Shown: positions 1-64,000 of the stretch, one piece after another | Numbering within the stretch: the first letter of the stretch is position 1 | Layout: the number at the start of each line of letters is the position of its first letter | NCBI GenBank assembly: GCA_903904735.1 | Contig: CAIVDM010000220.1 | Coordinates: 20,320-84,319, forward strand | DNA from: an uncultured delta proteobacterium | GTDB taxonomy: Bacteria; Bdellovibrionota_C; UBA2361; OMII01 | Length of the DNA: 64,000 bases | Direction of reading: 5' to 3' | Translations under genes and position numbers: made by a program | Notes under the pieces: model-generated | Database searches by the model: none | The model's input: the letters and a program-made list of their open reading frames with translations, nothing else | What the model was told of the DNA's origin: nothing

Positions 1-194
1 ACATCCGCTGGCGCCTTTGCCAAAGCTTCAGCCACACTCGCCGCGCTTGCGCAAATGCGGGCGATAAATTCGCGGTCGAGGCACGATCCTTCCGAGATGC
101 GCTCACTATGGAGCCTTTGCGCGCTGGAGGTCGCTCGTACTGTTGGATCCCAGGGTGCCGTCACATCCGATGAGAATTGTGTCCGTTCTGCCAT
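1..194 (-). CDS. hypothetical protein, N-terminal part only (runs off the window edge)
   Basis: ATG at 192-194 (minus) preceded by AGAGGT RBS-like sequence; frame MAERTQFSSDVTAPWDPTVR... stays open to position 1; sigma28-like motif upstream. Confidence 0.5.
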   Translation of the reverse strand, partial: MAERTQFSSDVTAPWDPTVRATSSAQRLHSERISEGSCLDREFIARICASAASVAEALAKAPAD

Positions 195-230
195 CGCTAC
201 CTCTTTCAAACCTATACAGTACTAAGTTAG

Positions 231-258
231 TCATCGGTCAAGGAGCGACGCAGCTTGA
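231..258 (-). promoter_or_regulatory. putative sigma28 (FliA)-type promoter
   Basis: minus strand TCAA-N16-ACCGATGA versus consensus TAAA-N15/16-GCCGATAA, 36 nt upstream of ATG at 194. Confidence 0.45.
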
Positions 259-449
259 GATCTCTCTTCTCGATTGATTTACATCACGGCGCAAATCACT
301 GATTACATTAACTAAGAGAGTCTGGCAGGTTGAAATCGCCTCTTTTGAGCTCTCGATAAGAGTTCGCTAGCTCTGAAGGTTTTGCGACCAGCAATAGCGA
401 ACCCTCACGACCTGTAAAGAGCCGCCCAAAACAGCAACTACGGGGGCTA

Positions 450-1679
450 TCAATCTAATCGATCGCGCACGAGACGGTTTTCCAAAGCCTCTAGCACTTC
501 ATCCTCATTGGCAAAGTCCTTATTTCCGACCTCAAACGTCATTGAGAATCGGAGGTATGGTCCTGCTTCATCCCATGGAACCGTAATCAGGCCGTAACGA
601 CTTATCAGGATGTCAGCCATGTGCTGGGCTGATTTTATAGCCTCTCCCTGATACACCTCTGGAACTCTCACATAGAGATAGAACGTGCTTGGTGAACATA
701 TGGCCTCAATCCCCGCCTTGTTAAGAATGGCGGTTACTCGCTCAAGGCGACGTCGATACTTGTCACGATTAGCTGACAGGAAACCCTGACACGAATCTAA
801 CGCGTGCACACCAGCTCGTTGGATCGCGATAAACTGTCCGTTGTCAGTATTGTCTTTTACCAACGCGAAAGCCTTGACGAGCGGCGCTCCTCCGGCGACG
901 AAACCTATTCGATAGCCCTGCATATTGTAGCTCTTTGAGAGCGAATACAGCTCAAGTGTTACGTCTTTTCCTCCAGGGATCTGCAGAGGCGAGACGAAAT
1001 CCCCGTCAAATACGTAGTCCGCGTACGCGGCGTCCTGAACAATCACGAAAGAGCACTCATGAGCTAACTCGACGACTCGCTCAAAAAACGCTCGCGTGGC
1101 GGTAGCTCCTGTTGGATTATTCGGATAGTTCAGGAGCACAAGCTTAGGTCGCTCTTTGCGCACCAGTGCCTCAAACGCCCGCATGTCAGGAAGAAACCCG
1201 TGCCGCGACTCAATCGGCATGTTGAAAACTTTCCCCCCTAGCCATCCAGCCACTTTCGGCAACACTGGATAGCCTGGAGTGGTGGTGACAACCGCGTCGC
1301 CTGGATCAACAAACGCGAGCGGTATCTGCGCGAGCGCGGTTTTGGTTCCCACACAGTGCATCACTTCCGTTTTGGGATCGACCTCGATCCCAAAATCTCT
1401 CTGAAGGTAGCGTGCCGCGGACTCCTGGAACGGGAGAATGCCGTTGCACGGATAGATGCGATTCTCCTTTACGCGCGCCTCGCGATCGAGGGCGGCGATA
1501 ATCTCCTCGCTGGGAATCTCTTCGGGCTCTCCTACCCCCATGTCGATCACTTTGACCGATGGATTCTTAGCTATGAAGTCGAGCTTAGCGTTGTTAATCA
1601 GGGTAAACTTAAAAGTCTGCTGCACCTTGCCAAACTGTTGTCCACCGATACGCTGCGCGAAGAGTTTTTGAATATCCAT
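450..1679 (-). CDS. dapL: LL-diaminopimelate aminotransferase (class I/II PLP aminotransferase)
   Basis: FAQRIGG.FGK N-terminus, DMGVGEP, NYPNNPTG, DAAY, SLSKSYNMQGYRIG (PLP lysine), KDNTDNGQF. Confidence 0.8.
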   Translation of the reverse strand: MDIQKLFAQRIGGQQFGKVQQTFKFTLINNAKLDFIAKNPSVKVIDMGVGEPEEIPSEEIIAALDREARVKENRIYPCNGILPFQESAARYLQRDFGIEVDPKTEVMHCVGTKTALAQIPLAFVDPGDAVVTTTPGYPVLPKVAGWLGGKVFNMPIESRHGFLPDMRAFEALVRKERPKLVLLNYPNNPTGATATRAFFERVVELAHECSFVIVQDAAYADYVFDGDFVSPLQIPGGKDVTLELYSLSKSYNMQGYRIGFVAGGAPLVKAFALVKDNTDNGQFIAIQRAGVHALDSCQGFLSANRDKYRRRLERVTAILNKAGIEAICSPSTFYLYVRVPEVYQGEAIKSAQHMADILISRYGLITVPWDEAGPYLRFSMTFEVGNKDFANEDEVLEALENRLVRDRLD

Positions 1680-1834
1680 AGAGTTCGCTTTTAGTAGTCA
1701 CCAGAACGTTTTCACTGTGTCACAAAACTACGCGATATTTCAACTACGAGAGGTATCAAAAGCCAGCGTTTACAGTGAGCATTAGTCAGTCCACGCCATT
1801 TGCGGGTACCGCCAAAACGAGATAGCATCCCGTT

Positions 1835-2635
1835 ATGAAAGTAAGCTTAATCCAGAGCGATATCGCCTGGAATGATCCCTCCGAGAATGTTAAGCGCTGC
1901 GCCGTGCTCGCGAGCGAGGCGCTCGCGTCGCAGGGTGAGATCCTGATATTCCCAGAGATGTTCACATGCGGATTTTCGATGCCGACCGGGAAGCTCGCGG
2001 AGGAGAGTTCGCGAGAGGGTCTCGAGTTTCTGCGAAGCCTAGCCTCACAGCATTCCGTATTCACGATAGGCTCTCTCCCGGAAATTGACCCAGCCAGCAA
2101 GCACTACAACACCGCGTGGGTATTTGGCCCCCATGGCGCGCGCGGCTCATATCGTAAGATACACCCCTTCTCTTTTGGCGGCGAAGCGGAAACCTACTCA
2201 CCGGGCGCGGATCTCTGCACAACCACTCTAGAGAGCGCGTCGAGCGCCCCCCTGAGGTGCACCGTACTGGTTTGTTACGACCTGCGCTTTGCTCCTCTCT
2301 TTTGGGCTCGAGCTCCTCATACAGACCTTTTTGTGGTTGTGGCCAACTGGCCCGCGACGCGACGAGAGCATTGGCTGACGCTGCTACGCGCGCGAGCGAT
2401 CGAAAACCAGGCCTATGTCGCCGGTGTTAACCGTGTTGGGCCCGGTGGCGGACTGACATACTGCGGAGATTCGGTGCTCTTTGCCCCAGATGGAACCGAG
2501 CTCGGTAAACTAGGCGACAACCAAGAAATACTAACCTGCGAGGTAGAACCCGCCGCGGTCGCTTCGTGGCGCGAGAAGCTACCCGCTTTACTCGACAGAC
2601 GGCCAGAAATATATACAGGTCTCGCGTCACAGTAG
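1835..2635 (+). CDS. carbon-nitrogen hydrolase / nitrilase family (omega-amidase YafV-like)
   Basis: catalytic Glu-Lys-Cys motifs FPEMF, YRKIHPF, VCYDLRF; ANWP..RREHW..LLRARAIENQ. Confidence 0.88.
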   Translation: MKVSLIQSDIAWNDPSENVKRCAVLASEALASQGEILIFPEMFTCGFSMPTGKLAEESSREGLEFLRSLASQHSVFTIGSLPEIDPASKHYNTAWVFGPHGARGSYRKIHPFSFGGEAETYSPGADLCTTTLESASSAPLRCTVLVCYDLRFAPLFWARAPHTDLFVVVANWPATRREHWLTLLRARAIENQAYVAGVNRVGPGGGLTYCGDSVLFAPDGTELGKLGDNQEILTCEVEPAAVASWREKLPALLDRRPEIYTGLASQ

Positions 2636-2865
2636 AACACGGCCAATCTCGTCAGCTCGCTCCTGAGAAACGCGCCTTAAAATAATTTTAGTCTTCCGCG
2701 GCATCAAGAAAATAGCGGCGACCAGTTGTTCACCGCACCTCTCGCGAATAACCAATATCGAACTCCCCTATGCGCCTCGATTATGGCCAGAGCGATTCGC
2801 GCCTGCACGCTCCGCGTATTTGTCTCTAGTTGTCGCTTCGTCTCCATGGCAGCATACAAGGACCA

Positions 2866-4689
2866 ATGAAAACCAGCCTTCTCCACGCCGCGGCCTCCGT
2901 CTTTCTGCTTGTGTGCCTATGCTGGATCGCAACGCTAGGCTCATGGGAGATCCTGCGCGGGGAGTTTCTCGGTGTGGCATATGACTCACTCGCCTCTCAT
3001 TTACTCCGGGGCAGCGCGGAAGTCGACCAAGGGGCGATTCAGTTCGAGCGCTATGAGCTAGACGGAAAGGTTTTCATGTATTTTGGCCCGTTTCCGGCCT
3101 TAGTGCGCATACTCCTGAATTTCATGGCTCCAGGCCATTACGGCGCATGGTCTCGGGTTTCGACCGTCGCGGCGGTTTTTCTATCAGCGATCACGTTTGG
3201 TCGCATGGTAAACAGCGCGCTCACGATCAATCAGAGTATAACTTCACAGAGCAAAAAGTGGCTAACGATCGCCGCGCCTCTTATTTTAGGCCTTGGCACT
3301 CCCCTCGCCTTCTTATTATCGGCGGGTAACATATATCATGAAGCTATGGCGTGGGGGATCTGCGGAACGTTGTTGAGCCTGCGGTCAACCCTAGACCTAG
3401 CTATCAATCCCAAAAGACGCGTTCAAAGTATGCGAGTGTTTTCGATCGGCTTCGCGGTCTCGCTGCTTTCTCGCCTCACGACCGCGATCCCAGCATTACT
3501 ATTAATGCCTTTTGTGCTTGTCCGCTATATCAGACTTGAACTGCCAAAGGATCACTCGCGCCTGAGTATTCCGCGAAAGCTCATCGTCCCCTGCGGCACA
3601 ATTCTCATCTCGAGCCTTTTCCAGCTCTGGTATAATTATGATCGTTTCGGCTCTGTGCTTGTATTTCGGGATCTCTCGAAATACTTCTTCAGCAAAACTC
3701 ATCTTGGGCCAGACTTTTACGCGTCTCGTCTTCCTGACGCGGTTATCCATTATTTTGGCGTATCGAGCCGTCATTTCTTGGATCGCGCGCCGTTTATAGG
3801 AATGGTCACTTCGATATACCAGCGCCCTGAGCTTTTTGTTCTGCCATGGCGAGAACAGACCATCTCTCTTTCTCTAAGCGCTCCATGGCTGCTGATCGCC
3901 GGATCCGTAGGCACGCTGTACGCGCTTATCAGGCCATGTCAGTCATTATCGCGTATCGCGCTGCTAGCCACGCTTGTTCAGGCGCTTCTGGTCATGTCGT
4001 ATTTTTTCATCTCCCAGAGGTATGCCGCCGAGCTTGTGCCTTTTTTTGTCGTAGGACTGTGCGTTTTTGCCAGCCAATGCAGGCTTAATAGGCTCTGGTT
4101 CTCGGCGCTCGTCGCCGCTTCTGCCTTATCGGTGTTTGTCACTCTTACCAGCGCGATTAGATTCCATATGTTATTTGATCCACCAACGCCCGCGGCGCTG
4201 CGTCAGCCGTTTGAGTCACTTTTCTTTCCTGACATCGCGGCGGCTCTCGTGGATAGCCGCGCGACGTCCATCACCGATCTAATCCCGTTGGCTGACCCGT
4301 CCGCCACTATACCCGCATACCCGAATCGGGACGTGTTCGACCGACCTCTCCGGCTCCTCACTTACTCGGCGCTGAAGGGCCTTGGGATGCGCGCCAGCTC
4401 TCGCGTCTCATACGAGGTTCCCCCCGATACGATCGAGTTTCGCGGAATCGCGATGCTTTCGGAGCGAAGCGCCGCTTGCAATGAGATAACTCTCACCTTC
4501 GAAGGCCATAACGAAGATGGTACGCTGATTTTCCAGCAAAGGATAAGCTCCAACACTCCCGATCCGATTCCGCTTTCGGCCTCCATTGTCGCGGTTCGTA
4601 GACTCACCATCTCGCTACGACAAGACATCCAAAGCCCTCTCTGTGACGCGGCGAATCTGTACGCCGCGCGCTTTATACGGAAACGGTAG
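2866..4689 (+). CDS. multi-pass membrane protein (GT-C-like glycosyltransferase fold suspected) with C-terminal NPCBM-like beta domain
   Basis: ATG 2866 after AAGGA; about 10 hydrophobic segments, YFGPFPAL and IYHEA motifs; C-terminal KGLGMRASSRVSY..P...FRG pattern resembles NPCBM/NEW2. Confidence 0.55.
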   Translation: MKTSLLHAAASVFLLVCLCWIATLGSWEILRGEFLGVAYDSLASHLLRGSAEVDQGAIQFERYELDGKVFMYFGPFPALVRILLNFMAPGHYGAWSRVSTVAAVFLSAITFGRMVNSALTINQSITSQSKKWLTIAAPLILGLGTPLAFLLSAGNIYHEAMAWGICGTLLSLRSTLDLAINPKRRVQSMRVFSIGFAVSLLSRLTTAIPALLLMPFVLVRYIRLELPKDHSRLSIPRKLIVPCGTILISSLFQLWYNYDRFGSVLVFRDLSKYFFSKTHLGPDFYASRLPDAVIHYFGVSSRHFLDRAPFIGMVTSIYQRPELFVLPWREQTISLSLSAPWLLIAGSVGTLYALIRPCQSLSRIALLATLVQALLVMSYFFISQRYAAELVPFFVVGLCVFASQCRLNRLWFSALVAASALSVFVTLTSAIRFHMLFDPPTPAALRQPFESLFFPDIAAALVDSRATSITDLIPLADPSATIPAYPNRDVFDRPLRLLTYSALKGLGMRASSRVSYEVPPDTIEFRGIAMLSERSAACNEITLTFEGHNEDGTLIFQQRISSNTPDPIPLSASIVAVRRLTISLRQDIQSPLCDAANLYAARFIRKR

Positions 4690-4701
4690 CGCGCCTTTCG
4701 C

Positions 4702-7700
4702 TCAGAAAGCGTGCTCAGCCAACCACGTATCAACCCGCTTGGGTGATATAGGATACCGAGTTCCTAGCTCCTGCGCGAAAAAGGAAACCTTTAACTCCTC
4801 TAGCATCCATCGGAGCTCGACTTGCTTCTCTCTTGGCAGATTTGGTATCCGCTCACTAAACGCGCGTAACTGACGGACACACTGCTCATAACGAGTAGGG
4901 TTCGTGTCCATACGCTCACACCGTAACGTCATGGCGCGTAGATATCTCGGAAGGTGCCGCAGATGCTCAAATGGCGTCACCGCGAGCACGTCAGGGGGGA
5001 CGAGCGCGTCTAAATCACCTCGCAATCCCGAGTAAGGGCGCTTAACCTGAAGAAGCGTTTTGCGTAGCTCTAACATAGACTTCGTCGTGTCGAGAATCAT
5101 GAGGATTAAATTCGGCGTGCGCTTACGGGCGGTCTCTATCAACTCATCAAATGCGCCTCGAGTGAGGGGATAGGCAATTGGCCCCTCAAAGATATAATTG
5201 AACGCGCATTCTAGCAGGCTCCTTTTGAAATCATCGGGGGTACTCCAAAGCAGCAAGAGCGCTCGCAGCTTCTCGATATCCTTCGATTGCTTGCGCAGGT
5301 CGCTAACCTCTTTGGAAAGCACCTTTTCCGCGAGCGCTCGCAACCCTTGAGCCGCGTCACGAATGGCGTCCTCTCGGGAGTCCGCGAGTCGAATGGCGAT
5401 TCGATCTCCTTCCCCACGAAGTGTCGGATAGAGCAATATAGGTACACCGGCGAGCATACCTACCTGCACGCTCTCTGGCAGATCTCCGAAATCCCATGAT
5501 GAGACATCTTCGCGCTCCCAGGTAGCTCGGGCCGTGCTCCAGGGACCCAAGTCGTTCATCGAGTCCACGCGCACAGTCTCTCCGCCCCCCGAATCGCGCC
5601 CAGTAGCCTGACGAGTGCTACCACCCTCTTCCTCATTATCTCGAACTGTCACGCGAGGTCGTAAATGACTCGGCAGTGTAGCCACATCCAACGCCTCATC
5701 GGGCACTTGAATGGCGAATTCCTCACGGAGTATCTCTCTCACCGCCCTTACGAGAGGTAGCTTCGTCATCGTAGCGTGCTGAGCGATCCTTTGAGCGGCT
5801 GAAGGGAGCGGACCGAGCAGCTTACGAATATCCTTCGGAAGATCATGCAGCAGATGAAGCACCTGTTTTTCCCGTAAACCCGGTATCACTCCATCAAGGA
5901 GCTCTGAAGCCATCCCCTTGATCAAGTTAGGTGGTAGCTCCAACGTCACTCCATCACTTTTCGCCCCTGGCTCATAAGCGTACCACACACGGATATTTTC
6001 ACCCGCGACGGCTATTGAATCCGGGAATTGCTCGTCGATGTTCGCAAACTCCGCGCCCTTCGAGAGGTACTCGACGCTTACCTGGATCTTCTCCGAATTG
6101 TTCGCGAGCTTATTTTTGATGAATCTATCGAGCTCCTCGACCGAGGCGATTAAGGGAAGCCGCTCACGATAAAACTGCGCGAGGCGCTCCTCTAGCTCTA
6201 CTCGATTCAGCCGTCCTTGCGAGGCAAGTACCATGGCCACTTTATTAGCGACCGCCCGATTCTTTTCTATCCAAGGTCTATCTGATGACTCATCAGAGGC
6301 GAGGAGCGCGTTCTGGATAAATATCTCCCGAGCCTCCTCTGGATTGTGGGATCCGTAGAGGACTCGTCGACTTGATAAAAGGAATCCATTAAGAGTGACC
6401 CTCTCCTCAGCTATCACCGCGCGGCGCTCCGCGCACCATCTCGGTTCGACAAAGCCTCGTTTAATGAGGTGTCGCGCGAGATCCTCTATCCATGAAACGA
6501 CAACTCGCGCGTTGTTCCGAGCGAATACTCTCGATGTCTCAACTATCTCCGACGATACAATCCACTGCTGCTGAGAGGAACGTCGCTTCCGTTCATGGTG
6601 GGTCTTTTCAGCCGAGGCTCGGCTCTTCTCCGAGAGCACCGATCCCGGCCACATCGAAAGCTCGCGCCCAGTTCCACCCCGGTAGCTATTCGCCGAGAGA
6701 CGATAGGAGATCTGTCCGAGGAAGCCACTCAAGATTGAACGATGAATAGCTCGATAGCGTCCATCGAAACGCTCAATCGTCGAGGGGTCTGATATCGCGG
6801 CGACATCCGCGTCCATTTCGCGCGACAACTCGCTGATGAGATCGCCCCACTCTCTCATCTTCACGAAAGACAGGTAGTTTGCTTTACAAAACTTCCGAAG
6901 CGCCGACTTACTCCTGCCTTGTCCGATCTCTCGCGCGCATTCGGTCCACAGTTTGACCAGAGTGAGAAAATCTGAATCAGGATGCGCGAACGCTCGATGC
7001 GCCTGGTCAGCTTTTTGGCGGTTCTCCGCTGAGCGCTCTCGCGGGTCTTGAATACTGAGAGCCGCCGCGATGACGATCATCTCGGCGAGACATCGCTCGC
7101 GACGCGCTTGCAGCAACATACGCCCGATGGTCGGGTCCACAGGAAGCTTGGCTAGATCCATCCCGATTCGAGAAACCTCTCCTTGGAGATCAATCGCCCC
7201 TAATTCATGTAGCAACGCGAAGCCGCCTTTGATAGCGCGGGGATCCGGTGGATTTAGAAAAGGAAATGTCTCGATGTCGCCGAGATTGAAAGCCTTCATG
7301 CGAAGTATCACTTCCGCTAAGTTAGCCCTCAGGATCTCCGGCTCGGCGAACGGCGCGCGGCTATCGAAATCATCCCGTTCATACAAGCGAATACACACGC
7401 CCGCCTCAATACGCCCCGCGCGCCCCGAGCGCTGGTTCGCGTTACTCTGGGCGACGCGCTCAACGGGGAGTCGTCTCACCCTTTGGCGGGCATTGTATCG
7501 ACTCACTCGGGCAAGACCTGAGTCGATCACGAAACGGATACCGGGTATCGTCAAAGAGGTCTCGGCGATATTAGTCGAGACGATTACTTTTCTCTTTGAG
7601 GTGGGCGCGAAGACTTTTTCTTGCTCCGAGCTCGACAGGCTTCCCATAAGCGGCAAAACATCGACGCTTTTCCCACTTCTATCTCGTATCAACTCGCACG

Positions 7701-8460
7701 TCTCGCGAATGTCTCTCTCAGTGGGCATAAAAACGAGGACATCCCCCTCGAGAGACTCGACCATCACGTCGCGCACCGCTTCGGCCGCTCCTTCCACGTG
7801 AGACACATCCTCTTCATCCTCGAACGAGGATAGCGGACGATAGTGTATATCGACCGGGAAGAGCCGCCCTGATACCTCAAATACAGGGGCATCATTAAAC
7901 GCCTTCGAGAAGAGTTCGGTGTCAATCGTGGCGCTTGTAATGACGACTTTCAGATCAGTACGTCGCACGAGCAGCTGTTTGATGTACCCTAACAGGAAAT
8001 CGATATTCAGGGAGCGTTCGTGCGCCTCATCGAGGATGATCGCCTCATACGCTCGGAGATCAGGGTCACTTCGTATCTCGGCCAGAAGTATCCCGTCAGT
8101 CATCACCTTAATGCGCGTCTCTCGGCGAGTGTGATCAGTGAATCTGATCTTACACCCCACCTCGTGCCCCCATGTGACGCCCAACTCCTGAGCTAAACGG
8201 CGAGACACCGACAGGGCGGCTATCCTTCTTGGTTGTGTGCAGGCGATCTTGCCATGATTGCCGATACCCGCCTCCAAGCACATCTTAGGAATCTGTGTGG
8301 TTTTACCCGAACCTGTCTCTCCCGAGATGATAACGACTTGATTAGATCTGAGAGCGCTAACAATCGCCTCTCTCTTCGCGACTATAGGAAGCGCGGGTGG
8401 ATAAGAGACCTCAAAAGGCTTGGGCGCTGGTACGCCTTGTTGGCGCTCTTGTGTCGACAT
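4702..8460 (-). CDS. hrpA: ATP-dependent RNA helicase HrpA
   Basis: GETGSGKT, TQPRRIAA, DEAH, SAT, TNIAETSLT, QRSGRAGR; C-terminal RWMLEELKVSFFAQELGT (DUF3418-type) ending. Confidence 0.93.
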   Translation of the reverse strand: MSTQERQQGVPAPKPFEVSYPPALPIVAKREAIVSALRSNQVVIISGETGSGKTTQIPKMCLEAGIGNHGKIACTQPRRIAALSVSRRLAQELGVTWGHEVGCKIRFTDHTRRETRIKVMTDGILLAEIRSDPDLRAYEAIILDEAHERSLNIDFLLGYIKQLLVRRTDLKVVITSATIDTELFSKAFNDAPVFEVSGRLFPVDIHYRPLSSFEDEEDVSHVEGAAEAVRDVMVESLEGDVLVFMPTERDIRETCELIRDRSGKSVDVLPLMGSLSSSEQEKVFAPTSKRKVIVSTNIAETSLTIPGIRFVIDSGLARVSRYNARQRVRRLPVERVAQSNANQRSGRAGRIEAGVCIRLYERDDFDSRAPFAEPEILRANLAEVILRMKAFNLGDIETFPFLNPPDPRAIKGGFALLHELGAIDLQGEVSRIGMDLAKLPVDPTIGRMLLQARRERCLAEMIVIAAALSIQDPRERSAENRQKADQAHRAFAHPDSDFLTLVKLWTECAREIGQGRSKSALRKFCKANYLSFVKMREWGDLISELSREMDADVAAISDPSTIERFDGRYRAIHRSILSGFLGQISYRLSANSYRGGTGRELSMWPGSVLSEKSRASAEKTHHERKRRSSQQQWIVSSEIVETSRVFARNNARVVVSWIEDLARHLIKRGFVEPRWCAERRAVIAEERVTLNGFLLSSRRVLYGSHNPEEAREIFIQNALLASDESSDRPWIEKNRAVANKVAMVLASQGRLNRVELEERLAQFYRERLPLIASVEELDRFIKNKLANNSEKIQVSVEYLSKGAEFANIDEQFPDSIAVAGENIRVWYAYEPGAKSDGVTLELPPNLIKGMASELLDGVIPGLREKQVLHLLHDLPKDIRKLLGPLPSAAQRIAQHATMTKLPLVRAVREILREEFAIQVPDEALDVATLPSHLRPRVTVRDNEEEGGSTRQATGRDSGGGETVRVDSMNDLGPWSTARATWEREDVSSWDFGDLPESVQVGMLAGVPILLYPTLRGEGDRIAIRLADSREDAIRDAAQGLRALAEKVLSKEVSDLRKQSKDIEKLRALLLLWSTPDDFKRSLLECAFNYIFEGPIAYPLTRGAFDELIETARKRTPNLILMILDTTKSMLELRKTLLQVKRPYSGLRGDLDALVPPDVLAVTPFEHLRHLPRYLRAMTLRCERMDTNPTRYEQCVRQLRAFSERIPNLPREKQVELRWMLEELKVSFFAQELGTRYPISPKRVDTWLAEHAF

Positions 8461-8940
8461 CGTTTAATTAAAATGGGCTCCGTGGAGACATCGCCTACCC
8501 TACCCTAAGCGGCGTAGGCCGCCGCAATCCTACCATAGGGGCAAATGGGCATCAAAACACTGGGCTGACCTCGGGTCCGCCGACGATGACCGAGCCTCTA
8601 GACAGGCACACGGGCGCAATGGCGCTCTTCCGCGGAAAAGGCTCGTGGAAAAGAGGTCTTTCTAGGCGGGCGCCGGAGTTGTACCAGCCGAGGTGAGAGC
8701 GCTAAAGGGTTGAAAGTGTTTAGTGGCGTTCGCATCCGTTGAAGTTTTGGTGCGATGTGACATATAACTGTACAACGTAGTGCTCGCCGCTGGTGTTCAA
8801 GAAAGTATGGATACTGACCGACCTCCCATCTAACGAAGGACTACGTGCTATACAGAACCTATAGAACTTGAGATGGGAAAGCCGATTTGCACACCGCGGA
8901 TCTACCCTGGTAGCGTTGCACCGACTTGACTCTGGCTTAT

Positions 8941-9681
8941 ATGAAGATGCGTATGAAACTTTCCCTGCACATTTTAGTCGCCACGCTCTCACTCATCGCC
9001 GCGATGTCACCCGCGTTGGCCTGTCCAGCTGTTGGCGGTCTACCCGATGTTAACTGCGACGGAACCGCGACTGTAGTAGTTGTGGGAGACAGCCTCGTTT
9101 CCGGGATCGGTGACACGAAGAACGAGGGTAAAGGGGGGTATGTACTTCGCACCCAGAGCGAGTTCCGTGAGGCGACATTTTTTCGACGTGGGACACCAGG
9201 ACTCCGCACAGTTCCTCTACTACAGAAGCTTAAGAAGACTTTTCTAACGCCTCTTGAGTCAGACTTCGCGCAAGAACTACTCACTGCCGACCTCGTGGTG
9301 CTGGATGTGGGAAGAAACGATCGATGGCTCATGGGGCTACCTTCAGCGACTTTTCGTAACCTCAAAAAGGCGCGTGGTATAATTGAGCAATCAACGCTTG
9401 AACAGAGTGGAAAGGCCCCGCTCGTGGTGCTTGCAGTTCTGATGTTACCGAATCGGGGATCACAGGGACCGTGGGTTAAGGAGCTCAACGAGATTATCTT
9501 CTCATCTCACTCGAAAGCTCATCCAGCGGACCTCCGATTTGACCAAGTGAGTAAGCGCCTCTTGTCACCTGATAGCATACATCCAACCTCAAAGGGCTAT
9601 GCCGCCCTCTCTAAGGTTTTCACGTCATACCTTAAGAACGAGTATCCCAAATACGTCGCCGCCCGTGGTGGCGACCAGTAG
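8941..9681 (+). CDS. secreted SGNH/GDSL hydrolase (esterase/lipase)
   Basis: signal peptide; blocks GDSL, G.PG, GRND, DSIHP. Confidence 0.82.
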   Translation: MKMRMKLSLHILVATLSLIAAMSPALACPAVGGLPDVNCDGTATVVVVGDSLVSGIGDTKNEGKGGYVLRTQSEFREATFFRRGTPGLRTVPLLQKLKKTFLTPLESDFAQELLTADLVVLDVGRNDRWLMGLPSATFRNLKKARGIIEQSTLEQSGKAPLVVLAVLMLPNRGSQGPWVKELNEIIFSSHSKAHPADLRFDQVSKRLLSPDSIHPTSKGYAALSKVFTSYLKNEYPKYVAARGGDQ

Positions 9682-9686
9682 ATTCC

Positions 9687-10275
9687 ATGTCGAGCCACGC
9701 TAGATGTATAGAGTCGCAGTTCGCCTTCCTTATTGAGGCGGACCAGCTAAAGAATGTACTAAGAAGAGTCTCGACGAATAACGACCCAACTCCGCGGAGC
9801 ATTCCTGGAACGTCATACTGCTGGCGCTCACGTTAGCGAGCACTCCAATGAGCCAGTTAATCTCTTGAAGGTGGCAACCATGTTAGCGCTTCACGACATC
9901 GTCGAGATTGATGTGGGAGACACATTTCACTACCACAAGAGCGCCGACACCAGCGTCGCCGAGCGTGCGGCAGCCTCACGAATTTTCGGTCTACTACCCG
10001 AAGATCAGCGGGAGTCGTATTCAGCGCTGTGGCGCGAGTTTGAGGAGCGTCAGACCCCGGAGGCTCGTTTCGCGGCGGCAGTCGATCGTATTTGGCCGAT
10101 CTTTCAAAATATCGCGCACAGAGGTGGAACCTGGAAGGAGTTCGGCGTCTCCTTATCCGCCGCTAAAGAGAAAAACTGCCACGTTACTCAAGGCTCCAGC
10201 TCAATATGGGACTATGTCTCACACCTGATGAATCAAGCCCACAAAAATGGTTTTTTCATGATGGCGCCTCGGTGA
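9687..10275 (+). pseudogene. HD-domain phosphohydrolase (HD_3/YfbR-like), split by two frameshifts
   Basis: frame from ATG 9687 gives QFAFLIEADQLKNVLRR; second frame 9788-9837 gives NSAEHSWNVILLALTLA; third frame from 9838 gives EHSNEPVNLLKVATMLALHDIVEIDVGDT...TPEARFAAAVDR. Confidence 0.75.
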
Positions 10276-10344
10276 CGGACAAGCCTGCCTTTTAACCGGC
10301 GACTCCCTGCCTCTCGAACTCTCCGAGACGAGGCGTCCATCACA

Positions 10345-10767
10345 TCAAGAGACCGAGGGAGGTTTTCGAGCTTGGTCAAACAACGCGGTCAGCAAGGGTT
10401 TTTCGCGCGCATCAATCGCGTGCAGTGGGCAAAGAAACTCAAAGGGATGTTCGACTTCAGTTACAAGCACGCGAAATACAACCGATCTGCCGATTTTCTC
10501 CCGAGCGATTGAGATCTCCGTTCCATTGTCCATTTTAGTCTCATAGGCCTCTTTCCCATCATGGGAACGATTAATCCATCCAAGATTCTCTCTCAGCGCT
10601 GTTATCAACAACTTTTCCTGGTCAGGAGAGAGGCGCGTGATATGAGTGCGCGCCCGATCGACCAGAACGCCAAATGAGGCCACCGCTAGACCGGCTAGCC
10701 CCACCGCGAGCGTATCCGTCAATAGCTGTCTGCGGTTCAAGGAATTAGCTGATTGTGTCTGATGCAT
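10345..10767 (-). CDS. hypothetical membrane-anchored/exported protein
   Basis: 140 aa ORF; NRRQLL followed by hydrophobic LAVGLAGLAVASFGVLV. Confidence 0.55.
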   Translation of the reverse strand: MHQTQSANSLNRRQLLTDTLAVGLAGLAVASFGVLVDRARTHITRLSPDQEKLLITALRENLGWINRSHDGKEAYETKMDNGTEISIAREKIGRSVVFRVLVTEVEHPFEFLCPLHAIDAREKPLLTALFDQARKPPSVS

Positions 10768-11167
10768 CGTTATTCAAGTCCTTTGACTATATAAGGGAGA
10801 ACCCATGAGGACACGATGAGACAAGCTGCCGCTTGATAGCACGCGTCTCTGGGTGATCTCGATGTTATGTTGTGTCGTATCAGCGTGGGATCGCCAAGTC
10901 GGTGGAGCTTCTAAGCTCGCGCCAGGCTTCGGTGCCTAGAGGGAGGTACGACGTGACGAGAGTGTACGCCTCCGCTGTTTGGTATTCAAGTGCCGTAGCG
11001 CCACATATTTGATGGCTAATCTTCGCCATGATCCTCACGACGTCGTGCTTCAACTAAAAGCAGAACGAATCACGCGCGTTAATCTTTGACAGGACTCTCT
11101 CATGGCGCGTTTCTGCCACGTTGAGCTCAATTTGGTCGATATGATATCCACTCGCCTGACGCCGCGG

Positions 11168-12427
11168 TCATCCCGCAATCGCCTCTTTGTGGTAGACCTT
11201 CACAGGTTGCTGGAGTCCATTGACCACCTCGGGGGTGATGACCACCTCTTTGATGCCGGAGTTACTCGGCACATCGTACATCACTTCCAACATGCACGAT
11301 TCGATGATCGAGCGTAATCCGCGTGCCCCTGTTTTCTTTTCCAGCGCCTTGATCGCGATAGCGTCCAGCGCGTCTGAGGTAAAGGTAAGCTCCACGCCTT
11401 CCATACCTAAGAGCGCCTGGTACTGCTTGATCAGAGCGTTCTTTGGCTTCGACAGGATCTCGACGAGTGCCACTTTGTCAAGCGGGTCGAGACATGACAC
11501 CACCGGGAGTCTCCCGATGAACTCAGGTATCATTCCAAACTTCAGCAGATCCTCGGTCTCTAATTTAGAAAGGAGGTTATCCTTCTTCTCATTCATCGAA
11601 ACGATATTCTGAGTCGTCCCGAATCCGAGGCTCTTCTTGCCGATACGCTGACCGATCATGCGCTCGACTCCGTCGAACGCTCCACCCACGATAAACAGGA
11701 TGTTAGACGTATCGACCTGAATGAAGTCTTGTTGCGGATGCTTACGACCACCTTTAGGCGGAACGTTCGCTTTGGTTCCCTCGATGATCTTTAAGAGCGC
11801 CTGCTGAACACCCTCGCCCGACACATCACGAGTTACCGATGGAGTGTCGCTCTTGCGCGCGATCTTATCGATCTCGTCGATGTAGACAATCCCACGCTGG
11901 GTCTTTTCAATATCGTAATCCGCCGCTTGCAGAAGATTGACGATGATGTTCTCCACGTCCTCTCCGACGTACCCCGCTTCCGTGAGACTCGTCGCGTCAG
12001 CGATTGTGAACGGCACATCAAGAACACGAGCGAGTGTTTGAGCTAGTAACGTCTTGCCGGAGCCAGTCGGTCCGATGAGCAAGATGTTAGACTTTTGAAG
12101 CTCTACTGTGCTCTTCGCGGTCTTGTTGCTCTGAATTCGCTTGTAGTGGTTGTGCACCGCGACTGAGAGCACCTTTTTGGCGTGATCCTGCCCGATGATA
12201 TAGTCATCGAGCGCGGTCTTTATGTCTTTGGGAGTCGGAACGGCGACACGGGCTGTTTGAACCCCGGCATCCTCAAGCTCCTCAGTGAGGATGTCGTTAC
12301 AAAGGTCTACACATTCATCGCAGATGTAAACCGAGGGACCCGCCACGAGCTTACGCACCTCATCCTGCGTTTTACCGCAGAAAGAGCAAATTAAGTTACC
12401 GCCGCCTTTACCGTTATCCTTTGCCAT
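11168..12427 (-). CDS. clpX: ATP-dependent Clp protease ATP-binding subunit ClpX (orphan second copy)
   Basis: CSFCGK...ICDEC zinc-binding domain, [31 protein letters not shown] loop, GARGLR. Confidence 0.95.
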
Positions 12428-12555
12428 GGCTGTATCCCTTCAAAAACTATAAGGAAAAACCTCTTAATACATAAGATGCGCGAACCCCTGAATTGGATTG
12501 CGTCTATGTACACTGAGGAGGCGCGGAACGTTAGGCGTAAACTCCCTTACATTCA

Positions 12556-12582
12556 TGGTCGGACGTTTTCCAGATTACTTTA
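12556..12582 (-). promoter_or_regulatory. putative sigma28-type promoter of orphan clpX
   Basis: minus strand CTAAAG with TAAA-N15-TCCGACCA, 128 nt upstream of the clpX start. Confidence 0.4.
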
Positions 12583-12911
12583 GAAACCGTGCTTCTTACG
12601 TAGACCCTTTGATGAGCCGAGAGCTCACAGTCCTCACATATCCTCTGGTAGTCACCGAGCCCAAGGGCAACCGTTTGAATCGACTACTTTATCTAGTTCA
12701 CGCGTGTTCCGCCTGTTCGCTGTCGCGCAAGTCACAAGGGTGCGTTTTCCGACATTTTGGATGGCACGACAGAGGCCAATGGTATCTAATACGGGGGTTA
12801 GCTCAACGAATGCTCATCATGTCGCGACCCGCCAACCCGCAATACGGTTGTCTGGAAGCTTATTGAATCTCCACTAGAAAATGAAGCATCTTGGTTGAAG
12901 CCGGAGGAACT

Positions 12912-13184
12912 ATGGAAAAATTCAAAATCAATGACCGCGTTCGTAGATTGCCGTACACGATCACTTTGCCGAAGGATGGCTCAGCCTCATTAGACAGCGT
13001 TGACGGTGAGGTGGAGACAACTACGTTTTCGACTCGCGGGTGCATCGGAACGGTAAAAGCTCTGCGAGAGGAAACCACGTTGGCTCAGCAAGAATCGCGA
13101 GCGCGCTCTGTCATGGTGCAGGTATTGTGGGATACTGGCACTCTCTCGTACCACGGACCTGAGTCCTTAGAGCAAGCGCGCTAA
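12912..13184 (+). CDS. small hypothetical protein, possible SH3-like beta-barrel
   Basis: GGAGG RBS before ATG 12912; FKINDRVRR...GTVKA...VQVLWDTG...ESLE pattern. Confidence 0.65.
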   Translation: MEKFKINDRVRRLPYTITLPKDGSASLDSVDGEVETTTFSTRGCIGTVKALREETTLAQQESRARSVMVQVLWDTGTLSYHGPESLEQAR

Positions 13185-13460
13185 ACCATCCGCGCCGCTC
13201 CATCAACGTATTCATTAACCTCGATAGCGTAGTTTCGTGTAACTATTCACGGACGCACGCAACGCGCACCCTCTGTACAGGGCGTGGCCGCGGGCAACGT
13301 CGCGGTAGTACCACGATATGGCGCCCCTCACGAGCACATCCCGATTAGGTGCTGGTGCTAATGATCCCCCGCTAAACGGCAGTTTTAGTTAGCATATGTC
13401 CTATCACGACATTGGAGATCACGGGGATAGTTACCAGCTTTTAGTAATTGTCGGACGAGT

Positions 13461-14060
13461 TTACTGTTTACGAGTTGTGAATCTCGGCTCGCGCCCTTCT
13501 ATCAGTCGCTGAAGGTTCTCGCGATGACGATACACCAACAGCACGGCTATGCATGCCTCGGCCACTACGACATGGTTCGGGAGATTAACCGCCATAGCAT
13601 ACGCGGGAACCGCGAGCGTCGCGCAGATTGACGAGAGGGAAACTATCCTCTTCGCGACGAACATGCCGATGAAGACCACCAGAGCCACGACCCCGGTTTG
13701 AGCCGCGAGCACCAGGATAACCCCCAGCGCTGTCGCTACCCCCTTTCCTCCCTTAAGGTACGGCGGCACCGAGAAACAATGCCCCGCCACCACCGTAATG
13801 GCGCACAGCGCCACAAAGAGAGGGCTCCCCGAAAGGCCACTCGCGGCCGCGACACCAAAGGCGCCTTTAAACATATCTATGAGGAGCGTTACAACTCCCG
13901 CCCTCTTCCCCACAACGCGCGACACGTTCGTCGCTCCGACATTTCCGCTGCCCACAGCGGTGATGTCCACTCCGTGTATTCGAGCCATTAGATATCCGGT
14001 GGGAAAAGCTCCCAGCAGGTAAAACGGAACAAGCGCAAGCCCTACCAACACACTTGTCAT
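13461..14060 (-). CDS. plsY: glycerol-3-phosphate 1-O-acyltransferase
   Basis: YLLGAFPTG, GSGNVGATNVSR, KGGKGVATALG, RHRENLQRLIEGRE; start overlaps the rpe stop (ATGA). Confidence 0.93.
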   Translation of the reverse strand: MTSVLVGLALVPFYLLGAFPTGYLMARIHGVDITAVGSGNVGATNVSRVVGKRAGVVTLLIDMFKGAFGVAAASGLSGSPLFVALCAITVVAGHCFSVPPYLKGGKGVATALGVILVLAAQTGVVALVVFIGMFVAKRIVSLSSICATLAVPAYAMAVNLPNHVVVAEACIAVLLVYRHRENLQRLIEGREPRFTTRKQ

Positions 14061-14722
14061 CCGCGTACCTTCTTAATCGCGTCGGCCCGGTCCGCCGCGC
14101 CGAAAATGTAGGATCCTGCCACGAACGCGGAAGCTCCCGCGACTCGACAAAGCGCCGCTGTCTCATGATTTATTCCGCCGTCGACTTCGATAATCGGACC
14201 CGTCGTTGAAATAGTCGCTATTCTTTGGGCTAACTGCCGTATCTTACCGAGTGAGCTTGGAATAAACGGCTGCCCGCCCCACCCTGGATTCACTGTCATA
14301 ACGAGGACGAGGTCGCACACCTCAAGCACGTCAAATATCGCTTCAATCGGAGTGCCAGGATTGATAGCCACTCCATTTTTCATACCGAGCGATGAAATCG
14401 CGGTCAAGGAACGATAGAGGTGGGGGCATGTTTCCTGGTGAACGATAAGCCGGTCTGCGCCTGCGTGTTTGAAAGCCTCAAAATGCCGCTCTGGTTCAGT
14501 AATCATGAGGTGGACATCAAGGAAAAGAGATGTCGAGGAGCGCAGGGATTGCACTACGTTAGCGCCAAACGTGATCGGGGGCACAAATGAGCCATCCATA
14601 ACATCGACATGAAGCCAATCGGCGCCCGCCTTCTCTACACTTTCGACCTCTCGCCGAAGGCTGCCGATATCAGCCGCTAAGATCGAGGGCGCCACTACAA
14701 CCTGTGAACTTGAAGTTTCCAT
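14057..14722 (-). CDS. rpe: ribulose-phosphate 3-epimerase
   Basis: APSILAAD, HVDVMDG.FVP.ITFG, DVHLM, MTVNPGWGGQ, EVDGGI; start reset to ATG 14722 (METSSSQ). Confidence 0.93.
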   Translation of the reverse strand: METSSSQVVVAPSILAADIGSLRREVESVEKAGADWLHVDVMDGSFVPPITFGANVVQSLRSSTSLFLDVHLMITEPERHFEAFKHAGADRLIVHQETCPHLYRSLTAISSLGMKNGVAINPGTPIEAIFDVLEVCDLVLVMTVNPGWGGQPFIPSSLGKIRQLAQRIATISTTGPIIEVDGGINHETAALCRVAGASAFVAGSYIFGAADRADAIKKVRG

Positions 14723-14880
14723 ATCTGGTCTGACTGTACCGCATCTTTTCGAGCATGCCATCCCCCTCCAGGGCACTTGGAATGAAACCTGCATCCACCT
14801 TTGAGAGCGCCATCGGATGGCTCTCAATTTTGACCCTTCTGAATGAGGGGTCAGTAACTAACTCAAGGAGAGTTAAGGCC

Positions 14881-15867
14881 ATGGAAACGGTTCAAAACAC
14901 TACTCAAACTCCATCGACGCAGGGGATTCCAGCCTCTACGCCTCAGTCCAAGCCCGCCGCTACTGGCGGGGAATTTGACCAGACTCTAAAGGCATTCATA
15001 GCCCCCAATGAGGGCAACAAAGTCAGCGAAGAGGAATTATTTTCCGCCCTCGTACAAGAACGCATAAAGAAGACCCAGGGAGATGGCGCGCTGGGAGAGT
15101 TCACCACGGTTCTCAACAGTTGCAAGTCTCGTATGCGCAAGGCCGATGGGTACGTGCCGGTTGAGGAAGCCACAAAGCAAGCGCTCATTGAGTTCAAAGA
15201 AGCAAAGAAGATCTCACAGGAAGAGGTTGATAAGATTTATTCAGAAAGCTTCGCGGCGGCGCAACTCGACGAGAATAAGGAAGCGCTCTTTGATGGGCGA
15301 GGTGGCGCAAACGATCCAACTATCGCCGTGGCGTCCATGGAGCAAGCTCTGCTTCTCAGCCGAGCGAAGATAGAGAGTTTCGACAGTGGAACAGCGAAAG
15401 CTGATATTCGCTCCATTTCAGAGGCTGCCACGGGCAAAGCTGTCGGCACTGCTGGGTCCGAAGCAGTGACAGGCACGGATGCGGGATTCCTCTTTAAACC
15501 AACTTCTGAGAGCGATGGTAAATTGGTTGTACTCCTACCCGCTCGGCTTACCGGGCTGGTGAGTGGACTGTCGCTTATTGGACCCGACGGACAGGTTCTT
15601 GAGTCAGGACGTTATAGAGGAGTTGGCAACGGTGGTAGAGAGCACTTCCGCTTCTCGAAGCCTGGCGGCCAGTATCCGAACGGATCGACAGTGCAGGCGA
15701 AGTTAGTTACTGGAGAGATCGTCAGATACCTCATCAGCAACACATCACAGCGTACGGAAAACACGGCTGCCACAGGAGAGGGAGACGCTACTCGGTCCAG
15801 TACCGGGCCCTCGAGTACTAGCGGAACCAATCCTCCGTCGAGCTCAAAAACAAACGCTTCCCTTTAG
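14881..15867 (+). CDS. hypothetical protein (S/T/Q/P-rich ends, helical middle, C-terminal beta domain)
   Basis: AAGGAG RBS then ATG 14881; no signal peptide; GFLFKPTSESDGKLVVLLP and GNGGREHFRFSKPG motifs. Confidence 0.7.
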   Translation: METVQNTTQTPSTQGIPASTPQSKPAATGGEFDQTLKAFIAPNEGNKVSEEELFSALVQERIKKTQGDGALGEFTTVLNSCKSRMRKADGYVPVEEATKQALIEFKEAKKISQEEVDKIYSESFAAAQLDENKEALFDGRGGANDPTIAVASMEQALLLSRAKIESFDSGTAKADIRSISEAATGKAVGTAGSEAVTGTDAGFLFKPTSESDGKLVVLLPARLTGLVSGLSLIGPDGQVLESGRYRGVGNGGREHFRFSKPGGQYPNGSTVQAKLVTGEIVRYLISNTSQRTENTAATGEGDATRSSTGPSSTSGTNPPSSSKTNASL

Positions 15868-15929
15868 CGCACCACTGTTTTAGAAGACCATAAAGGCTCG
15901 TCGCACGAACGACGTTTGCTATTATCTCG

Positions 15930-15957
15930 TAAAGCTATCCCGTTGCTCTTCCGATCC
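15930..15957 (+). promoter_or_regulatory. putative sigma28-type promoter of motAB
   Basis: TAAAG at -35, TAAA-N16-TCCGATCC, 29 nt upstream of the motA ATG with AGGAGG RBS. Confidence 0.45.
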
Positions 15958-15986
15958 CACTTATGAGCTTATAGGAGGCAGCACTC

Positions 15987-16847
15987 ATGGGAGTAATTCT
16001 CGGAGTCATCGGAGTATTAGGAAGCGTACTGATCGGATTCGTCGGTCCCGGCGGTCCCGTGGCCGTTCTGTTGCAGCCTTACGAGTTCCTTGTAATCGCG
16101 GGTGGTATCGGCTTCACCGTACTCATTTCTCAGCCGGGATCGGTGCTGAAGGCGATTACACCGGGGCTGATTGGCGCCATTAAAGGTAGCGGCGTTAGCA
16201 AAGCACTCTACAAAGATCTACTCGGCCTGATGGGGATCGTATTCGATACGATGCGACGCGAGGGAGTGCTCGGTATTGAAGGTGACATCTCTAATCCCCA
16301 TCAAAGCGCGAAGTTCAATAAGTATCCACTCGCCGCTCACAATCACCATATTATGGACACATTCTGTAGCGCGCTTCGTCTCTTTGTCGATGGTGTCGTG
16401 AACGCGTTTGAGCTCGATCGCCTGCTCGATTCCGAGATCGAGACACATCATGAGGAGGCTCTACTCGCCCCAACCGCGGTAAAGACTATGGCGGACTCCT
16501 TTCCAGCGATGGGAATCGTGGCGGCGGTTCTTGGAATTATTATTACGATGCAATATCTCGATGGACCACCAACGGAGATCGGACACCACGTCGGAGCCGC
16601 TCTTGTAGGAACCATGTTAGGAATCTTTCTTTCATACGGGCTCGTGGGGCCAGTCGGGACGAAGATGGAGCACAACGTGCGAGACATCACTAACTTGCTC
16701 AAGTGCGTTAAGGCGGGACTTGTGTCGTTCGCTGGAGGAGCGCCACCGTCCGTAGCTCTTGAGTTCGCCCGGAAAACTATCCCAAGCGCGTTTCGACCAA
16801 CCTCAGAAGAGCTAGAAGAGATCATCAAGGAAAGCAAGAAGAAGTAA
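15987..16847 (+). CDS. motA: flagellar-type stator subunit MotA
   Basis: LQPYEFLVIAGG, RREGVLGIE, LRL...FELDRLLDSEIETHHEE, FPAMGIVAAVLG, AALVGTMLGIFLSYG. Confidence 0.92.
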   Translation: MGVILGVIGVLGSVLIGFVGPGGPVAVLLQPYEFLVIAGGIGFTVLISQPGSVLKAITPGLIGAIKGSGVSKALYKDLLGLMGIVFDTMRREGVLGIEGDISNPHQSAKFNKYPLAAHNHHIMDTFCSALRLFVDGVVNAFELDRLLDSEIETHHEEALLAPTAVKTMADSFPAMGIVAAVLGIIITMQYLDGPPTEIGHHVGAALVGTMLGIFLSYGLVGPVGTKMEHNVRDITNLLKCVKAGLVSFAGGAPPSVALEFARKTIPSAFRPTSEELEEIIKESKKK

Positions 16848-16867
16848 CGTGAACACGGCACAACTAG

Positions 16868-18124
16868 ATGGCAGACGACAAGAAAGAGGCCAAACCCGCG
16901 ATAATCGTAAAGAAGGGCGGCCATGGAGGAAGCCATGGAGGCGCCTGGAAGATCGCGTACGCCGACTTCACCACGGCGATGATGTGTTTCTTTCTTTGTA
17001 TGTGGCTGATCAACACGGCCTCTGTGACGACGCGACAAGCGATAGCGTCGTATTTCCGTAAGCCTTCGATCTTCCAAGAAGGCAGTGGTCAGCCACTTCT
17101 GCTCGGCGGTCAGGGTATCCTCTCTGATGCGTATATGCCTCCGCGAGAACGAGACCCCCGCAAACTCAAGGACCCGAGCGAGGATCAAAAGACATACGGC
17201 GAGACATCACAGGATCTCGATAAACTTTATATTCAAGAGGCGAAAGTAGAACCCAAGAAACACAAGGGGCCAACAGAGGTAACGGGTCTGAATTCCCAGA
17301 ACAAGCAGATAGAGGAATCCCGAAAGGAGATCAAACTCCGCATAATCGCTCAGGAGACACAACGCCAGATCGAACGGCTCACGAACTCGGCGGCGGCTAC
17401 CACGAAGGAGCTTGGCAAGCTTGAGATGAAGGTCGAACCAGATGGTCTAAAAATAGAGATCATGGACACCGACAAATACTCTATGTTCGACAGTGGCAGC
17501 GCGAAGATACGCAAAGACGCGGAGCCCGCGTTTCGTCAGATTACAGATATTATCAGGCGATATCCAAACACTCTTGAGGTTTACGGTCACACCGACTCGC
17601 AGCCCTTCCCTTCCCGCACCGGCGGATACACGAACTGGGAACTGTCAGCGGACCGAGCGAACGCCGCCCGTCGTCTCATCGTAGCCCAAGGCTACCAGGG
17701 AGACAAAATTCAAAGTGTGACCGGCAAAGCTTCCACTGAGCCCCGCAACCCGAGCAATCCAATTGACCCATCGAATCGCAGAATTACGCTTAAACTAAAA
17801 TTTGACCTCTCTTCTGAACTCTTAAAAACGGAAACTCCTGAGCCCGTGTCAACCGATCCACTCAAGGAGTTACTCTTCTCTAAGGAGGCCCAACAACAAC
17901 TCGTGGAACCAACTCCTCCGCAGTCAGTTGAGTCGCCAACATCAGGCCTTCCAGAGGCGCGCGGACCGGAAGCACCCGAAGTCACCTCTCTCGCGAAGGG
18001 CACCCCGCAAGTACGACTCCCTGAGCAAGTGCCACCCACAGGCAATCCGGATTATATGCCAGATAATAAGGTTTTCGGAGATAGCCCTGTCGTAGGCGCC
18101 AGGGATATCCTCAGCACGAGGTGA
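16868..18124 (+). CDS. motB: flagellar-type stator subunit MotB with Pro-rich C-terminal extension
   Basis: HGGAWKIAYADFTTAMMCFFL (proton-binding Asp), OmpA-like GHTD, NWELSADRANAARR, NRRI. Confidence 0.92.
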   Translation: MADDKKEAKPAIIVKKGGHGGSHGGAWKIAYADFTTAMMCFFLCMWLINTASVTTRQAIASYFRKPSIFQEGSGQPLLLGGQGILSDAYMPPRERDPRKLKDPSEDQKTYGETSQDLDKLYIQEAKVEPKKHKGPTEVTGLNSQNKQIEESRKEIKLRIIAQETQRQIERLTNSAAATTKELGKLEMKVEPDGLKIEIMDTDKYSMFDSGSAKIRKDAEPAFRQITDIIRRYPNTLEVYGHTDSQPFPSRTGGYTNWELSADRANAARRLIVAQGYQGDKIQSVTGKASTEPRNPSNPIDPSNRRITLKLKFDLSSELLKTETPEPVSTDPLKELLFSKEAQQQLVEPTPPQSVESPTSGLPEARGPEAPEVTSLAKGTPQVRLPEQVPPTGNPDYMPDNKVFGDSPVVGARDILSTR

Positions 18125-18380
18125 TTCCAGTTCGTATAGAACTCTGCCAAGCCGCTCCTATGCGAGCACAAGGCGGAGCTAGAAGCTCCGCGCTCGTTAA
18201 GAGCCGACAACACTAGACATTCACCAGCCCAATCGCCACACGGACCGCGGAGCTTCCAGCTCCGCTCTTCGCTACAGTCAAGCTCGGTGACGTGGTTCGT
18301 TGCCTTGCGCGCCTGCAACATTTATTTCGGGAACGACTTGTTCGGTGACAGCACTCCCTCATGCCCTGTATAGTGCCGAC

Positions 18381-18752
18381 ATGAAGGATAAACTAGCGGT
18401 AGCAGCGTGCATCTCCATGGCTCTTGCGGTTGGATGCGGCGCCTTTGGCGCGCACGCGCTTCAAGACACACTCTCCGAAAAGGACTTAGCTATCTGGCAC
18501 ACCGCCGTTCTCTATCAAATGGTTCACTCACTAGCGGCTCTTATCGTTACTACCTTCGAGCGAGATGGCAGAAAGACAACTCGACTAGCAGCTCTTTTTC
18601 TACTCTCCACTACTGTGTTCTCAGGCTCTCTCTATCTCCTCGTGCTGCTAAACCAGCGTTGGATGGGCGCGATAACTCCCCTTGGAGGCACCGGATTTAT
18701 CATCTCCTGGCTGCTATTCGCCCGTCTGTTGATGAGAACAAACCGATTATAA
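18381..18752 (+). CDS. DUF423 (YgdD/TMEM256) small membrane protein
   Basis: GAFGAHAL, TAVLYQMVH, FSGSLY, GAITPLGG; start reset to ATG 18381. Confidence 0.88.
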   Translation: MKDKLAVAACISMALAVGCGAFGAHALQDTLSEKDLAIWHTAVLYQMVHSLAALIVTTFERDGRKTTRLAALFLLSTTVFSGSLYLLVLLNQRWMGAITPLGGTGFIISWLLFARLLMRTNRL

Positions 18753-18840
18753 TCATGAGCAGGCCAAAGGAACCGATACGCCCCGGTCTCGCATCTTAAA
18801 GCTCACACAGTCTTGCGTCTCACCACTTTCGGTACATTCG

Positions 18841-19416
18841 ATGAAACGTCTCGTCATCTTATTGCTCGTGACCATGATCACCTCCTGTGGTGGGGGCGGT
18901 GGCGGTGGTAGCAGCGACACCAATTTCGCAGGGAATCTCTCGCTTGATCTTGAGAGAGACAACCTCGACTCAGGCGACCTCACCCAAGTTAAAATTGAGG
19001 TGCGAGATCTCAATGAAAACGGCGCAATCCTTAAGATCAGATCCTCCACTTCTTTGCGATACGTGCGAAACACGGCAGTTCTCTTTCCTGACCGAGACGA
19101 GGAGCTACGAGTATCTCCGAGCACAGATCAAGCGACGGACAATGAGCGCTACCTAGTCTTTTTCCTCTCTCCAGAAGATGCAATCGGAGGAAATTACGTT
19201 CAGCTCGAGTTCACGATGAAGGCGACAAAGGGTGACGACGACGCGTTCATCGAGCTCGACCTCGACAATAATGACGCGAACATTCCTGACTCAAAGGAGT
19301 TTTCTATCACGAGCCCACGGTTCTCCGCCGTAGTTGAGCGAGGCTTGTATATCGCCCGTGACGCGTCGGAACCCACTCCCACCCCGGAACCATCGGGAAC
19401 GGGGACGACAAACTAG
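18841..19416 (+). CDS. hypothetical lipoprotein
   Basis: MKRLVILLLVTMITS-C lipobox followed by poly-Gly tether; PT-rich tail. Confidence 0.75.
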   Translation: MKRLVILLLVTMITSCGGGGGGGSSDTNFAGNLSLDLERDNLDSGDLTQVKIEVRDLNENGAILKIRSSTSLRYVRNTAVLFPDRDEELRVSPSTDQATDNERYLVFFLSPEDAIGGNYVQLEFTMKATKGDDDAFIELDLDNNDANIPDSKEFSITSPRFSAVVERGLYIARDASEPTPTPEPSGTGTTN

Positions 19417-19535
19417 CCTGGCAAGGCACTCTTCGACAGGAGCGACCGTTCGCCATGAACGATGTCAGGCGCTTGAGACCATTCGGTCTTGGAATCGCAG
19501 AGGCACGTGTTCATAAGCTTTTTCAATTCTTCCGA

Positions 19536-22500
19536 CTACTTCAACTTAAACTGAATCGACAGCGCTCCTCCTTGCGTGCCAGACGCGTTGCTGCCAGAGA
19601 ATGGAACCGCCGTCATTCGGTACACTTGTTTACTATACGTCCATGATGGATAGGAACTTGTCGTGCTTGGCGTTAAAGCGAACGGTCCGTTGTTGTCAAC
19701 CGAGACCGCCGCGGCGTCGATCATCCACTGCACGCTTACCACGCCTGTGCCCGTGAGGTTCGCGCGCACGTTGATTTGTGGGGATGCGCCTAAGTCACTC
19801 ACCGCGATCTCCGCTCCATTGGGAATCGACGTGTAATTAGGAAATGGCTCGCCAGTGGTTGCGTTAATCAGTGTGAGGCTCGAAACCGAGAACGCGGGAT
19901 TGGTTGGATTTACCGTTAGCAGCCCGTTTCGTGCTGAACGCAAGAGAGTGTCGGTAGCCTCTAGCTTAATCAAATAGGTGCCGATGGTTGATGCCGTCAC
20001 TCCCGTCGTCGCCGCTGTGGGCGAGGAAAACGTTAGGGTGCCTGGTCCACGCATCCGGGACCACAAGATGTTTAGAACCCCTGTGGGTAGACCATCATCC
20101 CTCACCGTTCCTTTCAACGTGATATTTGGGCCGTTGGGCACGGTTTGAGGCAAACCAGGGTCAACCGCGGGCGCCTGATTCACTCCAGACGGCGTGTTGG
20201 TCGGGGTCGCCGTCGGTGTCGCCGTGGGGGTTGCGGTAGGAGTATTGGTCGGGGTCGCCGTGGCTACTGGAGTTGGCTCATCTCCTACGACAATGGTGGT
20301 CGTGGCGGTACCTGTCAGACCCGAGGGATCTTTGACGGTCAGCGTAACGGTATAGGTTCCAGCTGTCGCAAACGTCTTACTCGCGATGGCGTTCGTGGAC
20401 GAATCGCCGCCGCCAAGATCCCACACATAGGTCAGCGGATCTCGCTGGGAGTCACTTGAAGCTGATCCATCAAAGATCACGGTTAACGGTGGCGTTCCTG
20501 ACGAGGGTGATTTCTTGATCACAGCCATCGGAGCTGTATTAGCGGCGGTGCTGCCACTTAGGGTGAATAGCACGCTCAAAGCGTCACCTTGAGTTCCTTT
20601 TCCTCCAGCGAGGGAATACGGAACCGCTGTGACAAGATATCGCTTTTTCGTATACACCCATGATGGGAGATCTGTACTCGTACTCGGTTCGATGGAATAC
20701 GGCGCGCTGTCATCAGTGCCTGTGGCCGCGGCATCTTGGAGAAACGCGACGCTTCCAATGCCAGAACCCTGTGTATTCGCGCGCACGTTTATGGCGGTGG
20801 CTCCGAGGGTGGGAAGTGAGATGACAGCACCGTTTTTGATCGCCTCATACCCTGGAATGACCTGATCGGTAGCGGCGTTAATCAGCGACAAACTCGTGAC
20901 CGCGAATGCGGACTGCGCTGGGTTTAGCGTCGCGATCGTGTTTTGCGCCCCACGTAGCAGGGAATCATTGCCCTCTAATTTTATAAGATAGGTTCCCACA
21001 GTCGAGGCGGTAGCGCTTGTTGAGGGCGATGTCGCCGACGCGAACGTGAGAGCGTTCGGTCCCCTCACTCGTGACCAAAGAGCCGTCAGAATTCCCTTCG
21101 GTAGTCCATCATCAAAAAGGGAGCCATTCAGCGCAAATGACTTCCCTACACGCGCGGTCTGTGGCAGTGGAGCCACTACAACTGGCGCCGCGTTGACCGC
21201 TGTGGAGGCGAACACGGTGATCACGCTCGTAGTCTCCGCGTAATAACCCAACGCGTCAGTTACCCTTAGCGTGACTGAATACTTTCCTGGCGCGCTGAAC
21301 GTGCGTGTTACGGAGGCAGTGTCCGCCGTGTCACCAGCGCCAAAATCCCAGCGGTATCGCAGCGCTGTTCCCTCTGGATCAGTCGAATCAGCGGCGCTTA
21401 ATGTTACTTGAAGAGGCGCCAAGCCCGCGAGAGCGCTCGCTGATATAATCGCCGAGGGTGGAAGATTGCGATAAATTGCCTTGAACGACGTAGGCACAAC
21501 ACCGACCGTAAAGGCCCGTTCACGTGACATGAGCCCATCTTCCCATTGAAAGAAGCTTCTTCCCTGATGCAAGGGGTCAGCCACGAGCGTCTGTTGAGAG
21601 TTTTGCACTGGATACGCCGTGTAGGGCGTTAGGACCTGTAACTCCTCATCTATGTAGGTCATCTGTGCGCCGGTCGGCTCACTCAGAAAAGTCGTGTCTG
21701 TCGTTTTTGGATTAACGACCGTACAGGCTTGATCATCCAACCCTTCTCCAGCGGTGGCGAATAGGCAAACCACGAAGCGAGTGTTGTCACTGTGTTCGCT
21801 CGCCTCAAAGCTTCCAGACGAGACCCCTGAGAGCTGATCCACCAAATGTTCGTGAAGGTTGTGACGCTGGATAATCGACCAGGTAAGCGCGCTGTCCGGC
21901 ACGCGCACACCGTTAAACTCCGCGTATCCAGCGAACTGAATTGTGTCACCGATAGCGTAGGTCGTATCAGCGCTGGGAGATGTTATCTGAACTTTCGGCG
22001 GCGTCGTTCCGGTCCGAATCACTACCGATGTCGTCGCCTCGGCGAATGGAGCTGTGGTCTCTCGCACCGTCAAGGTGGCCTCAAACGTGCCCACCGTCTG
22101 ATACACATGGGTTGGATTCGGCGACGATTCACCGCCTCCAGTCCCATCGCCGAAGTCCCACGAATACGAGAGCGACTGCCCATCGGCGTCACTGGTGCCG
22201 GTCGTATCGAACGTTACCGCGAGTGGAATCGATCCACCTATCGGGTTAGCTTTCAATACCGCCGTGGGTGGCGTATTGCTTGAGCCGGTGTAGCGATAGC
22301 GTCTCACCTGGCTTTTGCGCGTGACCAGATCGAGGAATACCGCGTAGAGATTCGTGTCAGGACCGATAAGGAGTTGCACAGCGCCTCCCGAGGGCGATAT
22401 CTCTGTAGCGAATGGGTTTACCGTTGGAATTCCATTGGGATCGAAGGTGAGATATCGAATCGTGTGCTGGGCATAATCAGCGACAAAGAGAGCGCCTCGA

Positions 22501-23726
22501 TACTTAGCTGGATAGGCGGTTCCTGCGTAAAACGCCACACCCGTGACCGATGCCCCCAGATCTTTGCCAGTCGAGTCGACTGGATGACGATATGAAAAAA
22601 CGGGCGCGACCACGGCACCGAGTCCCTGGTTATACAGGGCTTTACAATAATCAGTAGTCCGCGAGAAGCTGCCGAAAGCAGAGTTGACGAGGCTCACCGT
22701 ATTGCCCGTTCCCACAGTGCTGTTAGTGGTGTTGCCGCCTTCATAGCAAGGCCACCCGTGATTGACACCCTTGCCTGAGTTGACCTCTTCCCATGCGCTT
22801 GTCCCCACGTCTCCGAGATACACCTGCCCTGTTGAGGGATTTAGTGTGATTCGAAAAGGATTTCGCATTCCGTATGACCATACTTTCGAGCGATTCGAAT
22901 TGGGCTTAGCTGGATCGTAAAACGGGTTACCCGGAACTCCATATCCCGTATTGGGATCGATGCGTAACACTTTGCCTGATGGCGAGTCCAGCATTTGGCT
23001 ACGAAGAGAAACCTTTGTGGCGCCGCCATAAGGAGCTCCATCACCATGTGATAAGTACAGGTATCCATCCGCGCCAAAGATCGCGCTCCCCGCGCTATGA
23101 GATAGCTCGTCACTTGGGAGGCAGTCTTCAATCGGTGTGCCATCCATCGTAAGACCCGTCATGCAGGATGCAGGCTCAGGAATGATTGTAGCGCCTTGGG
23201 CGAGAACTGGAGCGACGTTGGCGGCGATGCTATTGCGACCAAGGATCGTCTCCATCGTTCCGGGTAAAGCGACGTTGTAGTTTTTAGCGGCGTCGGCCTG
23301 CACTCGCACAAGACGCGACACTCGTGGCGCCGTGTCATCGGCCAGCAATTCAGGGGGATCGTAGGTGAAGAAGAGATAGACATAGGGGCGCGTCGGGAAC
23401 TGCGGGTCCAACGCGATTCCTCCTAGCCCTCGGTCTGTTCGACGATTCGTAATCGCCGATATATCGATAAAGGGCGTGGCGAGTAGCTGTCCATCTTGCG
23501 CGACACGAACGATGCCTTCTTTTAACGCCAGGTAAAAACGTCCTTCATGCCCAAATGCCACCGACGTCGCCGGTGGGAGATCCGAGAGAAGAATGTCCTC
23601 AACAAATCCGCTTCCTCCGACTAGCTGTGACTGCGCGACGGCGCTCATCGGCTTGGCTAATCCTGTGAGACAGAGCAGAGCGAACCAGAGCAACCGAATT
23701 TTTTGAATAAGAGTCATGCTGTCCAC
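19536..23726 (-). CDS. secreted glucose/sorbosone dehydrogenase-like (PQQ-type beta-propeller) protein with PKD domains and a duplicated C-terminal module
   Basis: signal peptide; DRGLGGIALDPQF, SHSAGSAIFGADGYLY, YGMRNPFR, WEEVN..G.NHGWPCYEG; three PKD WDFG/WDLG motifs; PT linker. Confidence 0.82.
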   Translation of the reverse strand: MDSMTLIQKIRLLWFALLCLTGLAKPMSAVAQSQLVGGSGFVEDILLSDLPPATSVAFGHEGRFYLALKEGIVRVAQDGQLLATPFIDISAITNRRTDRGLGGIALDPQFPTRPYVYLFFTYDPPELLADDTAPRVSRLVRVQADAAKNYNVALPGTMETILGRNSIAANVAPVLAQGATIIPEPASCMTGLTMDGTPIEDCLPSDELSHSAGSAIFGADGYLYLSHGDGAPYGGATKVSLRSQMLDSPSGKVLRIDPNTGYGVPGNPFYDPAKPNSNRSKVWSYGMRNPFRITLNPSTGQVYLGDVGTSAWEEVNSGKGVNHGWPCYEGGNTTNSTVGTGNTVSLVNSAFGSFSRTTDYCKALYNQGLGAVVAPVFSYRHPVDSTGKDLGASVTGVAFYAGTAYPAKYRGALFVADYAQHTIRYLTFDPNGIPTVNPFATEISPSGGAVQLLIGPDTNLYAVFLDLVTRKSQVRRYRYTGSSNTPPTAVLKANPIGGSIPLAVTFDTTGTSDADGQSLSYSWDFGDGTGGGESSPNPTHVYQTVGTFEATLTVRETTAPFAEATTSVVIRTGTTPPKVQITSPSADTTYAIGDTIQFAGYAEFNGVRVPDSALTWSIIQRHNLHEHLVDQLSGVSSGSFEASEHSDNTRFVVCLFATAGEGLDDQACTVVNPKTTDTTFLSEPTGAQMTYIDEELQVLTPYTAYPVQNSQQTLVADPLHQGRSFFQWEDGLMSRERAFTVGVVPTSFKAIYRNLPPSAIISASALAGLAPLQVTLSAADSTDPEGTALRYRWDFGAGDTADTASVTRTFSAPGKYSVTLRVTDALGYYAETTSVITVFASTAVNAAPVVVAPLPQTARVGKSFALNGSLFDDGLPKGILTALWSRVRGPNALTFASATSPSTSATASTVGTYLIKLEGNDSLLRGAQNTIATLNPAQSAFAVTSLSLINAATDQVIPGYEAIKNGAVISLPTLGATAINVRANTQGSGIGSVAFLQDAAATGTDDSAPYSIEPSTSTDLPSWVYTKKRYLVTAVPYSLAGGKGTQGDALSVLFTLSGSTAANTAPMAVIKKSPSSGTPPLTVIFDGSASSDSQRDPLTYVWDLGGGDSSTNAIASKTFATAGTYTVTLTVKDPSGLTGTATTTIVVGDEPTPVATATPTNTPTATPTATPTATPTNTPSGVNQAPAVDPGLPQTVPNGPNITLKGTVRDDGLPTGVLNILWSRMRGPGTLTFSSPTAATTGVTASTIGTYLIKLEATDTLLRSARNGLLTVNPTNPAFSVSSLTLINATTGEPFPNYTSIPNGAEIAVSDLGASPQINVRANLTGTGVVSVQWMIDAAAVSVDNNGPFALTPSTTSSYPSWTYSKQVYRMTAVPFSGSNASGTQGGALSIQFKLK
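20190..20280 (-). repeat. low-complexity Pro/Thr linker repeat (TPTA/TPTN)n inside the PKD protein
   Basis: translation PTPVATATPTNTPTATPTATPTATPTNTPS; 12-nt periodic DNA. Confidence 0.8.
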
Positions 23727-24070
23727 CTCGTAGATTAGCTTTGAAGTGAGTCTATAGCGTGCTCATGCCCGCGCATGCATGAGATTGGTCATGGATAGGA
23801 CCGCCACTTCACGAGTCTCCTCACGACAAACGTCGCAGAAGCGCGCATTAATCGATCTCTCACCGCCGCTTTTCGCGACCGTGATATTTATGCTGAAGAG
23901 ATGGGAGGGCGCGCCTCGCCTCTCGAACGCTCAGGAAATAAAAGGTTCCGCGCTGAAGACTCGGTTTCAATCTATCTCTATGAGTCGCACGTTGAGAAAA
24001 TCGGGCACTGATTTCCGTACCCACCTTCGGGGATAACTGGCTGCGTACGGAATTCAAAAAAGGGAGAAAA

Positions 24071-24146
24071 TGGTGGGCGCTGCAGGGATCGAACCTACGA
24101 CATTCAGCTTGTAAGGCTGACGCTCTACCAACTGAGCTAAGCGCCC
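24071..24146 (-). tRNA. tRNA-Val(TAC)
   Basis: GGGCGCTTAGCTCAGTTGGTAGAGCG TCAGC-CT-TAC-AA-GCTGA ... GGTTCGATCC...GCGCCCACCA; 76 nt with encoded CCA. Confidence 0.96.
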
Positions 24147-24287
24147 GCAAGATTTCCAGCTATCGTTTAACGTCGCGGGTGACGCTAAAAGTCGTCTCTG
24201 TCTTAATGCTCGCCGGCTCGCATTAAGCGTCGATTTGATACATTCTATCGACTAGGGTTGGGACACTAACGACACCGACGGGAAAAG

Positions 24288-25352
24288 TCAACTAGGTCGC
24301 GGAGCGATATCAGTGTGAGCGAAAAGCTCCTTACTTACCACTGGGTTACTAATCCTCCAGATGCAGCCATCGATAAAGTAGTGGTGGATATTAATAACCG
24401 ACGCTATCACTACCCACACCGAATTTGCACCGGGTCCCATCTCTTCCGCCATCCACGGAATCCCCGCAAAAACCAGGGCACTACCGGTTAAAAGCACTAG
24501 ACTGTACGGCATCAGGGCTCTGGAGAGTTGGGAGGAAGCCGTCGTGGTCACCGCGCTCGACAATCGATTGAGCTCCACCCTCATGGGGAATGGCAGGTAC
24601 TGGATGGCATGGAATATCTGTACCCAGAAGAGCGCGTTTGGATTAAAAAACAGAAAAACATACCACACGTACAACGCCACATAAGGAACGACCACTCGAG
24701 ATGTGACCCGCTGACCCCCAGCCCCCCTAACACGCCAAAGAGCGGCAAAGCCGGCGAGCATCGACAGCACCGCGACGTAATTCATTATCCGCGAAGATAA
24801 ATTCAGGAGCGTCAGAGTCGCGCCATCTGGGGTCCACAAAAGCCGTATGGCCCATAACGCATGCCATGCCGCCATCGCTTTTAGCGAAAGCCGCAGAGTC
24901 GATTTTTGCCCTGGCGTGAATCTAATACTATCCAGATAGGCGAAGGACGCCATCATCCCCCAGGTCTGACCCGTATAATGCAACGCCAGGTACACAGAGG
25001 CGGTCGCGATCAAAATCTGAACTGGAAGGGTCAAGGCGGGATTCACCGCGAGCGCGCCTAATGCCCCAAGGGCGTATACTACCAAGAGCAGCGGCAGATA
25101 GACCGAAGCCCAGGGATACGCTCGCGCGAACTCCCACGATGAATACAGAAGTCGATAGGAAGCGAGAAAATGCGTGCCGTTTAACGCGACTGTGAGAATC
25201 AGAAACTTCTCTAGGACAAGTTCGGAGGATATGAGGAAGCTAGTGGCGCAGAGTAGGCACAGCACCAGAATGGAAGCTCCGCCAAATAACCACACGTCCA
25301 GCGCGGGAGCCACGATGGTACGACGGGGTGAACACAGGCTCGAATCACTCAT
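24288..25352 (-). CDS. uncharacterised multi-pass membrane protein with conserved-looking His motifs
   Basis: about 9-10 TM segments; HFLASY, HYTGQTWG, HAIQYL, NIHHYFIDGCIW. Confidence 0.75.
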   Translation of the reverse strand: MSDSSLCSPRRTIVAPALDVWLFGGASILVLCLLCATSFLISSELVLEKFLILTVALNGTHFLASYRLLYSSWEFARAYPWASVYLPLLLVVYALGALGALAVNPALTLPVQILIATASVYLALHYTGQTWGMMASFAYLDSIRFTPGQKSTLRLSLKAMAAWHALWAIRLLWTPDGATLTLLNLSSRIMNYVAVLSMLAGFAALWRVRGAGGQRVTSRVVVPYVALYVWYVFLFFNPNALFWVQIFHAIQYLPFPMRVELNRLSSAVTTTASSQLSRALMPYSLVLLTGSALVFAGIPWMAEEMGPGANSVWVVIASVINIHHYFIDGCIWRISNPVVSKELFAHTDIAPRPS

Positions 25353-25407
25353 CGCACTATTCGAGAAAACCCGGAAATTATTAAGCCCTCAACAGCGGTG
25401 TTTAGCC

Positions 25408-25466
25408 ACACGAAGGGCGCGTGGCCATCACCTTGAGAGGTGGTGAACAGCACGCGCCCTTCGTGT
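25408..25466 (-). terminator. long stem-loop immediately 3' of lon (terminator or mRNA stabiliser)
   Basis: perfect 16-bp inverted repeat ACACGAAGGGCGCGTG/CACGCGCCCTTCGTGT enclosing an inner hairpin CATCACCT-TGAG-AGGTGGTG; no U-tract. Confidence 0.6.
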
Positions 25467-25470
25467 TCGA

Positions 25471-27933
25471 TTAGTGAGCGACAATACTTGGCGCTGGCGC
25501 CTTCTCGTCTCTCCCCTCACCCGCTCCGGCGTCGTCCCTTTTCTTCTCCTCAGAATAAAGAAGCTCATCGCGAACCTTCTTATTCTGAATCATTGTGGCG
25601 AAGTCCTGAGGAGTGCGGCAACGAAGGGCCTCAAAGAGCACTTCGTCCACATGTGATACCGGGATCAGTTCCAATTCATTACGAACCGTAACTGGAATTT
25701 CCTCGATATCGTTCTCATTCTCCTTCGGGAGCAAGACGCGCTTGATACCTCCGCGGTGCGCGGCAAGCGCCTTCTCTTTGAGCCCTCCGATGGGCAGCAC
25801 ATTGCCTCGGAGCGTTATCTCTCCGGTCATGGCTATCTGCTTGTCGATCGGAATACCCGTCAACGCCGATACCATAGAGGTCGCCATCGTAATACCAGCC
25901 GATGGACCATCTTTCGGAATCGCGCCCTCTGGAACGTGCACATGGATGTCGATCTTATCGTAGAAATATCTCGGTAGACCGAACATCGAGGCTCGCGATC
26001 GGACATAGCTAAGAGCCGCGCGAGCGGATTCCTGCATAACCTCTCCGAGCTTACCAGTGATCTGCAAACGTCCCCGCCCTGGGAGAATCGTCGTCTCGAT
26101 AACCAATAGCTCGCCGCCTTTATCTGTCCACGCGAGACCAGTAGCGAGACCAACCTGATCAAGCTCCTCGGACTTGCCGTAACGGAACTTCGGCTGCCCT
26201 AGGAACTTAGGCAAGTTGTCCGTGGTGATAGAAACCACCGTATCCATCCCCTTATCGACGATCTCAATCGCCGCCTTACGACACAACGTAGCGATCATTC
26301 GCTCGAGGCTTCGAACTCCGGCCTCCCGGGTGTAGCGGTTTATCACCTCTGAATACACCCCGTCCTGAACTTTAACGTGCTCAGGCTTGAGACCATTCTC
26401 CCCTAGTTGCTTCTCGATAAGATACTTCTTACAGATCGCGATCTTCTCAAGCTCGGTGTAGCCCGACAAACGGATGATCTCCATACGATCCATCAACGGC
26501 TGCGGAATGGTATGAAGCGAGTTCGCCGTCGTGATGAACATCACCTTCGACAAATCGTAATCGCAGTCGAGGTAGTGGTCATTAAACGAATCGTTCTGCT
26601 CAGGATCGAGAACTTCGAGAAGCGCCGATGACGGGTCTCCTCGGAAGTCGGTCGACATCTTATCCACCTCATCAAGCAGGAACACAGGGTTACTGGTACC
26701 AGCTTTCTTGAGAGATTGAATAATCTTGCCCGGCAACGCTCCGATGTAAGTTCTTCGGTGACCTCGAATCTCCGCCTCATCACGCACGCCACCAAGGGCG
26801 ACACGCACGAACTTGCGCCCGGTCGATTTAGCGATCGACTTACCGAGCGAGGTCTTACCAACGCCTGGGGGGCCAACAAGACAAAGGATTGGTCCACGAA
26901 TTTTGCCAACTAACTTCTGAACCGCGAGGTATTCAAGAATACGCTCCTTGACCTTCTCAAGGCCGTAATGATCCTCGTCGAGAACCTCACGGGCCTTCTC
27001 CATGTCGATCTCCTCCTTGGACACCTCGTTCCAAGGCAGCGCCAACATCCAGTCGACGTAGTTTCGAACTACCGTCGCCTCAGCTGACATCGGGGACATC
27101 ATCTTAAGCTTGCGGATCTCTTTCTCGGTCTTATCCTTAGCCTCTTCAGGCATATCCTTGGCTTTGAACTTGTCCTCGATCTCCTGAATCTCGTTTCGGA
27201 AATCGTCCTTTTCGCCAAGTTCTTTCTGAATCGCTCGCATCTGCTCGTTGAGGTAGTACTCCTTCTGAGTCTTCTCCATCTGCTTCTTAACGCGGCTGCG
27301 GATGCGCTTCTCAACTTGGAGGATCTCGATCTCGGATTTCATGTGACCAAGAATCTTCTCAAGTCTCGCCTGTGGCTCGATAGTCTCAAGAATCTCCTGC
27401 TTGTCCTCAAGCTTGATGTTCAACTGAACGACGATCGCGTCAGCCAATCGGGACGGATCCTCGATCGCGTTGACCTGCATAATCATCTCAGGATTAACTT
27501 TCTTGCCGAGCTTAACGTAATTCTCAAAGGTCACATTAACCGACCGCATGAGAGCCTTTAGCTCCGTTGAGACTTCCGCGTTCGGCACGATCTCCTCGAC
27601 ATCAACGAGCATGAAATCGTCCTCACGAACGAACTTCTTGACCTTGGCGCGGCACTTTCCTTCGACCAGCACCTTAATCGGGCCATCCGCGAGCCTTATA
27701 AGCTGCACCACTTCACCCAAAGTACCCGTGGTGTATATGTCCTTGGGCCCAGGATTACTCGTCCTGGCGTCCTTTTGGGCGGCCAGAAATATGTATTTTC
27801 CTTCGCGTTGCGACTCCTCGATCGCGCGAACGCTCTTTTCTCGCCCCACGAACAACGGGACTACCTGCTGCGGAAACACTACTAGTTCACGAAGTGGAAG
27901 GAGGGGGATTGGATTCGTAATCGGTGGCTTCAT
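25471..27933 (-). CDS. lon: ATP-dependent protease La (Lon)
   Basis: [39 protein letters not shown] (catalytic Ser), IGGLKEK (catalytic Lys). Confidence 0.97.
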
Positions 27934-28201
27934 TGTCTCTCTCAGAAGTTAGGTACCCAGATTAACCTGCTTCGCGTTGCTCTAAAGGCAAACTATCGCC
28001 TATCTCAGACGATGCTTCGCTTTTTCGAGCAAGCGAACATAACCGTTTGTTTTTACTGCTTTCACAGTAGCACAGTTTAGGATGTTCGCACCCTATCTAT
28101 ATCTAAGATGCTAAATGAGCGGAAAAAAAATCACAATAAATACTACCTCTAGCGAGGCGAGCATCAACAATCGTTCTAGAACGAAAATCGTCTTCCGCGC
28201 T

Positions 28202-29470
28202 CTATGCGGACTCGGCGTGCTGGTACACTATCAGCGGCTTCTCGCCCTTTACCACGGCATCTTCGGAAACGATCACTTCTTTTATATCGGGCTCAGAAGG
28301 TACATCGTACATAACTTCGAGCATGATCGATTCCAAGATGGCGCGCAAACCACGCGCGCCGGCTTTGCGCTCTATCGCCTGCTTAGCGATCGCCAACAAC
28401 GCGCCTTCCGTGAAACGAAGCTGCACATTCTCCATGTCGAAAAGCTTCTTGTACTGCTTCGTCAACGCGTTCTTTGGGTCTACGAGAATCTTTATCAGCG
28501 CGCCCTCGTCGAGGTCATCAAGCACAGCGATCATCGGCAATCGTCCGATAAACTCGGGAATTAAACCAAACTTAAGGAGGTCCTCGGGCTGAACCATGCT
28601 CAAGAGCGACCGCTTCTCGTCTTTCTTAATTCGCTCGACGTCTTTCGCCCCCTTCGTGTGAGCGCCGAAACCGAGCTTCTTCTCACCGACTCGTCGACGA
28701 ATAATATCTTCAAGACCAACGAACGCTCCTCCGCAAATAAAGAGTATGTTGCTCGTATCGACTTGCAAAAACTCCTGCTGTGGATGCTTTCTCCCACCCT
28801 TCGGGGGAACACTAGCGACCGTCCCCTCGAGCATCTTGAGAAGGGCTTGCTGCACCCCTTCACCTGAGACGTCACGAGTTATCGAGGGATTCTCAGCCTT
28901 GCGCGATATCTTATCGATCTCATCGATATACACGATTCCGCGCTGCGCTTTGTCGACATCGTAGTCCGCGTTCTGGAGAAGGTTGAGGATGATATTCTCC
29001 ACATCCTCTCCAACGTAGCCGGCTTCCGTCAGCGTAGTCGCGTCAGTGATAGTGAAGGGCACCTGTAGGATGCGCGCGAGAGTCTGCGCCAGGAGAGTTT
29101 TTCCTGTACCGGTCGGACCAATAAGCAGGATATTTGATTTGGCTATCTCTACATCTCCCGACGTCGCTTTAGCCTCGAGGCGTTTGTAGTGGTTGTGAAC
29201 AGCGACGGAGAGCGCCTTCTTGGCCATTTCCTGCCCAACGACGTACTGATCGAGAAAGCCCTTAATCTCTTTTGGCTTCGGCAATTTCGACGACGTAGCT
29301 GGCACTGCCTCAGAGTCCACCTCTTCGGCTATAATGTCGTTGCACAACTCAATACATTCATCGCAGATGTACACCGCTGGTCCCGCGATCAGCTTTCGCA
29401 CCTCCTCTTGAGAGCGATTACAAAAGGAACAAACGAGTGTGTGCCTATTCTTGTCATTAGACTTGCTCAT
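28202..29470 (-). CDS. clpX: ClpX ATPase (canonical operon copy)
   Basis: zinc finger CSFC...[39 protein letters not shown]; downstream of clpP. Confidence 0.97.
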
Positions 29471-29526
29471 TACTCGACTCCCTCATTTGCGTTTCTCAGG
29501 ACAATTACACTCTACGCTGATGATGC

Positions 29527-30129
29527 TTAAGCTTTCTTCTCTTCCCCAGCGCGTCGATCGAATACCGAGTCGATCAATCCATACTCACGAGCCTGCTCGG
29601 AAGTCATGAAGAAATCGCGATCGCTATCTACCTCTACCTGCTTCAGCGGCTTTCCGGAGTGGCGCGCGAGGATGTGATTGAGCTCCTGCTTAACCCGCAA
29701 CATTTCACGCGCATGAATCTCGACATCCGACGCCTGGCCACTGAATCCGCCGAGCGGCTGATGGATCATGATACGCGAGTGCGGAAGAGCCGAGCGTTTT
29801 CCCGCCGCTCCGCCGGCGAGCAAGACCGCGCCCATGCTGGCAGCCTGTCCCACACATACTGTCGCGACATCTGGCTTGATGTATTGCATGGTGTCGTAGA
29901 TCGCCATGCCCGAGGTCACCACTCCGCCAGGACTGTTGATATACAGGAAGATATCCTTCTCTGGATCCTCGCTTTCCAAAAAGAGGAACTGGGCGATAAT
30001 GAGATTGGCGACAACATCATTCACGTCCGTGCCAAGAAAAATAATTCGCTCTTTAAGAAGACGAGAATAAATGTCGTACGAACGCTCGCCGCGACCGGTT
30101 TGCTCTATGACGAAAGGTATATAAGCCAT
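29527..30129 (-). CDS. clpP: ATP-dependent Clp protease proteolytic subunit
   Basis: [29 protein letters not shown] (Ser), RIMIHQP (His), DRDFFM. Confidence 0.97.
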
Positions 30130-30356
30130 TTTACTATCCTACTGTGTGTACTCCGCGGACGCTCGCGGCAGGTTGTCTAACTTCGTACCGCCTAACCTAG
30201 TACCTTGCGGTGCTTCAGACAACCACAGAGTGACTACCACGACGCTGAAAAACTTCAAGCTTCTGAGCGCCCTATCTGAATCTAGCCACTTCTCAAGCTA
30301 CAAAAAGCTCTCGAGCTAAGCAACTAAACTTCACGATACCTCTTCATGGTTATGAC

Positions 30357-30410
30357 AAAAGCGGCGAGTCAGATAGCACAGGTCGCCATGACCCGCTCTA
30401 GACTCGCCGC
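30357..30410 (-). terminator. intrinsic terminator-like hairpin between tig and clpP
   Basis: GCGGCGAGTC...GACTCGCCGC 10-bp perfect stem with inner GGTC/GACC hairpin, followed by TTTT on the minus strand. Confidence 0.6.
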
Positions 30411-30437
30411 TCAAGTAATTTTTCGTGTCGCCGCGCG

Positions 30438-31733
30438 CTATTTTTTAAGATCTTCTGGCTTCACGAACTCTACTGTCGTCTTCGACATCAGATAATCCAG
30501 GATCTTTGTCCTACGAACCTCGAGTAGAAACGACATGATACGGGATTTATCCAACAATACCTTCTTGGCGTTCTCCACTGTCGTGCCGTTCTGGTCCGCG
30601 ACCTTCTGAATCATCGCGTCCCGATCAGCGTCCTCGACCTTAACGTCCTCTTGGGAACCGATACGGTCTATAATGATCGCGCTGCGGATTCTGCTTGTGG
30701 CGATCTCCTCGAACTGCGGGCGGAAGAGCGACAAATCTATCTTCTCGGGATCCGCATCTTTGCCAGCGAACCCGTAGCGAGCCACAAGCCCCCTAATTTC
30801 ATCGTCGACGAGAGCGCTGGGCACTTTGAACTGGTTCTCTTTGATCAGAAGGGTCAAGAGCTCACTCTGACTCTCACCTTTGACCTCTTCCTCAGCCTCA
30901 TTGACGAGGCGCTCACGGATCTTCTCCTTGAGCGCGTCTACGGTCTCCACATCCATTCCAAGAGATTTAACAAAGTCCTCATCCATAGTTGGAAGGGTCT
31001 TTGAATACAATCCGTGCAAATTTCCACGGTAGGTTAGTTTCTTGCCCCGAAGACTCTCATTAGGATGATCATCTTTAGCGACAACAGTCACATCCTTGGT
31101 TTCGCCAACGGCCACGCCAACAAACTGCTCCTCAGCTTCCTTTGAGAGACGCCCAGAGCCGAGCTGATCCACAAACGGCTCAGCCCGTGAGAACTCACCA
31201 TCCTCTACCTGCGTCGCCACGGAGAGCGCCACGACGTCATTGAGCTCAGCGTTGGTTCTGTCCTCGATTGGCTTCAACTCCGCGCGGGAGTCAACGATCC
31301 TCTCGAGAGCGTCGGCCACGTCCTTGTCGCCGATCGTTCGCTTAGCCACCTTCACTGAACGATTGGTGTAGTTCTCAATCGTCGGTGACGGATACAGCTC
31401 TATTACCGCTGTAAACTCGAGCTCCTTCGCCAACTCCATATCCTTGAGATCAACCTGAGGTTGTCCAACCGCGTCGAGCTTGTGCTCCTGGAACGCCGAG
31501 CGCAGCCCTTCATTGATGAGTCTGTTAGTGATATCAAATTTGATCCGATCACCGAGCAATCGCTCGACCATTTTGCGAGGAACTTTTCCTGGTCGAAAAC
31601 CATCGATGCGCGCGGTTCGTCCAACCGTCTTTACGGAGTCCTCATACTCCTTAACGACGCGATCCTTTCCTACAACCACAGTTATTTTCTTAGTGATCTC
31701 GTCTATATCTTGTACTGATGATTGAAAATCCAT
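30438..31733 (-). CDS. tig: trigger factor
   Basis: ribosome-binding GFRPGKVP motif, 431 aa, upstream of clpP-clpX-lon. Confidence 0.93.
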   Translation of the reverse strand: MDFQSSVQDIDEITKKITVVVGKDRVVKEYEDSVKTVGRTARIDGFRPGKVPRKMVERLLGDRIKFDITNRLINEGLRSAFQEHKLDAVGQPQVDLKDMELAKELEFTAVIELYPSPTIENYTNRSVKVAKRTIGDKDVADALERIVDSRAELKPIEDRTNAELNDVVALSVATQVEDGEFSRAEPFVDQLGSGRLSKEAEEQFVGVAVGETKDVTVVAKDDHPNESLRGKKLTYRGNLHGLYSKTLPTMDEDFVKSLGMDVETVDALKEKIRERLVNEAEEEVKGESQSELLTLLIKENQFKVPSALVDDEIRGLVARYGFAGKDADPEKIDLSLFRPQFEEIATSRIRSAIIIDRIGSQEDVKVEDADRDAMIQKVADQNGTTVENAKKVLLDKSRIMSFLLEVRRTKILDYLMSKTTVEFVKPEDLKK

Positions 31734-32112
31734 CTTTCACTCCAGCGTGGCGCAAACCACATATGCTTGTTACTCGCCCGGTAGCCCGCCTAGTCGAATC
31801 GACAGGCACGCTAAGAGCTCCGGACTAAACCCACAGAGTAGTCCCAAAAGCGTCGAAATACCACACCGAGTCGGGAAAAAACGCCAAATCCGGCCATGCG
31901 TCGTCGGCCCCCTTTCCCTAACAATATCATACCGCTACTGCCCTAGCGCCTAGCGAAACGGACCTACGCTCTGCCGACATCCCAGGGTCCGACCAACAGA
32001 TCTCATCGAATCCCCAAACCTATCCTTCACAATCCAAGTACCTAAAAAGACTGATTACGTCAGTCGCCTGCCCTCCTACGACAGGAAATGATCCTCCAAC
32101 TGCCCATCATTA

Positions 32113-32141
32113 TTGCCTCAATGATTTCGATTATATATGCT
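32113..32141 (+). promoter_or_regulatory. putative sigma70 promoter of tRNA-Leu
   Basis: TTGCCT-N17-TATGCT, 68 nt upstream of the tRNA 5' end. Confidence 0.5.
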
Positions 32142-32209
32142 GCTCACCCATGCGTAGTCGTCCCCTCTCCATAATAGGAGTTATAGGAGGAATCACGCTC
32201 GACCCTTCC

Positions 32210-32291
32210 GCGGGGGTGGTGGAATTGGCAGACACGCCAGACTTAGGATCTGGTGCCGCAAGGTTTGGGGGTTCAAGTCCCCCCTCCCGCA
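32210..32291 (+). tRNA. tRNA-Leu(TAG)
   Basis: GCGGGGG acceptor, GGAATTGGCAGAC D-loop, CCAGA-CT-TAG-GA-TCTGG, long variable arm with GCAA loop, GGTTCAAGTCC; CCA not encoded. Confidence 0.95.
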
Positions 32292-32360
32292 TTTCTGAAT
32301 TTAAGAGGACAGTCGCTATCGGCTCTTCGGTCAGTCCGCTCAGACGCAGCAAGGCGCTTC

Positions 32361-34294
32361 ATGCGAGTCTTGCTTTTACTATCACCCCTGTTGTCGCGAT
32401 ATTATTCACAAGTCTGACTGGCTGCTGGGGCGACAAGATGCCCTCCCCAAGCGCGGTCACGAACTCATGCTCCCCAACTGCAGAAGAGTTCGCCACGAAT
32501 GCTCGACAAGGATACGACTACTTCAAACGACACAATGCCGCCGATTGGAGGGTGTCACTTGAGACGATTCGGGAAGTACGCGCGAGAGCGCAACATACGC
32601 CAAGCGACTCATCCCTTCCTCTTATCTGGGAAGAGGGAGATCGCTTTCCAAGCGTCAGGCGAAGCGATGGTAGTGTTTTTAGACTCACTCCAATTTTGAA
32701 TCGGCATCAGGTAAGTGCCATCCTTCGCGTCGCGACCAACAACAGCGCTAAGGTCATCGTCGTCATAGCCCAGACACCAGCGACTTCACGTCAAATCCTC
32801 CTCATCATCGACACGCGGACTGGTGCAACCTCAGAGATCAACGTCGACGCTTACGACGCTTTGTGGATGGATAATTCCAGTCTTCTCTTCTCCGCGCGAG
32901 TTAACTATGAACCGCGAGCCGTGTTCTCTCTGCGCCTGGGGGAAGCTCCTCGCGAAATTGCCTCTACTAAAGAGCCGGGCGAGGCACTCTTATTGCGTTC
33001 AAGCGGCAGAGAGGGATACGGGTTTATTGAGCACAGTCACCCTGAATGGTCCTTCTTTGAAGTCGCGAACTCCTCGAATCCTTCCCACACGAAGATAATT
33101 ACTTCTAAAGGTACGCCGGGCAGCGCTTGTTCAATTCTTGAGAACTCTATCTTCTGCTCTTCATTCAGCAAACATCCAAACGGTTCAATCTCTCGTACGG
33201 CCCTGGGAGGAGAGTCTCGCCCTCACACGGTATATGTGGAATCGTCAGGTGGAGCGATCTCTCATCTCTCTCCCTGCTCTGAGGGGCTCGCGATATTTAC
33301 ATCACATGGGTCTTACTCAACCCAGTCGGTGATTTCTAGTGAAGGCGCGCTCGTCAGAGCTCCGCTTCACGGAGGCGAGACTACTACGCTCGTTCCCGCT
33401 CCCAGTTATATAGGAGGTACTGGCTCTCGAGTCACCAGACGATCATTTTTAAGGCCTAACGAAACCATGAGCGTGGAGTGCATGCCGAACGTATCGCCGG
33501 CTCAACGCTCGCGCTTCTGCGAGAGCTGCGTAGAACGCTCGCTCTCTACCATCAGCGCGGATGGCGTTTCTATCCCAATCTCACTGGTGACTCCCAGTAA
33601 TCCACGTGGTCTTCTTATTAAAGTATATGGGTCTTACGGCGTCAGCTCTCGCGCCGAGTTTTCGCCGGAAGTTATATCCCTCACACACCAAGGCATCGCG
33701 GTCGCCCTGGCCCATGTGAGAGGCGGAGGCGAACTCGGCCCTTCATGGCATTCTCAGGCGAAAAGCGCGAACAAGGCGCGGTCGGTGGAAGATCTATCCG
33801 CGAGCATTTCAGAGCTTTCACGGATGTTAAATCTGCCACCACAGCGTGTAATCCTCTACGGGCGAAGCGCGGGAGCGTGGCTCGCGGCGAAAACAGCCAC
33901 GTTACACCCGGAGAAGATTAGCGCCCTTATTCTTGAAGCTCCTCTGCTAGACTTAGAGAAAGTGGTGCCGAACAAAACGCTTCCTCTGTATGAGAGAGAG
34001 CGTCACGAGTGGGGCGTCTCACCGAAAGTGTTGCGTGCTTTCTCGCCCACCCTCCCGTTACACAAAATGTCGATCGATCTACTTGCCCAAATACCTTTGC
34101 GAGACCAACTCGCCCCACCTTACGACACACTCCGCTGGCTGCGTGACTTTGAATGTCATCAATCCCCTCACTTCCGTACAATCGTCTCCTTATTGCCAGA
34201 GGCGGACCATAGCGGTCCAACATCCCGGCTAGCGGTTGACGAGTGGAGCGCCGCTCAAGAGGTATTCATCAAGAACGTGATCGAGCGAGAATAG
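32361..34294 (+). CDS. S9 prolyl-oligopeptidase/oligopeptidase-B-like protein, probably exported; true start uncertain
   Basis: VYGSYG, AHVRGGGELGPSWH, nucleophile GRSAG, candidate Asp (RDQL) and His (ADHSG); LTG-C lipobox-like segment; the ORF-track start at 32150 overlaps the tRNA and is rejected. Confidence 0.7.
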
Positions 34295-34379
34295 TAGAGT
34301 AGGCATGGCTCCTTCAGGTTAGGATTGATAGTCGGAGATCAAAGGAGAGGTTCAACATGAATCGCTTTAAACCTTCGAA

Positions 34380-34976
34380 TCACGATCCGTATCTTTCGGC
34401 CAGGAACGCCTTCAAACCACTGACTCCCAGATCCGTGAATCGCACGACCCCCTTGTCGTCAATGAAAACCGCGTAAGGCAATCGCTCTCCATAAAAAGCG
34501 AGAAAAGCCTCGTCTTGCACATCATTGCCTGAGAATACGTGCGTCATGCTCTCGAGGCCTTGGAGGCGTATCCGATTCTGGAGCTCTTCGTACGCTTCGT
34601 TCTTATCGACGCTGATGGCGTAGAACTCAACCTCCGGCCTATCCTTGTACACACGAGCTAAGGCCTCAAACTCTTGAATACCTGAGCGCGAATGCGGACA
34701 CCACGTCGCCCAAAAGAGAAGCGCCACATTTCTTCCAGCCCTACTGCTCAGCGCGATATGCTCTCCGCTAAGGAGCATCAAACGACTCTGGGGTGCCTGT
34801 CGCCCAATGAGCGATCGAGCTTGGTCAGAGAGAGACGCACAGCCCGGTAGAACAACGCAAAGAAGAAGCGCCGTGGCCAGCGCGTATGCCCTAAAAGTAG
34901 TGTCATAGCCGCGTGCTGTGACGCCTATAGCGTGAAATACTAAGAATAGAGTTCTCATCATCGCCCCTCTATACAC
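34380..34976 (-). CDS. TlpA/ResA-like thioredoxin-fold lipoprotein with CxxS site
   Basis: LLFWATWCPHS, FYAISVD, LPYAVFIDDKGVVR; LPG-C lipobox-like segment; start uncertain. Confidence 0.78.
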   Translation of the reverse strand: MYRGAMMRTLFLVFHAIGVTARGYDTTFRAYALATALLLCVVLPGCASLSDQARSLIGRQAPQSRLMLLSGEHIALSSRAGRNVALLFWATWCPHSRSGIQEFEALARVYKDRPEVEFYAISVDKNEAYEELQNRIRLQGLESMTHVFSGNDVQDEAFLAFYGERLPYAVFIDDKGVVRFTDLGVSGLKAFLAERYGS

Positions 34977-35051
34977 TAGGTGGGTTCACCACCTTAGAAC
35001 AAGAGCGTGGTGAACGTTGACATCACCTACTGTACAGAAGATTACCCTTTA

Positions 35052-37385
35052 TCAGGAACCCCTAATTCGGGGCATTTCACTCTCGTACCGAGCCTTCACC
35101 TCTGGATCCGACTCAGTCAGATACGCGTCGACGATCTGCTGCCAGCTTGACGACAGAGATACCCCTTTTACGTACGGTATAATGAGCAATCGGACACGTT
35201 TGTCCGGATGCTTGAGTAAATCCACGAGCAGCACGGGATTGATCGTATCGCCCAAGTTCTCAAGAATCGCTTTGACAAGTAGTGGGCTTCCGCGCTGTAG
35301 CATGAGCTTGGACAGTTGCGACGCGAACGGCGTTCCTCGAATCGACGAAAACGCGGTCTTCACTTCCTCCTGGCTCAGAGAATCAATGAGCCCGACCCCT
35401 CCGATGAATCTGCCGTAGTAGGCTCGGCCAACGTCAATGTTATTACTCACATATGAAAGCGCGTCATCAACCGAGACATTTCCCGTCGACTTAGTGCTCA
35501 ACGCGTTAAGGGAGCTCTCAATCACCTCTGAATTCGCGTTCATCAAAAGCGTGGCTAGTAAAACTTTTACCGACGCTGGGTCGTACCACTGACTATAGTT
35601 CTGCACGTCATCCATGTCAGGCTGCCGCCGCGCGCTCTTAAGGAGCGCTCCCATCGGGATGTTTTGCATATCGGAGGCGTGGGCGATGCTTTGAACAAAA
35701 AAACGATGATACCCCGGAGCTAATTGATTAATTCGATTCGATTTGACGAACTTCTGCAATTGCTCAGCGCGTTGTAAAATTAAGGTCTCTAGTAGCCACC
35801 ATGCGTCCTGGTCACTCATCGATGAGGCTCTCTGCATGATAGGCTCGAAAAAAAGCTCTCGGGCGCTCGGGATAGCGGCGATCAGCGCTAACGTACTAAC
35901 TGAGTCTATAGGGGCTCGCCCCACTCCGGTCTGCTTCCTCGCTCCTCTCATGAGTAGCTCTCGGAACAAGTTCGGATCAGATAGATCAAGTGTGAGAGCT
36001 CCAGCGAGCATATATGCGAGATCTGGGTCGACTGGCTCATAGGAAATTACCGCGTCTCGTCTTTTTTCTTTCGGCAGGTCCAATTCCATCACTTTCAGTA
36101 TGGCGGACATATCGGCCGGTTTCATGGATGACGGGGCTTTGACGAGATATCCTAGCACCTCGGCGGCAATGGAATATCCGCCGCTCTTTCCCTGTGAAAG
36201 TCGCTCTTGCCAGAGAGCGGAAAGTTCAGGTGTGGAGATGGTCTGTGTGGGTTCTGTGTTTGTCGATACGCGAGAACCCGCCTCAGGTTGCTCGGACGTA
36301 TCCTGCGAGGGGATGGCCGCCACGTCCTCTCCGTTAATTAAGTCTCGCCAGTCGCTTTTTAGAAGCCCCGCCCGCTCGGTCTCGGATATAGATGGAAAAA
36401 TCGGGACGAGCGACCACACGGCGAACAGCGCCAAACACAGCGACCCGCAAGCGCAGCTCATCACAAACAAGCGGGGGCGAGATAGTTGCCGGAGCCACGC
36501 CTGCCTCCTAATTTCGCCACGTGGGAGCGAAATGACCTGGGTATGTTCTTGTTTTTGGTCATGTAAGGTGTCGTGCCCGTCGTGGCTCTCGGCCGCGAGC
36601 CTTTTCTCGCAGGCGACATGAACGCTTATCGCGTCAAGCAGTTCGCTCGCGTTTTTATACCTTTCAGTGGGAGAGCGAGAGAGCACACCCGGCAAAACAG
36701 TCCTCAGCCACGTCGGCGCCTGAGGGTCTAGTGACCTCACGTAATCCGGCACATTTGAGGCCTGAATCGAATTGTCGGGGAAACCCGCGCCAAATAACCG
36801 AAGTCCTATTACCGCCAAAGCGTATACATCAGCCGCCTGGCTTGACTCAGTCGCGTCGAGAAGCTCAGGTGGGATAAGCACTCGGTATTCCGCCGATAGC
36901 TCTCTATGCGGCCTCCCGAAAGCGCCCCCCGCATAACCAACGAAATGCACATCCTCATCGGAATCGAGCATGAAGGAATCCCCGCACAGATTGCCACACA
37001 CGCGACCCGGAAGGTGGAGGGCCTCTATTTTAAGTATCGCCGCTAGGAATCTACGCGCTTTGACAAGCGGAGTTGGAGCGTCATAGTCCAGTCGCTTCGT
37101 TGCGAGGGATGACAGCGCGACGTAACCGATTCCATCCACGTCACATCCATAGCGTGATATCCGTTCGATTCCTCCCTCGCTTAAGGATAGTATGTGCTGA
37201 TGGAACGCTATCTTACCGTTCTCGGTGAGTGCCTCTCTGGTGAACCAAATCGCGCAGTGTAAATTGCCCGTCTTATCGTAGGCTCGGTATCCGTCCGCTA
37301 ACGAGTTGGCGCCAAACTTCCAATCGAGCGAGTAGTACTCACTGAGGTGCTCTAAGTATGTTGGCTCGCGCTTCCTGAAAAACAT
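35052..37385 (-). CDS. membrane-anchored Ser/Thr pseudokinase with large helical/HEAT-like C-terminal domain
   Basis: kinase C-lobe remnants IPPE, SQAADVYALAVI, PTERYKNASELL but HRD replaced by CGN and no DFG or Gly-loop; one TM near residues 305-330; C-terminal DLLKHPDKRVR HEAT-like motif. Confidence 0.65.
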   Translation of the reverse strand: MFFRKREPTYLEHLSEYYSLDWKFGANSLADGYRAYDKTGNLHCAIWFTREALTENGKIAFHQHILSLSEGGIERISRYGCDVDGIGYVALSSLATKRLDYDAPTPLVKARRFLAAILKIEALHLPGRVCGNLCGDSFMLDSDEDVHFVGYAGGAFGRPHRELSAEYRVLIPPELLDATESSQAADVYALAVIGLRLFGAGFPDNSIQASNVPDYVRSLDPQAPTWLRTVLPGVLSRSPTERYKNASELLDAISVHVACEKRLAAESHDGHDTLHDQKQEHTQVISLPRGEIRRQAWLRQLSRPRLFVMSCACGSLCLALFAVWSLVPIFPSISETERAGLLKSDWRDLINGEDVAAIPSQDTSEQPEAGSRVSTNTEPTQTISTPELSALWQERLSQGKSGGYSIAAEVLGYLVKAPSSMKPADMSAILKVMELDLPKEKRRDAVISYEPVDPDLAYMLAGALTLDLSDPNLFRELLMRGARKQTGVGRAPIDSVSTLALIAAIPSARELFFEPIMQRASSMSDQDAWWLLETLILQRAEQLQKFVKSNRINQLAPGYHRFFVQSIAHASDMQNIPMGALLKSARRQPDMDDVQNYSQWYDPASVKVLLATLLMNANSEVIESSLNALSTKSTGNVSVDDALSYVSNNIDVGRAYYGRFIGGVGLIDSLSQEEVKTAFSSIRGTPFASQLSKLMLQRGSPLLVKAILENLGDTINPVLLVDLLKHPDKRVRLLIIPYVKGVSLSSSWQQIVDAYLTESDPEVKARYESEMPRIRGS

Positions 37386-37402
37386 ACCCAGCTATCCTGC
37401 CG

Positions 37403-39490
37403 TCATCGCATCTTCCAAACTCCCACTTGCATCACTGGAAAAGCCGGATCAACTTCGTCAAGTGTTGTTACAAACAAGTTAAGTCCAGTTACTCGGACAA
37501 ATGAGATCACTTTTTCTTTCACGTCTTTGCTGCAGAGCAAGGCGATCGGCAATATGCCCCCGCTAAAGGCCGGCCGCAAAAGCGAATGTAATCCTTGAAA
37601 CAACCCATCATACTGCTCAGGCGGCATCGCCAGGGCAGTTGTCCAACGGTCAGTCTGTACATCCTCAAAATCGCGCTCTACCCTTGGTGAAAGTGTAATG
37701 ACCGGTAGGACAGGGATACTCCCAACAAATCTTCTGACTATTTGGCGTCGCCTGCTCGCGCGTATGAAATGCACCGCTTCGGCAACGGCCACCGGGATGT
37801 TGGAGTCGGTAGTGACGCCAGACGCGGCGCAATACTGCGCGAGCGCCTCAATAATCGAGCGAAAGTCCCGGATGCTGACACCCTGTCGCACTAACTCCTG
37901 AAGGATCTCCGTCAGCTTGGGAATTGAGACAAACTCCCTACCGAATCCATCTCCCATCAGTCCCGGATATTTCTTCTCGATCTGCCTCAGAAGTGAATGG
38001 ACATACGTCACGGAGATAAATTCCTCTGGGTGACGAATGCAGAACTGGCACATCCGGAGCGTGATGAAGTCAAAGAAGTCATAGTAACCGATACTGCCCG
38101 CCATTAACATTCTTGTGACGGCGGGCGAATCTTTCGTCCAAAAGACACGGTGCCCGGTGACGGGATGCTCCTCTTCGCGAATGACTTTCAATCCCAGCGC
38201 CTCAGCCTGTGAAGATGATATCTCGACCAGTATTGAGTTTGTTGGCACATCGCCAGCGAACAGCTCGACACCAAAATAACTCGCTTTGTAGGCATTTGAG
38301 CCTAGAAGGCTATCACTCTGGACTAGGAGCGGCGGTAAGGAAATCCCGATATCATCGAGCATTTTCTCACGAAAAGCCCTCCACTTGGCGGATAGCCCTT
38401 GTATCTCTTGCCGGTACAAACGATGTAAATCCTTTGAATCAAGCGACAGAACGATCCTCCCCTCGACCGAATCGGCTTCTTTGCTGCCAAGAAGACTCTC
38501 GCCCTGATCAGCGGAGAGGGTTCCGTCAAACGACGCTCGACCGTGACTGTGGCGAAGTGCCCACCATCCTATCGTCGTGACTCCTACGCTTGCCACTAGG
38601 AACGGAAGCGTGGGCAATCCAGGAACGAGCGCCATGCCGAATAGTATGAATGCCGTCACGAACAATGTCACAGGCTGATCAAATAGCTGAGCGCGGAGAT
38701 CCGCGCTCAGGCTAGACCGTTCAGACGATGACACTCTTGTGACGATGATTCCCGCGCAGATAGATGTAAGTAAACTCGGGATCTGGGTCACAAGCCCATC
38801 GCCCACGGTAAGGACTGTATAAGTCTGCACCGCGTCACTAAACCCCATACCTCCTAGTATGCCCATGTACATACCGCCGAAGATGTTCGCCGCGATTATA
38901 AAAAGACCCGCTATCGCGTCGCCCTGTACAAACTTCATCGCGCCATCCATCGAGCCATAAAGCTGCGATTCCCTGCGCAACTCATCACGCTTGAGACGAG
39001 CCTCGTTCGCTGATATGACCCCGGCGCGCGCGTCATTATCAATCATCATCTGTTTGCCGGGTAAGGCGTCCAAGGCGAATCGAGCCGCCACCTCTGAAAC
39101 TCGGCCCGCTCCGCTTGAGATCACGATAAAGTTGACGACCGTGACTATTGAGAAAATAATGAGTCCAACGACTACTTCTCCACGAATAAGAAACGTTCCA
39201 AACGCCTCAATCACTCGCCCCGCCTCACCTTGTGATAGGATGAGTCTGGCTGACGCCACGTTTAATCCTAGGCGAAATAGCGTGCTCAATAGCAGAATGG
39301 TTGGAAACGTGTACAGGGCGCCCGAATTAGCGACGTATAAACCAATTAAGAGAAGCAAGATGGCGAAGGCGATATTACACACCAACAAAATATCTAAGAC
39401 AGGAGTGGGAAGCGGAATTATCAGCATCGCCGCGATGGCGACGACAAAGAGCATCAATATCAGGTCTGAATACTTCACGCGCTGTGCCAT
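37403..39490 (-). CDS. sctV: type III secretion export-gate major subunit, FlhA/SctV (FHIPEP) family, SctV-like
   Basis: FPTILLLSTLFRLGLNVAS, RVSEVAARFALDALPGKQM, ESQLYGSMDGAMKFVQGDAIAG, LTVGDGLVTQIP, LVRQGVSIRD; short RLILSQGEAG loop typical of SctV rather than FlhA. Confidence 0.8.
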   Translation of the reverse strand: MAQRVKYSDLILMLFVVAIAAMLIIPLPTPVLDILLVCNIAFAILLLLIGLYVANSGALYTFPTILLLSTLFRLGLNVASARLILSQGEAGRVIEAFGTFLIRGEVVVGLIIFSIVTVVNFIVISSGAGRVSEVAARFALDALPGKQMMIDNDARAGVISANEARLKRDELRRESQLYGSMDGAMKFVQGDAIAGLFIIAANIFGGMYMGILGGMGFSDAVQTYTVLTVGDGLVTQIPSLLTSICAGIIVTRVSSSERSSLSADLRAQLFDQPVTLFVTAFILFGMALVPGLPTLPFLVASVGVTTIGWWALRHSHGRASFDGTLSADQGESLLGSKEADSVEGRIVLSLDSKDLHRLYRQEIQGLSAKWRAFREKMLDDIGISLPPLLVQSDSLLGSNAYKASYFGVELFAGDVPTNSILVEISSSQAEALGLKVIREEEHPVTGHRVFWTKDSPAVTRMLMAGSIGYYDFFDFITLRMCQFCIRHPEEFISVTYVHSLLRQIEKKYPGLMGDGFGREFVSIPKLTEILQELVRQGVSIRDFRSIIEALAQYCAASGVTTDSNIPVAVAEAVHFIRASRRRQIVRRFVGSIPVLPVITLSPRVERDFEDVQTDRWTTALAMPPEQYDGLFQGLHSLLRPAFSGGILPIALLCSKDVKEKVISFVRVTGLNLFVTTLDEVDPAFPVMQVGVWKMR

Positions 39491-39518
39491 ATTGGTCCGG
39501 TTGGGCCCCTCACCTATA

Positions 39519-40445
39519 TTAGGTAACCTTGAGCATTTGCGAGCCGATGCCTATGAATAGTAAGATCATGTAGGCCACAAAGACGAGCGCCACTGGGCCT
39601 GAGGCTTTAAGCTCAAGCTTCCGAATGCGCTCCTCTATCTTCGCTTCTCGTTGAGCGCCGACGGCGTCCGCGAGGTCCTGAAGCTGCTTCGATATCTCTC
39701 CTCCAAACTTCGCTACCTGAGACAGCGCTAGCAAGACATGCTTTAACTCGCTATGTCCAGACGCTCGACCAATCTCTTTGAGTGAATCCTCCAAGCTTAC
39801 ACCTGATTTCACATAGAACTGGGAATATTTAAGAAGTTCTGTTACCGCGTTGTGACTCTTTCGCTCATCCGCCATCTGCACAATGCGAGATAAACAAGGC
39901 CCTATGTCGAGAGAACTGCTAACTCCAATCGATATCTGCTCGATCACCAGTGGGAGATAATACGAAATGTCCTCATGCTGCTGAAGTATCCATTTATTGA
40001 TGATTCTGAGCGGTAGATACACACCGAGAATCACACCAAGAAAGCCTCCCAACATGATCATGTCAGAGGTTCCAATAAATGCTCCAAGTATGAGACCCAC
40101 GATACCACAAACTAGTGGGGCTAACATCTGCTTTTGGCGAAAGTCTCTGCGCTCTTCCTCGGACAATCGCCCGGCCATAAACAGCTTTTCATCGGTCGTG
40201 GGCTCCTTCTTTTTCCGCCCAGTCTTTTGAAAGGCACTGTCTATCTCATGCTCCTCCCCCTCATCCTCCTCCGCCTCGAGATCAAGGTCCTCCTCATTTG
40301 ACTCAGCGTACATGAGCTCGCGACCAGCACGACGAAGATTACCTCTTCCTAATCTGCGTGTTTGAGTCGCTAATGCGTACCATCCCGCCGCTACGGCGAA
40401 GAGTAGAGCAGCGACGACTATGGTGATTAAGAGTGTCCTGTCCAC
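39519..40445 (-). CDS. tadC: Tad inner-membrane platform protein TadC (T2SS-F fold)
   Basis: LPLVIEQISIGVSSSL...GGEISKQLQDLAD...EAKIEERIRKL..K...PVALVF; follows tadB. Confidence 0.82.
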   Translation of the reverse strand: MDRTLLITIVVAALLFAVAAGWYALATQTRRLGRGNLRRAGRELMYAESNEEDLDLEAEEDEGEEHEIDSAFQKTGRKKKEPTTDEKLFMAGRLSEEERRDFRQKQMLAPLVCGIVGLILGAFIGTSDMIMLGGFLGVILGVYLPLRIINKWILQQHEDISYYLPLVIEQISIGVSSSLDIGPCLSRIVQMADERKSHNAVTELLKYSQFYVKSGVSLEDSLKEIGRASGHSELKHVLLALSQVAKFGGEISKQLQDLADAVGAQREAKIEERIRKLELKASGPVALVFVAYMILLFIGIGSQMLKVT

Positions 40446-40449
40446 TCGC

Positions 40450-41442
40450 CTATACCTTAAAGTTTGTCATTTTATTCATCCACAGAACTCCAAGTATCAT
40501 CAAAGCGACTGATGCCTGGGCGTACCCGTTAAGACTTGGGTTCTGCCATGTTCCGAGAACGATATCCGGGGTGGAAGCGAACATATACGCCTGGAGTCCG
40601 GCGATCAGAAGGAGGATTACCCAAATCGAGCCTCGGTGCATACCCACCGCCCCAGAGGCCGCCATTTTGAAGTTTTGTCGCTTACGAACCTGCCTGGCGA
40701 GTCTATCGAGAGTGTCTGAAAGAGTTCCTCCGACTCTTCGGCTCAAAATCAAAGCCTGGACGAAAAGTTCTATTTCTGGGTGGTTAATGTCCTCCCCGAA
40801 CGAGCCTATAGAGCGATCCTCGGACACACCAACCCTAAGACGTTCGAGCATTAACCCCACTTCTTGCCGTACAAGCGAGGTTTCCTCTAGCCCTTCCGCG
40901 CCAGCCTGAAGCGCTTGAATAGTATTAAGACCTGTCTTCAACATACCTACCACAGAGAGTAGGAACTGTGGAAAATCGACGTCGAATTTGCGCGCCCGCG
41001 CCTCAATTCTGCGGTTAATCACGAAGTTCACAACTAAAGGTCCGACAAAGAGTGACATAACCTGCAGAATCTCTTTGCAGTACATATGCGCCACTGAGAA
41101 GGCGGCAAGACTGATTACCACTTGCGCCACGCTACAGAAATATACGGGATACTGACCGAGCTCCGCGTATCTAAGTCGCGTCGCGAGAGATAGTCCGCGT
41201 GACTGCTTCACCTCGATTTCCGGCTTCTGACTTCCGCGGCGCCCTTTCGCTCCGACAAGCGACTCTCCGTCACTGAGCGCTGAGTCGTCTAGATTGCGAT
41301 ACTCCTGGGATATCGATCGCAGTGATATACTAGAGGAAGAACCTCCGGCCGACGCTCCAATAGCGCCAGACCATAACAGGAACGCTCCCGCGACCAAAAG
41401 CAGCAGAAGCAAAATAAGAGTGATCTGGAAACCAGATATCAT
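40450..41442 (-). CDS. tadB: Tad inner-membrane platform protein TadB
   Basis: FPQFLLSVVGMLKTGLNTIQAL, RRVGGTLSDTLDRLARQVRKR; follows the ATPase. Confidence 0.85.
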   Translation of the reverse strand: MISGFQITLILLLLLLVAGAFLLWSGAIGASAGGSSSSISLRSISQEYRNLDDSALSDGESLVGAKGRRGSQKPEIEVKQSRGLSLATRLRYAELGQYPVYFCSVAQVVISLAAFSVAHMYCKEILQVMSLFVGPLVVNFVINRRIEARARKFDVDFPQFLLSVVGMLKTGLNTIQALQAGAEGLEETSLVRQEVGLMLERLRVGVSEDRSIGSFGEDINHPEIELFVQALILSRRVGGTLSDTLDRLARQVRKRQNFKMAASGAVGMHRGSIWVILLLIAGLQAYMFASTPDIVLGTWQNPSLNGYAQASVALMILGVLWMNKMTNFKV

Positions 41443-41447
41443 AACGC

Positions 41448-43019
41448 CTACTTCCTCGCTTTATCACGCTCATTACCACTCTCCACGAACGTTACCTCAC
41501 CGCCCGCTTCTCCCAAGTTAATGCCGTCATTCTTCAACTGCTCGGAGAAATTGCTGTTCCATGAGTCAACTCTCCAGACGGGGCGCACCCCTTGCTTCGC
41601 CAAGGTGAACATGGGTCTTACTTGAATCACTCCCTCGACGAAGTGTCCTACCTCTATGACTTCGGCGATTCGAGGCTTGCCTGTCGCCTTCTCTCGTATG
41701 AGCCAGACGACACAGTCGACAGCGAGGGCGATCTGTTGCCGTATAATGTCGATCGCGACAGACTTTTGAGCTCTTCCGAGGAGACTTTCAAGTCGGACGA
41801 GTGTCTCACGCGCGTTTCGGGCGTGGATTGTGGACATTCCCACATGGCCAGTTTGAGCGCTCTCTAGGAAGGCCTCAGCCGAAAATGGCGTTCTCATCTC
41901 ACCCAGCAAAACTCGTGTAGGAGTCATTCGTAACGTTGTCTTGATGTGCTCTTGAAGTGTTACTTCTCCGGCGCCCTCGGAGTTCGGAGGTCGAGAGACG
42001 AGAGAGCGAAAGTAGGGGTGGGCGAAGTTGAGCTCTGGGGTATCCTCGACGGCGACTATCGATTCGTCTGGACCAAATTGTGTGGCCAGGCATTTAATAA
42101 GCGTCGTTTTGCCAGTTCCCGTCTCTCCAGCGACCATCATGGTCGCCAGACCTGAACGTACGAGAGAGGCCAGATAATTCACGATGAGTGGTGGTGCTAC
42201 TTGATACTTTACGAGGTTATCGAGGGATACCTCAGACATTCGAGGGACACGAATACATAGAAGCGGGCCTCGCTGACCGCATACGCTCTCATGAACCGCG
42301 CACAATCGGATTCCATTTGGAAAGGAGGCGTCCACGGTATGCTGCTGCGTGCTTAGGGACTTGCCTAGTCGAAGCAAGAGACGATCTATGAACGTCATAT
42401 ACGCCTGAGGATTGGGCCACGACAGCCCCGTCGTCTCGCTTATCTTTCCCTTTTGCAGAACGACGGTCTTGTAATCATATACGTGAATATCCGTCACTTC
42501 CCGATTATCGATGAGTGGTTGTAGCACTCCCCAGCCGACCAAGTCTTTTTGAAGAGTGATGATGATATTAGCGCGTTCGATATCATCGATCGAATCTCCG
42601 CGTTTTTTTATCACGCGGTCCACAGCTTGAGCTATTACCGCCTCCGTCTTCGTGGCTGTGGCGAGCGCTTGCTGCATCGCCGAATCGCTTCCCAACTCTC
42701 TTCTAGCCTCTCGCATCACAGTCGAGGCGACTGGCGACATCTCCATCGTCTGCGTCGGATGTCGCACTTGCTGGGTTCCCGTTTGCGCCGCGCTCGCTGT
42801 TGTGGTTACGGTAGGGCGTTCAGGTTTCTTTATCGTAGCGTCTTGTTGATTGTGCGCGGCAGGCGGAGCGTCTGTTGATATGCGGGTGCGCTCAGCTCTC
42901 GTGGAGAACATTCCTTTTAACGAATTAGTATCACTGCGCTCCTTTCCACTCATATGCTTCCTGTCGTCGAGTGACGTCCGTTTCTTAGCAACAACAACTT
43001 GGGTGAACTGCGAACTCAA
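41448..43019 (-). CDS. cpaF: Tad/Flp pilus assembly ATPase CpaF/TadA
   Basis: GWGVLQPLI, GETGTGKTT (Walker A), VEDTPEL (Asp box), LRMTPTRVLLGEMR (Walker B), TGHVGMSTIHA (His box); TTG start uncertain. Confidence 0.9.
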   Translation of the reverse strand: MSSQFTQVVVAKKRTSLDDRKHMSGKERSDTNSLKGMFSTRAERTRISTDAPPAAHNQQDATIKKPERPTVTTTASAAQTGTQQVRHPTQTMEMSPVASTVMREARRELGSDSAMQQALATATKTEAVIAQAVDRVIKKRGDSIDDIERANIIITLQKDLVGWGVLQPLIDNREVTDIHVYDYKTVVLQKGKISETTGLSWPNPQAYMTFIDRLLLRLGKSLSTQQHTVDASFPNGIRLCAVHESVCGQRGPLLCIRVPRMSEVSLDNLVKYQVAPPLIVNYLASLVRSGLATMMVAGETGTGKTTLIKCLATQFGPDESIVAVEDTPELNFAHPYFRSLVSRPPNSEGAGEVTLQEHIKTTLRMTPTRVLLGEMRTPFSAEAFLESAQTGHVGMSTIHARNARETLVRLESLLGRAQKSVAIDIIRQQIALAVDCVVWLIREKATGKPRIAEVIEVGHFVEGVIQVRPMFTLAKQGVRPVWRVDSWNSNFSEQLKNDGINLGEAGGEVTFVESGNERDKARK

Positions 43020-43098
43020 TCGGAACCCCTACGCGCAAGACTCCGCGCTGAAACTCGCGAGGCCGTCGAGCATATGACCCACTTCACCCTTAGCAGAA

Positions 43099-43126
43099 GG
43101 GTCGGCACAAAACTTTCAGAGTATTA
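43099..43126 (-). promoter_or_regulatory. possible sigma28-type internal promoter for cpaF-tadB-tadC-sctV
   Basis: minus strand TAAT-N16-GCCGACCC within the 286-nt AT-rich gap. Confidence 0.3.
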
Positions 43127-43305
43127 GGCGCAGTGGCTTTATTTATGTACGGGCCACACGAACAAAGAGGAAGCGGCGTTAGGGATGGGATGGCTTTAGT
43201 ATAACTATCTGATTATATGCGGCCAATTTTACCAAAAGGCGTTTTCTTTTAATTGTCACTTTGTGATTTCGAAGAGAAACATCACAACTATCGTTTGGAA
43301 ACGAC

Positions 43306-44157
43306 TTATTCTGGGAGTAGAGCTGCGCCTACAACGCGATAGCGTCGACCGTCGATTAGTACCCAACCCTGGTCAGACGGTCCCTTGGCGGCTACATTGT
43401 CAGAGAGACCAATGATGGAGTCCAGCGGCACGGTTTCGGTCTCGATTATATCACCGGTATCTTCATCTCCACGTAGCAGAAGTCGTAGCGTTCCCTGGCC
43501 AGAGGCCAGTTTTAATCTTTTCTGGTCTTCAATTGAGACTTCTAACGTGACCGTCGACGCGTCTCCTTCTACCATTTGCGACTCGCCACCGAATTCCGAA
43601 GAAACGCTCGTTCCGCTTGATAGCACCCTCACGTTCTGGAGAATGATGGTGCCTGTCGCCTTTGGACCTGTATCGGCTACAAGCAATACATCGACACGAA
43701 CACCTGCCCGCGCCCAACCTTCATTCGTTGTCTCTCGGTCGAGCTTTACGGTTATAGCTCTGTATCCTTGACGAATCTTCGGGACAACGCTGTTTATAGG
43801 TGACTTCGAGGTAATGTGATCAGTGACCAATGGCTGCCCAGCCGGAATAAACGACTTAGCGTATACGCCTCGAAGCTGCTCAAAATCGGAGATGAGGTTG
43901 ACACCCGCCAGAGTGGTCTTTTCCCGCGACTCCTTACGGAAAAGGGTGGGTTTCAACTCCGCGCCCACATCGATGTTCTCTACGGGGACTAGAATATCAA
44001 CGACTCCTAATTCCGCCACCTGGGTTACGACAGGCTTTTGCTCTGGATTTTCTATAAATAACGCGGCCAACAAGAGGCCAGACGCTAACAGCAGGCCAAA
44101 ACCAACGATTATCCTGAACCGTGGGGCAGGGGCTGATTTTTTGTAACGAGTAGTCAC
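43306..44157 (-). CDS. cpaB: Flp pilus assembly protein CpaB/RcpC
   Basis: N-terminal TM, SAF-like domain, GYRAITVKLD, G..RAGVRVDVLL, ILQNVRVL, TVTLEVS...KLASGQGTLRLLLR. Confidence 0.88.
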   Translation of the reverse strand: MTTRYKKSAPAPRFRIIVGFGLLLASGLLLAALFIENPEQKPVVTQVAELGVVDILVPVENIDVGAELKPTLFRKESREKTTLAGVNLISDFEQLRGVYAKSFIPAGQPLVTDHITSKSPINSVVPKIRQGYRAITVKLDRETTNEGWARAGVRVDVLLVADTGPKATGTIILQNVRVLSSGTSVSSEFGGESQMVEGDASTVTLEVSIEDQKRLKLASGQGTLRLLLRGDEDTGDIIETETVPLDSIIGLSDNVAAKGPSDQGWVLIDGRRYRVVGAALLPE

Positions 44158-44181
44158 GGGTATGTCACTGAATTAAACGAC

Positions 44182-44213
44182 AAAGTCCCACGAGGCTGGA
44201 AGCCGCGCGGGAC
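44182..44213 (-). terminator. stem-loop downstream of the flp pilin gene (attenuator or mRNA stabiliser)
   Basis: minus strand GTCCCGCGCGGCT-TCC-AGCCTCGTGGGAC followed by TTTG; 13-bp stem with one mismatch and one G-U pair. Confidence 0.6.
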
Positions 44214-44237
44214 CCTGGACTTGTAGAGCAGACCGAA

Positions 44238-44435
44238 CTATCCGATCTGTCCCGCGACAGTGCTGAACTGTTTAGAAATGTTACTTCCAAGTACTCTCAT
44301 AGCGGCAATTCCGGCCACCGCGACTAATGCGACGAGTAGCGCGTATTCCACCAGCGACGCTCCCTTCTGGGACTTCTTCTCGAGATGGGTTTCTTTTTTA
44401 TCTAACGACACTTCAATTGACATAGACTCCTCCAA
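44238..44435 (-). CDS. flp: Flp family type IVb/IVc pilin
   Basis: KSQKG|ASLVEYALLVALVAVAGIAAM, class III signal with Flp EY motif; GGAGGAG RBS suggests a start at the downstream MSIEV. Confidence 0.92.
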   Translation of the reverse strand: MEESMSIEVSLDKKETHLEKKSQKGASLVEYALLVALVAVAGIAAMRVLGSNISKQFSTVAGQIG

Positions 44436-44575
44436 GCTGACTCACATGAACCAATGCTGATACATGCCCACTAGTTTTAAGTAGAGCCTTTACCAGGCGA
44501 AGCCCTCTGGGGCACCAGTAATAAAGACCCACTCTGTATGCTATTCCCCGACTCTCTAAACCGTCAACTGTGAAT

Positions 44576-45841
44576 TTAACGCATTTCACTCTCAGAACGT
44601 CGACGAAACAGACGTTGTAGCCAACCACGGGCGGAGCTCGCGTCCTCGTCGTAGGAGATTCCCACACCCTTTACCCCGAGTTGCTCCACAAGACCCAGCT
44701 TACGCGCAATATCCGCGATTACATTCCTAAGCTCTTTACTTCCACTACTATATAAGGTGCTGCCCGTGCCAGGCCACTCAGCTGCCTTCGGGTCAAAAGG
44801 AATCACTGGAAGACTCCATGCCGCTTCACTCAGCTGGTGAACATTGTCGAGCTCTGTGGATATCTGTTTGAAGTTCACCGGCTCATCACTCGAGGGATTA
44901 ATGATAAATCGCAGACGGTCGCTTCCGCCCAGGAGAGGCTTCACTGAGGTCAACAACAAATCAACCGCCGTTAGGCCAAGCTCCGAGTCATCGGTGACCA
45001 TTATTACTAGGTCCGCGACTCGCAGAAGACCTCCCACCGCGGGCCCCATACGACCGGCGGTATCAACGATCACCACGTCAAATAGCACTCTAGACAATTC
45101 AATTATTCGTTGCGAAATCTCCATTCCATCGGCATGGCACACAAGGTCCATTGATTCAGCGAATCCCGCCGGCGGCGTTAGCACCGAGACGTCCCCCACA
45201 ATAGGTATGAGCGCGTCACGAAAAGTCTCTCGATTTATGTCGCGACTTCCATTAACCCATCCACTGATAATTTTCGCCTCTGGTCCACTCGCCGCGAGAG
45301 CGCGACTAAGATCCTTTGTTTCAACGTCTAAGTCCCACAACATGGTCCTTCGATTCGCGGCGCTGCACGCTTCTCCCAGGGCGGCGGTCACTGAAGTTCC
45401 TCCCACTCCACCTTTGGCGTGTAGAACCACAACTATCCGTCCTTCATATGTCCGGCCATCCTTTCGAAAGTCCGCGTGAATCGCGACCAACTCTTGTAGA
45501 AGATCGAGAGAACCCGCGCTCTCAGGAAATACTTTTCTCACCCCTACGGAGTGAGCCGATCGGAAGGCTCCGCCGCCATACTCCTTATCAGTGACGAACA
45601 TGACGATCTGGATCCAAGCCGCTTCTGTGCGGATCTGACGAGCCAGCGATATCGCCTGGTCCGAAATACCTGACCCAAAAATAACGACATCGGCCTCTGA
45701 AAGACGGTCAACGAACTCACGATCGTTAACGAGGCGTACCTTCAGGTCCAACATCTCCTTGTCGCCCTTTGTGAAGCCCTCGATCCGTTTCGCGCACAGC
45801 GCCTGGGTTTCAGTTGAGTTATCGACGATGAGAACTCTCAT
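44576..45841 (-). CDS. cpaE: CpaE/TadZ-like localisation ATPase (receiver-like N-domain plus MinD/ParA-like domain)
   Basis: MRVLIVDN receiver-like start; degenerate Walker A HAKGGVGGTS; LWDLD; VVIVDT; start overlaps the kinase stop. Confidence 0.8.
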   Translation of the reverse strand: MRVLIVDNSTETQALCAKRIEGFTKGDKEMLDLKVRLVNDREFVDRLSEADVVIFGSGISDQAISLARQIRTEAAWIQIVMFVTDKEYGGGAFRSAHSVGVRKVFPESAGSLDLLQELVAIHADFRKDGRTYEGRIVVVLHAKGGVGGTSVTAALGEACSAANRRTMLWDLDVETKDLSRALAASGPEAKIISGWVNGSRDINRETFRDALIPIVGDVSVLTPPAGFAESMDLVCHADGMEISQRIIELSRVLFDVVIVDTAGRMGPAVGGLLRVADLVIMVTDDSELGLTAVDLLLTSVKPLLGGSDRLRFIINPSSDEPVNFKQISTELDNVHQLSEAAWSLPVIPFDPKAAEWPGTGSTLYSSGSKELRNVIADIARKLGLVEQLGVKGVGISYDEDASSARGWLQRLFRRRSESEMR

Positions 45842-47319
45842 AATTGACCACCGAATAGACTTAATTTATCTAAAAACGACGGGCTGAATATCTTTAAAAA
45901 GACAAAACCAAACGCGACTCCGAAGCAAACCGCGATAAGAAGCGTTAGCATATCGAGCACCCGCAGACGACGATTACTAGCTTCTAACAAATCTACGGGA
46001 AACTCGGTAGTTGTGTGCCCTCTCGTATGCCGGTCTCTAAATCCACTTCGCTCGTTATATCCCTCAGGCCCTCGAATTGGTGTTTGTGCCTGTGCCGCCT
46101 TTGACGACTCGGCGGCATCGGATCCAGAAAGCGCGTATTCAACATACGAAGCGCTCAAAACTTCTGTATCACTGTTGATTGTCTGCCTCGGCTTGCCGGC
46201 AACATTTATCGCCGGGGATGATTCCGAACCCCTCGACGCGGCTGAATGGGAATCGGAGGTCGACCAATCAGTGGTGTCCGAACGACCTCGAGCTTTACTA
46301 ACATCGATGGATCCGTCCGAGCTGAGCAATTGAGTCTCATAGCCCATCTTTGCCGTTGTAGAATTGGTCGCAGGATCCATGAGTGAAGGACCGACGTATC
46401 GCTGCCCGGGTTGGAGACCTCCCGTTGGCATATATAAACCACTTCCAGTCTGAGACTGGATTCCGGCGTTTGCGGCCGCGCGCTGAAGGTCGGCGAATAT
46501 CTCCATCGCCGATTGATATCGCGCCTCTGGATCTCGCTCTAGCGCTTTTAAGATGATCGAGTCTATCTCTGGCGAGCACTCTTTTCGGAGCTTACTAGGA
46601 GGCTCTGGGTCTACTTGCAAACGCTTGCTTATAGACTCATAAGGACTATCTCCCTTGAATGGCGGCTCCCCAGTTAACATCTCAAATGCCAGAATGCCCA
46701 AGGCATAGATGTCAGACCGCCAGTCCACTTGAGACCTCAGCATATACTCCGGGGCAACGTATTCAATCGTTCCTACCACGCCCCCATGCTCCGTTAACTT
46801 AGGCCCGTTACGATTACGAGCTATGCCGAAATCAGCGATCTTAATGTTGCCCTCGTTAGTGAGAAGGATATTTTCAGGCTTTAAGTCTCGATGAACAATT
46901 CCCGCGTCGTGAATGGCCTGCACCCCCGCGGTCATCTGACTTAGCAGTTTGATAAACTCAGCGATGCTCATGAGCTGGGATCGGCTCATTCTATCCGCTA
47001 AGTCACCCCCTCCCACAAACTCCATCGTGTAAGCGACGAGATCCCCATCCGTAATATACTCGTATGCGCGCACTACATTGGGGTGAGAGACTCCATACGA
47101 GGCGAGCACCTCATTTTTGAACCTTGCCGCCGCTACCTTGTCAGCCGCTACCTCATGAAAGAGCACTTTCGCCGCGACCATCTGCCCCTGGAGCTCTCGG
47201 TGCCTGCACGCGTACACCATTCCCATAGACCCGGCGCCGAGGCACTTAACGACCTCATACTTTCCGCCGATCACGGTACCTGGTTGTAAGCTTATGAGAT
47301 GCTGGTCCGACATAATCAC
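45838..47319 (-). CDS. Hanks-type Ser/Thr protein kinase, C-terminally membrane-anchored
   Basis: LGAGSMGMVY, AAKVL, HRDLKPEN, DFG, GT.EYVAPE, SDIYALG all intact; C-terminal TM. Confidence 0.93.
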   Translation of the reverse strand: MIMSDQHLISLQPGTVIGGKYEVVKCLGAGSMGMVYACRHRELQGQMVAAKVLFHEVAADKVAAARFKNEVLASYGVSHPNVVRAYEYITDGDLVAYTMEFVGGGDLADRMSRSQLMSIAEFIKLLSQMTAGVQAIHDAGIVHRDLKPENILLTNEGNIKIADFGIARNRNGPKLTEHGGVVGTIEYVAPEYMLRSQVDWRSDIYALGILAFEMLTGEPPFKGDSPYESISKRLQVDPEPPSKLRKECSPEIDSIILKALERDPEARYQSAMEIFADLQRAAANAGIQSQTGSGLYMPTGGLQPGQRYVGPSLMDPATNSTTAKMGYETQLLSSDGSIDVSKARGRSDTTDWSTSDSHSAASRGSESSPAINVAGKPRQTINSDTEVLSASYVEYALSGSDAAESSKAAQAQTPIRGPEGYNERSGFRDRHTRGHTTTEFPVDLLEASNRRLRVLDMLTLLIAVCFGVAFGFVFLKIFSPSFLDKLSLFGGQL

Positions 47320-47327
47320 CTAGCTTA

Positions 47328-48347
47328 TCACTCCTCGCCCATTTCTATAGAGACCAAACAAACGTGGAACTTTTTCTCTCCAAAGAAAACAACATCCCCG
47401 TGCCTCGCGACTCCTTTCTCTCCTGACAAAGACTCATCCTCCCCGGAATCTATGTGAATTATGCGCGTACCGAATTCAGAGAGCTGATCTAAGATGTAAA
47501 TAGGTTCCCCACTGGAGATCCTCATAATGGCGTGCATCGGCGACACTGAACTATCCTCTATCACGAGACAAGGCGCCGCGCCCACACTTTCAGAGGTAAC
47601 TATCATTCTGCCCTCCCGGAGTTCCACGAACATCCCCCTCGGGTCCGCGTCAAACGACACCAAAAACCCAACGAGCGCGCCCCCGTTCATGCCCGACGGC
47701 GGCAAACGATGGGGACGTTCCTTGCGATGACGTGCGCTTAAAACAGATGCCCCCGCCTCGGACTTCTCTTTCATGTGGAGCGCAGATCCATCGGCGTCTG
47801 AGGCCGATATCTCGCTGGATTGTTCGGTGATATCGAGACTCACCGTTCCTGAGTCGATTACTCCTGGAAGGCCCGAGGATTCATCTGTTTCCACAGGAGT
47901 CGACTCCTCTGATGATGCATCAAAGTGAGCACTATCGACCGACGGGTCGATACCATCATTCACGACCGAATGACTCGAAATAGCATCCGCCATCTCCCCC
48001 ATAGATTGTGCGTCGTCAACGAAGTTCAACGGGTCGACTCGATTTTCGAGCGGCTCCGCGTCGACTTCTGACCCACGTGGCTCCTCGGATCCCATCAGCT
48101 CGTCCTCAGCGAAAATATCAAAGAGCGCGTGGTCAAGCGCGCTGTGATCGGAACTCCCCTGCTCAGGTGTCTCCCCCACCACGCCAAGTAGGTCAGCTAC
48201 CTGCTCATGCGTCGGAGAGCCCTCCGACGCGGACCGAAGAGCCCCAAGCTGGTCGGCTCCCATAACGATAGTTTTATTTCGCGCTCGATGAGCGCTCAAG
48301 ACGATTCGAGGATTTGATTTACCGCTATTTTCCATACGTATCTCCAA
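47328..48347 (-). CDS. FHA-domain protein (degenerate) with long acidic disordered N-region
   Basis: C-terminal LVGFLVSFD...ELREGR...VSPMHA...DQLSEFGT...HGDVVFFG fits the FHA fold. Confidence 0.7.
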   Translation of the reverse strand: MEIRMENSGKSNPRIVLSAHRARNKTIVMGADQLGALRSASEGSPTHEQVADLLGVVGETPEQGSSDHSALDHALFDIFAEDELMGSEEPRGSEVDAEPLENRVDPLNFVDDAQSMGEMADAISSHSVVNDGIDPSVDSAHFDASSEESTPVETDESSGLPGVIDSGTVSLDITEQSSEISASDADGSALHMKEKSEAGASVLSARHRKERPHRLPPSGMNGGALVGFLVSFDADPRGMFVELREGRMIVTSESVGAAPCLVIEDSSVSPMHAIMRISSGEPIYILDQLSEFGTRIIHIDSGEDESLSGEKGVARHGDVVFFGEKKFHVCLVSIEMGEE

Positions 48348-49332
48348 GTATCGCGAAAAACAGAAAGCCCATTACCGTAAGCAGCATGCCCACGATGCCG
48401 ACAACTGCCACCAATCCCAAATGGGAGGAAAGCGGCGCCCGCCTCCTCTTTTTTCGAGATGCGTTGGGTTTAAGTACTTTGGGAGTAGCCGCGTCGTCAG
48501 TCTCCTTGGCGGGAGGAGCCTGCTCATCGCAAAGCTCTCCTGCGAGGGGGATAACAACAGCCGTTATATTATCGTATCCACCACGCTCACGAGCCAACTC
48601 AATCAACTTAGTGCACGCTTCGAGAGGAGAGTACGCCCCTACTATCGCCGCCATGTCAGGCTCGGATACAAGGCTATAGAGACCATCCGAGCACAGCAGG
48701 AGCGCCCCCTGCTGATTCTCCTGAACTGATGAGGCCACCCAAAATCGATAGATATCGATCCCAAAACCCACCGCCGAACCGAGACACCGAGTTAGAATAT
48801 GAGACTGAGGATGCATCAAAGCGTCCTCTGGTCGAACATGTCCCAGGTCCACTAACTGTTGTACAAACGTGTGATCGGACGTCAACTGTCGAGCGGCGCC
48901 ACCAGCGATATAATAGGCTCTTGAATCCCCCACCGAAGCGATGACAACCTGGTTGCCACTACAAAGCGCCGCGACAACTGTAGTTCCCATAGACGAGAAC
49001 TTTGGGTTTTGTCGGCGTAACGCTATTACATCATGGGCGCTCTGAAGCGCCTCGCGCAGCATTTCCGTGGGGTCACTTCCAGAAGCTTTCTCGAAGTGAG
49101 AACGAACCGTATCAACCGAGAGTTGCGCAGCGGCCTCACCACCAGGCTCGCCACCCATTCCATCAAACACGAAGTAGCCCATTCCAAGGGCGGCCTTAAG
49201 CACGAGAAACCGATCCTCGTTTTTCGGTCGCTCACAACCAGTGTCCGTGAGCGCGGCGGGCACTCCGGCAATGTCGAAGCTCCCCGTTTTACGAGCTGGT
49301 TTATCCTTGTTCTGCTCCTGGTCCAGAATCAT
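48325..49332 (-). CDS. PP2C/PPM-family Ser/Thr phosphatase with C-terminal TM
   Basis: TDTG..R..NEDR, VFDGMGG, MGTT, VGDSRAY, LT.DH, LCSDGL, GGYDNIT. Confidence 0.93.
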   Translation of the reverse strand: MILDQEQNKDKPARKTGSFDIAGVPAALTDTGCERPKNEDRFLVLKAALGMGYFVFDGMGGEPGGEAAAQLSVDTVRSHFEKASGSDPTEMLREALQSAHDVIALRRQNPKFSSMGTTVVAALCSGNQVVIASVGDSRAYYIAGGAARQLTSDHTFVQQLVDLGHVRPEDALMHPQSHILTRCLGSAVGFGIDIYRFWVASSVQENQQGALLLCSDGLYSLVSEPDMAAIVGAYSPLEACTKLIELARERGGYDNITAVVIPLAGELCDEQAPPAKETDDAATPKVLKPNASRKKRRRAPLSSHLGLVAVVGIVGMLLTVMGFLFFAILGDTYGK

Positions 49333-49412
49333 GCCTTCAACGCTGATAACCTATGTTCATAGCTCACGCCGCCCTCGCCGGGTTTGTCGCGCTCTTGCTG
49401 CCTCACAGACCT

Positions 49413-49440
49413 TCATCGGTAAAATTCGTAGAACACTAAA
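49413..49440 (-). promoter_or_regulatory. putative sigma28-type promoter at the head of the kinase/Tad/SctV locus
   Basis: minus strand TTTA(G)-N16-ACCGATGA; the -10 element is identical to the one at 231-238. Confidence 0.38.
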
Positions 49441-49655
49441 TACTCAGGACCGCTCCCAATCCACTTTTTCACCTCTCTAAGTGTCCTTCTGAAGAGTCTC
49501 ATGGTACCAAGACGTTACCCTCTAAAGGTTACGAGAGCTGGCGGTCGTCTCTGCCTATTTAAAATAACGTCTTACATTCCCAACGAGTCTAACGACGTGG
49601 TATTACTGGGACTTGGAGTCGTTCTGAATAGTTATCTTCGCATGAGGTACTCGGC

Positions 49656-49943
49656 TTGAGTAACGGCAGCTTACTATCATTTAGTCGCTATCTGGTCATC
49701 GCTCTTGCGATGGCGCTTCTGGCACCCTATGCCGGCTGTCACCTCTTTACCTCTCCCGCGAATCCGATTGTTCGGGGAGACATGGCGGAGGTCACGATTA
49801 AGGGCGCTAAGGAAAGGGAGACATCTTTAGACTACGGCGAACAACATGACCGTGAGGCAACTTCCCCGGACGACGCTCCGGGCAGCCGAGATCAGACCGA
49901 ACCGAGATTTTCTGAAATCGAGAATCTGCTGCGTGAGCCATAA
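49656..49943 (+). CDS. small hypothetical lipoprotein
   Basis: hydrophobic LVIALAMALLAPYAG-C then a hydrophilic tail; divergent from the Tad locus. Confidence 0.5.
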   Translation: MSNGSLLSFSRYLVIALAMALLAPYAGCHLFTSPANPIVRGDMAEVTIKGAKERETSLDYGEQHDREATSPDDAPGSRDQTEPRFSEIENLLREP

Positions 49944-50056
49944 TGTTTAGATTACTTTTAGCGCGACCTACTCGAGCCCGTCTCCGACACAACCGCTCTT
50001 CAGAGGATCGCTAGGAACCTCGAGTGTCGCGCTTATATGAGGGAATGGATATTTTT

Positions 50057-50644
50057 ATGGTGAGTCTGACGAAAATCTACACATGCACCGGAGATGATGG
50101 ATCGACAGGTCTTGTCGGTGGCGCGCGAGTCAAGAAGACATCTCTCAAAGTCGCCGCCTACGGGGACGTCGATGAGCTTAACGCTCACCTGGGCGCGTGT
50201 CGCACGCTCGCGATGCCGCTCCAAGACACCACCATTCTCGACATATTGACGCGCGTTCAGAACGAGCTCTTTGACATCGGCGCGGAATTGGCGACGCCCG
50301 CTGACGCTCACTGGCAGGGGATGTTGAAGGCCGGTCCTGAGCACGTCTCTCAACTTGAGCGCTGGATAGATTCGCTGAATTCCGCGCTCCCAACACTATC
50401 CTCATTCATCCTTCCAGGTGGCTCGTCGCTCAACGCTCATCTTCATATCGCGCGCACGGTGTGTCGTCGGGCGGAGCGCAGTATTTTAGCGCTGCATGAG
50501 CATGAACCTGTATCCGCGGACATCGTGCGTTACATTAACCGTCTGAGCGATCTCCTCTTTGTCATGGCGAGAGCCGTGATCGTCTCCGAGGGGCTTCCTG
50601 AGTACCTGTGGGCTCCGGGAAATTTTCGCCCTCGCCCACGATAA
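50057..50644 (+). CDS. pduO: PduO-type ATP:cob(I)alamin adenosyltransferase
   Basis: KIYT.TGDDG.TGL, YGDVDELN, QNELFDIGAELA, FILPGG, ARTVCRRAER, YINRLSDLLFVMAR. Confidence 0.9.
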   Translation: MVSLTKIYTCTGDDGSTGLVGGARVKKTSLKVAAYGDVDELNAHLGACRTLAMPLQDTTILDILTRVQNELFDIGAELATPADAHWQGMLKAGPEHVSQLERWIDSLNSALPTLSSFILPGGSSLNAHLHIARTVCRRAERSILALHEHEPVSADIVRYINRLSDLLFVMARAVIVSEGLPEYLWAPGNFRPRPR

Positions 50645-50648
50645 GTTC

Positions 50649-51854
50649 ATGACCGTTATCTCCCCGCGCGTTAATCGAGTCCTCATAGCGATCGCGATAA
50701 GCCTCCTGCTCGCGACGGTTGCGGCGAGCATCACTGAGACGAGCCCTGACTCCGCTATTCTTCGGGGTGACTTTCCCGCTTTCTACACGATGGCTGTGGT
50801 CGCGCACGAAGGGAGTGGCGAGAGATTGTACGATCTCGCTTTTCAGCAAGAGATCCAGGCGCGGTATTGGCCATCACTGAGTACGAGCGTGCTTCCAATC
50901 GCATATCCCGCGTTTATGGCGATACCGCTCCTACCGCTTGCGCATCTTTCCCCGCAGATGGCGCGGATTTCGTGGATTATCTGCATGCTCATCGCGACTC
51001 TCGGCGCCGTATGGATGATGATCAAGAGCTTCTCGAATCTGTTGACCTTCCGATGGCAAACCGCCGTCGCGTGTTTGAGCTTCTTTCCTCTCTTCGCCGG
51101 GATCATCGGTGGTCAAGCGATAGGAGTGAGTCTCCTACTCCTAGCCGCGATTACTCGATTTTCGGTCAAGCAATCTATGGCCGGTCAAATCGTTGTCGGT
51201 CTGCTCGCTGGACTATGGATGTTTAAGCCACATTACGCCTTGGCGGTCGTTTGGGCGCTCCTTCTCCAACGACAGGGATGGGCGTTGCTATCCTGGGCGA
51301 TAACAGGCGTCGCGCTGTGGCTAGTTGGAGCTCATGTCGGTGGGATAGATTGGCTAGGGCATTGGCTTGCCTTCGCGAAACAGTTCTCTCATATCGATCT
51401 TGTGACCAATTCTGATCAGATGACCGGTGTGGCGCCGTTTCTTTTCTCTGTTGTTAAGAGGTTGGCGGGAACTGAGTATTACAGCGAGCGAGTATGGGCA
51501 TCGCTATCGATACTCTTCTCGGTGCTTGTTCCTCTTGCGCTCTTCGCCATCCATAAGAGCGTGTCAGAACGCTCTCCTTCGGATCCACAAACTCTCTATC
51601 TGCTTATCGCTCCGGTATTACTCCTGCTCGCGCCCGCCGCGAACTTTTACGACTTAGCGTTATTGCTGCTACCACTCGGCGCGACGATATCACCGTATAA
51701 AGTCCGTGATGTTCGCATCCTGACAGCCATCATCGCGCTAAGCGCCCTCGCGTTATTGTCGCGAGAGTTGAGTTCTTTTGGCGGGCCCTTCCTGCTATCG
51801 AGTAGCATCGGAGCTTTCATCTTCACCAGAATCCTCCGAGCGAAACCTGATTAA
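50649..51854 (+). CDS. GT87/DUF2029-like membrane glycosyltransferase (GT-C)
   Basis: GDFPAFY...G.RLYD, AYPAF, GGQ, FKPHY, YDLALL; multi-pass. Confidence 0.75.
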   Translation: MTVISPRVNRVLIAIAISLLLATVAASITETSPDSAILRGDFPAFYTMAVVAHEGSGERLYDLAFQQEIQARYWPSLSTSVLPIAYPAFMAIPLLPLAHLSPQMARISWIICMLIATLGAVWMMIKSFSNLLTFRWQTAVACLSFFPLFAGIIGGQAIGVSLLLLAAITRFSVKQSMAGQIVVGLLAGLWMFKPHYALAVVWALLLQRQGWALLSWAITGVALWLVGAHVGGIDWLGHWLAFAKQFSHIDLVTNSDQMTGVAPFLFSVVKRLAGTEYYSERVWASLSILFSVLVPLALFAIHKSVSERSPSDPQTLYLLIAPVLLLLAPAANFYDLALLLLPLGATISPYKVRDVRILTAIIALSALALLSRELSSFGGPFLLSSSIGAFIFTRILRAKPD

Positions 51855-51872
51855 CGGCGAGAACTCGCCAAT

Positions 51873-52568
51873 GTGCTCATGCGGAGACTTGTTCGATACG
51901 TGACGCTCTGCGTCTCATTCACGTTAGCCAATCTAGCGAGCGCCACACCGTCTGACATCGAGCAGTGGACTAACATCAACGCTCATATCGCACTCGAACG
52001 ATCAGAAACACTTCGCCTCTACCTTGAGATCCAGCCGAGACAAGGAGACGACTTGCAGCGTCTAGGGACAGTTCAACACCAGGCAGCCCTCGTCATCAGC
52101 CCGAGCCGATCGCTGTCGCTGTATACCGGATACGCATGGACGCCCGTCTTCTTGAACGCTGAATATCATCGGGATTACCGCGATGAGCAGCGATTGTGGC
52201 AGAGCGTCATTTACCGAGAAGATCTCTTGGGGATTCAGTGGCTCGTCCGACTTCGGCAAGAGCAGCGCATGATCATGCGAACGAATGGCACCTCCAACCG
52301 AAGTCGACTCATGCTTAAGGGAAGCTATCCCTTGAGCACAAGCGGTGATTTTGGACTTACATGGTCAGATGAGGTTATGTACACACTTAACGCCACCACA
52401 GGTGGTCCGGTAAGCGGATATGACCGAAACCGGTTATTTTTCGGTCCCTACTGGAGAATAGAGAGAACTCGATACGAGGTCGGCTATTTAGGTGAGCATC
52501 AGAAGCGCTTTGGAGATGATGAGCGGTGGGCGCATGTGCTGGCCGTATCCGTGTCGTGTAATTTCTAG
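51873..52568 (+). CDS. DUF2490-like outer-membrane beta-barrel protein
   Basis: signal peptide, EQRLWQ, RLRQEQR, YDRNRLFFG, terminal Phe. Confidence 0.75.
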   Translation: MLMRRLVRYVTLCVSFTLANLASATPSDIEQWTNINAHIALERSETLRLYLEIQPRQGDDLQRLGTVQHQAALVISPSRSLSLYTGYAWTPVFLNAEYHRDYRDEQRLWQSVIYREDLLGIQWLVRLRQEQRMIMRTNGTSNRSRLMLKGSYPLSTSGDFGLTWSDEVMYTLNATTGGPVSGYDRNRLFFGPYWRIERTRYEVGYLGEHQKRFGDDERWAHVLAVSVSCNF

Positions 52569-52643
52569 AGGATCTTTCGAAAAACACGGTCTTTGATGGC
52601 TCACCCTAACAAGCGCTCGACGAATCCTGGGGAGCAGCTTCAA

Positions 52644-53507
52644 CTACCCGAGACGAATACCAGAGGCCTCTCCTGCGAAATCTCCCCACGTCATCTGCAC
52701 GGCGGATAGTCCAACCAATACGGCGGTCTCCGCCCGAAGAACTCGGCCTCCAAGCACCCACTGCTGAGCCTTACCTTCGAGCTTCAACCGTTCTGCGTCG
52801 GAAAAGCCGCCCTCTGGCCCGACAAACAAAACTATGCGCCGCGTGGGACATTTCGGCGCAAGCGTAGGATGGCTGCGATCATCGAGCACTACACAGAGAT
52901 CGGCGGACGTAACCGTGGATGAGGTGAGAAACGTGTCCAAGGAGACAGGTGGATGCAGATGAGGAATCGATCCTCGCCGGCATTGTCTCGCCGCGCGGAG
53001 AAGCTGGCCCGGCCACGAAGCGGCTTTCTCGTGTTCTAGACCCTCCGGGGGCACAGAGTGGTCCGTGATGAGCGGAGCGATATGGGTCACACCCAGCTCC
53101 GTAGCCTTCTGCATCACGAAGAGCATCCGCTGCCGCGCGAGCACGGCACATGCGAGAGTGATCTCTACCGTTGACTCAGGGGAGCGCTTCATTCGCTCAT
53201 AGGGCAACGCGACTCCCTGCTCGTTATGCAACTCTTTAAGACTTGCTCGGAAGTAGTCACCCGAAGCGTCGCGGATCGTAAAAGCCTCTTTGGCATTGAT
53301 CCCTCGCCGCACCAGGCGCTCAACAAGAGCACGCTCCAGCGTAAATGGTTCTTGGAGCGTCAGACTACATGCGATCTCAAGCGGAGGATCGCCCTTGGCG
53401 GCATATCGATCCATCGATACTGCTGCTCGAGGTTTCGGACTGCGGTCCGCGTCGGATTTGCCCGGCCGCGTATCACGAGACGGTCTCTTGTTGTTGCGAT
53501 TAGTCAT
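52644..53507 (-). CDS. rsmE: 16S rRNA m3U1498 methyltransferase (SPOUT)
   Basis: QKATELGV, AARQCRR, VGPEGGFS..E, LGGRVLRAETA. Confidence 0.9.
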   Translation of the reverse strand: MTNRNNKRPSRDTRPGKSDADRSPKPRAAVSMDRYAAKGDPPLEIACSLTLQEPFTLERALVERLVRRGINAKEAFTIRDASGDYFRASLKELHNEQGVALPYERMKRSPESTVEITLACAVLARQRMLFVMQKATELGVTHIAPLITDHSVPPEGLEHEKAASWPGQLLRAARQCRRGSIPHLHPPVSLDTFLTSSTVTSADLCVVLDDRSHPTLAPKCPTRRIVLFVGPEGGFSDAERLKLEGKAQQWVLGGRVLRAETAVLVGLSAVQMTWGDFAGEASGIRLG

Positions 53508-53708
53508 TGGTGGAAGAAAGATTAAATAATCCTCGTGTTATACCAAGGATGAAGAAGGTTAGCGAGGTATCTCTCGGCCACCTGCTTCCGTTGAGTTGCT
53601 TTGATTCGCATCGTATTGCTCGGGACTGCCGGGGATAGGCTGTTGATCATGGGCGTCTACTCGCGCTCCTCAGAAGTAACGGCGATACCTCGTTTTGAGC
53701 CTCGGCTC

Positions 53709-54542
53709 TTACGGGGCTACTTTCCCGAAGCGTGCGTCAAAGCGATTGTTTATCTCAATGACTTTCCTGCGGTTATGCTCGATGACTAAGACGCTTTGAA
53801 TCTTTCCTCGCATGAATTCCAGCACCTCGGGTGCTAGCATGTCCCGCTGATTTCTTATGCCTGCAAAGATGCGCCGCATACGCTCAGCGGCCGATTGTTT
53901 AAGTCGGATTGTAATCAAGTGTTCGCCTATAGTCGTAATATAAGTTGCTATGCCGAGGTCGAAGGGGTCATCACTAAATCTAACCAGAGTCCGGTCTCGT
54001 GGAATCATCTCAGCGCCTACTCGATTAGTGTAACAGTCATGCCCAATGATGTGGGCATGCTTTGCGCCTATTCGGTTCAGGGCGACAAAAAAATCCTCTG
54101 TAATATGGGAATGAATCAAGTGAAACCACTGCTCAGGCTTCCAGATTCGGAAATGCTCATGGGGGTAATGTTGTTGCAGAGCAAACATAATCTGCATCCA
54201 GACTGAATCAAGACTACATAAATTCCCTAGAGTCATCCGAGTTTTGGCAGAGAGGATGCCGGCTTGTATGTGCGGTGAGCTGGCAAGGTGAGTCGTATAG
54301 GCACTCCGGAAAAGAGCGCTCATATTTATTATCCAGATCAAGTGAAGTTGGTAGTGTCCCTTCGCTTTGAATAGGACCCCCAGATGCTCTAACGTGCGCA
54401 GCTCTTTGAATATCGCTCTACGTGAGTATTTTCGAGCCCTTTTAGCTATTTGAATGCCGATGCGTTCAGCCGTAAGACGAGGCTCCTCCGCGAGCAGCTC
54501 AATAATTATCTCCTTAAGACTCTTATCCGCGGTGTTTAGCAT
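53709..54542 (-). CDS. hypothetical protein with N-terminal winged-helix-like domain
   Basis: IIELLAEEPRLTAERI...YSRRAIFKELRTLEHLGVLFKAKGHY wHTH-like pattern. Confidence 0.6.
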   Translation of the reverse strand: MLNTADKSLKEIIIELLAEEPRLTAERIGIQIAKRARKYSRRAIFKELRTLEHLGVLFKAKGHYQLHLIWIINMSALFRSAYTTHLASSPHIQAGILSAKTRMTLGNLCSLDSVWMQIMFALQQHYPHEHFRIWKPEQWFHLIHSHITEDFFVALNRIGAKHAHIIGHDCYTNRVGAEMIPRDRTLVRFSDDPFDLGIATYITTIGEHLITIRLKQSAAERMRRIFAGIRNQRDMLAPEVLEFMRGKIQSVLVIEHNRRKVIEINNRFDARFGKVAP

Positions 54543-54786
54543 TAACGCCCTTTAGCGATACCAATCAAAACGCATGTATATCTAAAGTGCACTAATGATG
54601 CACCTGAGGCAACGTATTTTGGCAACTAACCCGATTTTGATTATGTTTTGAAAACATTCGATTCCGGGCTGCTTGGAAGACCGCTTGAGCGGATAGGTTG
54701 TTTCAATGGATGTATTGAGCCGTGGAATATTCGTAACAAGGCTAAGTCTGTACTTGTGATGTAGGCTGTACCAGTAAAGAGGATGG

Positions 54787-55815
54787 GTGATGATGCATAC
54801 TACGAACTCTTGCCCGCGTGCAGGTCGAGACGCGTTGGCTAGTAGCCACAGCCCGAGCGGCTTCCTCGGCTTCACTGTTCCGCCGATCCCCTCTTTCCAC
54901 ACGCTTCGTATGCCTTTATCCCAGCAAACGAAATCCGCGGGAACCGAACTATCCCGTGGCGTCAGTGAGTCGATGCAGAGGAAAGAACCTGAAGGCCCGC
55001 AAGGTTCTTCGCTGATTGGTCAATGTAAGCGATTCCTGCTCGTGACCCTACGATCAAACAACACATACTCAATGATCGGTAATTTTTTCATCGCGGCGCA
55101 TCTATCGCACGGTGTTTATCTCCAAATGCTTTGCGCCGCTCTGGCCGTCCGAAACGAAGTACGCGAGGCCGAGCGGACACATTCAACGTCAGATAACGCG
55201 AAAACGCTCTCCTGGGGGGGCGTTCCAGGAATTATTTCGCGGAGTCCCGGGGTGTATCGTTATTCCCTAGCTGTAGCGTTCCTTCAGCATGCTTTTGAAC
55301 AGGGGTTCTCCTCAGTAACGGGGCTTGCAGTGGCCTTTTGCTGCCCTGGGCTAGGAAATCTATTTATCGCCCACGATCTCAATCGCGAGTACTTTACAAG
55401 AGAGGGCCTACTTCATCCAGCTAGCCGCACCCCGTCAACTACTCCTCGCTCAAGCATGCTACGAGAGCTCCTCACAAATGGAGCTGTATATTGGGGCATC
55501 GCGGATATCTTGGTAGGAATGCAGGGTGTCCACAATAATGGATCGACCCTGATGACCGCGCCTCCGATGTTCCTTGTAGGTATGGTGCTTGCCTGTTCAA
55601 GCATAGGGGCCGTTTGCGTTAAATCCTCAAGCTCACCGGACTCTCCGGTGGCGATTACACTAAACGCGCTTACCAACTATGCATTCGCTCTTGCCAACGT
55701 GACTTCCGAGATCGGATCCGCGGTGAGCGCGACAGCAGGCGCGTTTTGGGGAACAGGGTCCCTGATTATCGGCGCCAATAAACTATCAAGCCAGAAGAGG
55801 GCAAAGTGCGAATAA
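54787..55815 (+). CDS. hypothetical membrane protein (true start probably downstream)
   Basis: 342 aa ORF with several hydrophobic segments; stop overlaps the next start. Confidence 0.5.
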   Translation: MMMHTTNSCPRAGRDALASSHSPSGFLGFTVPPIPSFHTLRMPLSQQTKSAGTELSRGVSESMQRKEPEGPQGSSLIGQCKRFLLVTLRSNNTYSMIGNFFIAAHLSHGVYLQMLCAALAVRNEVREAERTHSTSDNAKTLSWGGVPGIISRSPGVYRYSLAVAFLQHAFEQGFSSVTGLAVAFCCPGLGNLFIAHDLNREYFTREGLLHPASRTPSTTPRSSMLRELLTNGAVYWGIADILVGMQGVHNNGSTLMTAPPMFLVGMVLACSSIGAVCVKSSSSPDSPVAITLNALTNYAFALANVTSEIGSAVSATAGAFWGTGSLIIGANKLSSQKRAKCE

Positions 55816-56909
55816 CGCGAAATTCAGTGAGAGTATTAGGGGCAATCCTCGCGGTAACGCTGGATCTCAATCTAGGTTTTTATTGCCCAGCGGCAGCGGA
55901 TCCCTGTAACGACCTTCACGTCGGTCTTACCTTGCCTCTGACGGGACCGGGCGCCGCCTATGGTGTGGCCGCTCGGAATGGGTTTGAACTCACGTTGCGC
56001 GCTAACCCTGATGCTTTTAGGGGCATCACTTTCCATTACGAGGATTCGCAGCTAAAGCCGGCGCAGGCAGTGCGCGCATTTAACGCCCTGAGGTCTCGAT
56101 TTCAGATCTGGGCTCACTTTGATTTCGGTAGCGCGACATCTTTAGCGCTCGCGCCGATAGCTGAGCAGGCGCAGGTTCCGATGTTTAGTTCAGCATATGA
56201 TCCTGAGGTATCACGGGGACGACGGTATGTTATTCGATTTGCTAATAGCACAGGTGATTATGGGCAAAAACTGATCAATGAACTCCGTCTCAGGAGGATT
56301 AAGCGCATAGCGGTGGTAGTTGTTGATAATCCGTTCTTTACTCAGTATGTCGACACTCTCCAATCGTTATTGCGCGCGGACGAGATACTAACCGTTTATA
56401 GAGTGGACTCCGCGGAGAGTGATTTTGGGGCTCTCTCAATCAAGTTGAACAGTATCAGCGCTCAGTACGATGGTCTTGGCCTCTTTCTATTTCACGAGCA
56501 ATCAAGGCAAATGCTGAGGAGATTAGGGGCAAAGAACGGTTTTTCAAACATCTTTGGAAGTGACGCTTTTGAGGAAGCTAGTAATGGCACAAAAGAAGAT
56601 GAGGTCTTTAACGGGACGTTTTTCGCCAATGCCAGAGTCGTCCCTGAATTTATTCAGCTGTATCACGAAACCTATCATAATATGCGACACCACACCTTTG
56701 CCGCGGGTACTTTTGACTTTAGCAATTTGCTCTTGGAAGCGGCGCACGCCCGGCAGGCATGTAGCAGAGAAGAGCTGTTGGTTGTCGCTAAATCCGGATC
56801 CATGCGATCGGGCGCTCTCGGTGTGATTCAATATAAAGAGTCGCAAATCACGGGGGGATATTTCGCTTCTGAGATTGCAATTAAAAATGTCGCTACTCAA
56901 ACAAAGTAG
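55806..56909 (+). CDS. periplasmic binding protein type 1 (LivJ/branched-chain amino-acid-like)
   Basis: VGLTLPLTGPGAAYG..ARNG, YEDS...PAQAVRAF, LAPIAEQAQVP. Confidence 0.8.
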   Translation: MRITRNSVRVLGAILAVTLDLNLGFYCPAAADPCNDLHVGLTLPLTGPGAAYGVAARNGFELTLRANPDAFRGITFHYEDSQLKPAQAVRAFNALRSRFQIWAHFDFGSATSLALAPIAEQAQVPMFSSAYDPEVSRGRRYVIRFANSTGDYGQKLINELRLRRIKRIAVVVVDNPFFTQYVDTLQSLLRADEILTVYRVDSAESDFGALSIKLNSISAQYDGLGLFLFHEQSRQMLRRLGAKNGFSNIFGSDAFEEASNGTKEDEVFNGTFFANARVVPEFIQLYHETYHNMRHHTFAAGTFDFSNLLLEAAHARQACSREELLVVAKSGSMRSGALGVIQYKESQITGGYFASEIAIKNVATQTK

Positions 56910-57361
56910 CTACATCGAGATAGGCACTCATTGAAGGACCTCATAAAGTCTTAAAGCATCTCCGAAGCTCTCCGGCGCCGCTACCAGAGATTAGTTTCAT
57001 CCGTAGCCTCAGGGCTGCAACTGAATGCGTATCCGATGACAGTATCGAGTGAAGCTATCCCGTTCTGCTGTCCCATGATGGGATCACTTCAGCGATCCCC
57101 AGAGCTCAGATGGTGAAAGATTACATGCGCTCCTTGACTCCTTGAGCCCATGCGGTGGCGCTGGAGACTGCGCTTTGCGACACCCCCTTTCCACCCCGAC
57201 GCCAGAGCCTCAGCGTCGGCGGCTCCAACAGATCATCTACTTACAAAAAAGCAATTGGTTTCCTCTCCTTAGGAATCCAAGAGACGTAATCCTGCAAGTA
57301 GAAACCTCTAATCCCTACCATGGAGGCGAGATCTTGAATCGATCGCCTCATCAAGCGCTCA

Positions 57362-58008
<647 letters not shown>

Positions 58009-58113
58009 GACATATGGCTATCACGTCTTTGGTCTCAAGACTACCTGGCAGGGCGTTGAAAGTCGATTTGCTGGCTCGGATTCGACGGATGAACTCCTCT
58101 ATGCCCTCTCTCG

Positions 58114-59268
58114 TCACTCCTCGCGACGAAGTAGCATCAGCGTTACGTCGTCTTTGAGCAATCTTCCCTCTAGGAACGTCGTGAAGGCATCAACGATCGA
58201 CCGCAAGACCTCGCCACTTCCACCCTTCGACGGAGCCGCTGACAGAGCCGCGCTGAGTCGCTCCACGCCGAACTGCTGCATGTCTCGATTCTGCGCCTCT
58301 GTCACTCCATCGGTGTACAGAAGGAGCGAGTCTCCTGGTTCTAAGGTATGCTCAATCAGTTCATATGAGGCCTCGGTGACAAAACCGAGCGGAAACCCAT
58401 TACCAAGTAGCTGCGTCACTTCATTTGAGGCGCGGCTTAAGATCAGCGCGGGGCCGTGTCCCGCGCGCGCCCACTGCACTCGTCCCGTGGCGGGGTCGTA
58501 GAGACAAGTTCCCATCGTCATAAACCGACCAGATGGAAGCTGCGGAGCTAAATATTTGTTCATGACCGACAAGAGCTCGTCGGGCCTCTCACGTTCCGCC
58601 GCGACCATGGCTAGCTTCGCCATGCTGCCGATAAAGGCCGCGGGCAATCCATGTCCTGAGACATCGGCGATATGGAGACGGAGATGCTTGTGATTGGGAA
58701 AATCAACGAAGTACCAATCTCCACCCACCTGCTCAAGGGGCTGATAGGAGACAGCTATCTGAAACCGAGGATCTGATGGGAGCTGTTTGGGAAGCAACCC
58801 CTGCTGAATCGATCGAGCTTCCTCAAGGTCTTTCTGAAAACGTGTGTTATGGTCTCTCAACGCGGCGTTTATTTCCGCGAGACTGCTCCGCTCATTTGAT
58901 AGCCCTGCAGCTTTCCTCAGTCTAAGCTGGGTGGCTATTCTACTCGCTAATGTCCCCACTGATAAGGGAGATGGCACCACCTCAACCCGCTCGAAGCTCT
59001 CGAACACATCGAGAGTTCGTTGGTGCTCTGGCGCGATGCACACGATCGGGACTTCACGAGTTGATTCTTGCGCTCGAAAAAAAGTGCAGAGATCGACAAG
59101 TTCACTGTTTATTCGCCCATCAATCACGATGAGATCAGCATTCTGACCCTGAATCGCCTCCAGGACTGGAGAGCTTGCTCCTAGACCCTTCACGGCATAG
59201 CCGAGCCGCTCAAGAAATTGCGGTAGTTGTCGCTCCCGCTCATCCCCAAAATAGAAGATCAAATCCAT
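58114..59268 (-). CDS. receiver-like domain plus SpoIIE/RsbU-type PP2C phosphatase
   Basis: ARSIQQGLLP, VGGDWY, IADVSGHG, RAGH, LYTDGVTEA, DDVTL; N-terminal DLIVID...TREVPIV receiver fold. Confidence 0.85.
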   Translation of the reverse strand: MDLIFYFGDERERQLPQFLERLGYAVKGLGASSPVLEAIQGQNADLIVIDGRINSELVDLCTFFRAQESTREVPIVCIAPEHQRTLDVFESFERVEVVPSPLSVGTLASRIATQLRLRKAAGLSNERSSLAEINAALRDHNTRFQKDLEEARSIQQGLLPKQLPSDPRFQIAVSYQPLEQVGGDWYFVDFPNHKHLRLHIADVSGHGLPAAFIGSMAKLAMVAAERERPDELLSVMNKYLAPQLPSGRFMTMGTCLYDPATGRVQWARAGHGPALILSRASNEVTQLLGNGFPLGFVTEASYELIEHTLEPGDSLLLYTDGVTEAQNRDMQQFGVERLSAALSAAPSKGGSGEVLRSIVDAFTTFLEGRLLKDDVTLMLLRREE

Positions 59269-59393
59269 TACCGCAGTCCCCCTCTACGGTTGTCTATCGA
59301 CTCAATCCACGTATTCCGATAGGTCTGTGCGTCCTCTTTTGTCGCGTTCAGTGGGCTGTTCAGGGACCATTAGGAAATCAGGGGCTTACCCGA

Positions 59394-60632
59394 CTATTTG
59401 GAGGTCTTGCCCTGATCGGAAATCGGCATAAGTGGAACGGCCTTGTACCAAAGCCACAGGTTATCAGCCGCCCGCAGGGCTTCAGCTGACTTATTCGTGG
59501 CGAAGGTTAGGTAAACACTGCGGGGGTCGCCGGAGTTCGTGGGGATCTCACTAAGCGTCTCCGCTCCATCGGCTCGAAGTGACGCTGATAGCAGCTTCTC
59601 TGATTGGGCGAAGCCAGTCTTACTTGCTATCGAGAACGCCGCTATGTTGAAACCGCGAAAATGATATTCTTGGTCCTCCACGTTCAATTTCAATTGAATC
59701 GTGCGATCCGCTATGTTCACGGACTCAAGCGACACCAGGGCGGAGGGAGGTAGCGTCAGCTGCCGCGCTAGGTTACCTAATACGAACATGAGTCCTATAA
59801 CGAGCGTTAAGATTCCGGCGCGAGGCGACAACAGCCTTCCGAGCTTTGGGCCACCTTGAGTCTGCAGGGTCGATAAACGCTCGGTTCGATAAGGATCGAG
59901 ACCTGCCGCTCTCCACGCCTGCTCGTCAAAAAAAGCGAGCGCGCATCCAAGAGCGGTGTAGGTACTCCCTATCCAAAATACGCCCTCCGCGATTGAGGCA
60001 ATCGTGGTCCATACAATGGACCGCCCATCGGGCGCCGGCACCAGCGAAAGACCGACGAACAGCACCGTAAACGCGGTGGGACTCACTAAGCTTTTCAAGG
60101 CCATCATTGGGTCGCGACGAGCGACTTCTCGCGAGGCGGCGATTCCCTGACGGACTCCCATACCGAAAACTGACACTGTCGCGAAGTAGAAAAGAACCCG
60201 CAGACACCACAAACACCCAACCACGAAGAGAGCCAAGAAGATGAACTCCAAACCTGAATTAAGCGTCAACACAAACATGTTCAAAGGCATCAGCATCACG
60301 AACGAGCTCGCCAACGACACGGCCGCCACTCTGCTCACCGTTAACGCGGGCGCTACATTAAGGCGTTTGGTCGCGGATAACCTGCGGCGCCATCGTAGCG
60401 CGATGAAGGTCACTACTCCTATCTGAACCAGTCGGTCAAAGACCATCAGACCAGTCCACCACGCTACTCCGAGAGAAGAGGCATAGAGTCCCAAGAATGT
60501 CGGTATAGCCAAGATTAACAGGAGCGGAACGAGAATGGCCGAGTCATTGCGAACTAGCCCGGCGGCGATTCTAAAGGGATCAAGGATTGAATCTCTGGAT
60601 GTGCTAGTCGTGGAAAGATTGGTAGGGGGCAT
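59394..60632 (-). CDS. hypothetical multi-pass membrane protein with C-terminal soluble domain
   Basis: 412 aa, about 7 TM segments then a beta-rich tail. Confidence 0.7.
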   Translation of the reverse strand: MPPTNLSTTSTSRDSILDPFRIAAGLVRNDSAILVPLLLILAIPTFLGLYASSLGVAWWTGLMVFDRLVQIGVVTFIALRWRRRLSATKRLNVAPALTVSRVAAVSLASSFVMLMPLNMFVLTLNSGLEFIFLALFVVGCLWCLRVLFYFATVSVFGMGVRQGIAASREVARRDPMMALKSLVSPTAFTVLFVGLSLVPAPDGRSIVWTTIASIAEGVFWIGSTYTALGCALAFFDEQAWRAAGLDPYRTERLSTLQTQGGPKLGRLLSPRAGILTLVIGLMFVLGNLARQLTLPPSALVSLESVNIADRTIQLKLNVEDQEYHFRGFNIAAFSIASKTGFAQSEKLLSASLRADGAETLSEIPTNSGDPRSVYLTFATNKSAEALRAADNLWLWYKAVPLMPISDQGKTSK

Positions 60633-60723
60633 AACACGCTTCTATCATAATGCCCCCCACAACAGTATCAGTTGGGACAAAACCTTATCATATCATTTTT
60701 TAAGGGAGTGGACTCTTAATCAA

Positions 60724-61023
60724 CTATTGGAGCCAGGGAAGCTCATTCTCAAGATTCTTCAAGACGTCTCGCAAATCAACTCCAGAGGGAGCAATCACAA
60801 CACCACCATCAACTTGGCGAGCTATCTTACCGAGGAAGGCCTCTTGCTCATCATCAGAGGCGCCTAGCTTGACCTTCTTGATTCGGTCCGCTCCGAGAAG
60901 CTCCATCTCATCCTCTAGCAGATCCTTCTCGTGAGCGAGAATGACAAGTCGGTGTCCGTTGATACACACGGAAGCTGGTTTTTTGCCTGTATAGGGAACA
61001 AAAAAATTATCCATATGACTCAT
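60724..61023 (-). CDS. small hypothetical protein
   Basis: 99 aa, GAGG RBS-like site upstream, protein-like composition. Confidence 0.65.
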   Translation of the reverse strand: MSHMDNFFVPYTGKKPASVCINGHRLVILAHEKDLLEDEMELLGADRIKKVKLGASDDEQEAFLGKIARQVDGGVVIAPSGVDLRDVLKNLENELPWLQ

Positions 61024-61231
61024 AAGCTTGCCTCAAGGTTTTCATCAAACTTCCTCTTTGGAAAGCCTCTTTGACAGCAATTTAATCATCACTATGCGTG
61101 ATTTCAAGACCAAGTGATAGCTTGATAGTCACACTCCAAGCGAGTAATGAGAGAGGTAACGTCCTGATTTAAGGGAAGTAGCCGGCTCTTCGGTGGATCA
61201 ACGGACCAGGGAGATTCGGGGCAATTCACCG

Positions 61232-62149
61232 CTATAAAGTTTTATATATTTTCCCGGGAAGAAGTTGTCCCACTATAGATTCGAGTAAGCGGGCAGCCTG
61301 GCAGACCCGACCAATATCTACTCCAGTCTCGACCCCGAGCGACTCACACAAGTATAGCACATCCTCTGTCGCCACGTTACCGGAGGCACCAGGAGTGAAC
61401 GGACACCCTCCTACTCCGCCTACTGAGCTTTCAAAGGTCGCGATACCCATCTGAAGTCCTACGTACACGTTAAGAAGCCCCAGCCCCCTCGTGTCGTGTA
61501 GATGCAACGAAACGGGCACTCCTAATTTTTGCACGGCGGTCACGCACTGCTCGAGAGAATGAGGATTCGCCAAGCCAACCGTGTCGGCGAGGCATATCTC
61601 CCCCGGGGATTCCCCGTACTTTTTCAAGACCTCTAAGTATCGTGAGACCACTGTCGTGACTCGCTCTGGACTGATAGGCCCCTCGTAGTTACATCCAAAG
61701 GCATTCGATACCATCAGACCGTAAACGCTCTTTCCATAAGAACGAAGCAACGAGCACCAACCGGGGATATCGTTAATTCCTTTATCTGGCGATGAATTGG
61801 TATTTTCACGCAGAAAAGTCTCGCTCGGCGATGTGTACAACCACCCTTCATTGGACAGCTTCCCTGTGGCCTCCGCGCGCTCGAATCCCTTCTGGTTCAA
61901 GTATAACGCCTTCCAACTCGTATTCCGACGCTCGGGAAGATGGCGCACGAGATCCTCAGCGTCCGCTAATTGCGGAACCTTATCCGGACGAACAAATGAA
62001 GTCACTTCTATCTGAGTGAGACCAGCGTCAGCTAAAAGCGTTATTAGCTCAAGCTTGCGGTCCGTTGGAACAACAGTGGGGATATTTTGGAAACCCTCGC
62101 GAGGTCCGACTTCTCTAATCAACACTCGTCGAGGGATGTTTGTATTCAT
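61232..62149 (-). CDS. hydroxymethylglutaryl-CoA lyase family (DRE-TIM)
   Basis: REVGPREGFQN, TSFVRPDKVPQLAD, LADTVG, HLHDTRG, GGCPFTPGASGNVATED; start reset to ATG 62149. Confidence 0.87.
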   Translation of the reverse strand: MNTNIPRRVLIREVGPREGFQNIPTVVPTDRKLELITLLADAGLTQIEVTSFVRPDKVPQLADAEDLVRHLPERRNTSWKALYLNQKGFERAEATGKLSNEGWLYTSPSETFLRENTNSSPDKGINDIPGWCSLLRSYGKSVYGLMVSNAFGCNYEGPISPERVTTVVSRYLEVLKKYGESPGEICLADTVGLANPHSLEQCVTAVQKLGVPVSLHLHDTRGLGLLNVYVGLQMGIATFESSVGGVGGCPFTPGASGNVATEDVLYLCESLGVETGVDIGRVCQAARLLESIVGQLLPGKIYKTL

Positions 62150-62180
62150 CAGAGCCGAACCCGCTCGAGCATAGCTCGCA

Positions 62181-62552
62181 CTACTCGGTGAACTCTTCGA
62201 TAAAGACCCGACAGTCATCGTCTTCGCCGAGACGCAGGCAAGACTCTTTTCGAGTCAGGCAGAACGTGCGGTGCGCCCTTGATTCGGCGTCTCGCGCTTG
62301 CGGGTTATTAGCCAGTCCCTCGGCGGTATCATCCGCGTCAAACAGGCAGTTCATGTAAGCCTTACTGACTTTTGACCGAAACGCGTCAGCTGTCGCCTCA
62401 GCCCCTGCTGTGTGCATCGCGGCCACCGTCTCTTGCGCCTTCTCTGTCGCTGTCGCCGATACTTTCGTATCAAGCGCGACTGCCGAACTAGATAGCGCCA
62501 GTCCACAGGCTAAGAAAAAAACTGCTAGAAAGAAAACTCGTGATGACCTCAT
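62181..62552 (-). CDS. small secreted Cys-containing hypothetical protein
   Basis: signal peptide ending AVA; four Cys in the C-terminal half. Confidence 0.65.
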   Translation of the reverse strand: MRSSRVFFLAVFFLACGLALSSSAVALDTKVSATATEKAQETVAAMHTAGAEATADAFRSKVSKAYMNCLFDADDTAEGLANNPQARDAESRAHRTFCLTRKESCLRLGEDDDCRVFIEEFTE

Positions 62553-62566
62553 AGGTACCTCTCGAT

Positions 62567-63415
62567 CTATCCCTGCGGGTATAACCTCGCCCGAATTTCA
62601 CTGATGAAGCGTTCCTGCCCGGGAGAGCGTCCTCGAATGCCATCCACTATCGAAACGAGCTCCGCCTTCTCCTCCGCTGTAGTGGTCAAATACGAGAGAG
62701 AATCGGCGGCTTCAACCGGCACGAACGCGCCGCGCAAGGCCAGCGCTTTTAAAGTATCCTTGGCGACTTGCCGGTGAACCTCAGATTCACTTAGTAGTTT
62801 CGCTAAGCCTAGCGCTGACAGCTCCGACATTGAGCGTCGCGCCGATTCCGGGGAACCTGTTTGCTCCCAAGCGTTCGCCGAGAGAATCGCTCGAGTCGAT
62901 TCGTAGTCACCAAACCGGCCCGCTACGAGTCCCTTGTAGAGCCCGACGAGAGGATCAAAGTGCTTCTGCGTCTCGAGCGCGGCGACCATAAGGTTTAACT
63001 TCTGACGACTATCGGTCGCCTCTTTTCCCTTCTCATCAACGCGGGCGGTCAATTCCTGCTTCTTAGTGGCGTCGCTCTCGAGAGACTGTTGTTCACGAAG
63101 ATTAGCGAGCGCCTCCTGCTTCGATACGAGGGCGCCATATGCCTCTTGAATCTCACTGAGCAACATCGTCGCGTCTGCGCTCTTCTTAGCGGCCGTGGTC
63201 GTGAAAACATTGTAGGCAATCATGCCGAGCGCTATGGCCACAGCGGTCACTGTTAGTGAGACCCAATGCTTTACGATGAAACGAACAAAAGCGTCGTTTT
63301 TCGCGGCTTCTTGAATAGCCGGATCCTCAAAGATATTTCTTGTTGGAACGGCGGCGCTCGAGCTTTTAGATTCAGGAATAGAGGCGGTAGTCACAGGTGA
63401 TTCTCTCTTAGACAA
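62567..63415 (-). CDS. single-TM helical periplasmic protein (YfgM/TPR-like)
   Basis: FI.KHW then TM, then coiled-coil/helical repeats. Confidence 0.55.
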   Translation of the reverse strand: MSKRESPVTTASIPESKSSSAAVPTRNIFEDPAIQEAAKNDAFVRFIVKHWVSLTVTAVAIALGMIAYNVFTTTAAKKSADATMLLSEIQEAYGALVSKQEALANLREQQSLESDATKKQELTARVDEKGKEATDSRQKLNLMVAALETQKHFDPLVGLYKGLVAGRFGDYESTRAILSANAWEQTGSPESARRSMSELSALGLAKLLSESEVHRQVAKDTLKALALRGAFVPVEAADSLSYLTTTAEEKAELVSIVDGIRGRSPGQERFISEIRARLYPQG

Positions 63416-63563
63416 AGCTTGTAGGCTGGTGGTAGCAGAGGGATAAAAAAATGTACAGGTGAAACTGGCGTCATTTTCGCGAACACTAAGTCAGCCCGTC
63501 AGAGAAACCGTCCTCGAACGGAGCTGTTTTCACAATCGCGCGACTCTGCGCCAGGAACATCTT

Positions 63564-64000
63564 TCACATTTTGTACTTAAAGTCCTCCGGATCCAGGTTA
63601 CTCAACAACTCCTCCCATTTGTCCTTATCGATACCGGTGAAATCCTTCGACTCCTCTTCGGTTTCGGCATCAGCTTCCTCGGCGGGCTCGCCTTGGCCAG
63701 CTTGAGACTCCTGGGACTTCGCGTCGGAAGATTGGCTGCCCGGGGACGAAAGCGGATTGGAACCGGCGAACGCTATCTTCGCTTGTTCCAGCACAGTCTG
63801 GGCGACATAAATGGGGGCCGACGCACGCAGCGCCATCGCGATGGCGTCACTTGGTCGTGAGTCGAGAACTATAACTCTATCTCCTTGGCCTAGAACCAAC
63901 TCGGCGAAATAGGTTGACTCCTTTAGTTCGGTAATGACTACCCTTTGTACGGTCACTCCGACTTCGTGTAAAAGATCGTAAAATAGATCGTGTGTCAGTG
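63564..64000 (-). CDS. bifunctional nuclease (DUF151) family, 5' end outside the window
   Basis: frame open to the edge with THDLF; VQRVVITELKESTYFAEL, LDSRPSDAIAMALR, LSNLDPEDFKYKM. Confidence 0.88.
   Translation of the reverse strand, partial: LTHDLFYDLLHEVGVTVQRVVITELKESTYFAELVLGQGDRVIVLDSRPSDAIAMALRASAPIYVAQTVLEQAKIAFAGSNPLSSPGSQSSDAKSQESQAGQGEPAEEADAETEEESKDFTGIDKDKWEELLSNLDPEDFKYKM

What the first reader, a model, noticed from the sequence alone, without database searches (positions are those of the whole stretch)
34380..49332. Candidate hybrid machine: Tad pilus motor + lone SctV-type T3SS export gate + phospho-Thr switch in one locus
Seen: 12 consecutive minus-strand genes PP2C, FHA, kinase, cpaE, flp, cpaB, cpaF, tadB, tadC, sctV-like, pseudokinase, TlpA-like. 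Gaps from cpaF to the pseudokinase are only 5, 4, 28 and 17 nt, and PP2C/FHA and kinase/cpaE overlap, so co-transcription and translational coupling are likely. Known: Tad and T3SS are normally separate loci. In Myxococcus xanthus a Tad-like Kil system containing FHA proteins works with a needle-less T3SS in contact-dependent prey killing, but the two are encoded apart. Inference: here the export gate is wired into the Tad operon, suggesting a kinase-gated Tad/T3SS-like contact or predation apparatus.
Basis: partly seen in the sequence, partly recalled or inferred. Interest (0 to 1): 0.9.

Follow-up and report, generated by a model that had tools for sequence, protein, structure and literature searches.

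The report
Tad pilus operon with T3SS gate

Summary
Twelve co-directional minus-strand genes lie at 34380-49332: PP2C, FHA, Ser/Thr kinase, CpaE, Flp, CpaB, CpaF, TadB, TadC, a full-length FHIPEP/SctV paralog, a 777-aa pseudokinase and a TlpA-like redoxin.

The tadC-sctV junction is not an assembly join. It is present in 63 of 64 genomes examined across the class; the 64th is cut by a contig end. An independent 14-kb metagenome contig also spans it.

"Lone" SctV is wrong. This genome also encodes, on contig C16, an SctV-less needle-less T3SS-like set: two FHA proteins, SctJ, an SctO homologue, SctQ, SctR, SctS, a likely SctT and a truncated SctU. An SctL/SctN-like pair lies on C48.

In six genomes of other orders, SctV, the pseudokinase and that T3SS-like set are contiguous. 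In five of them the Tad genes are upstream on the same strand, forming a super-operon of about 26 kb in the four genomes followed from PP2C past SctR. The window is therefore the Tad half, plus the gate, of a split ancestral Tad/T3SS* super-operon.

The closest known system is the Myxococcus xanthus Kil pilus with its needle-less T3SS*, which are encoded apart. Physical coupling and a role in predation are inferred, not shown. I rate it a new variant of a known kind, interest 0.7.

The parts
48325..49332 (-). PP2C-type Ser/Thr phosphatase, 335 aa, with a C-terminal hydrophobic tail at residues 307-325
   Evidence: Pfam PP2C_2 E 5e-15 and PP2C E 2e-14. Hydropathy scan. Syntenic in 15 of 20 family representatives and 6 of 6 outgroup loci.
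47328..48347 (-). FHA-domain protein, 339 aa. The N-terminal part is acidic and low-complexity; the FHA domain spans about residues 225-339.
   Evidence: Pfam FHA E 0.0068, below the cut-off. Only residues about 220-339 are conserved in relatives, and they cross-hit the FHA of the C16 and G024 YscD-like proteins. Sequence shown.
45838..47319 (-). Hanks-type Ser/Thr kinase, 493 aa, with intact motifs (VAAK, HRDLKPEN, DFG, APE). One hydrophobic segment at residues 457-475 leaves about 18 residues beyond it, so there is no sensor domain.
   Evidence: Pfam Pkinase E 8e-57. Motifs are visible in the hhalign template line. Hydropathy scan.
44576..45841 (-). CpaE/TadZ-like ParA/MinD-family ATPase, 421 aa
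   Evidence: Pfam AAA_31 E 1e-8 and CbiA E 4e-7. NCBIfam gives only sub-threshold ParA/Ssd/MinD hits. 50-78% identity in relatives.
44238..44435 (-). Flp-type prepilin, 65 aa, with a G/ASLVEY processing motif
   Evidence: Pfam Flp_Fap E 3.8e-11, 43 bits against a cut-off of 32. Sequence shown.
43306..44157 (-). CpaB/RcpC pilus-assembly protein, 283 aa, with an N-terminal hydrophobic anchor
   Evidence: Pfam RcpC E 5.4e-20 plus SAF. Hydropathy scan.
41448..43019 (-). CpaF/TadA secretion ATPase, 523 aa. Pfam detects no FHA domain in it.
   Evidence: Pfam T2SSE E 1e-31. Best NCBIfam hit is the TadA-family ATPase at 213 bits, below the cut-off. 64-83% identity in relatives.
40450..41442 (-). TadB platform protein, 330 aa
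   Evidence: Pfam T2SSF E 3e-11. Alignment A2 of 28 sequences.
39519..40445 (-). TadC platform protein, 308 aa
   Evidence: Pfam T2SSF E 6e-12. Alignment A3 of 28 sequences.
37403..39490 (-). SctV/FHIPEP export-gate paralog, 695 aa, full length (transmembrane domain plus cytoplasmic domain), non-flagellar type
   Evidence: Pfam FHIPEP E 4.5e-172. NCBIfam hrcV 565 bits and FlhA 519 bits, both below their equivalog cut-offs. Best PDB match is 7alw SctV at 365 bits over residues 8-666. In the tree it forms one clade with the supercluster SctVs (SH-aLRT 96) and is separate from flagellar FlhA.
35052..37385 (-). P777, a bitopic receptor-like pseudokinase. It has a degenerate Hanks kinase domain (about residues 9-265), a conserved transmembrane-like helix (306-324), a disordered linker (326-384) and an all-alpha HEAT-like repeat domain (385-777) that is predicted to be periplasmic.
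   Evidence: No Pfam hit. AF2 mean pLDDT 82.5. Foldseek matches PknA/PknB with TM-score 0.65-0.68, normalised to the target. hhalign against the operon kinase gives probability 99% with the Gly-loop, VAIK Lys, HRD and DFG motifs lost. A hydrophobic segment is present in 24 of 24 orthologs.
34380..34976 (-). TlpA-like thioredoxin-fold protein, 198 aa, with an N-terminal hydrophobic segment. It is specific to the window's order and is not part of the ancestral supercluster.
   Evidence: Pfam AhpC-TSA E 7e-12 and Redoxin. It lies downstream of P777 in 12 of 20 order representatives and in 0 of 6 outgroup loci.

Best explanation
The window encodes one half of a two-part envelope apparatus that descends from a single ancestral super-operon.

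What is shown:
- A Flp/Tad-type pilus module (CpaE, Flp, CpaB, CpaF, TadB, TadC) is preceded by a phospho-threonine module (PP2C, FHA protein, Hanks kinase).
- It is followed, within the tight cpaF-tadB-tadC sub-operon, by a non-flagellar SctV export gate and a membrane-spanning pseudokinase (P777).
- The remaining parts of the matching needle-less T3SS-like system lie on contig C16 of the same genome: two FHA proteins, SctJ, an SctO homologue, SctQ, SctR, SctS, a likely SctT, and an SctU reduced to its membrane part. An SctL/SctN-like pair lies on C48.
- In other orders of the class all of these genes follow P777 directly, on one strand and with gaps of a few bases.
- The SctVs of both arrangements form one clade.

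What is inferred:
- The Tad pilus and the T3SS-like export apparatus are made together and act together at the envelope in a contact-dependent process, as shown genetically and cytologically for the M. xanthus Kil pilus and T3SS*.
- SctV gates export of cytoplasmic cargo through SctRST.
- With no secretin and no needle protein detected, the Tad pilus or its platform would provide the outward route or the targeting.
- P777 senses a periplasmic or contact signal through its alpha-solenoid domain and allosterically controls the tail-anchored kinase.
- Phospho-threonines are read by the three FHA proteins to recruit or fire the T3SS-like part.
- PP2C resets the switch.
For: The junction is conserved:
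- TadB-TadC-SctV in 30 of 30 genus-level loci, with P777 in 28 of 30.
- 20 of 20 representatives, 19 of them from other families of the order, with P777 in 18 of 20 and the full PP2C-to-SctV order in 15 of 20.
- 11 of 12 outgroup loci, the 12th being cut by a contig end.
- 2 further outgroup genomes, G022 and G007.

The super-operon is contiguous in relatives:
- G024 contig C164 carries TadB-TadC-SctV-P886-FHA2x-YscD-like FHA protein-SctJ-SctO-SctQ-SctR, with gaps of 6-25 nt.
- The same order, from PP2C past SctR to the TPR protein or the fetch end, is found in G011, G005, G022 and G007. G023 has SctV through SctR. G018 and G006 are cut earlier.

The own genome has the matching parts:
- The C16 cluster has no SctV.
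- It has a second FliI/YscN-family ATPase with an SctL-like neighbour.

Phylogeny and support for the assembly:
- Tad-linked SctVs (28) and supercluster SctVs (10) form one clade, SH-aLRT 96. It is sister to the C158-type (3), and flagellar FlhA (13) lies apart at 100.
- An independent lake metagenome contig of 14,385 nt spans tadB through the start of P777 with 25 differences. A second run bridges the junction.

P777 architecture.

Literature (passages read):
- Kil recruits T3SS*, the two co-localise, and a larger complex is hypothesised (PMC12075869).
- FHA proteins are enriched in the kil clusters (PMC8460266).
Against: - No experiment or expression data of weight. Only three short RNA-library contigs lie on tadC and sctV, and DNA carry-over cannot be excluded.
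- In the window's own order the T3SS-like genes lie at a separate locus, so their co-regulation with the Tad operon is unknown.
- The promoter and terminator scan gave no more sites than shuffled sequence: 11 promoter-like sites against 12.0 +/- 3.0, and 18 terminator-like sites against 14.1 +/- 4.0. The operon structure therefore rests on spacing alone.
- The C16-type cluster is not constant. In G091 and G082 SctQ is followed directly by the TPR gene, with R-S-T-U missing, and a separate SctR-S-T-U operon exists elsewhere. So the partner set of this SctV is variable.
- A second non-flagellar SctV (C158 cluster) could use the same SctRSTU.
- No Tad secretin was found. There are only 2 Secretin hits in the genome: one PilQ-like, and one about 3 kb from a PilC-like gene.
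- The 'SctD-like' protein has its FHA domain at the C-terminus and no hydrophobic segment at the threshold used, so it is not a canonical SctD.
- Homology to the M. xanthus Kil and T3SS* proteins was not tested. None of the best 120 of 299 homologues of the FHA2x protein carried a Myxococcus name.
- L066 and L067 lack the PP2C-FHA-kinase module next to CpaE.
Confidence: 0.6

Rival explanations
1. Co-regulation only. The Tad pilus and the T3SS-like apparatus are separate machines that are needed at the same time, for example adhesion followed by secretion. Their genes were once fused into one transcription unit, and sctV with P777 stayed behind by operon inertia when the cluster split. There is no physical or mechanistic coupling.
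For: The split in the window's order fell two genes after the Tad/T3SS boundary. That would be expected if breakpoints are arbitrary. The T3SS-like gene sets are modular and get reshuffled: R-S-T-U is deleted in G091 and G082, and a separate SctRSTU operon exists.
Against: After the split, sctV and P777 stayed within tens of bases of tadC in 50 of 50 loci of the order, while SctV diverged to about 41% identity. In M. xanthus the T3SS* fails to localise without Kil, and three of the four pilus tips need T3SS* to kill (PMC12075869 passages). That points to more than shared timing.
Confidence: 0.28
2. A true orphan gate. This SctV works directly on the TadB/TadC platform or CpaF motor, for example as an ion-conducting or cargo-docking ring, and does so independently of any SctRST core.
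For: In the window's order sctV stays with tadC, while the SctRSTU genes vary among relatives. They are present inside the C16-type cluster here and deleted from it in G091 and G082. In six genomes checked, the number of non-flagellar FHIPEP genes (2) exceeds the number of non-flagellar FliP genes (1). These are the own genome and G082, G091, G079, G083 and G086.
Against: The ancestral arrangement places SctV at the head of a full SctJ-O-Q-R-S-T-U set. Every genome checked keeps at least one non-flagellar SctR. The transmembrane domain of SctV keeps the family's invariant positions (alignment A4; Pfam full length), which fits an ordinary gate function.
Confidence: 0.1
3. An artefact or a flagellar gene. 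The adjacency is a mis-assembly, or the gene is simply a second flagellar flhA.
For: The MAG has 255 contigs and 6% estimated contamination.
Against: The junction is present in 63 of 64 genomes examined and in independent metagenome contigs. The flagellar FlhA sits on C177 next to FlhB and FliP, scores 838 bits against 574 on the FHIPEP model, and is only about 33% identical to the window protein. The two lie on opposite sides of a branch with support 100.
Confidence: 0.01

Closest known systems
Myxococcus xanthus Kil (Tad-like) pilus together with its 'needleless' T3SS* (mxan_2434-2464)
   Same: Both pair a Tad-type pilus that has FHA-domain proteins in its cluster with a T3SS-like basal body and sorting platform. 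No secretin is encoded within the T3SS-like cluster here, and no needle or translocon protein was detected in it. In M. xanthus the two co-localise at prey contacts, Kil recruits T3SS*, and a joint complex has been hypothesised (PMC12075869 and PMC8460266, passages read; review PMC12428579).
   Different: - In M. xanthus the two systems are encoded at separate loci. Here sctV sits inside the Tad operon, and in sister orders the whole T3SS-like set is in the same super-operon.
- CpaF has no FHA domain detected by Pfam here, whereas KilF is FHA-fused (PMC8460266).
- This locus also carries a kinase, a PP2C and a receptor-like pseudokinase. No secretin or prepilin peptidase is encoded within the cluster.
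- The lineage is different: MAGs titled Bdellovibrionota, Pseudomonadota or Deltaproteobacteria.
- Sequence orthology to the Kil and T3SS* proteins was not tested.
- The 2025 review states that Kil/T3SS* co-occurrence appears restricted to Cystobacterinae.
Canonical Tad/Flp (type IVc) pilus loci, such as the Caulobacter cpa and Aggregatibacter tad loci (recalled)
   Same: Flp prepilin with the G/xxxxEY motif, CpaB/RcpC, CpaE/TadZ, CpaF/TadA, and the TadB plus TadC pair, in the usual order.
   Different: No CpaC/RcpA secretin, CpaA/TadV peptidase, TadD or TadE/F/G was seen in the cluster. The phospho-threonine module, SctV and the pseudokinase are additions.
Injectisome SctV (YscV/LcrD, SsaV) and flagellar FlhA
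   Same: Full-length FHIPEP architecture. Best solved relative is 7alw SctV at 365 bits, ahead of FlhA at 319, 290 and 266 bits.
   Different: It scores below the NCBIfam equivalog cut-offs for both HrcV/SctV and FlhA. It is not flanked by SctU, SctW or chaperone genes, but by tadC and a pseudokinase. The partner SctU lacks its cytoplasmic domain, matching Bac_export_2 profile positions 3-236 of 335 in G011.
Threonine-phosphorylation pathway of the Pseudomonas aeruginosa H1-T6SS (PpkA kinase, PppA PP2C phosphatase, Fha1). Gene names are recalled; the pathway is cited in the discussion of PMC8460266.
   Same: A Hanks kinase, a PP2C phosphatase and FHA protein(s) are encoded with a contact-dependent envelope machine. 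PpkA (5hnv) is among the fold matches of P777 (rank 49).
   Different: The machine controlled here is Tad/T3SS-like, not a T6SS. The receptor-like protein with the extracytoplasmic domain is a pseudokinase, while the active kinase is only tail-anchored.

Membership tests
Tad/Flp (type IVc) pilus system | Flp-family prepilin with a G/xxxxEY processing site | tested here: met
   Pfam Flp_Fap at 43 bits, above the cut-off of 32. The sequence reads ...KG/ASLVEYALL....
Tad/Flp (type IVc) pilus system | TadA/CpaF ATPase, separate TadB and TadC platform proteins, TadZ/CpaE and RcpC/CpaB | tested here: met
   Pfam T2SSE, two single-domain T2SSF proteins, AAA_31/CbiA and RcpC. The NCBIfam TadA-family hit is the best one but is below its cut-off.
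Tad/Flp (type IVc) pilus system | Dedicated secretin (RcpA/CpaC) and prepilin peptidase (TadV/CpaA) | tested here: not met
   Neither is in the cluster. Genome-wide there are only 2 Secretin hits, one PilQ-like on C15 and one on C35 about 3 kb from a PilC-like gene. There is 1 Peptidase_A24 hit, on C201. The MAG is 92.8% complete, so absence is not proven.
SctV/FlhA (FHIPEP) export gate | Full-length FHIPEP domain: N-terminal polytopic membrane domain plus C-terminal cytoplasmic domain | tested here: met
   Pfam PF00771 E 4.5e-172, profile positions 2-654 of 657. PDB 7alw aligned over residues 8-666. Hydrophobic segments in residues 31-292.
SctV/FlhA (FHIPEP) export gate | Scores as an equivalog of injectisome SctV or flagellar FlhA | tested here: not met
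   TIGR01399 hrcV 565 bits against a cut-off of 692. TIGR01398 FlhA 519 bits against 772.
SctV/FlhA (FHIPEP) export gate | Nonameric ring and function with an SctRST core | not testable with these tools
   SctR, SctS and a likely SctT are encoded on C16. Assembly cannot be tested here.
Needle-less T3SS* (as described in M. xanthus) | Export apparatus and sorting-platform genes present (SctJ, Q, R, S, T, U, V, N, L, O) | tested here: met
   - C16: SctJ, SctQ, SctR, SctS (weak, below the cut-off), a 178-aa polytopic protein (SctT inferred), and a weak SctU N-terminal part.
- SctO shown in G024 (FliJ at 42.7 bits, above the cut-off of 28.4).
- SctV in the window.
- SctL/SctN-like pair on C48.
- A canonical SctD was not found: the YscD-like FHA protein lacks a detected transmembrane segment.
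Needle-less T3SS* (as described in M. xanthus) | No secretin, needle or translocon genes | tested here: inconclusive
   No secretin-sized ORF or Secretin hit is in the C16 cluster or the G011 supercluster. The small ORFs between SctJ and SctQ gave no needle-family hit. Short needle proteins are easily missed.
Needle-less T3SS* (as described in M. xanthus) | Orthology to the mxan_2434-2464 proteins | not tested
The FHA2x homologue list carried no Myxococcus name among the 120 shown of 299.
Kil system (M. xanthus Tad-like killing pilus) | ATPase fused to an N-terminal FHA domain; many FHA proteins in the cluster | tested here: inconclusive
   No FHA domain in CpaF by Pfam. FHA proteins are present: one in the window, and two in the C16 or supercluster part.
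Kil system (M. xanthus Tad-like killing pilus) | [quoted passage not shown] | not testable with these tools
   The lineage is uncultured and known only from MAGs.
Hanks-type protein kinase (for P777) | Kinase fold | tested here: met
   Foldseek matches PknA/PknB at E 3e-7, TM-score 0.65-0.68 normalised to the target. hhalign against the operon kinase gives probability 99%, E 5e-18.
Hanks-type protein kinase (for P777) | Catalytic motifs: Gly-rich loop, VAIK Lys, HRD...N, DFG | tested here: not met
   The aligned positions read GANSLADGY, CAIW, CGNLCGDS and VHFVG in the window protein. The family consensus likewise lacks the Lys and the DFG motif. P777 is therefore a pseudokinase.

The most novel reading that the evidence does not exclude
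A single composite trans-envelope nanomachine in which the Tad pilus takes the place of the missing T3SS needle and secretin. Cargo selected by the SctV/SctRST gate would be loaded onto, or released along, the Flp pilus at a contact site. A receptor pseudokinase, kinase, PP2C and FHA circuit would trigger the whole assembly. The machine would have been invented once as one operon at the root of this class, and it would be the genetic 'Rosetta stone' for the Kil/T3SS* partnership seen in myxobacteria.
Probability: 0.3. Interest if true: 0.9.

Novelty: new variant of a known kind. Interest (0 to 1): 0.7.

Why it matters
A Tad-like pilus working with a needle-less T3SS is so far known experimentally from one organism, where the two are encoded apart. 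Whether they form one complex is stated as open in PMC12075869 and PMC12428579 (passages read). The 2025 review says that their co-occurrence appears restricted to one myxobacterial suborder.

Here the two gene sets are physically fused into one super-operon in several orders of a different, uncultured freshwater lineage. The gate gene stays welded to tadC after the operon split. This is independent evolutionary evidence that the two machines are one functional unit.

It also points to specific candidates for the coupling and its control: SctV, the bitopic pseudokinase P777, and the FHA proteins. And it gives a compact gene set that could be studied heterologously or by comparative genomics.

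Tried and rejected
- The promoter and terminator scan of 33500-50500 gave no more sites than shuffles. It was not used as evidence for or against co-transcription. Two promoter-like sites do fall in the cpaE-flp and cpaB-cpaF gaps.
- Complex prediction with TadB, TadC and SctV residues 1-340 (alignments A2-A4) returned 'no answer', score 0.00. This is neither for nor against binding.
- Outside the window's order, the best hits to the window SctV were flagellar FlhA next to FlhB and FliP in 13 of 14 loci fetched. The orthologues only became visible with the G024 SctV as query. At the threshold used there (1e-110) a few flagellar genes also pass, so the tally of 81 of 124 genomes is not used as a count of the feature.
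- The idea that five same-genus genomes lack the C16-type system was rejected. They keep FHA2x and SctQ, and in the two inspected (G091, G082) also the YscD-like protein, SctJ and the SctO homologue, having lost only the R-S-T-U segment.
- NCBIfam gave P777 only a weak MAD6 kinase hit (E 8e-9). It was not used beyond 'kinase-like'.
- The homologue search with FHA2x brought no named Myxococcus protein among the 120 listed of 299. The link to M. xanthus therefore remains an analogy.
- RNA-library contigs (runs X19 and X20) cover only 344 nt and 184 nt of tadC and 155 nt of sctV. That is too little to claim transcription or an operon.
- Literature searches for the adjacency found no paper describing a tadC-sctV or Tad/T3SS super-operon.

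Full report
**1. The observation**

The window is G000:C220:20320-84319 of a 3.4-Mb MAG with 255 contigs, 92.8% completeness and 6% contamination. Twelve minus-strand ORFs occupy 34380-49332.

Pfam identifies them as follows:
- PP2C
- a weak FHA domain
- a Hanks kinase
- a CpaE-like ParA/MinD ATPase
- an Flp prepilin
- CpaB/RcpC
- CpaF (T2SSE)
- TadB and TadC (one T2SSF domain each)
- a full-length FHIPEP protein (E 4.5e-172)
- a 777-aa protein without a Pfam hit
- an AhpC/Redoxin-fold protein

PP2C/FHA and kinase/cpaE overlap. Larger gaps lie before flp (140 nt), cpaB (80 nt) and cpaF (286 nt). So sctV sits in the tightest block together with the motor and platform genes. The Flp protein carries the G/ASLVEY processing motif.

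**2. Not an artefact, and conserved**

- The search for related loci brought five public MAG contigs titled Bdellovibrionota, Proteobacteria, Pseudomonadota or 'Bacterium'. All five are syntenic.
- A search of the 124 species genomes of the GTDB phylum (one class) found a high-scoring orthologue through the window's order.
- tblastn on the fetched loci showed TadB-TadC-SctV in 30 of 30 genus-level loci. The 777-aa protein (P777) followed in 28 of 30; one locus gave no hit and one was cut by a contig end.
- TadB-TadC-SctV was also present in 20 of 20 loci taken from one second-genus genome of the window's family and from other families of the order, with SctV identity falling to 41%. P777 followed in 18 of 20.
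- The full PP2C-to-SctV order was present in 15 of 20. Three were cut by contig ends, and two small genomes (L066, L067) lacked the phospho-module at that place.
- The stretch 37000-41500 is held by at least 18 DNA runs from 12 or more freshwater or lake studies.
- In one independent run a single 14,385-nt contig spans the stretch with 25 differences. In another, a 1,043-nt contig bridges the tadC/sctV junction.

**3. SctV is not alone in the genome**

The genome has three FHIPEP genes:
- The copy on C177 scores 838 bits and lies beside FlhB and FliP. It is the flagellar FlhA.
- A 620-aa copy on C158 lies in a cluster of sigma factor, SctJ-like, SctQ-like, FHIPEP, TPR protein and response regulator.
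- The third is the window copy.

Contig C16 carries a minus-strand cluster:
- a protein with two FHA domains (FHA2x)
- a protein with a C-terminal YscD-type FHA domain
- SctJ
- a 110-aa protein
- SctQ
- SctR
- SctS
- a 178-aa polytopic protein (SctT inferred)
- a 198-aa protein with a weak match to the membrane part of SctU
- a TPR protein

The C16 cluster has no SctV, no ATPase and no secretin.

A FliI/YscN-family ATPase with an SctL-like neighbour lies on C48, in addition to a FliH-FliI pair on C78.

Only two secretins were found. One is PilQ-like. The other lies about 3 kb from a PilC-like gene. One prepilin peptidase was found.

**4. The key result**

G024 belongs to another order of the class. 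Its contig C164, seen whole, carries on one strand TadB, TadC, SctV (739 aa), a P777 homologue (886 aa), FHA2x, the YscD-like FHA protein, SctJ, a 158-aa FliJ/YscO-family protein (SctO), SctQ and SctR. Gaps are 6-25 nt, or the genes overlap, wherever adjacent ORFs were called; about 250 nt between SctJ and SctO hold no ORF of 80 aa or more.

I then used the G024 SctV as a query and fetched wider regions. The same co-directional order runs from PP2C past SctR, about 26 kb, in G011, G005, G022 and G007. In G011 the run continues with SctS, a 294-aa protein, and an SctU reduced to its membrane part (Bac_export_2 positions 3-236 of 335). G023 shows SctV through SctR. G018 and G006 are cut earlier by the end of the fetched region or the contig.

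Six more outgroup genomes show TadC-SctV-P777 in short loci. Of the 12 loci in that call, 11 have TadC and one is cut. Altogether the tadC-sctV junction was verified in 63 of 64 genomes examined.

A maximum-likelihood tree of 54 FHIPEP proteins was built with IQ-TREE (quick search, LG+G4). It puts the 28 Tad-linked SctVs of the order and the 10 supercluster SctVs in one clade (SH-aLRT 96). That clade is sister to the three C158-type proteins, with 13 flagellar FlhAs across a branch of support 100.

The simplest history is one ancestral Tad/T3SS-like super-operon. It was split in the window's order between P777 and FHA2x, leaving the gate and the pseudokinase with the Tad genes. The TlpA-like gene came later: it is present in 12 of 20 order loci and 0 of 6 outgroup loci.

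**5. The system is modular**

Five same-genus genomes (G082, G091, G079, G083, G086) have three FHIPEP genes but only two FliP genes, and none of the C16 type. They still keep FHA2x and SctQ. In the two inspected, G091 and G082, the YscD-like protein, SctJ and the SctO homologue are also present, and SctQ is followed directly by the TPR gene.

They also carry a separate operon elsewhere: a weak SctI-like protein, a 348-aa protein, then SctR, SctS, SctT and SctU. The window's own genome lacks this operon by tblastn.

So one non-flagellar SctRSTU set may serve two non-flagellar SctV/SctJ/SctQ sets. The exact partner of the window SctV is therefore not fixed. This is the main uncertainty for any detailed mechanism.

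**6. P777**

- An alignment of 24 orthologues gave an AlphaFold2 model with mean pLDDT 82.5. It has a kinase-like domain, a long helix, a disordered stretch (326-384) and an all-alpha repeat domain (385-777).
- Foldseek's best matches are PknA and PknB, with TM-score 0.65-0.68 normalised to the target.
- hhalign against the operon's own kinase gives probability 99%. The glycine loop, the VAIK lysine (W here), HRD (CGN in the window protein, CGD in the consensus) and DFG are all lost.
- A single hydrophobic segment is present at the same place in 24 of 24 orthologues and is often preceded by basic residues. P777 is therefore predicted to be bitopic, with the repeat domain outside the cytoplasm.
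- The active kinase and the PP2C each have only a C-terminal hydrophobic tail.

This suggests, by inference only, that P777 is the sensor that controls the kinase. The FHA proteins would then read the phosphorylation state. The window holds one FHA protein, and the T3SS-like part holds two.

**7. Comparison with what is known**

In M. xanthus the Kil pilus kills on contact and the needle-less T3SS* is needed for lysis. Kil recruits T3SS*, three of the four pilus tips need T3SS*, and the authors propose a joint complex (PMC12075869, passages). FHA proteins are over-represented in the kil clusters, and KilF carries an FHA domain (PMC8460266, passages).

A 2025 review says that the association 'remains to be elucidated' and that co-occurrence 'appears restricted to the Cystobacterinae' (PMC12428579, passages).

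My literature searches found no description of a Tad/T3SS super-operon or of a tadC-sctV adjacency. Supplements were closed and Thiery et al. 2022 was not available.

The present locus works like that pair on the genomic evidence. Membership is not shown: orthology to the M. xanthus proteins was not tested, CpaF has no FHA domain, and no Tad secretin was found.

**8. Verdict**

- The genomic statements are solid, at about 0.9.
- That the two machines act as one unit is likely, at about 0.6.
- A physically composite machine has a probability of about 0.3.
- A predatory or contact-killing role rests on analogy only.
- Weak or negative points: the promoter scan was uninformative, the RNA evidence is minimal, and the complex prediction gave no answer (listed under Tried and rejected).
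- Novelty: a new variant of a known kind.
- Interest: 0.7.

Noticed in passing
G000 contig C158 (locus L017 3178-10186, minus strand): A second non-flagellar T3SS-like cluster: sigma-70 factor, SctJ-like (341 aa), a 127-aa protein, SctQ-like (286 aa), a 117-aa protein, a 620-aa FHIPEP with a short C-terminal domain, a TPR protein, a 119-aa protein and a receiver-HisKA protein. It is conserved in G082 and G091. It has no SctRSTU of its own.
   Followed up: partly
G091:C78 (locus L079 3858-7649, minus strand); also G079, G082, G083, G086: A stand-alone operon: a 119-aa protein with a weak SctI hit, a 348-aa protein, then SctR, SctS, SctT and SctU, next to a GAF/PAS histidine kinase. tblastn did not find it in the window's own genome.
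   Followed up: partly
L135 (G091:C76) and L136 (G082:C5): In these relatives the C16-type cluster runs FHA2x, YscD-like FHA protein, SctJ, SctO homologue, SctQ and then directly the TPR gene. The SctR-S-T-U segment has been lost from inside the cluster.
   Followed up: yes
L114 9224-10009 (G011) and L016 6736-7332 (own C16): The SctU homologue of this system is reduced to its membrane domain: 261 aa matching Bac_export_2 positions 3-236 of 335 in G011, and 198 aa with a weak match in the own genome. The autocleaving cytoplasmic switch domain appears to be absent. A separate 88-aa FlhB C-terminal fragment lies on C191.
   Followed up: partly
G000 contig C48 (locus L125 855-2817, plus strand): An SctL-like protein (224 aa) and a FliI/YscN-family ATPase (451 aa; TIGR01026 at 443 bits, above the cut-off of 379.5) lie convergent with a FlgE hook gene. 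They are additional to a FliH-FliI pair on C78. Which pair is flagellar was not resolved.
   Followed up: partly
G000 contigs C173, C55, C196: Three further pairs of TadB/TadC-like T2SSF genes. The pairs on C55 and C196 give the same or nearly the same Pfam scores (42.4 bits in both; 38.9 and 38.1 bits), so they may be strain copies or contamination in a MAG with 6% contamination.
   Followed up: no
Loci L066 (G036) and L067 (G043): Two small genomes of the order (about 1.8-1.9 Mb) keep CpaE through P777 but have no PP2C-FHA-kinase module next to CpaE.
   Followed up: no
Relatives G034, G065, G069, G011, G075, G099, G044, G043 (match tables): Single in-frame stop codons (TAA, TAG or TGA) are reported inside or at the edge of some SctV matches. 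They may be sequencing errors, pseudogenes or matches that run past the gene end. They were not inspected.
   Followed up: no
window 40245-40278: A short stretch inside tadC attracts many unrelated metagenome contigs (depth 89 in run X15, with loose ends on both sides in all four runs). It looks like a low-complexity or widely shared motif rather than a property of this organism.
   Followed up: no
window 32150-34294 (+) and 50024-51854 (+): The cluster is bounded by ordinary housekeeping-type genes on the other strand: an S9 prolyl-oligopeptidase-family hydrolase on one side, and a cobalamin adenosyltransferase plus a GT87 glycosyltransferase on the other.
   Followed up: no

Follow-up and report, generated by a model that had tools for sequence, protein, structure and literature searches.

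A gene for an export-gate subunit of the FHIPEP family that is found without other export genes around it raises the question of whether its product is a SctV, a FlhA or neither, and with which machine it works. Such a gene is present in the 64,000-nt stretch of DNA analysed here (the window), which covers positions 20,320–84,319 of the forward strand of contig CAIVDM010000220.1 (GCA_903904735.1) from an uncultured delta proteobacterium (Bdellovibrionota_C; UBA2361; OMII01). The first-pass annotation, made from the letters of the window, had regarded it as a solitary and divergent SctV-like subunit, possibly repurposed as a gate or proton channel. The open reading frame is genuine: it starts with ATG, codes for 695 amino acids (aa), and its product matches Pfam FHIPEP (PF00771) in a single stretch over profile positions 2–654 of 657 with 574 bits (cut-off 29.1), i.e., at full length and above the gathering score. 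In the ESM Atlas the protein meets generic InvA/FHIPEP clusters only, and the named relatives all come from MAGs labelled Bdellovibrionota, Oligoflexia, "Deltaproteobacteria," "Proteobacteria" or "Pseudomonadota."

It is correct that no sctR, sctS, sctT, sctU, sctN, sctJ, flhB or flhF is recognised by Pfam among the 43 open reading frames of at least 150 aa in the window. This does not mean that the gene stands alone. It starts 28 nt past the end of tadC, and a different contig of this genome carries matching sct genes. The operon to which it belongs runs in the order PP2C, FHA, Ser/Thr kinase, CpaE, Flp, CpaB, TadA, TadB, TadC, FHIPEP, pseudokinase-HEAT, with a thioredoxin-fold gene after it:

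48325..49332 (−), PP2C-type Ser/Thr phosphatase, opening the conserved block (Pfam PP2C_2/PP2C; NCBIfam Stp1_PP2C, 207 bits)
47328..48347 (−), 339-aa protein whose C-terminal part holds an FHA-like domain (Pfam FHA, E 0.0068, 17.2 bits, below the cut-off)
45838..47319 (−), Ser/Thr protein kinase, anchored in the membrane at its C-terminus (Pfam Pkinase, 193 bits; hydrophobic C-terminal stretch in the translation)
44576..45841 (−), CpaE/TadZ-like ParA/MinD-type ATPase (Pfam AAA_31, CbiA; NCBIfam CpaE_hom_Actino and MinD family below the cut-off)
44238..44435 (−), Flp pilin, 65 aa (Pfam Flp_Fap, 43.1 bits, cut-off 32.2)
43306..44157 (−), CpaB/RcpC pilus assembly protein (Pfam RcpC, 72 bits; TIGR03177 pilus_cpaB, 116.5 bits, cut-off 71)
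41448..43019 (−), TadA/CpaF-type secretion ATPase, its N-terminus long and of low complexity (Pfam T2SSE, 110 bits; TIGR03819, 213 bits, below the cut-off)
40450..41442 (−), TadB-like platform protein (Pfam T2SSF, 44 bits; 5 nt from tadA)
39519..40445 (−), TadC-like platform protein (Pfam T2SSF, 46 bits; 4 nt from tadB)
37403..39490 (−), FHIPEP export-gate protein of a distinct Tad-linked clade, 695 aa (Pfam, NCBIfam, alignment, trees)
35052..37385 (−), 777-aa kinase-fold protein, a predicted pseudokinase, with HEAT repeats and one membrane helix (ortholog domains, Atlas, motif alignment)
34380..34976 (−), thioredoxin-fold (ResA/TlpA-like) protein of uncertain membership in the system (Pfam AhpC-TSA, Redoxin)

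The core set of a Tad/Flp (type IVc) system is present, namely Flp pilin, TadA, TadB, TadC, CpaB and CpaE/TadZ. Flp_Fap, RcpC, T2SSE and both T2SSF matches exceed their Pfam cut-offs, as does the match to TIGR03177; TadA and CpaE remain under the NCBIfam equivalog cut-offs. The phosphatase keeps its position in the loci of relatives, and orthologs of the 339-aa protein have an FHA match in five of five cases scanned, in two of them above the cut-off. The 777-aa gene starts 17 nt past the stop of the FHIPEP gene. Its product groups in the Atlas with kinase+HEAT clusters, and the ortholog from genome G011 matches Pfam Pkinase (33.3 bits) and HEAT_2; where the neighbouring kinase has its catalytic loop HRDLKPEN, the segment CGNLCGDS is aligned, and VGY is aligned with DFG. 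A scan for promoters and terminators between 34000 and 50200 gave counts at chance level, with none in the tadC-FHIPEP or FHIPEP-kinase gaps. Of the sequencing runs searched, only two freshwater RNA libraries contained 5–6% of the words, and they yielded three contigs of 154–344 nt on tadC and the FHIPEP gene, none of which bridges a gene junction; one of them, 100% alike, spans 37562–37715 of the FHIPEP gene, which is weak evidence in that the library may contain DNA.

The position of the FHIPEP gene next to tadC is conserved. tadC lies directly upstream in 5/5 close loci and in 20/20 divergent loci (19 divergent genomes of the same order and G024 of another order), in which the FHIPEP proteins show identities of 37–52%. 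Seven further loci from other orders were picked around genome matches to P0160, a protein of the sister subclade; the pair is seen as open reading frames in five of these and via a partial FHIPEP match after tadC in L103, while L102 is too short. Throughout these loci the gap between the two genes is short or the genes overlap. The 777-aa gene follows in 4/5 close loci (the fifth contig stops about 600 nt past the FHIPEP gene), in 19/20 divergent loci, in all six other-order loci with a complete FHIPEP open reading frame, and, among the first 30 rows of a phylum-wide profile search, in 27, the other three not being assessable. Among the 124 species genomes of the class-level group that were searched, nearly all have the block. 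The thioredoxin gene comes after the 777-aa gene in 4/4 assessable close loci, in 13/20 divergent loci and in most genomes of the order, and was detected there in none of seven other-order loci (L105, L097–L102). In six of those seven another gene directly follows, which is a double-FHA gene in G011 and an open reading frame of 463–561 aa in the other five; L102 ends about 1 kb after the 777-aa gene and has no further open reading frame of at least 200 aa.

Where, then, are the partners of the gate subunit? A search of the genome for sctRSTU/N, as had been proposed, found on contig C16 an sct-like cluster that is devoid of an FHIPEP gene and codes for a double-FHA protein, a SctD-like protein, SctJ, SctQ, SctR, SctS, a probable SctT (assigned by position only), the N-terminal domain of SctU and an LcrH-like TPR chaperone. 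In 14 genomes, ten from other orders and four from the same order, all in family f11, this sct cluster comes directly downstream of, and runs in the same direction as, the Tad-FHIPEP operon, forming a supercluster in which the 777-aa gene is separated from sctQ by 3.8–5.1 kb. For example, in G011 a single run on the minus strand extends from PP2C through to the TPR chaperone, with the FHIPEP gene between tadC and the kinase-HEAT gene, and with genes for double-FHA, SctD, SctJ, SctQ, SctR, SctS and the SctU N-domain, again lacking a C-terminal domain, after the latter. These other-order pairings were judged by contiguity because the P0160 query at E 1e-120 misses true members such as G011. The genes expected around a sctV (sctR/S/T/U, sctJ, sctD and sctQ) are found on C16 and in the 14 contiguous genomes; the window itself is without them. 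Contiguity is not required, since operon and cluster are apart in the genome of the window and in at least eight assemblies of the order with large contigs (G036, G043, G047, G057, G058, G082, G109 and G114).

C16-type SctQ was matched in 86 of the order's 91 genomes, including that of the window; four of the five misses are 55–82% complete. The fifth, G042, is 97% complete and has the Tad-FHIPEP operon; divergence is a likely cause of the miss because its relative G041 gave only E 3.5e-18. G058 is a single contig: its FHIPEP proteins are FlhA and the Tad-linked one and its FliP proteins the flagellar and the C16-type one, with no others, which pairs the Tad-linked FHIPEP with the C16-type set. 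Not all parts of a T3SS are recognised. Needle, secretin and translocon genes, which would be expected beside a canonical sctV, were found by Pfam neither in the window block nor in the C16 cluster nor in the G011 supercluster, and the same holds for a prepilin peptidase in the window, the C16 cluster and the G011 supercluster; the two secretin matches of the genome, CpaC/RcpA being the type in question for a Tad pilus, sit on contigs C35 and C15. SctI, SctN and SctL are not recognised in the supercluster or the C16 cluster, and in G058 no match to the FliI/SctN family exceeds the cut-off. The only non-flagellar SctL/SctN pair of the genome is on C48 and could belong to a third (C158-type) system.

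The gene content, synteny, clade structure and residue conservation described here are best explained, with a probability of about 0.7, if the FHIPEP protein serves as the gate subunit in a T3SS-like apparatus, non-flagellar and needle-less, genetically joined to a Tad-like pilus system and to a Ser/Thr-phosphorylation/FHA module. From gene content we infer a physical assembly, its substrates and a predatory or contact-dependent role. In such an assembly the FHIPEP ring would surround the SctRST(U) core within the SctJ/SctD rings, and the gate would be driven by the proton-motive force, the charged coupling residues being intact. Substrates would cross the inner membrane only, since no needle, secretin or translocon is encoded alongside, and the co-encoded Tad pilus would serve as the route or vehicle past the periplasm. 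Assembly would be controlled by the kinase, the phosphatase, the FHA proteins and the sensor-like pseudokinase. This scheme parallels the model for the predation machinery of Myxococcus xanthus composed of Kil (Tad-like) and T3SS*. One may tentatively go further and envisage a composite machine in which the periplasm is loaded with cargo or tip complexes by the FHIPEP/SctRST gate and emptied of them by extrusion through a Tad pilus, much as if a T3SS gate fed the piston of a T2SS, and without any T3SS ATPase in some lineages; the FHIPEP lineage may also have split from the flagellar gate separately, early or independently, rather than being part of the injectisome-SctV branch. We regard this elaboration as possible but rather unlikely.

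Somewhat less probable still is that two independent machines are merely co-regulated, the FHIPEP protein serving a separate needle-less T3SS and the Tad system being an ordinary adhesive pilus, so that the shared operon would reflect common timing. The separation of the two halves in the genome of the window and in the at least eight other assemblies is in accordance with this, as is the fact that the Tad-Sct link is seen here at the level of genes; the clusters of M. xanthus are also separate (PMC10433427). However, the FHIPEP gene stays right after tadC even where the other sct genes have moved off, which makes shared timing alone a hard explanation. Moreover, the localisation of the M. xanthus T3SS* is Kil-dependent and three of the four pilus tips need T3SS* (PMC12075869).

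Much the same adjacency could be read in another way, namely that an orphan FHIPEP has been repurposed and acts directly with TadB, TadC and TadA, either as a docking ring or as a proton channel, without any SctRSTU core. For this speak the neighbourhood of tadC, universal among assessable loci, the lack of sct genes in the window, a supercluster without a T3SS ATPase in which TadA is always there, and the lack of FliI/SctN over the cut-off in G058. A repurposed gate or proton channel, as suggested in the first-pass annotation, is nevertheless very unlikely without a T3SS core, because the gene occupies a conserved place, last but two, in the Tad-like operon and a cognate SctD/J/Q/R/S/(T)/U′ cluster lacking an FHIPEP gene exists in the same genome. 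In 14 genomes this cluster directly adjoins the FHIPEP block; it provides the only spare FliP set in G058, and is traced by its SctQ through nearly the whole order.

A gate subunit with a T3SS-like core is not necessarily a canonical SctV. On the equivalog model for SctV (TIGR01399) the protein scores 565.4 bits (cut-off 692.25) and on that for FlhA (TIGR01398) 518.9 bits (cut-off 772.1); the comparison of models thus favours SctV, but both scores are under their cut-offs, in agreement with the earlier description of the protein as divergent. Six further members of the Tad-linked clade score 498–554 bits on TIGR01399, and P0284 of the sister subclade leans slightly to FlhA (514 versus 507 bits). 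The best solved relative of the window protein is the SctV 7alw (365 bits; FlhA 319 bits). Three trees with reference FlhA and SctV sequences were calculated, with 154, 89 and 48 rows, the two later ones being hand-picked subsets. The first tree was built after removal of ten representatives with lengths under 600 aa, and the Ralstonia locus L034, which is unannotated and whose longest frame looked spurious, was omitted from the trees. In all three the Tad-linked FHIPEP proteins form one clade with 100% support (54 of 154, 28 of 89 and 14 of 48 rows). It is excluded both from the clade with all six named SctVs (46, 38 and 9 rows; support 99*, 96* and 98*) and from the FlhA clade (18, 15 and 10 rows; support 99, 98 and 99), although a position beside FlhA is not rejected by the AU test (p 0.445). 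By sequence, the window protein is neither a canonical FlhA nor a canonical SctV and belongs to a strongly supported clade of its own. "SctV rather than FlhA" therefore holds for the motifs, the model scores, the best solved relative and the place outside FlhA; it does not hold for the place in the tree relative to the named SctVs.

The genome has three FHIPEP genes, and most genomes of the phylum have three FHIPEP and three FliP matches. One of the three is a true flagellar flhA, the second gene that had been suggested as worth searching for; it is located on C177 beside flhB, fliR and fliP in a complete flagellar block (motAB-fliLMNOP-fliR-flhBA). The neighbours of the window gene are tad genes and not flhB, fliPQR or flhF/G. 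The window protein is not the sole, flagellar FHIPEP of its genome, because this separate flhA exists and the protein falls outside the FlhA clade. That it is a second FlhA paralog of an alternative flagellar system is most improbable: the AU test would allow it, and the sister-subclade members with an FlhA-like loop insert, together with the slightly higher FlhA score of one of them (P0284), point that way, but the three trees exclude it with support of 98–99, no rod, hook, filament, flhB or flhF gene is present in the block or the G011 supercluster, and the Tad-linked FHIPEP has been kept in four genomes (families f4 and f5) from which FlhA and FliP of the flagellar type are apparently absent.

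The motifs were compared in an alignment of six SctV and six FlhA rows (11 named references and the flagellar FlhA of the same genome) plus Tad-linked rows. The short loop RLILSQGEAGRVIEAFG, which had been taken to separate the protein from FlhA, is indeed present and is short likewise in 6/6 SctV rows. The 6-residue insert is, however, found in only 3/6 FlhA rows (Escherichia coli, Azospirillum and the genome's own FlhA) and is an unclean marker of FlhA because the FlhA proteins of Listeria, Curtobacterium and Undibacterium are without it; three Tad-linked rows of the sister subclade (P0160, P0162 and P0284) have an FlhA-like insert. ESQLYGSMDGAMKFV is rightly assigned to the SctV pattern: ESQ..G..DGAMKF occurs in 6/6 SctV rows, and FlhA rows have DGA[S/G/A]KFV. 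All seven charged residues that were checked are retained, namely R94, R147, R154, D158, K203, D208 and D249 (E. coli FlhA numbering), positions which we take to be functionally critical. The deviations ISSG, IDND and FVQGD are borne out by the alignment. FVQGD is a signature of the clade, with Q in 9/9 Tad-linked rows and K or R in 12/13 other rows. ISSG is peculiar to the window protein, its nearest relative P0059 having ISKG, and IDND is shared within the clade with P0059 only, the SctV row of Klebsiella having it too.

Neither a merged Tad-T3SS locus nor an FHIPEP gene in a tad operon was found in the literature searched, from which the supplements of the Myxococcus papers were left aside. 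From a fusion of gene neighbourhoods of this sort, coupling, be it physical or functional, is classically predicted. The lineage provides independent comparative evidence on how Kil and T3SS* cooperate, with a sctV-type gene fixed in a tad operon throughout a class-level group and, in many genomes, the whole sct cluster following in the same transcriptional direction. How the two cooperate and whether they form one complex are stated as open questions in the 2025 papers (PMC12075869, PMC12428579). Named candidates for the coupling are FHIPEP with TadB/TadC, the pseudokinase-HEAT sensor and the kinase/PP2C/FHA module. The findings suggest that a contact weapon of the Kil/T3SS* kind is used by these uncultured Bdellovibrio-like bacteria of fresh water. 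They also add to FlhA and the injectisome SctVs a third FHIPEP lineage with good support, a result of relevance to the exaptation of flagellar export gates.

With injectisome SctV (YscV/LcrD, InvA, MxiA, HrcV, RhcV) the window protein shares the FHIPEP architecture, the short TM3-4 loop, ESQ..DGAMKF and the charged residues, and differs in its score under the TIGR01399 cut-off, its place outside the clade of the six SctVs, the clade-specific FVQGD and the lack of needle, secretin and gatekeeper genes alongside. It resembles FlhA in family and residues, in the insert of the sister subclade and in the adjacent position that is not rejected, but is under the TIGR01398 cut-off, outside the clade and in a Tad context, in a genome with its own flhA beside flhB. 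Canonical Tad/Cpa genes are named cpa in Caulobacter and tad in Aggregatibacter. The locus here has CpaE, Flp, CpaB, CpaF/TadA, TadB and TadC in the usual order; in contrast to canonical loci it lacks CpaC/RcpA, CpaA/TadV, TadD, TadE/F and TadG, has FHIPEP and the pseudokinase appended, and carries the kinase/phosphatase/FHA module in front. In Pseudomonas, the threonine-phosphorylation pathway of the T6SS consists of PpkA/PppA/Fha1. There, too, the genes of a secretion machine, albeit a different one, are accompanied by those for a Ser/Thr kinase, a PP2C phosphatase and FHA proteins, and by this analogy the presence of the latter suggests that assembly may be triggered by contact.

The closest known parallel, compared by published description, is the T3SS* of M. 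xanthus (MXAN_2434-2464) with Kil (MXAN_3102-3108, MXAN_4648-4661). T3SS* comprises SctD, J, I, Q, RSTUV, N and L and LcrH-like chaperones but is devoid of a secretin, a needle and a translocon (PMC10433427), FHA proteins abound in kil clusters (PMC8460266), and the two co-localise, T3SS* recruitment being Kil-dependent and a joint complex hypothesised (PMC12075869, PMC12428579). Alike are the Sct inner-membrane and sorting-platform set, its LcrH-like chaperones and its lack of a secretin, a needle and a translocon, the pairing with a Tad-like pilus, seen here as linkage of genes (synteny of loci), and the many FHA-domain proteins; of the T3SS*-type gene set SctD-like, SctJ, SctQ, SctR, SctS, the SctU N-domain, a TPR chaperone and FHIPEP are present, and SctT by position only. 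The systems differ in that SctU here lacks the C-terminal domain, SctN/L and SctI are not recognised in the supercluster, the locus has no counterpart of the secretin and prepilin peptidase that Kil has in KilC and KilA, and TadA has no Pfam FHA domain, of which KilF has one. What is distributed over three separate clusters in M. xanthus is here a single locus with the sctV-type gene in the tad operon, into which the kinase, the PP2C phosphatase and the pseudokinase-HEAT sensor are built.

The first-pass annotation had described an SctV-like export-gate gene standing alone; the features it listed are real, yet the FHIPEP gene is no orphan. The best reading is that it supplies a needle-less T3SS-like apparatus with its gate and has become fixed within an operon for a Tad-like pilus. 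The window genes concerned, and others noted there, are:

37403-39490 (-): FHIPEP export-gate protein, an ORF of 695 aa with ATG start codon
35052-37385 (-): 777-aa protein
15987-18124 (+): MotA/MotB stator pair
11168-12427 (-): full-length ClpX
28202-29470 (-): second full-length ClpX paralog, 16 kb from the first and part of the usual tig-clpP-clpX-lon block
19536-23726 (-): 1396-aa protein combining a glucose/sorbosone dehydrogenase-like domain with several PKD domains

The neighbourhood reads on one strand, from upstream to downstream: PP2C phosphatase, C-terminal FHA-like protein, Ser/Thr kinase, CpaE/TadZ-like ATPase, Flp pilin, CpaB, TadA, TadB, TadC, FHIPEP, the 777-aa protein and a thioredoxin-fold protein. 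The intergenic gaps are 5 nt (tadA-tadB), 4 nt (tadB-tadC), 28 nt (tadC-FHIPEP) and 17 nt (FHIPEP-777). In line with the first-pass annotation, sct, fli or flh export genes are absent from the 43 window ORFs of ≥150 aa scanned. Its view of an isolated gene does not hold, since the linkage to tadC is conserved and an sct cluster is present on another contig (C16). The FHIPEP gene directly follows tadC in 5/5 loci of named MAG records (62-83% identity) and in 20/20 loci chosen across 19 divergent same-order genomes and one genome of another order (37-52% identity). Seven further other-order loci were obtained through genome matches to P0160, a protein of the sister subclade: in five the ORFs themselves show the linkage, in L103 a partial FHIPEP match where the contig ends does so, and L102 is too short to judge. 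The 777-aa gene comes next in 4/5 named-MAG, 19/20 divergent and 6/6 other-order loci, the exceptions being a contig that ends ~600 nt past the FHIPEP gene and that of the related genome G070, which stops 1.1 kb past it and whose best 777-aa match lies on a different contig. In a phylum-wide profile search, 27 of the top 30 rows show the same succession, and the other three could not be assessed. Single in-frame stops in otherwise full-length FHIPEP or 777-aa matches in a few relatives (G034:C86, G065:C101, G069:C148, G044, G042, G049, G028) could be assembly errors or recent pseudogenes. Expression is only weakly indicated, by three short contigs from two RNA libraries.

The 777-aa protein combines a kinase fold with a single membrane helix and HEAT repeats at the C-terminus; its ortholog in G011, a genome of another order, matches Pfam Pkinase and HEAT_2, and the Atlas groups it with kinase+HEAT clusters. 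Relative to the adjacent true kinase, the catalytic loop HRDLKPEN is replaced by CGNLCGDS and DFG by VGY, losses that make it probably a pseudokinase.

Pfam FHIPEP spans the whole gate protein (574 bits, profile positions 2-654 of 657). It is indeed divergent, scoring below the cut-offs of both the NCBIfam models for SctV (TIGR01399, 565 versus 692 bits) and FlhA (TIGR01398, 519 versus 772 bits). By sequence match the top solved structure is SctV 7alw (365 bits), followed by FlhA 36hw (319), SsaV 7awa (311) and FlhA 7amy (290). Motifs were compared in an alignment of the window protein with 6 SctV and 6 FlhA rows (the genome's own flagellar FlhA and 11 named references drawn from annotated records of plasmids and of E. 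coli), two own-genome paralogs and eight members of its clade. The short loop and ESQLYGSMDGAMKFV, reported as SctV-like, agree with 6/6 SctV rows. The GH.G..AAG-type insert proposed as an FlhA marker is non-discriminating, for it occurs in just 3/6 FlhA rows, and three proteins of the Tad-linked sister subclade have it as well. Among the deviating positions, ISSG is confined to the window protein and IDND is shared with its nearest relative P0059, whereas FVQGD is a signature of the entire Tad-linked clade (9/9 rows; K or R in 12/13 other rows). R94, R147, R154, D158, K203, D208 and D249 (E. coli numbering), functional positions in flagellar FlhA, are all retained, as had been claimed for the PMF-coupling residues, and these intact charges argue for a working, PMF-coupled gate.

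Three trees were calculated: FastTree (154 rows, 10 fragments left out), an IQ-TREE LG+G4 quick search (89 rows) and an LG+C20 PMSF quick search (48 rows). In these, FlhA forms a clade (support 99, 98 and 99), as do all 6 named SctVs (99, 96 and 98), and the Tad-linked clade, which splits into a subclade of the own order and a sister one from the other orders, has support 100 in all three. Its named members are all MAGs (Bdellovibrionota, Bdellovibrionales, Oligoflexia, 'Deltaproteobacteria', 'Proteobacteria', 'Pseudomonadota', 'bacterium J17'). The preference for SctV over FlhA stands for motifs and best structure match, but the protein lies outside the named SctV clade. It also lies outside the FlhA clade. 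With FlhA as outgroup, the Tad-linked clade falls within a basal polytomy of non-flagellar FHIPEPs; constraining it to group with FlhA costs only 2.9 log-likelihood units, and an AU test does not reject that grouping (p 0.445).

The assembly (3.4 Mb, 255 contigs, 92.8% complete, 6% contamination) contains three FHIPEP genes: in the window, on C177 and on C158. That on C177 is a flagellar FlhA (838 bits, within the FlhA clade) in the block motA-motB-fliL-fliM-fliN-fliO-fliP-fliR-flhB-flhA-flhG-like-fliA-like. Together with the MotA and MotB-plug genes of this block, the separately located window MotA/MotB pair brings the stator sets of the genome to at least two. C78 carries flagellar FliI within a run of five ORFs named flgB, flgC, fliE, fliF and fliG by size and order alone. 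The FHIPEP on C158 (12.7 kb; cluster L007:3178-10186) has 620 aa, a Pfam match in two stretches and a divergent C-terminal domain; its neighbours are a sigma-70-family gene, SctJ-like and SctQ-like genes, a TPR protein and small uncharacterised ORFs. G011, G036, G043 and G057 have orthologs; the FliP partner (~185-bit type in relatives) was not found in the own assembly. The second FliP is on C16, in a co-directional cluster of double-FHA protein, SctD-like (FHA/YscD cytoplasmic domain), SctJ, 110-aa ORF, SctQ, SctR, SctS, 178-aa membrane ORF in the SctT position, 198-aa ORF weakly like the SctU N-domain (L023:6736-7332) and LcrH/SycD-like TPR protein. All score far under NCBIfam cut-offs, and no FHIPEP, secretin or needle was found among the scanned ORFs. 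An SctL-like and SctN-like pair is on C48.

In G011 (three contigs), one minus-strand run holds everything: PP2C, FHA, kinase, CpaE, Flp, Flp, CpaB, TadA, TadB, TadC, FHIPEP, kinase-HEAT, double-FHA, SctD, SctJ, two small ORFs, SctQ, SctR, SctS, a 294-aa ORF, SctU N-domain only (L104:13225-14010), two small ORFs and sigma factors. A 166-aa ORF in the SctJ-SctQ interval (L104:17218-17718), with a faint match to FliJ (Pfam E 0.032), is possibly a stalk protein of the SctO/FliJ type. The 777-aa gene and SctQ lie on one strand, 3.8-5.1 kb apart, in 14 genomes, from other orders (G005, G008, G009, G010, G011, G018, G023, G024, G029, G030) and from family f11 of the own order (G049, G052, G053, G054); the halves are separate in the own genome and in G036, G043, G047, G057, G058, G082, G109 and G114. 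Having the other sct genes just downstream of the operon, as in many genomes, is probably the older arrangement, from which they were probably relocated in the own genome. Most of 124 genomes searched have three FHIPEP and three FliP matches. The single-contig, same-order G058 has only FlhA and the Tad-linked FHIPEP, and only flagellar and C16-type FliPs, a content that matches the Tad-linked gate to the C16-type set. G058 shows F1 ATPase subunits but no FliI/SctN-family ATPase above the TIGR01026 cut-off, and both its T3SS-type gates may work with no ATPase of their own. G043 lacks flagellar-type FHIPEP and FliP and retains both non-flagellar sets; G040-G043 (families f4, f5) have two FHIPEP and two FliP matches each, none scoring flagellar-like, and FliP scores suggest that G040-G042 resemble G043. 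The flagellum thus seems lost in G040-G043 with both non-flagellar T3SS-like sets kept.

The SctU C-terminal domain has a role in substrate switching. SctU of the Tad-linked system is the membrane domain only (G011: PF01312 positions 3-236 of 335), which fits a system without a needle to measure; a separate 88-aa ORF of the own genome (C191:1571-1783) matches the C-terminal domain of FlhB alone (positions 264-335). The kinase, PP2C, FHA proteins and sensor-like pseudokinase suggest assembly under phosphorylation control. No outer-membrane component was identified in the window block, C16 cluster or G011 supercluster, and a search of the accessible literature found no published merged Tad-T3SS locus.

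The nearest parallel is in Myxococcus xanthus. According to PMC12075869 and PMC12428579, the Tad-like Kil system and the needle-less T3SS* both collect at the contact site, Kil being required for T3SS* recruitment and T3SS* for three of four pilus tips; that the two form a joint complex is a proposal still to be proven. T3SS* (MXAN_2434-2464) has SctD, J, I, Q, RSTUV, N, L and LcrH-like chaperones without secretin, needle or translocon, and the kil genes form two clusters separate from it (PMC10433427), with many FHA proteins (PMC8460266). The C158-type set resembles the second M. xanthus T3SS, which according to PMC10469934 plays no role in killing. For the Tad-linked apparatus, a part in contact-dependent killing would be conceivable by analogy with Kil/T3SS*.
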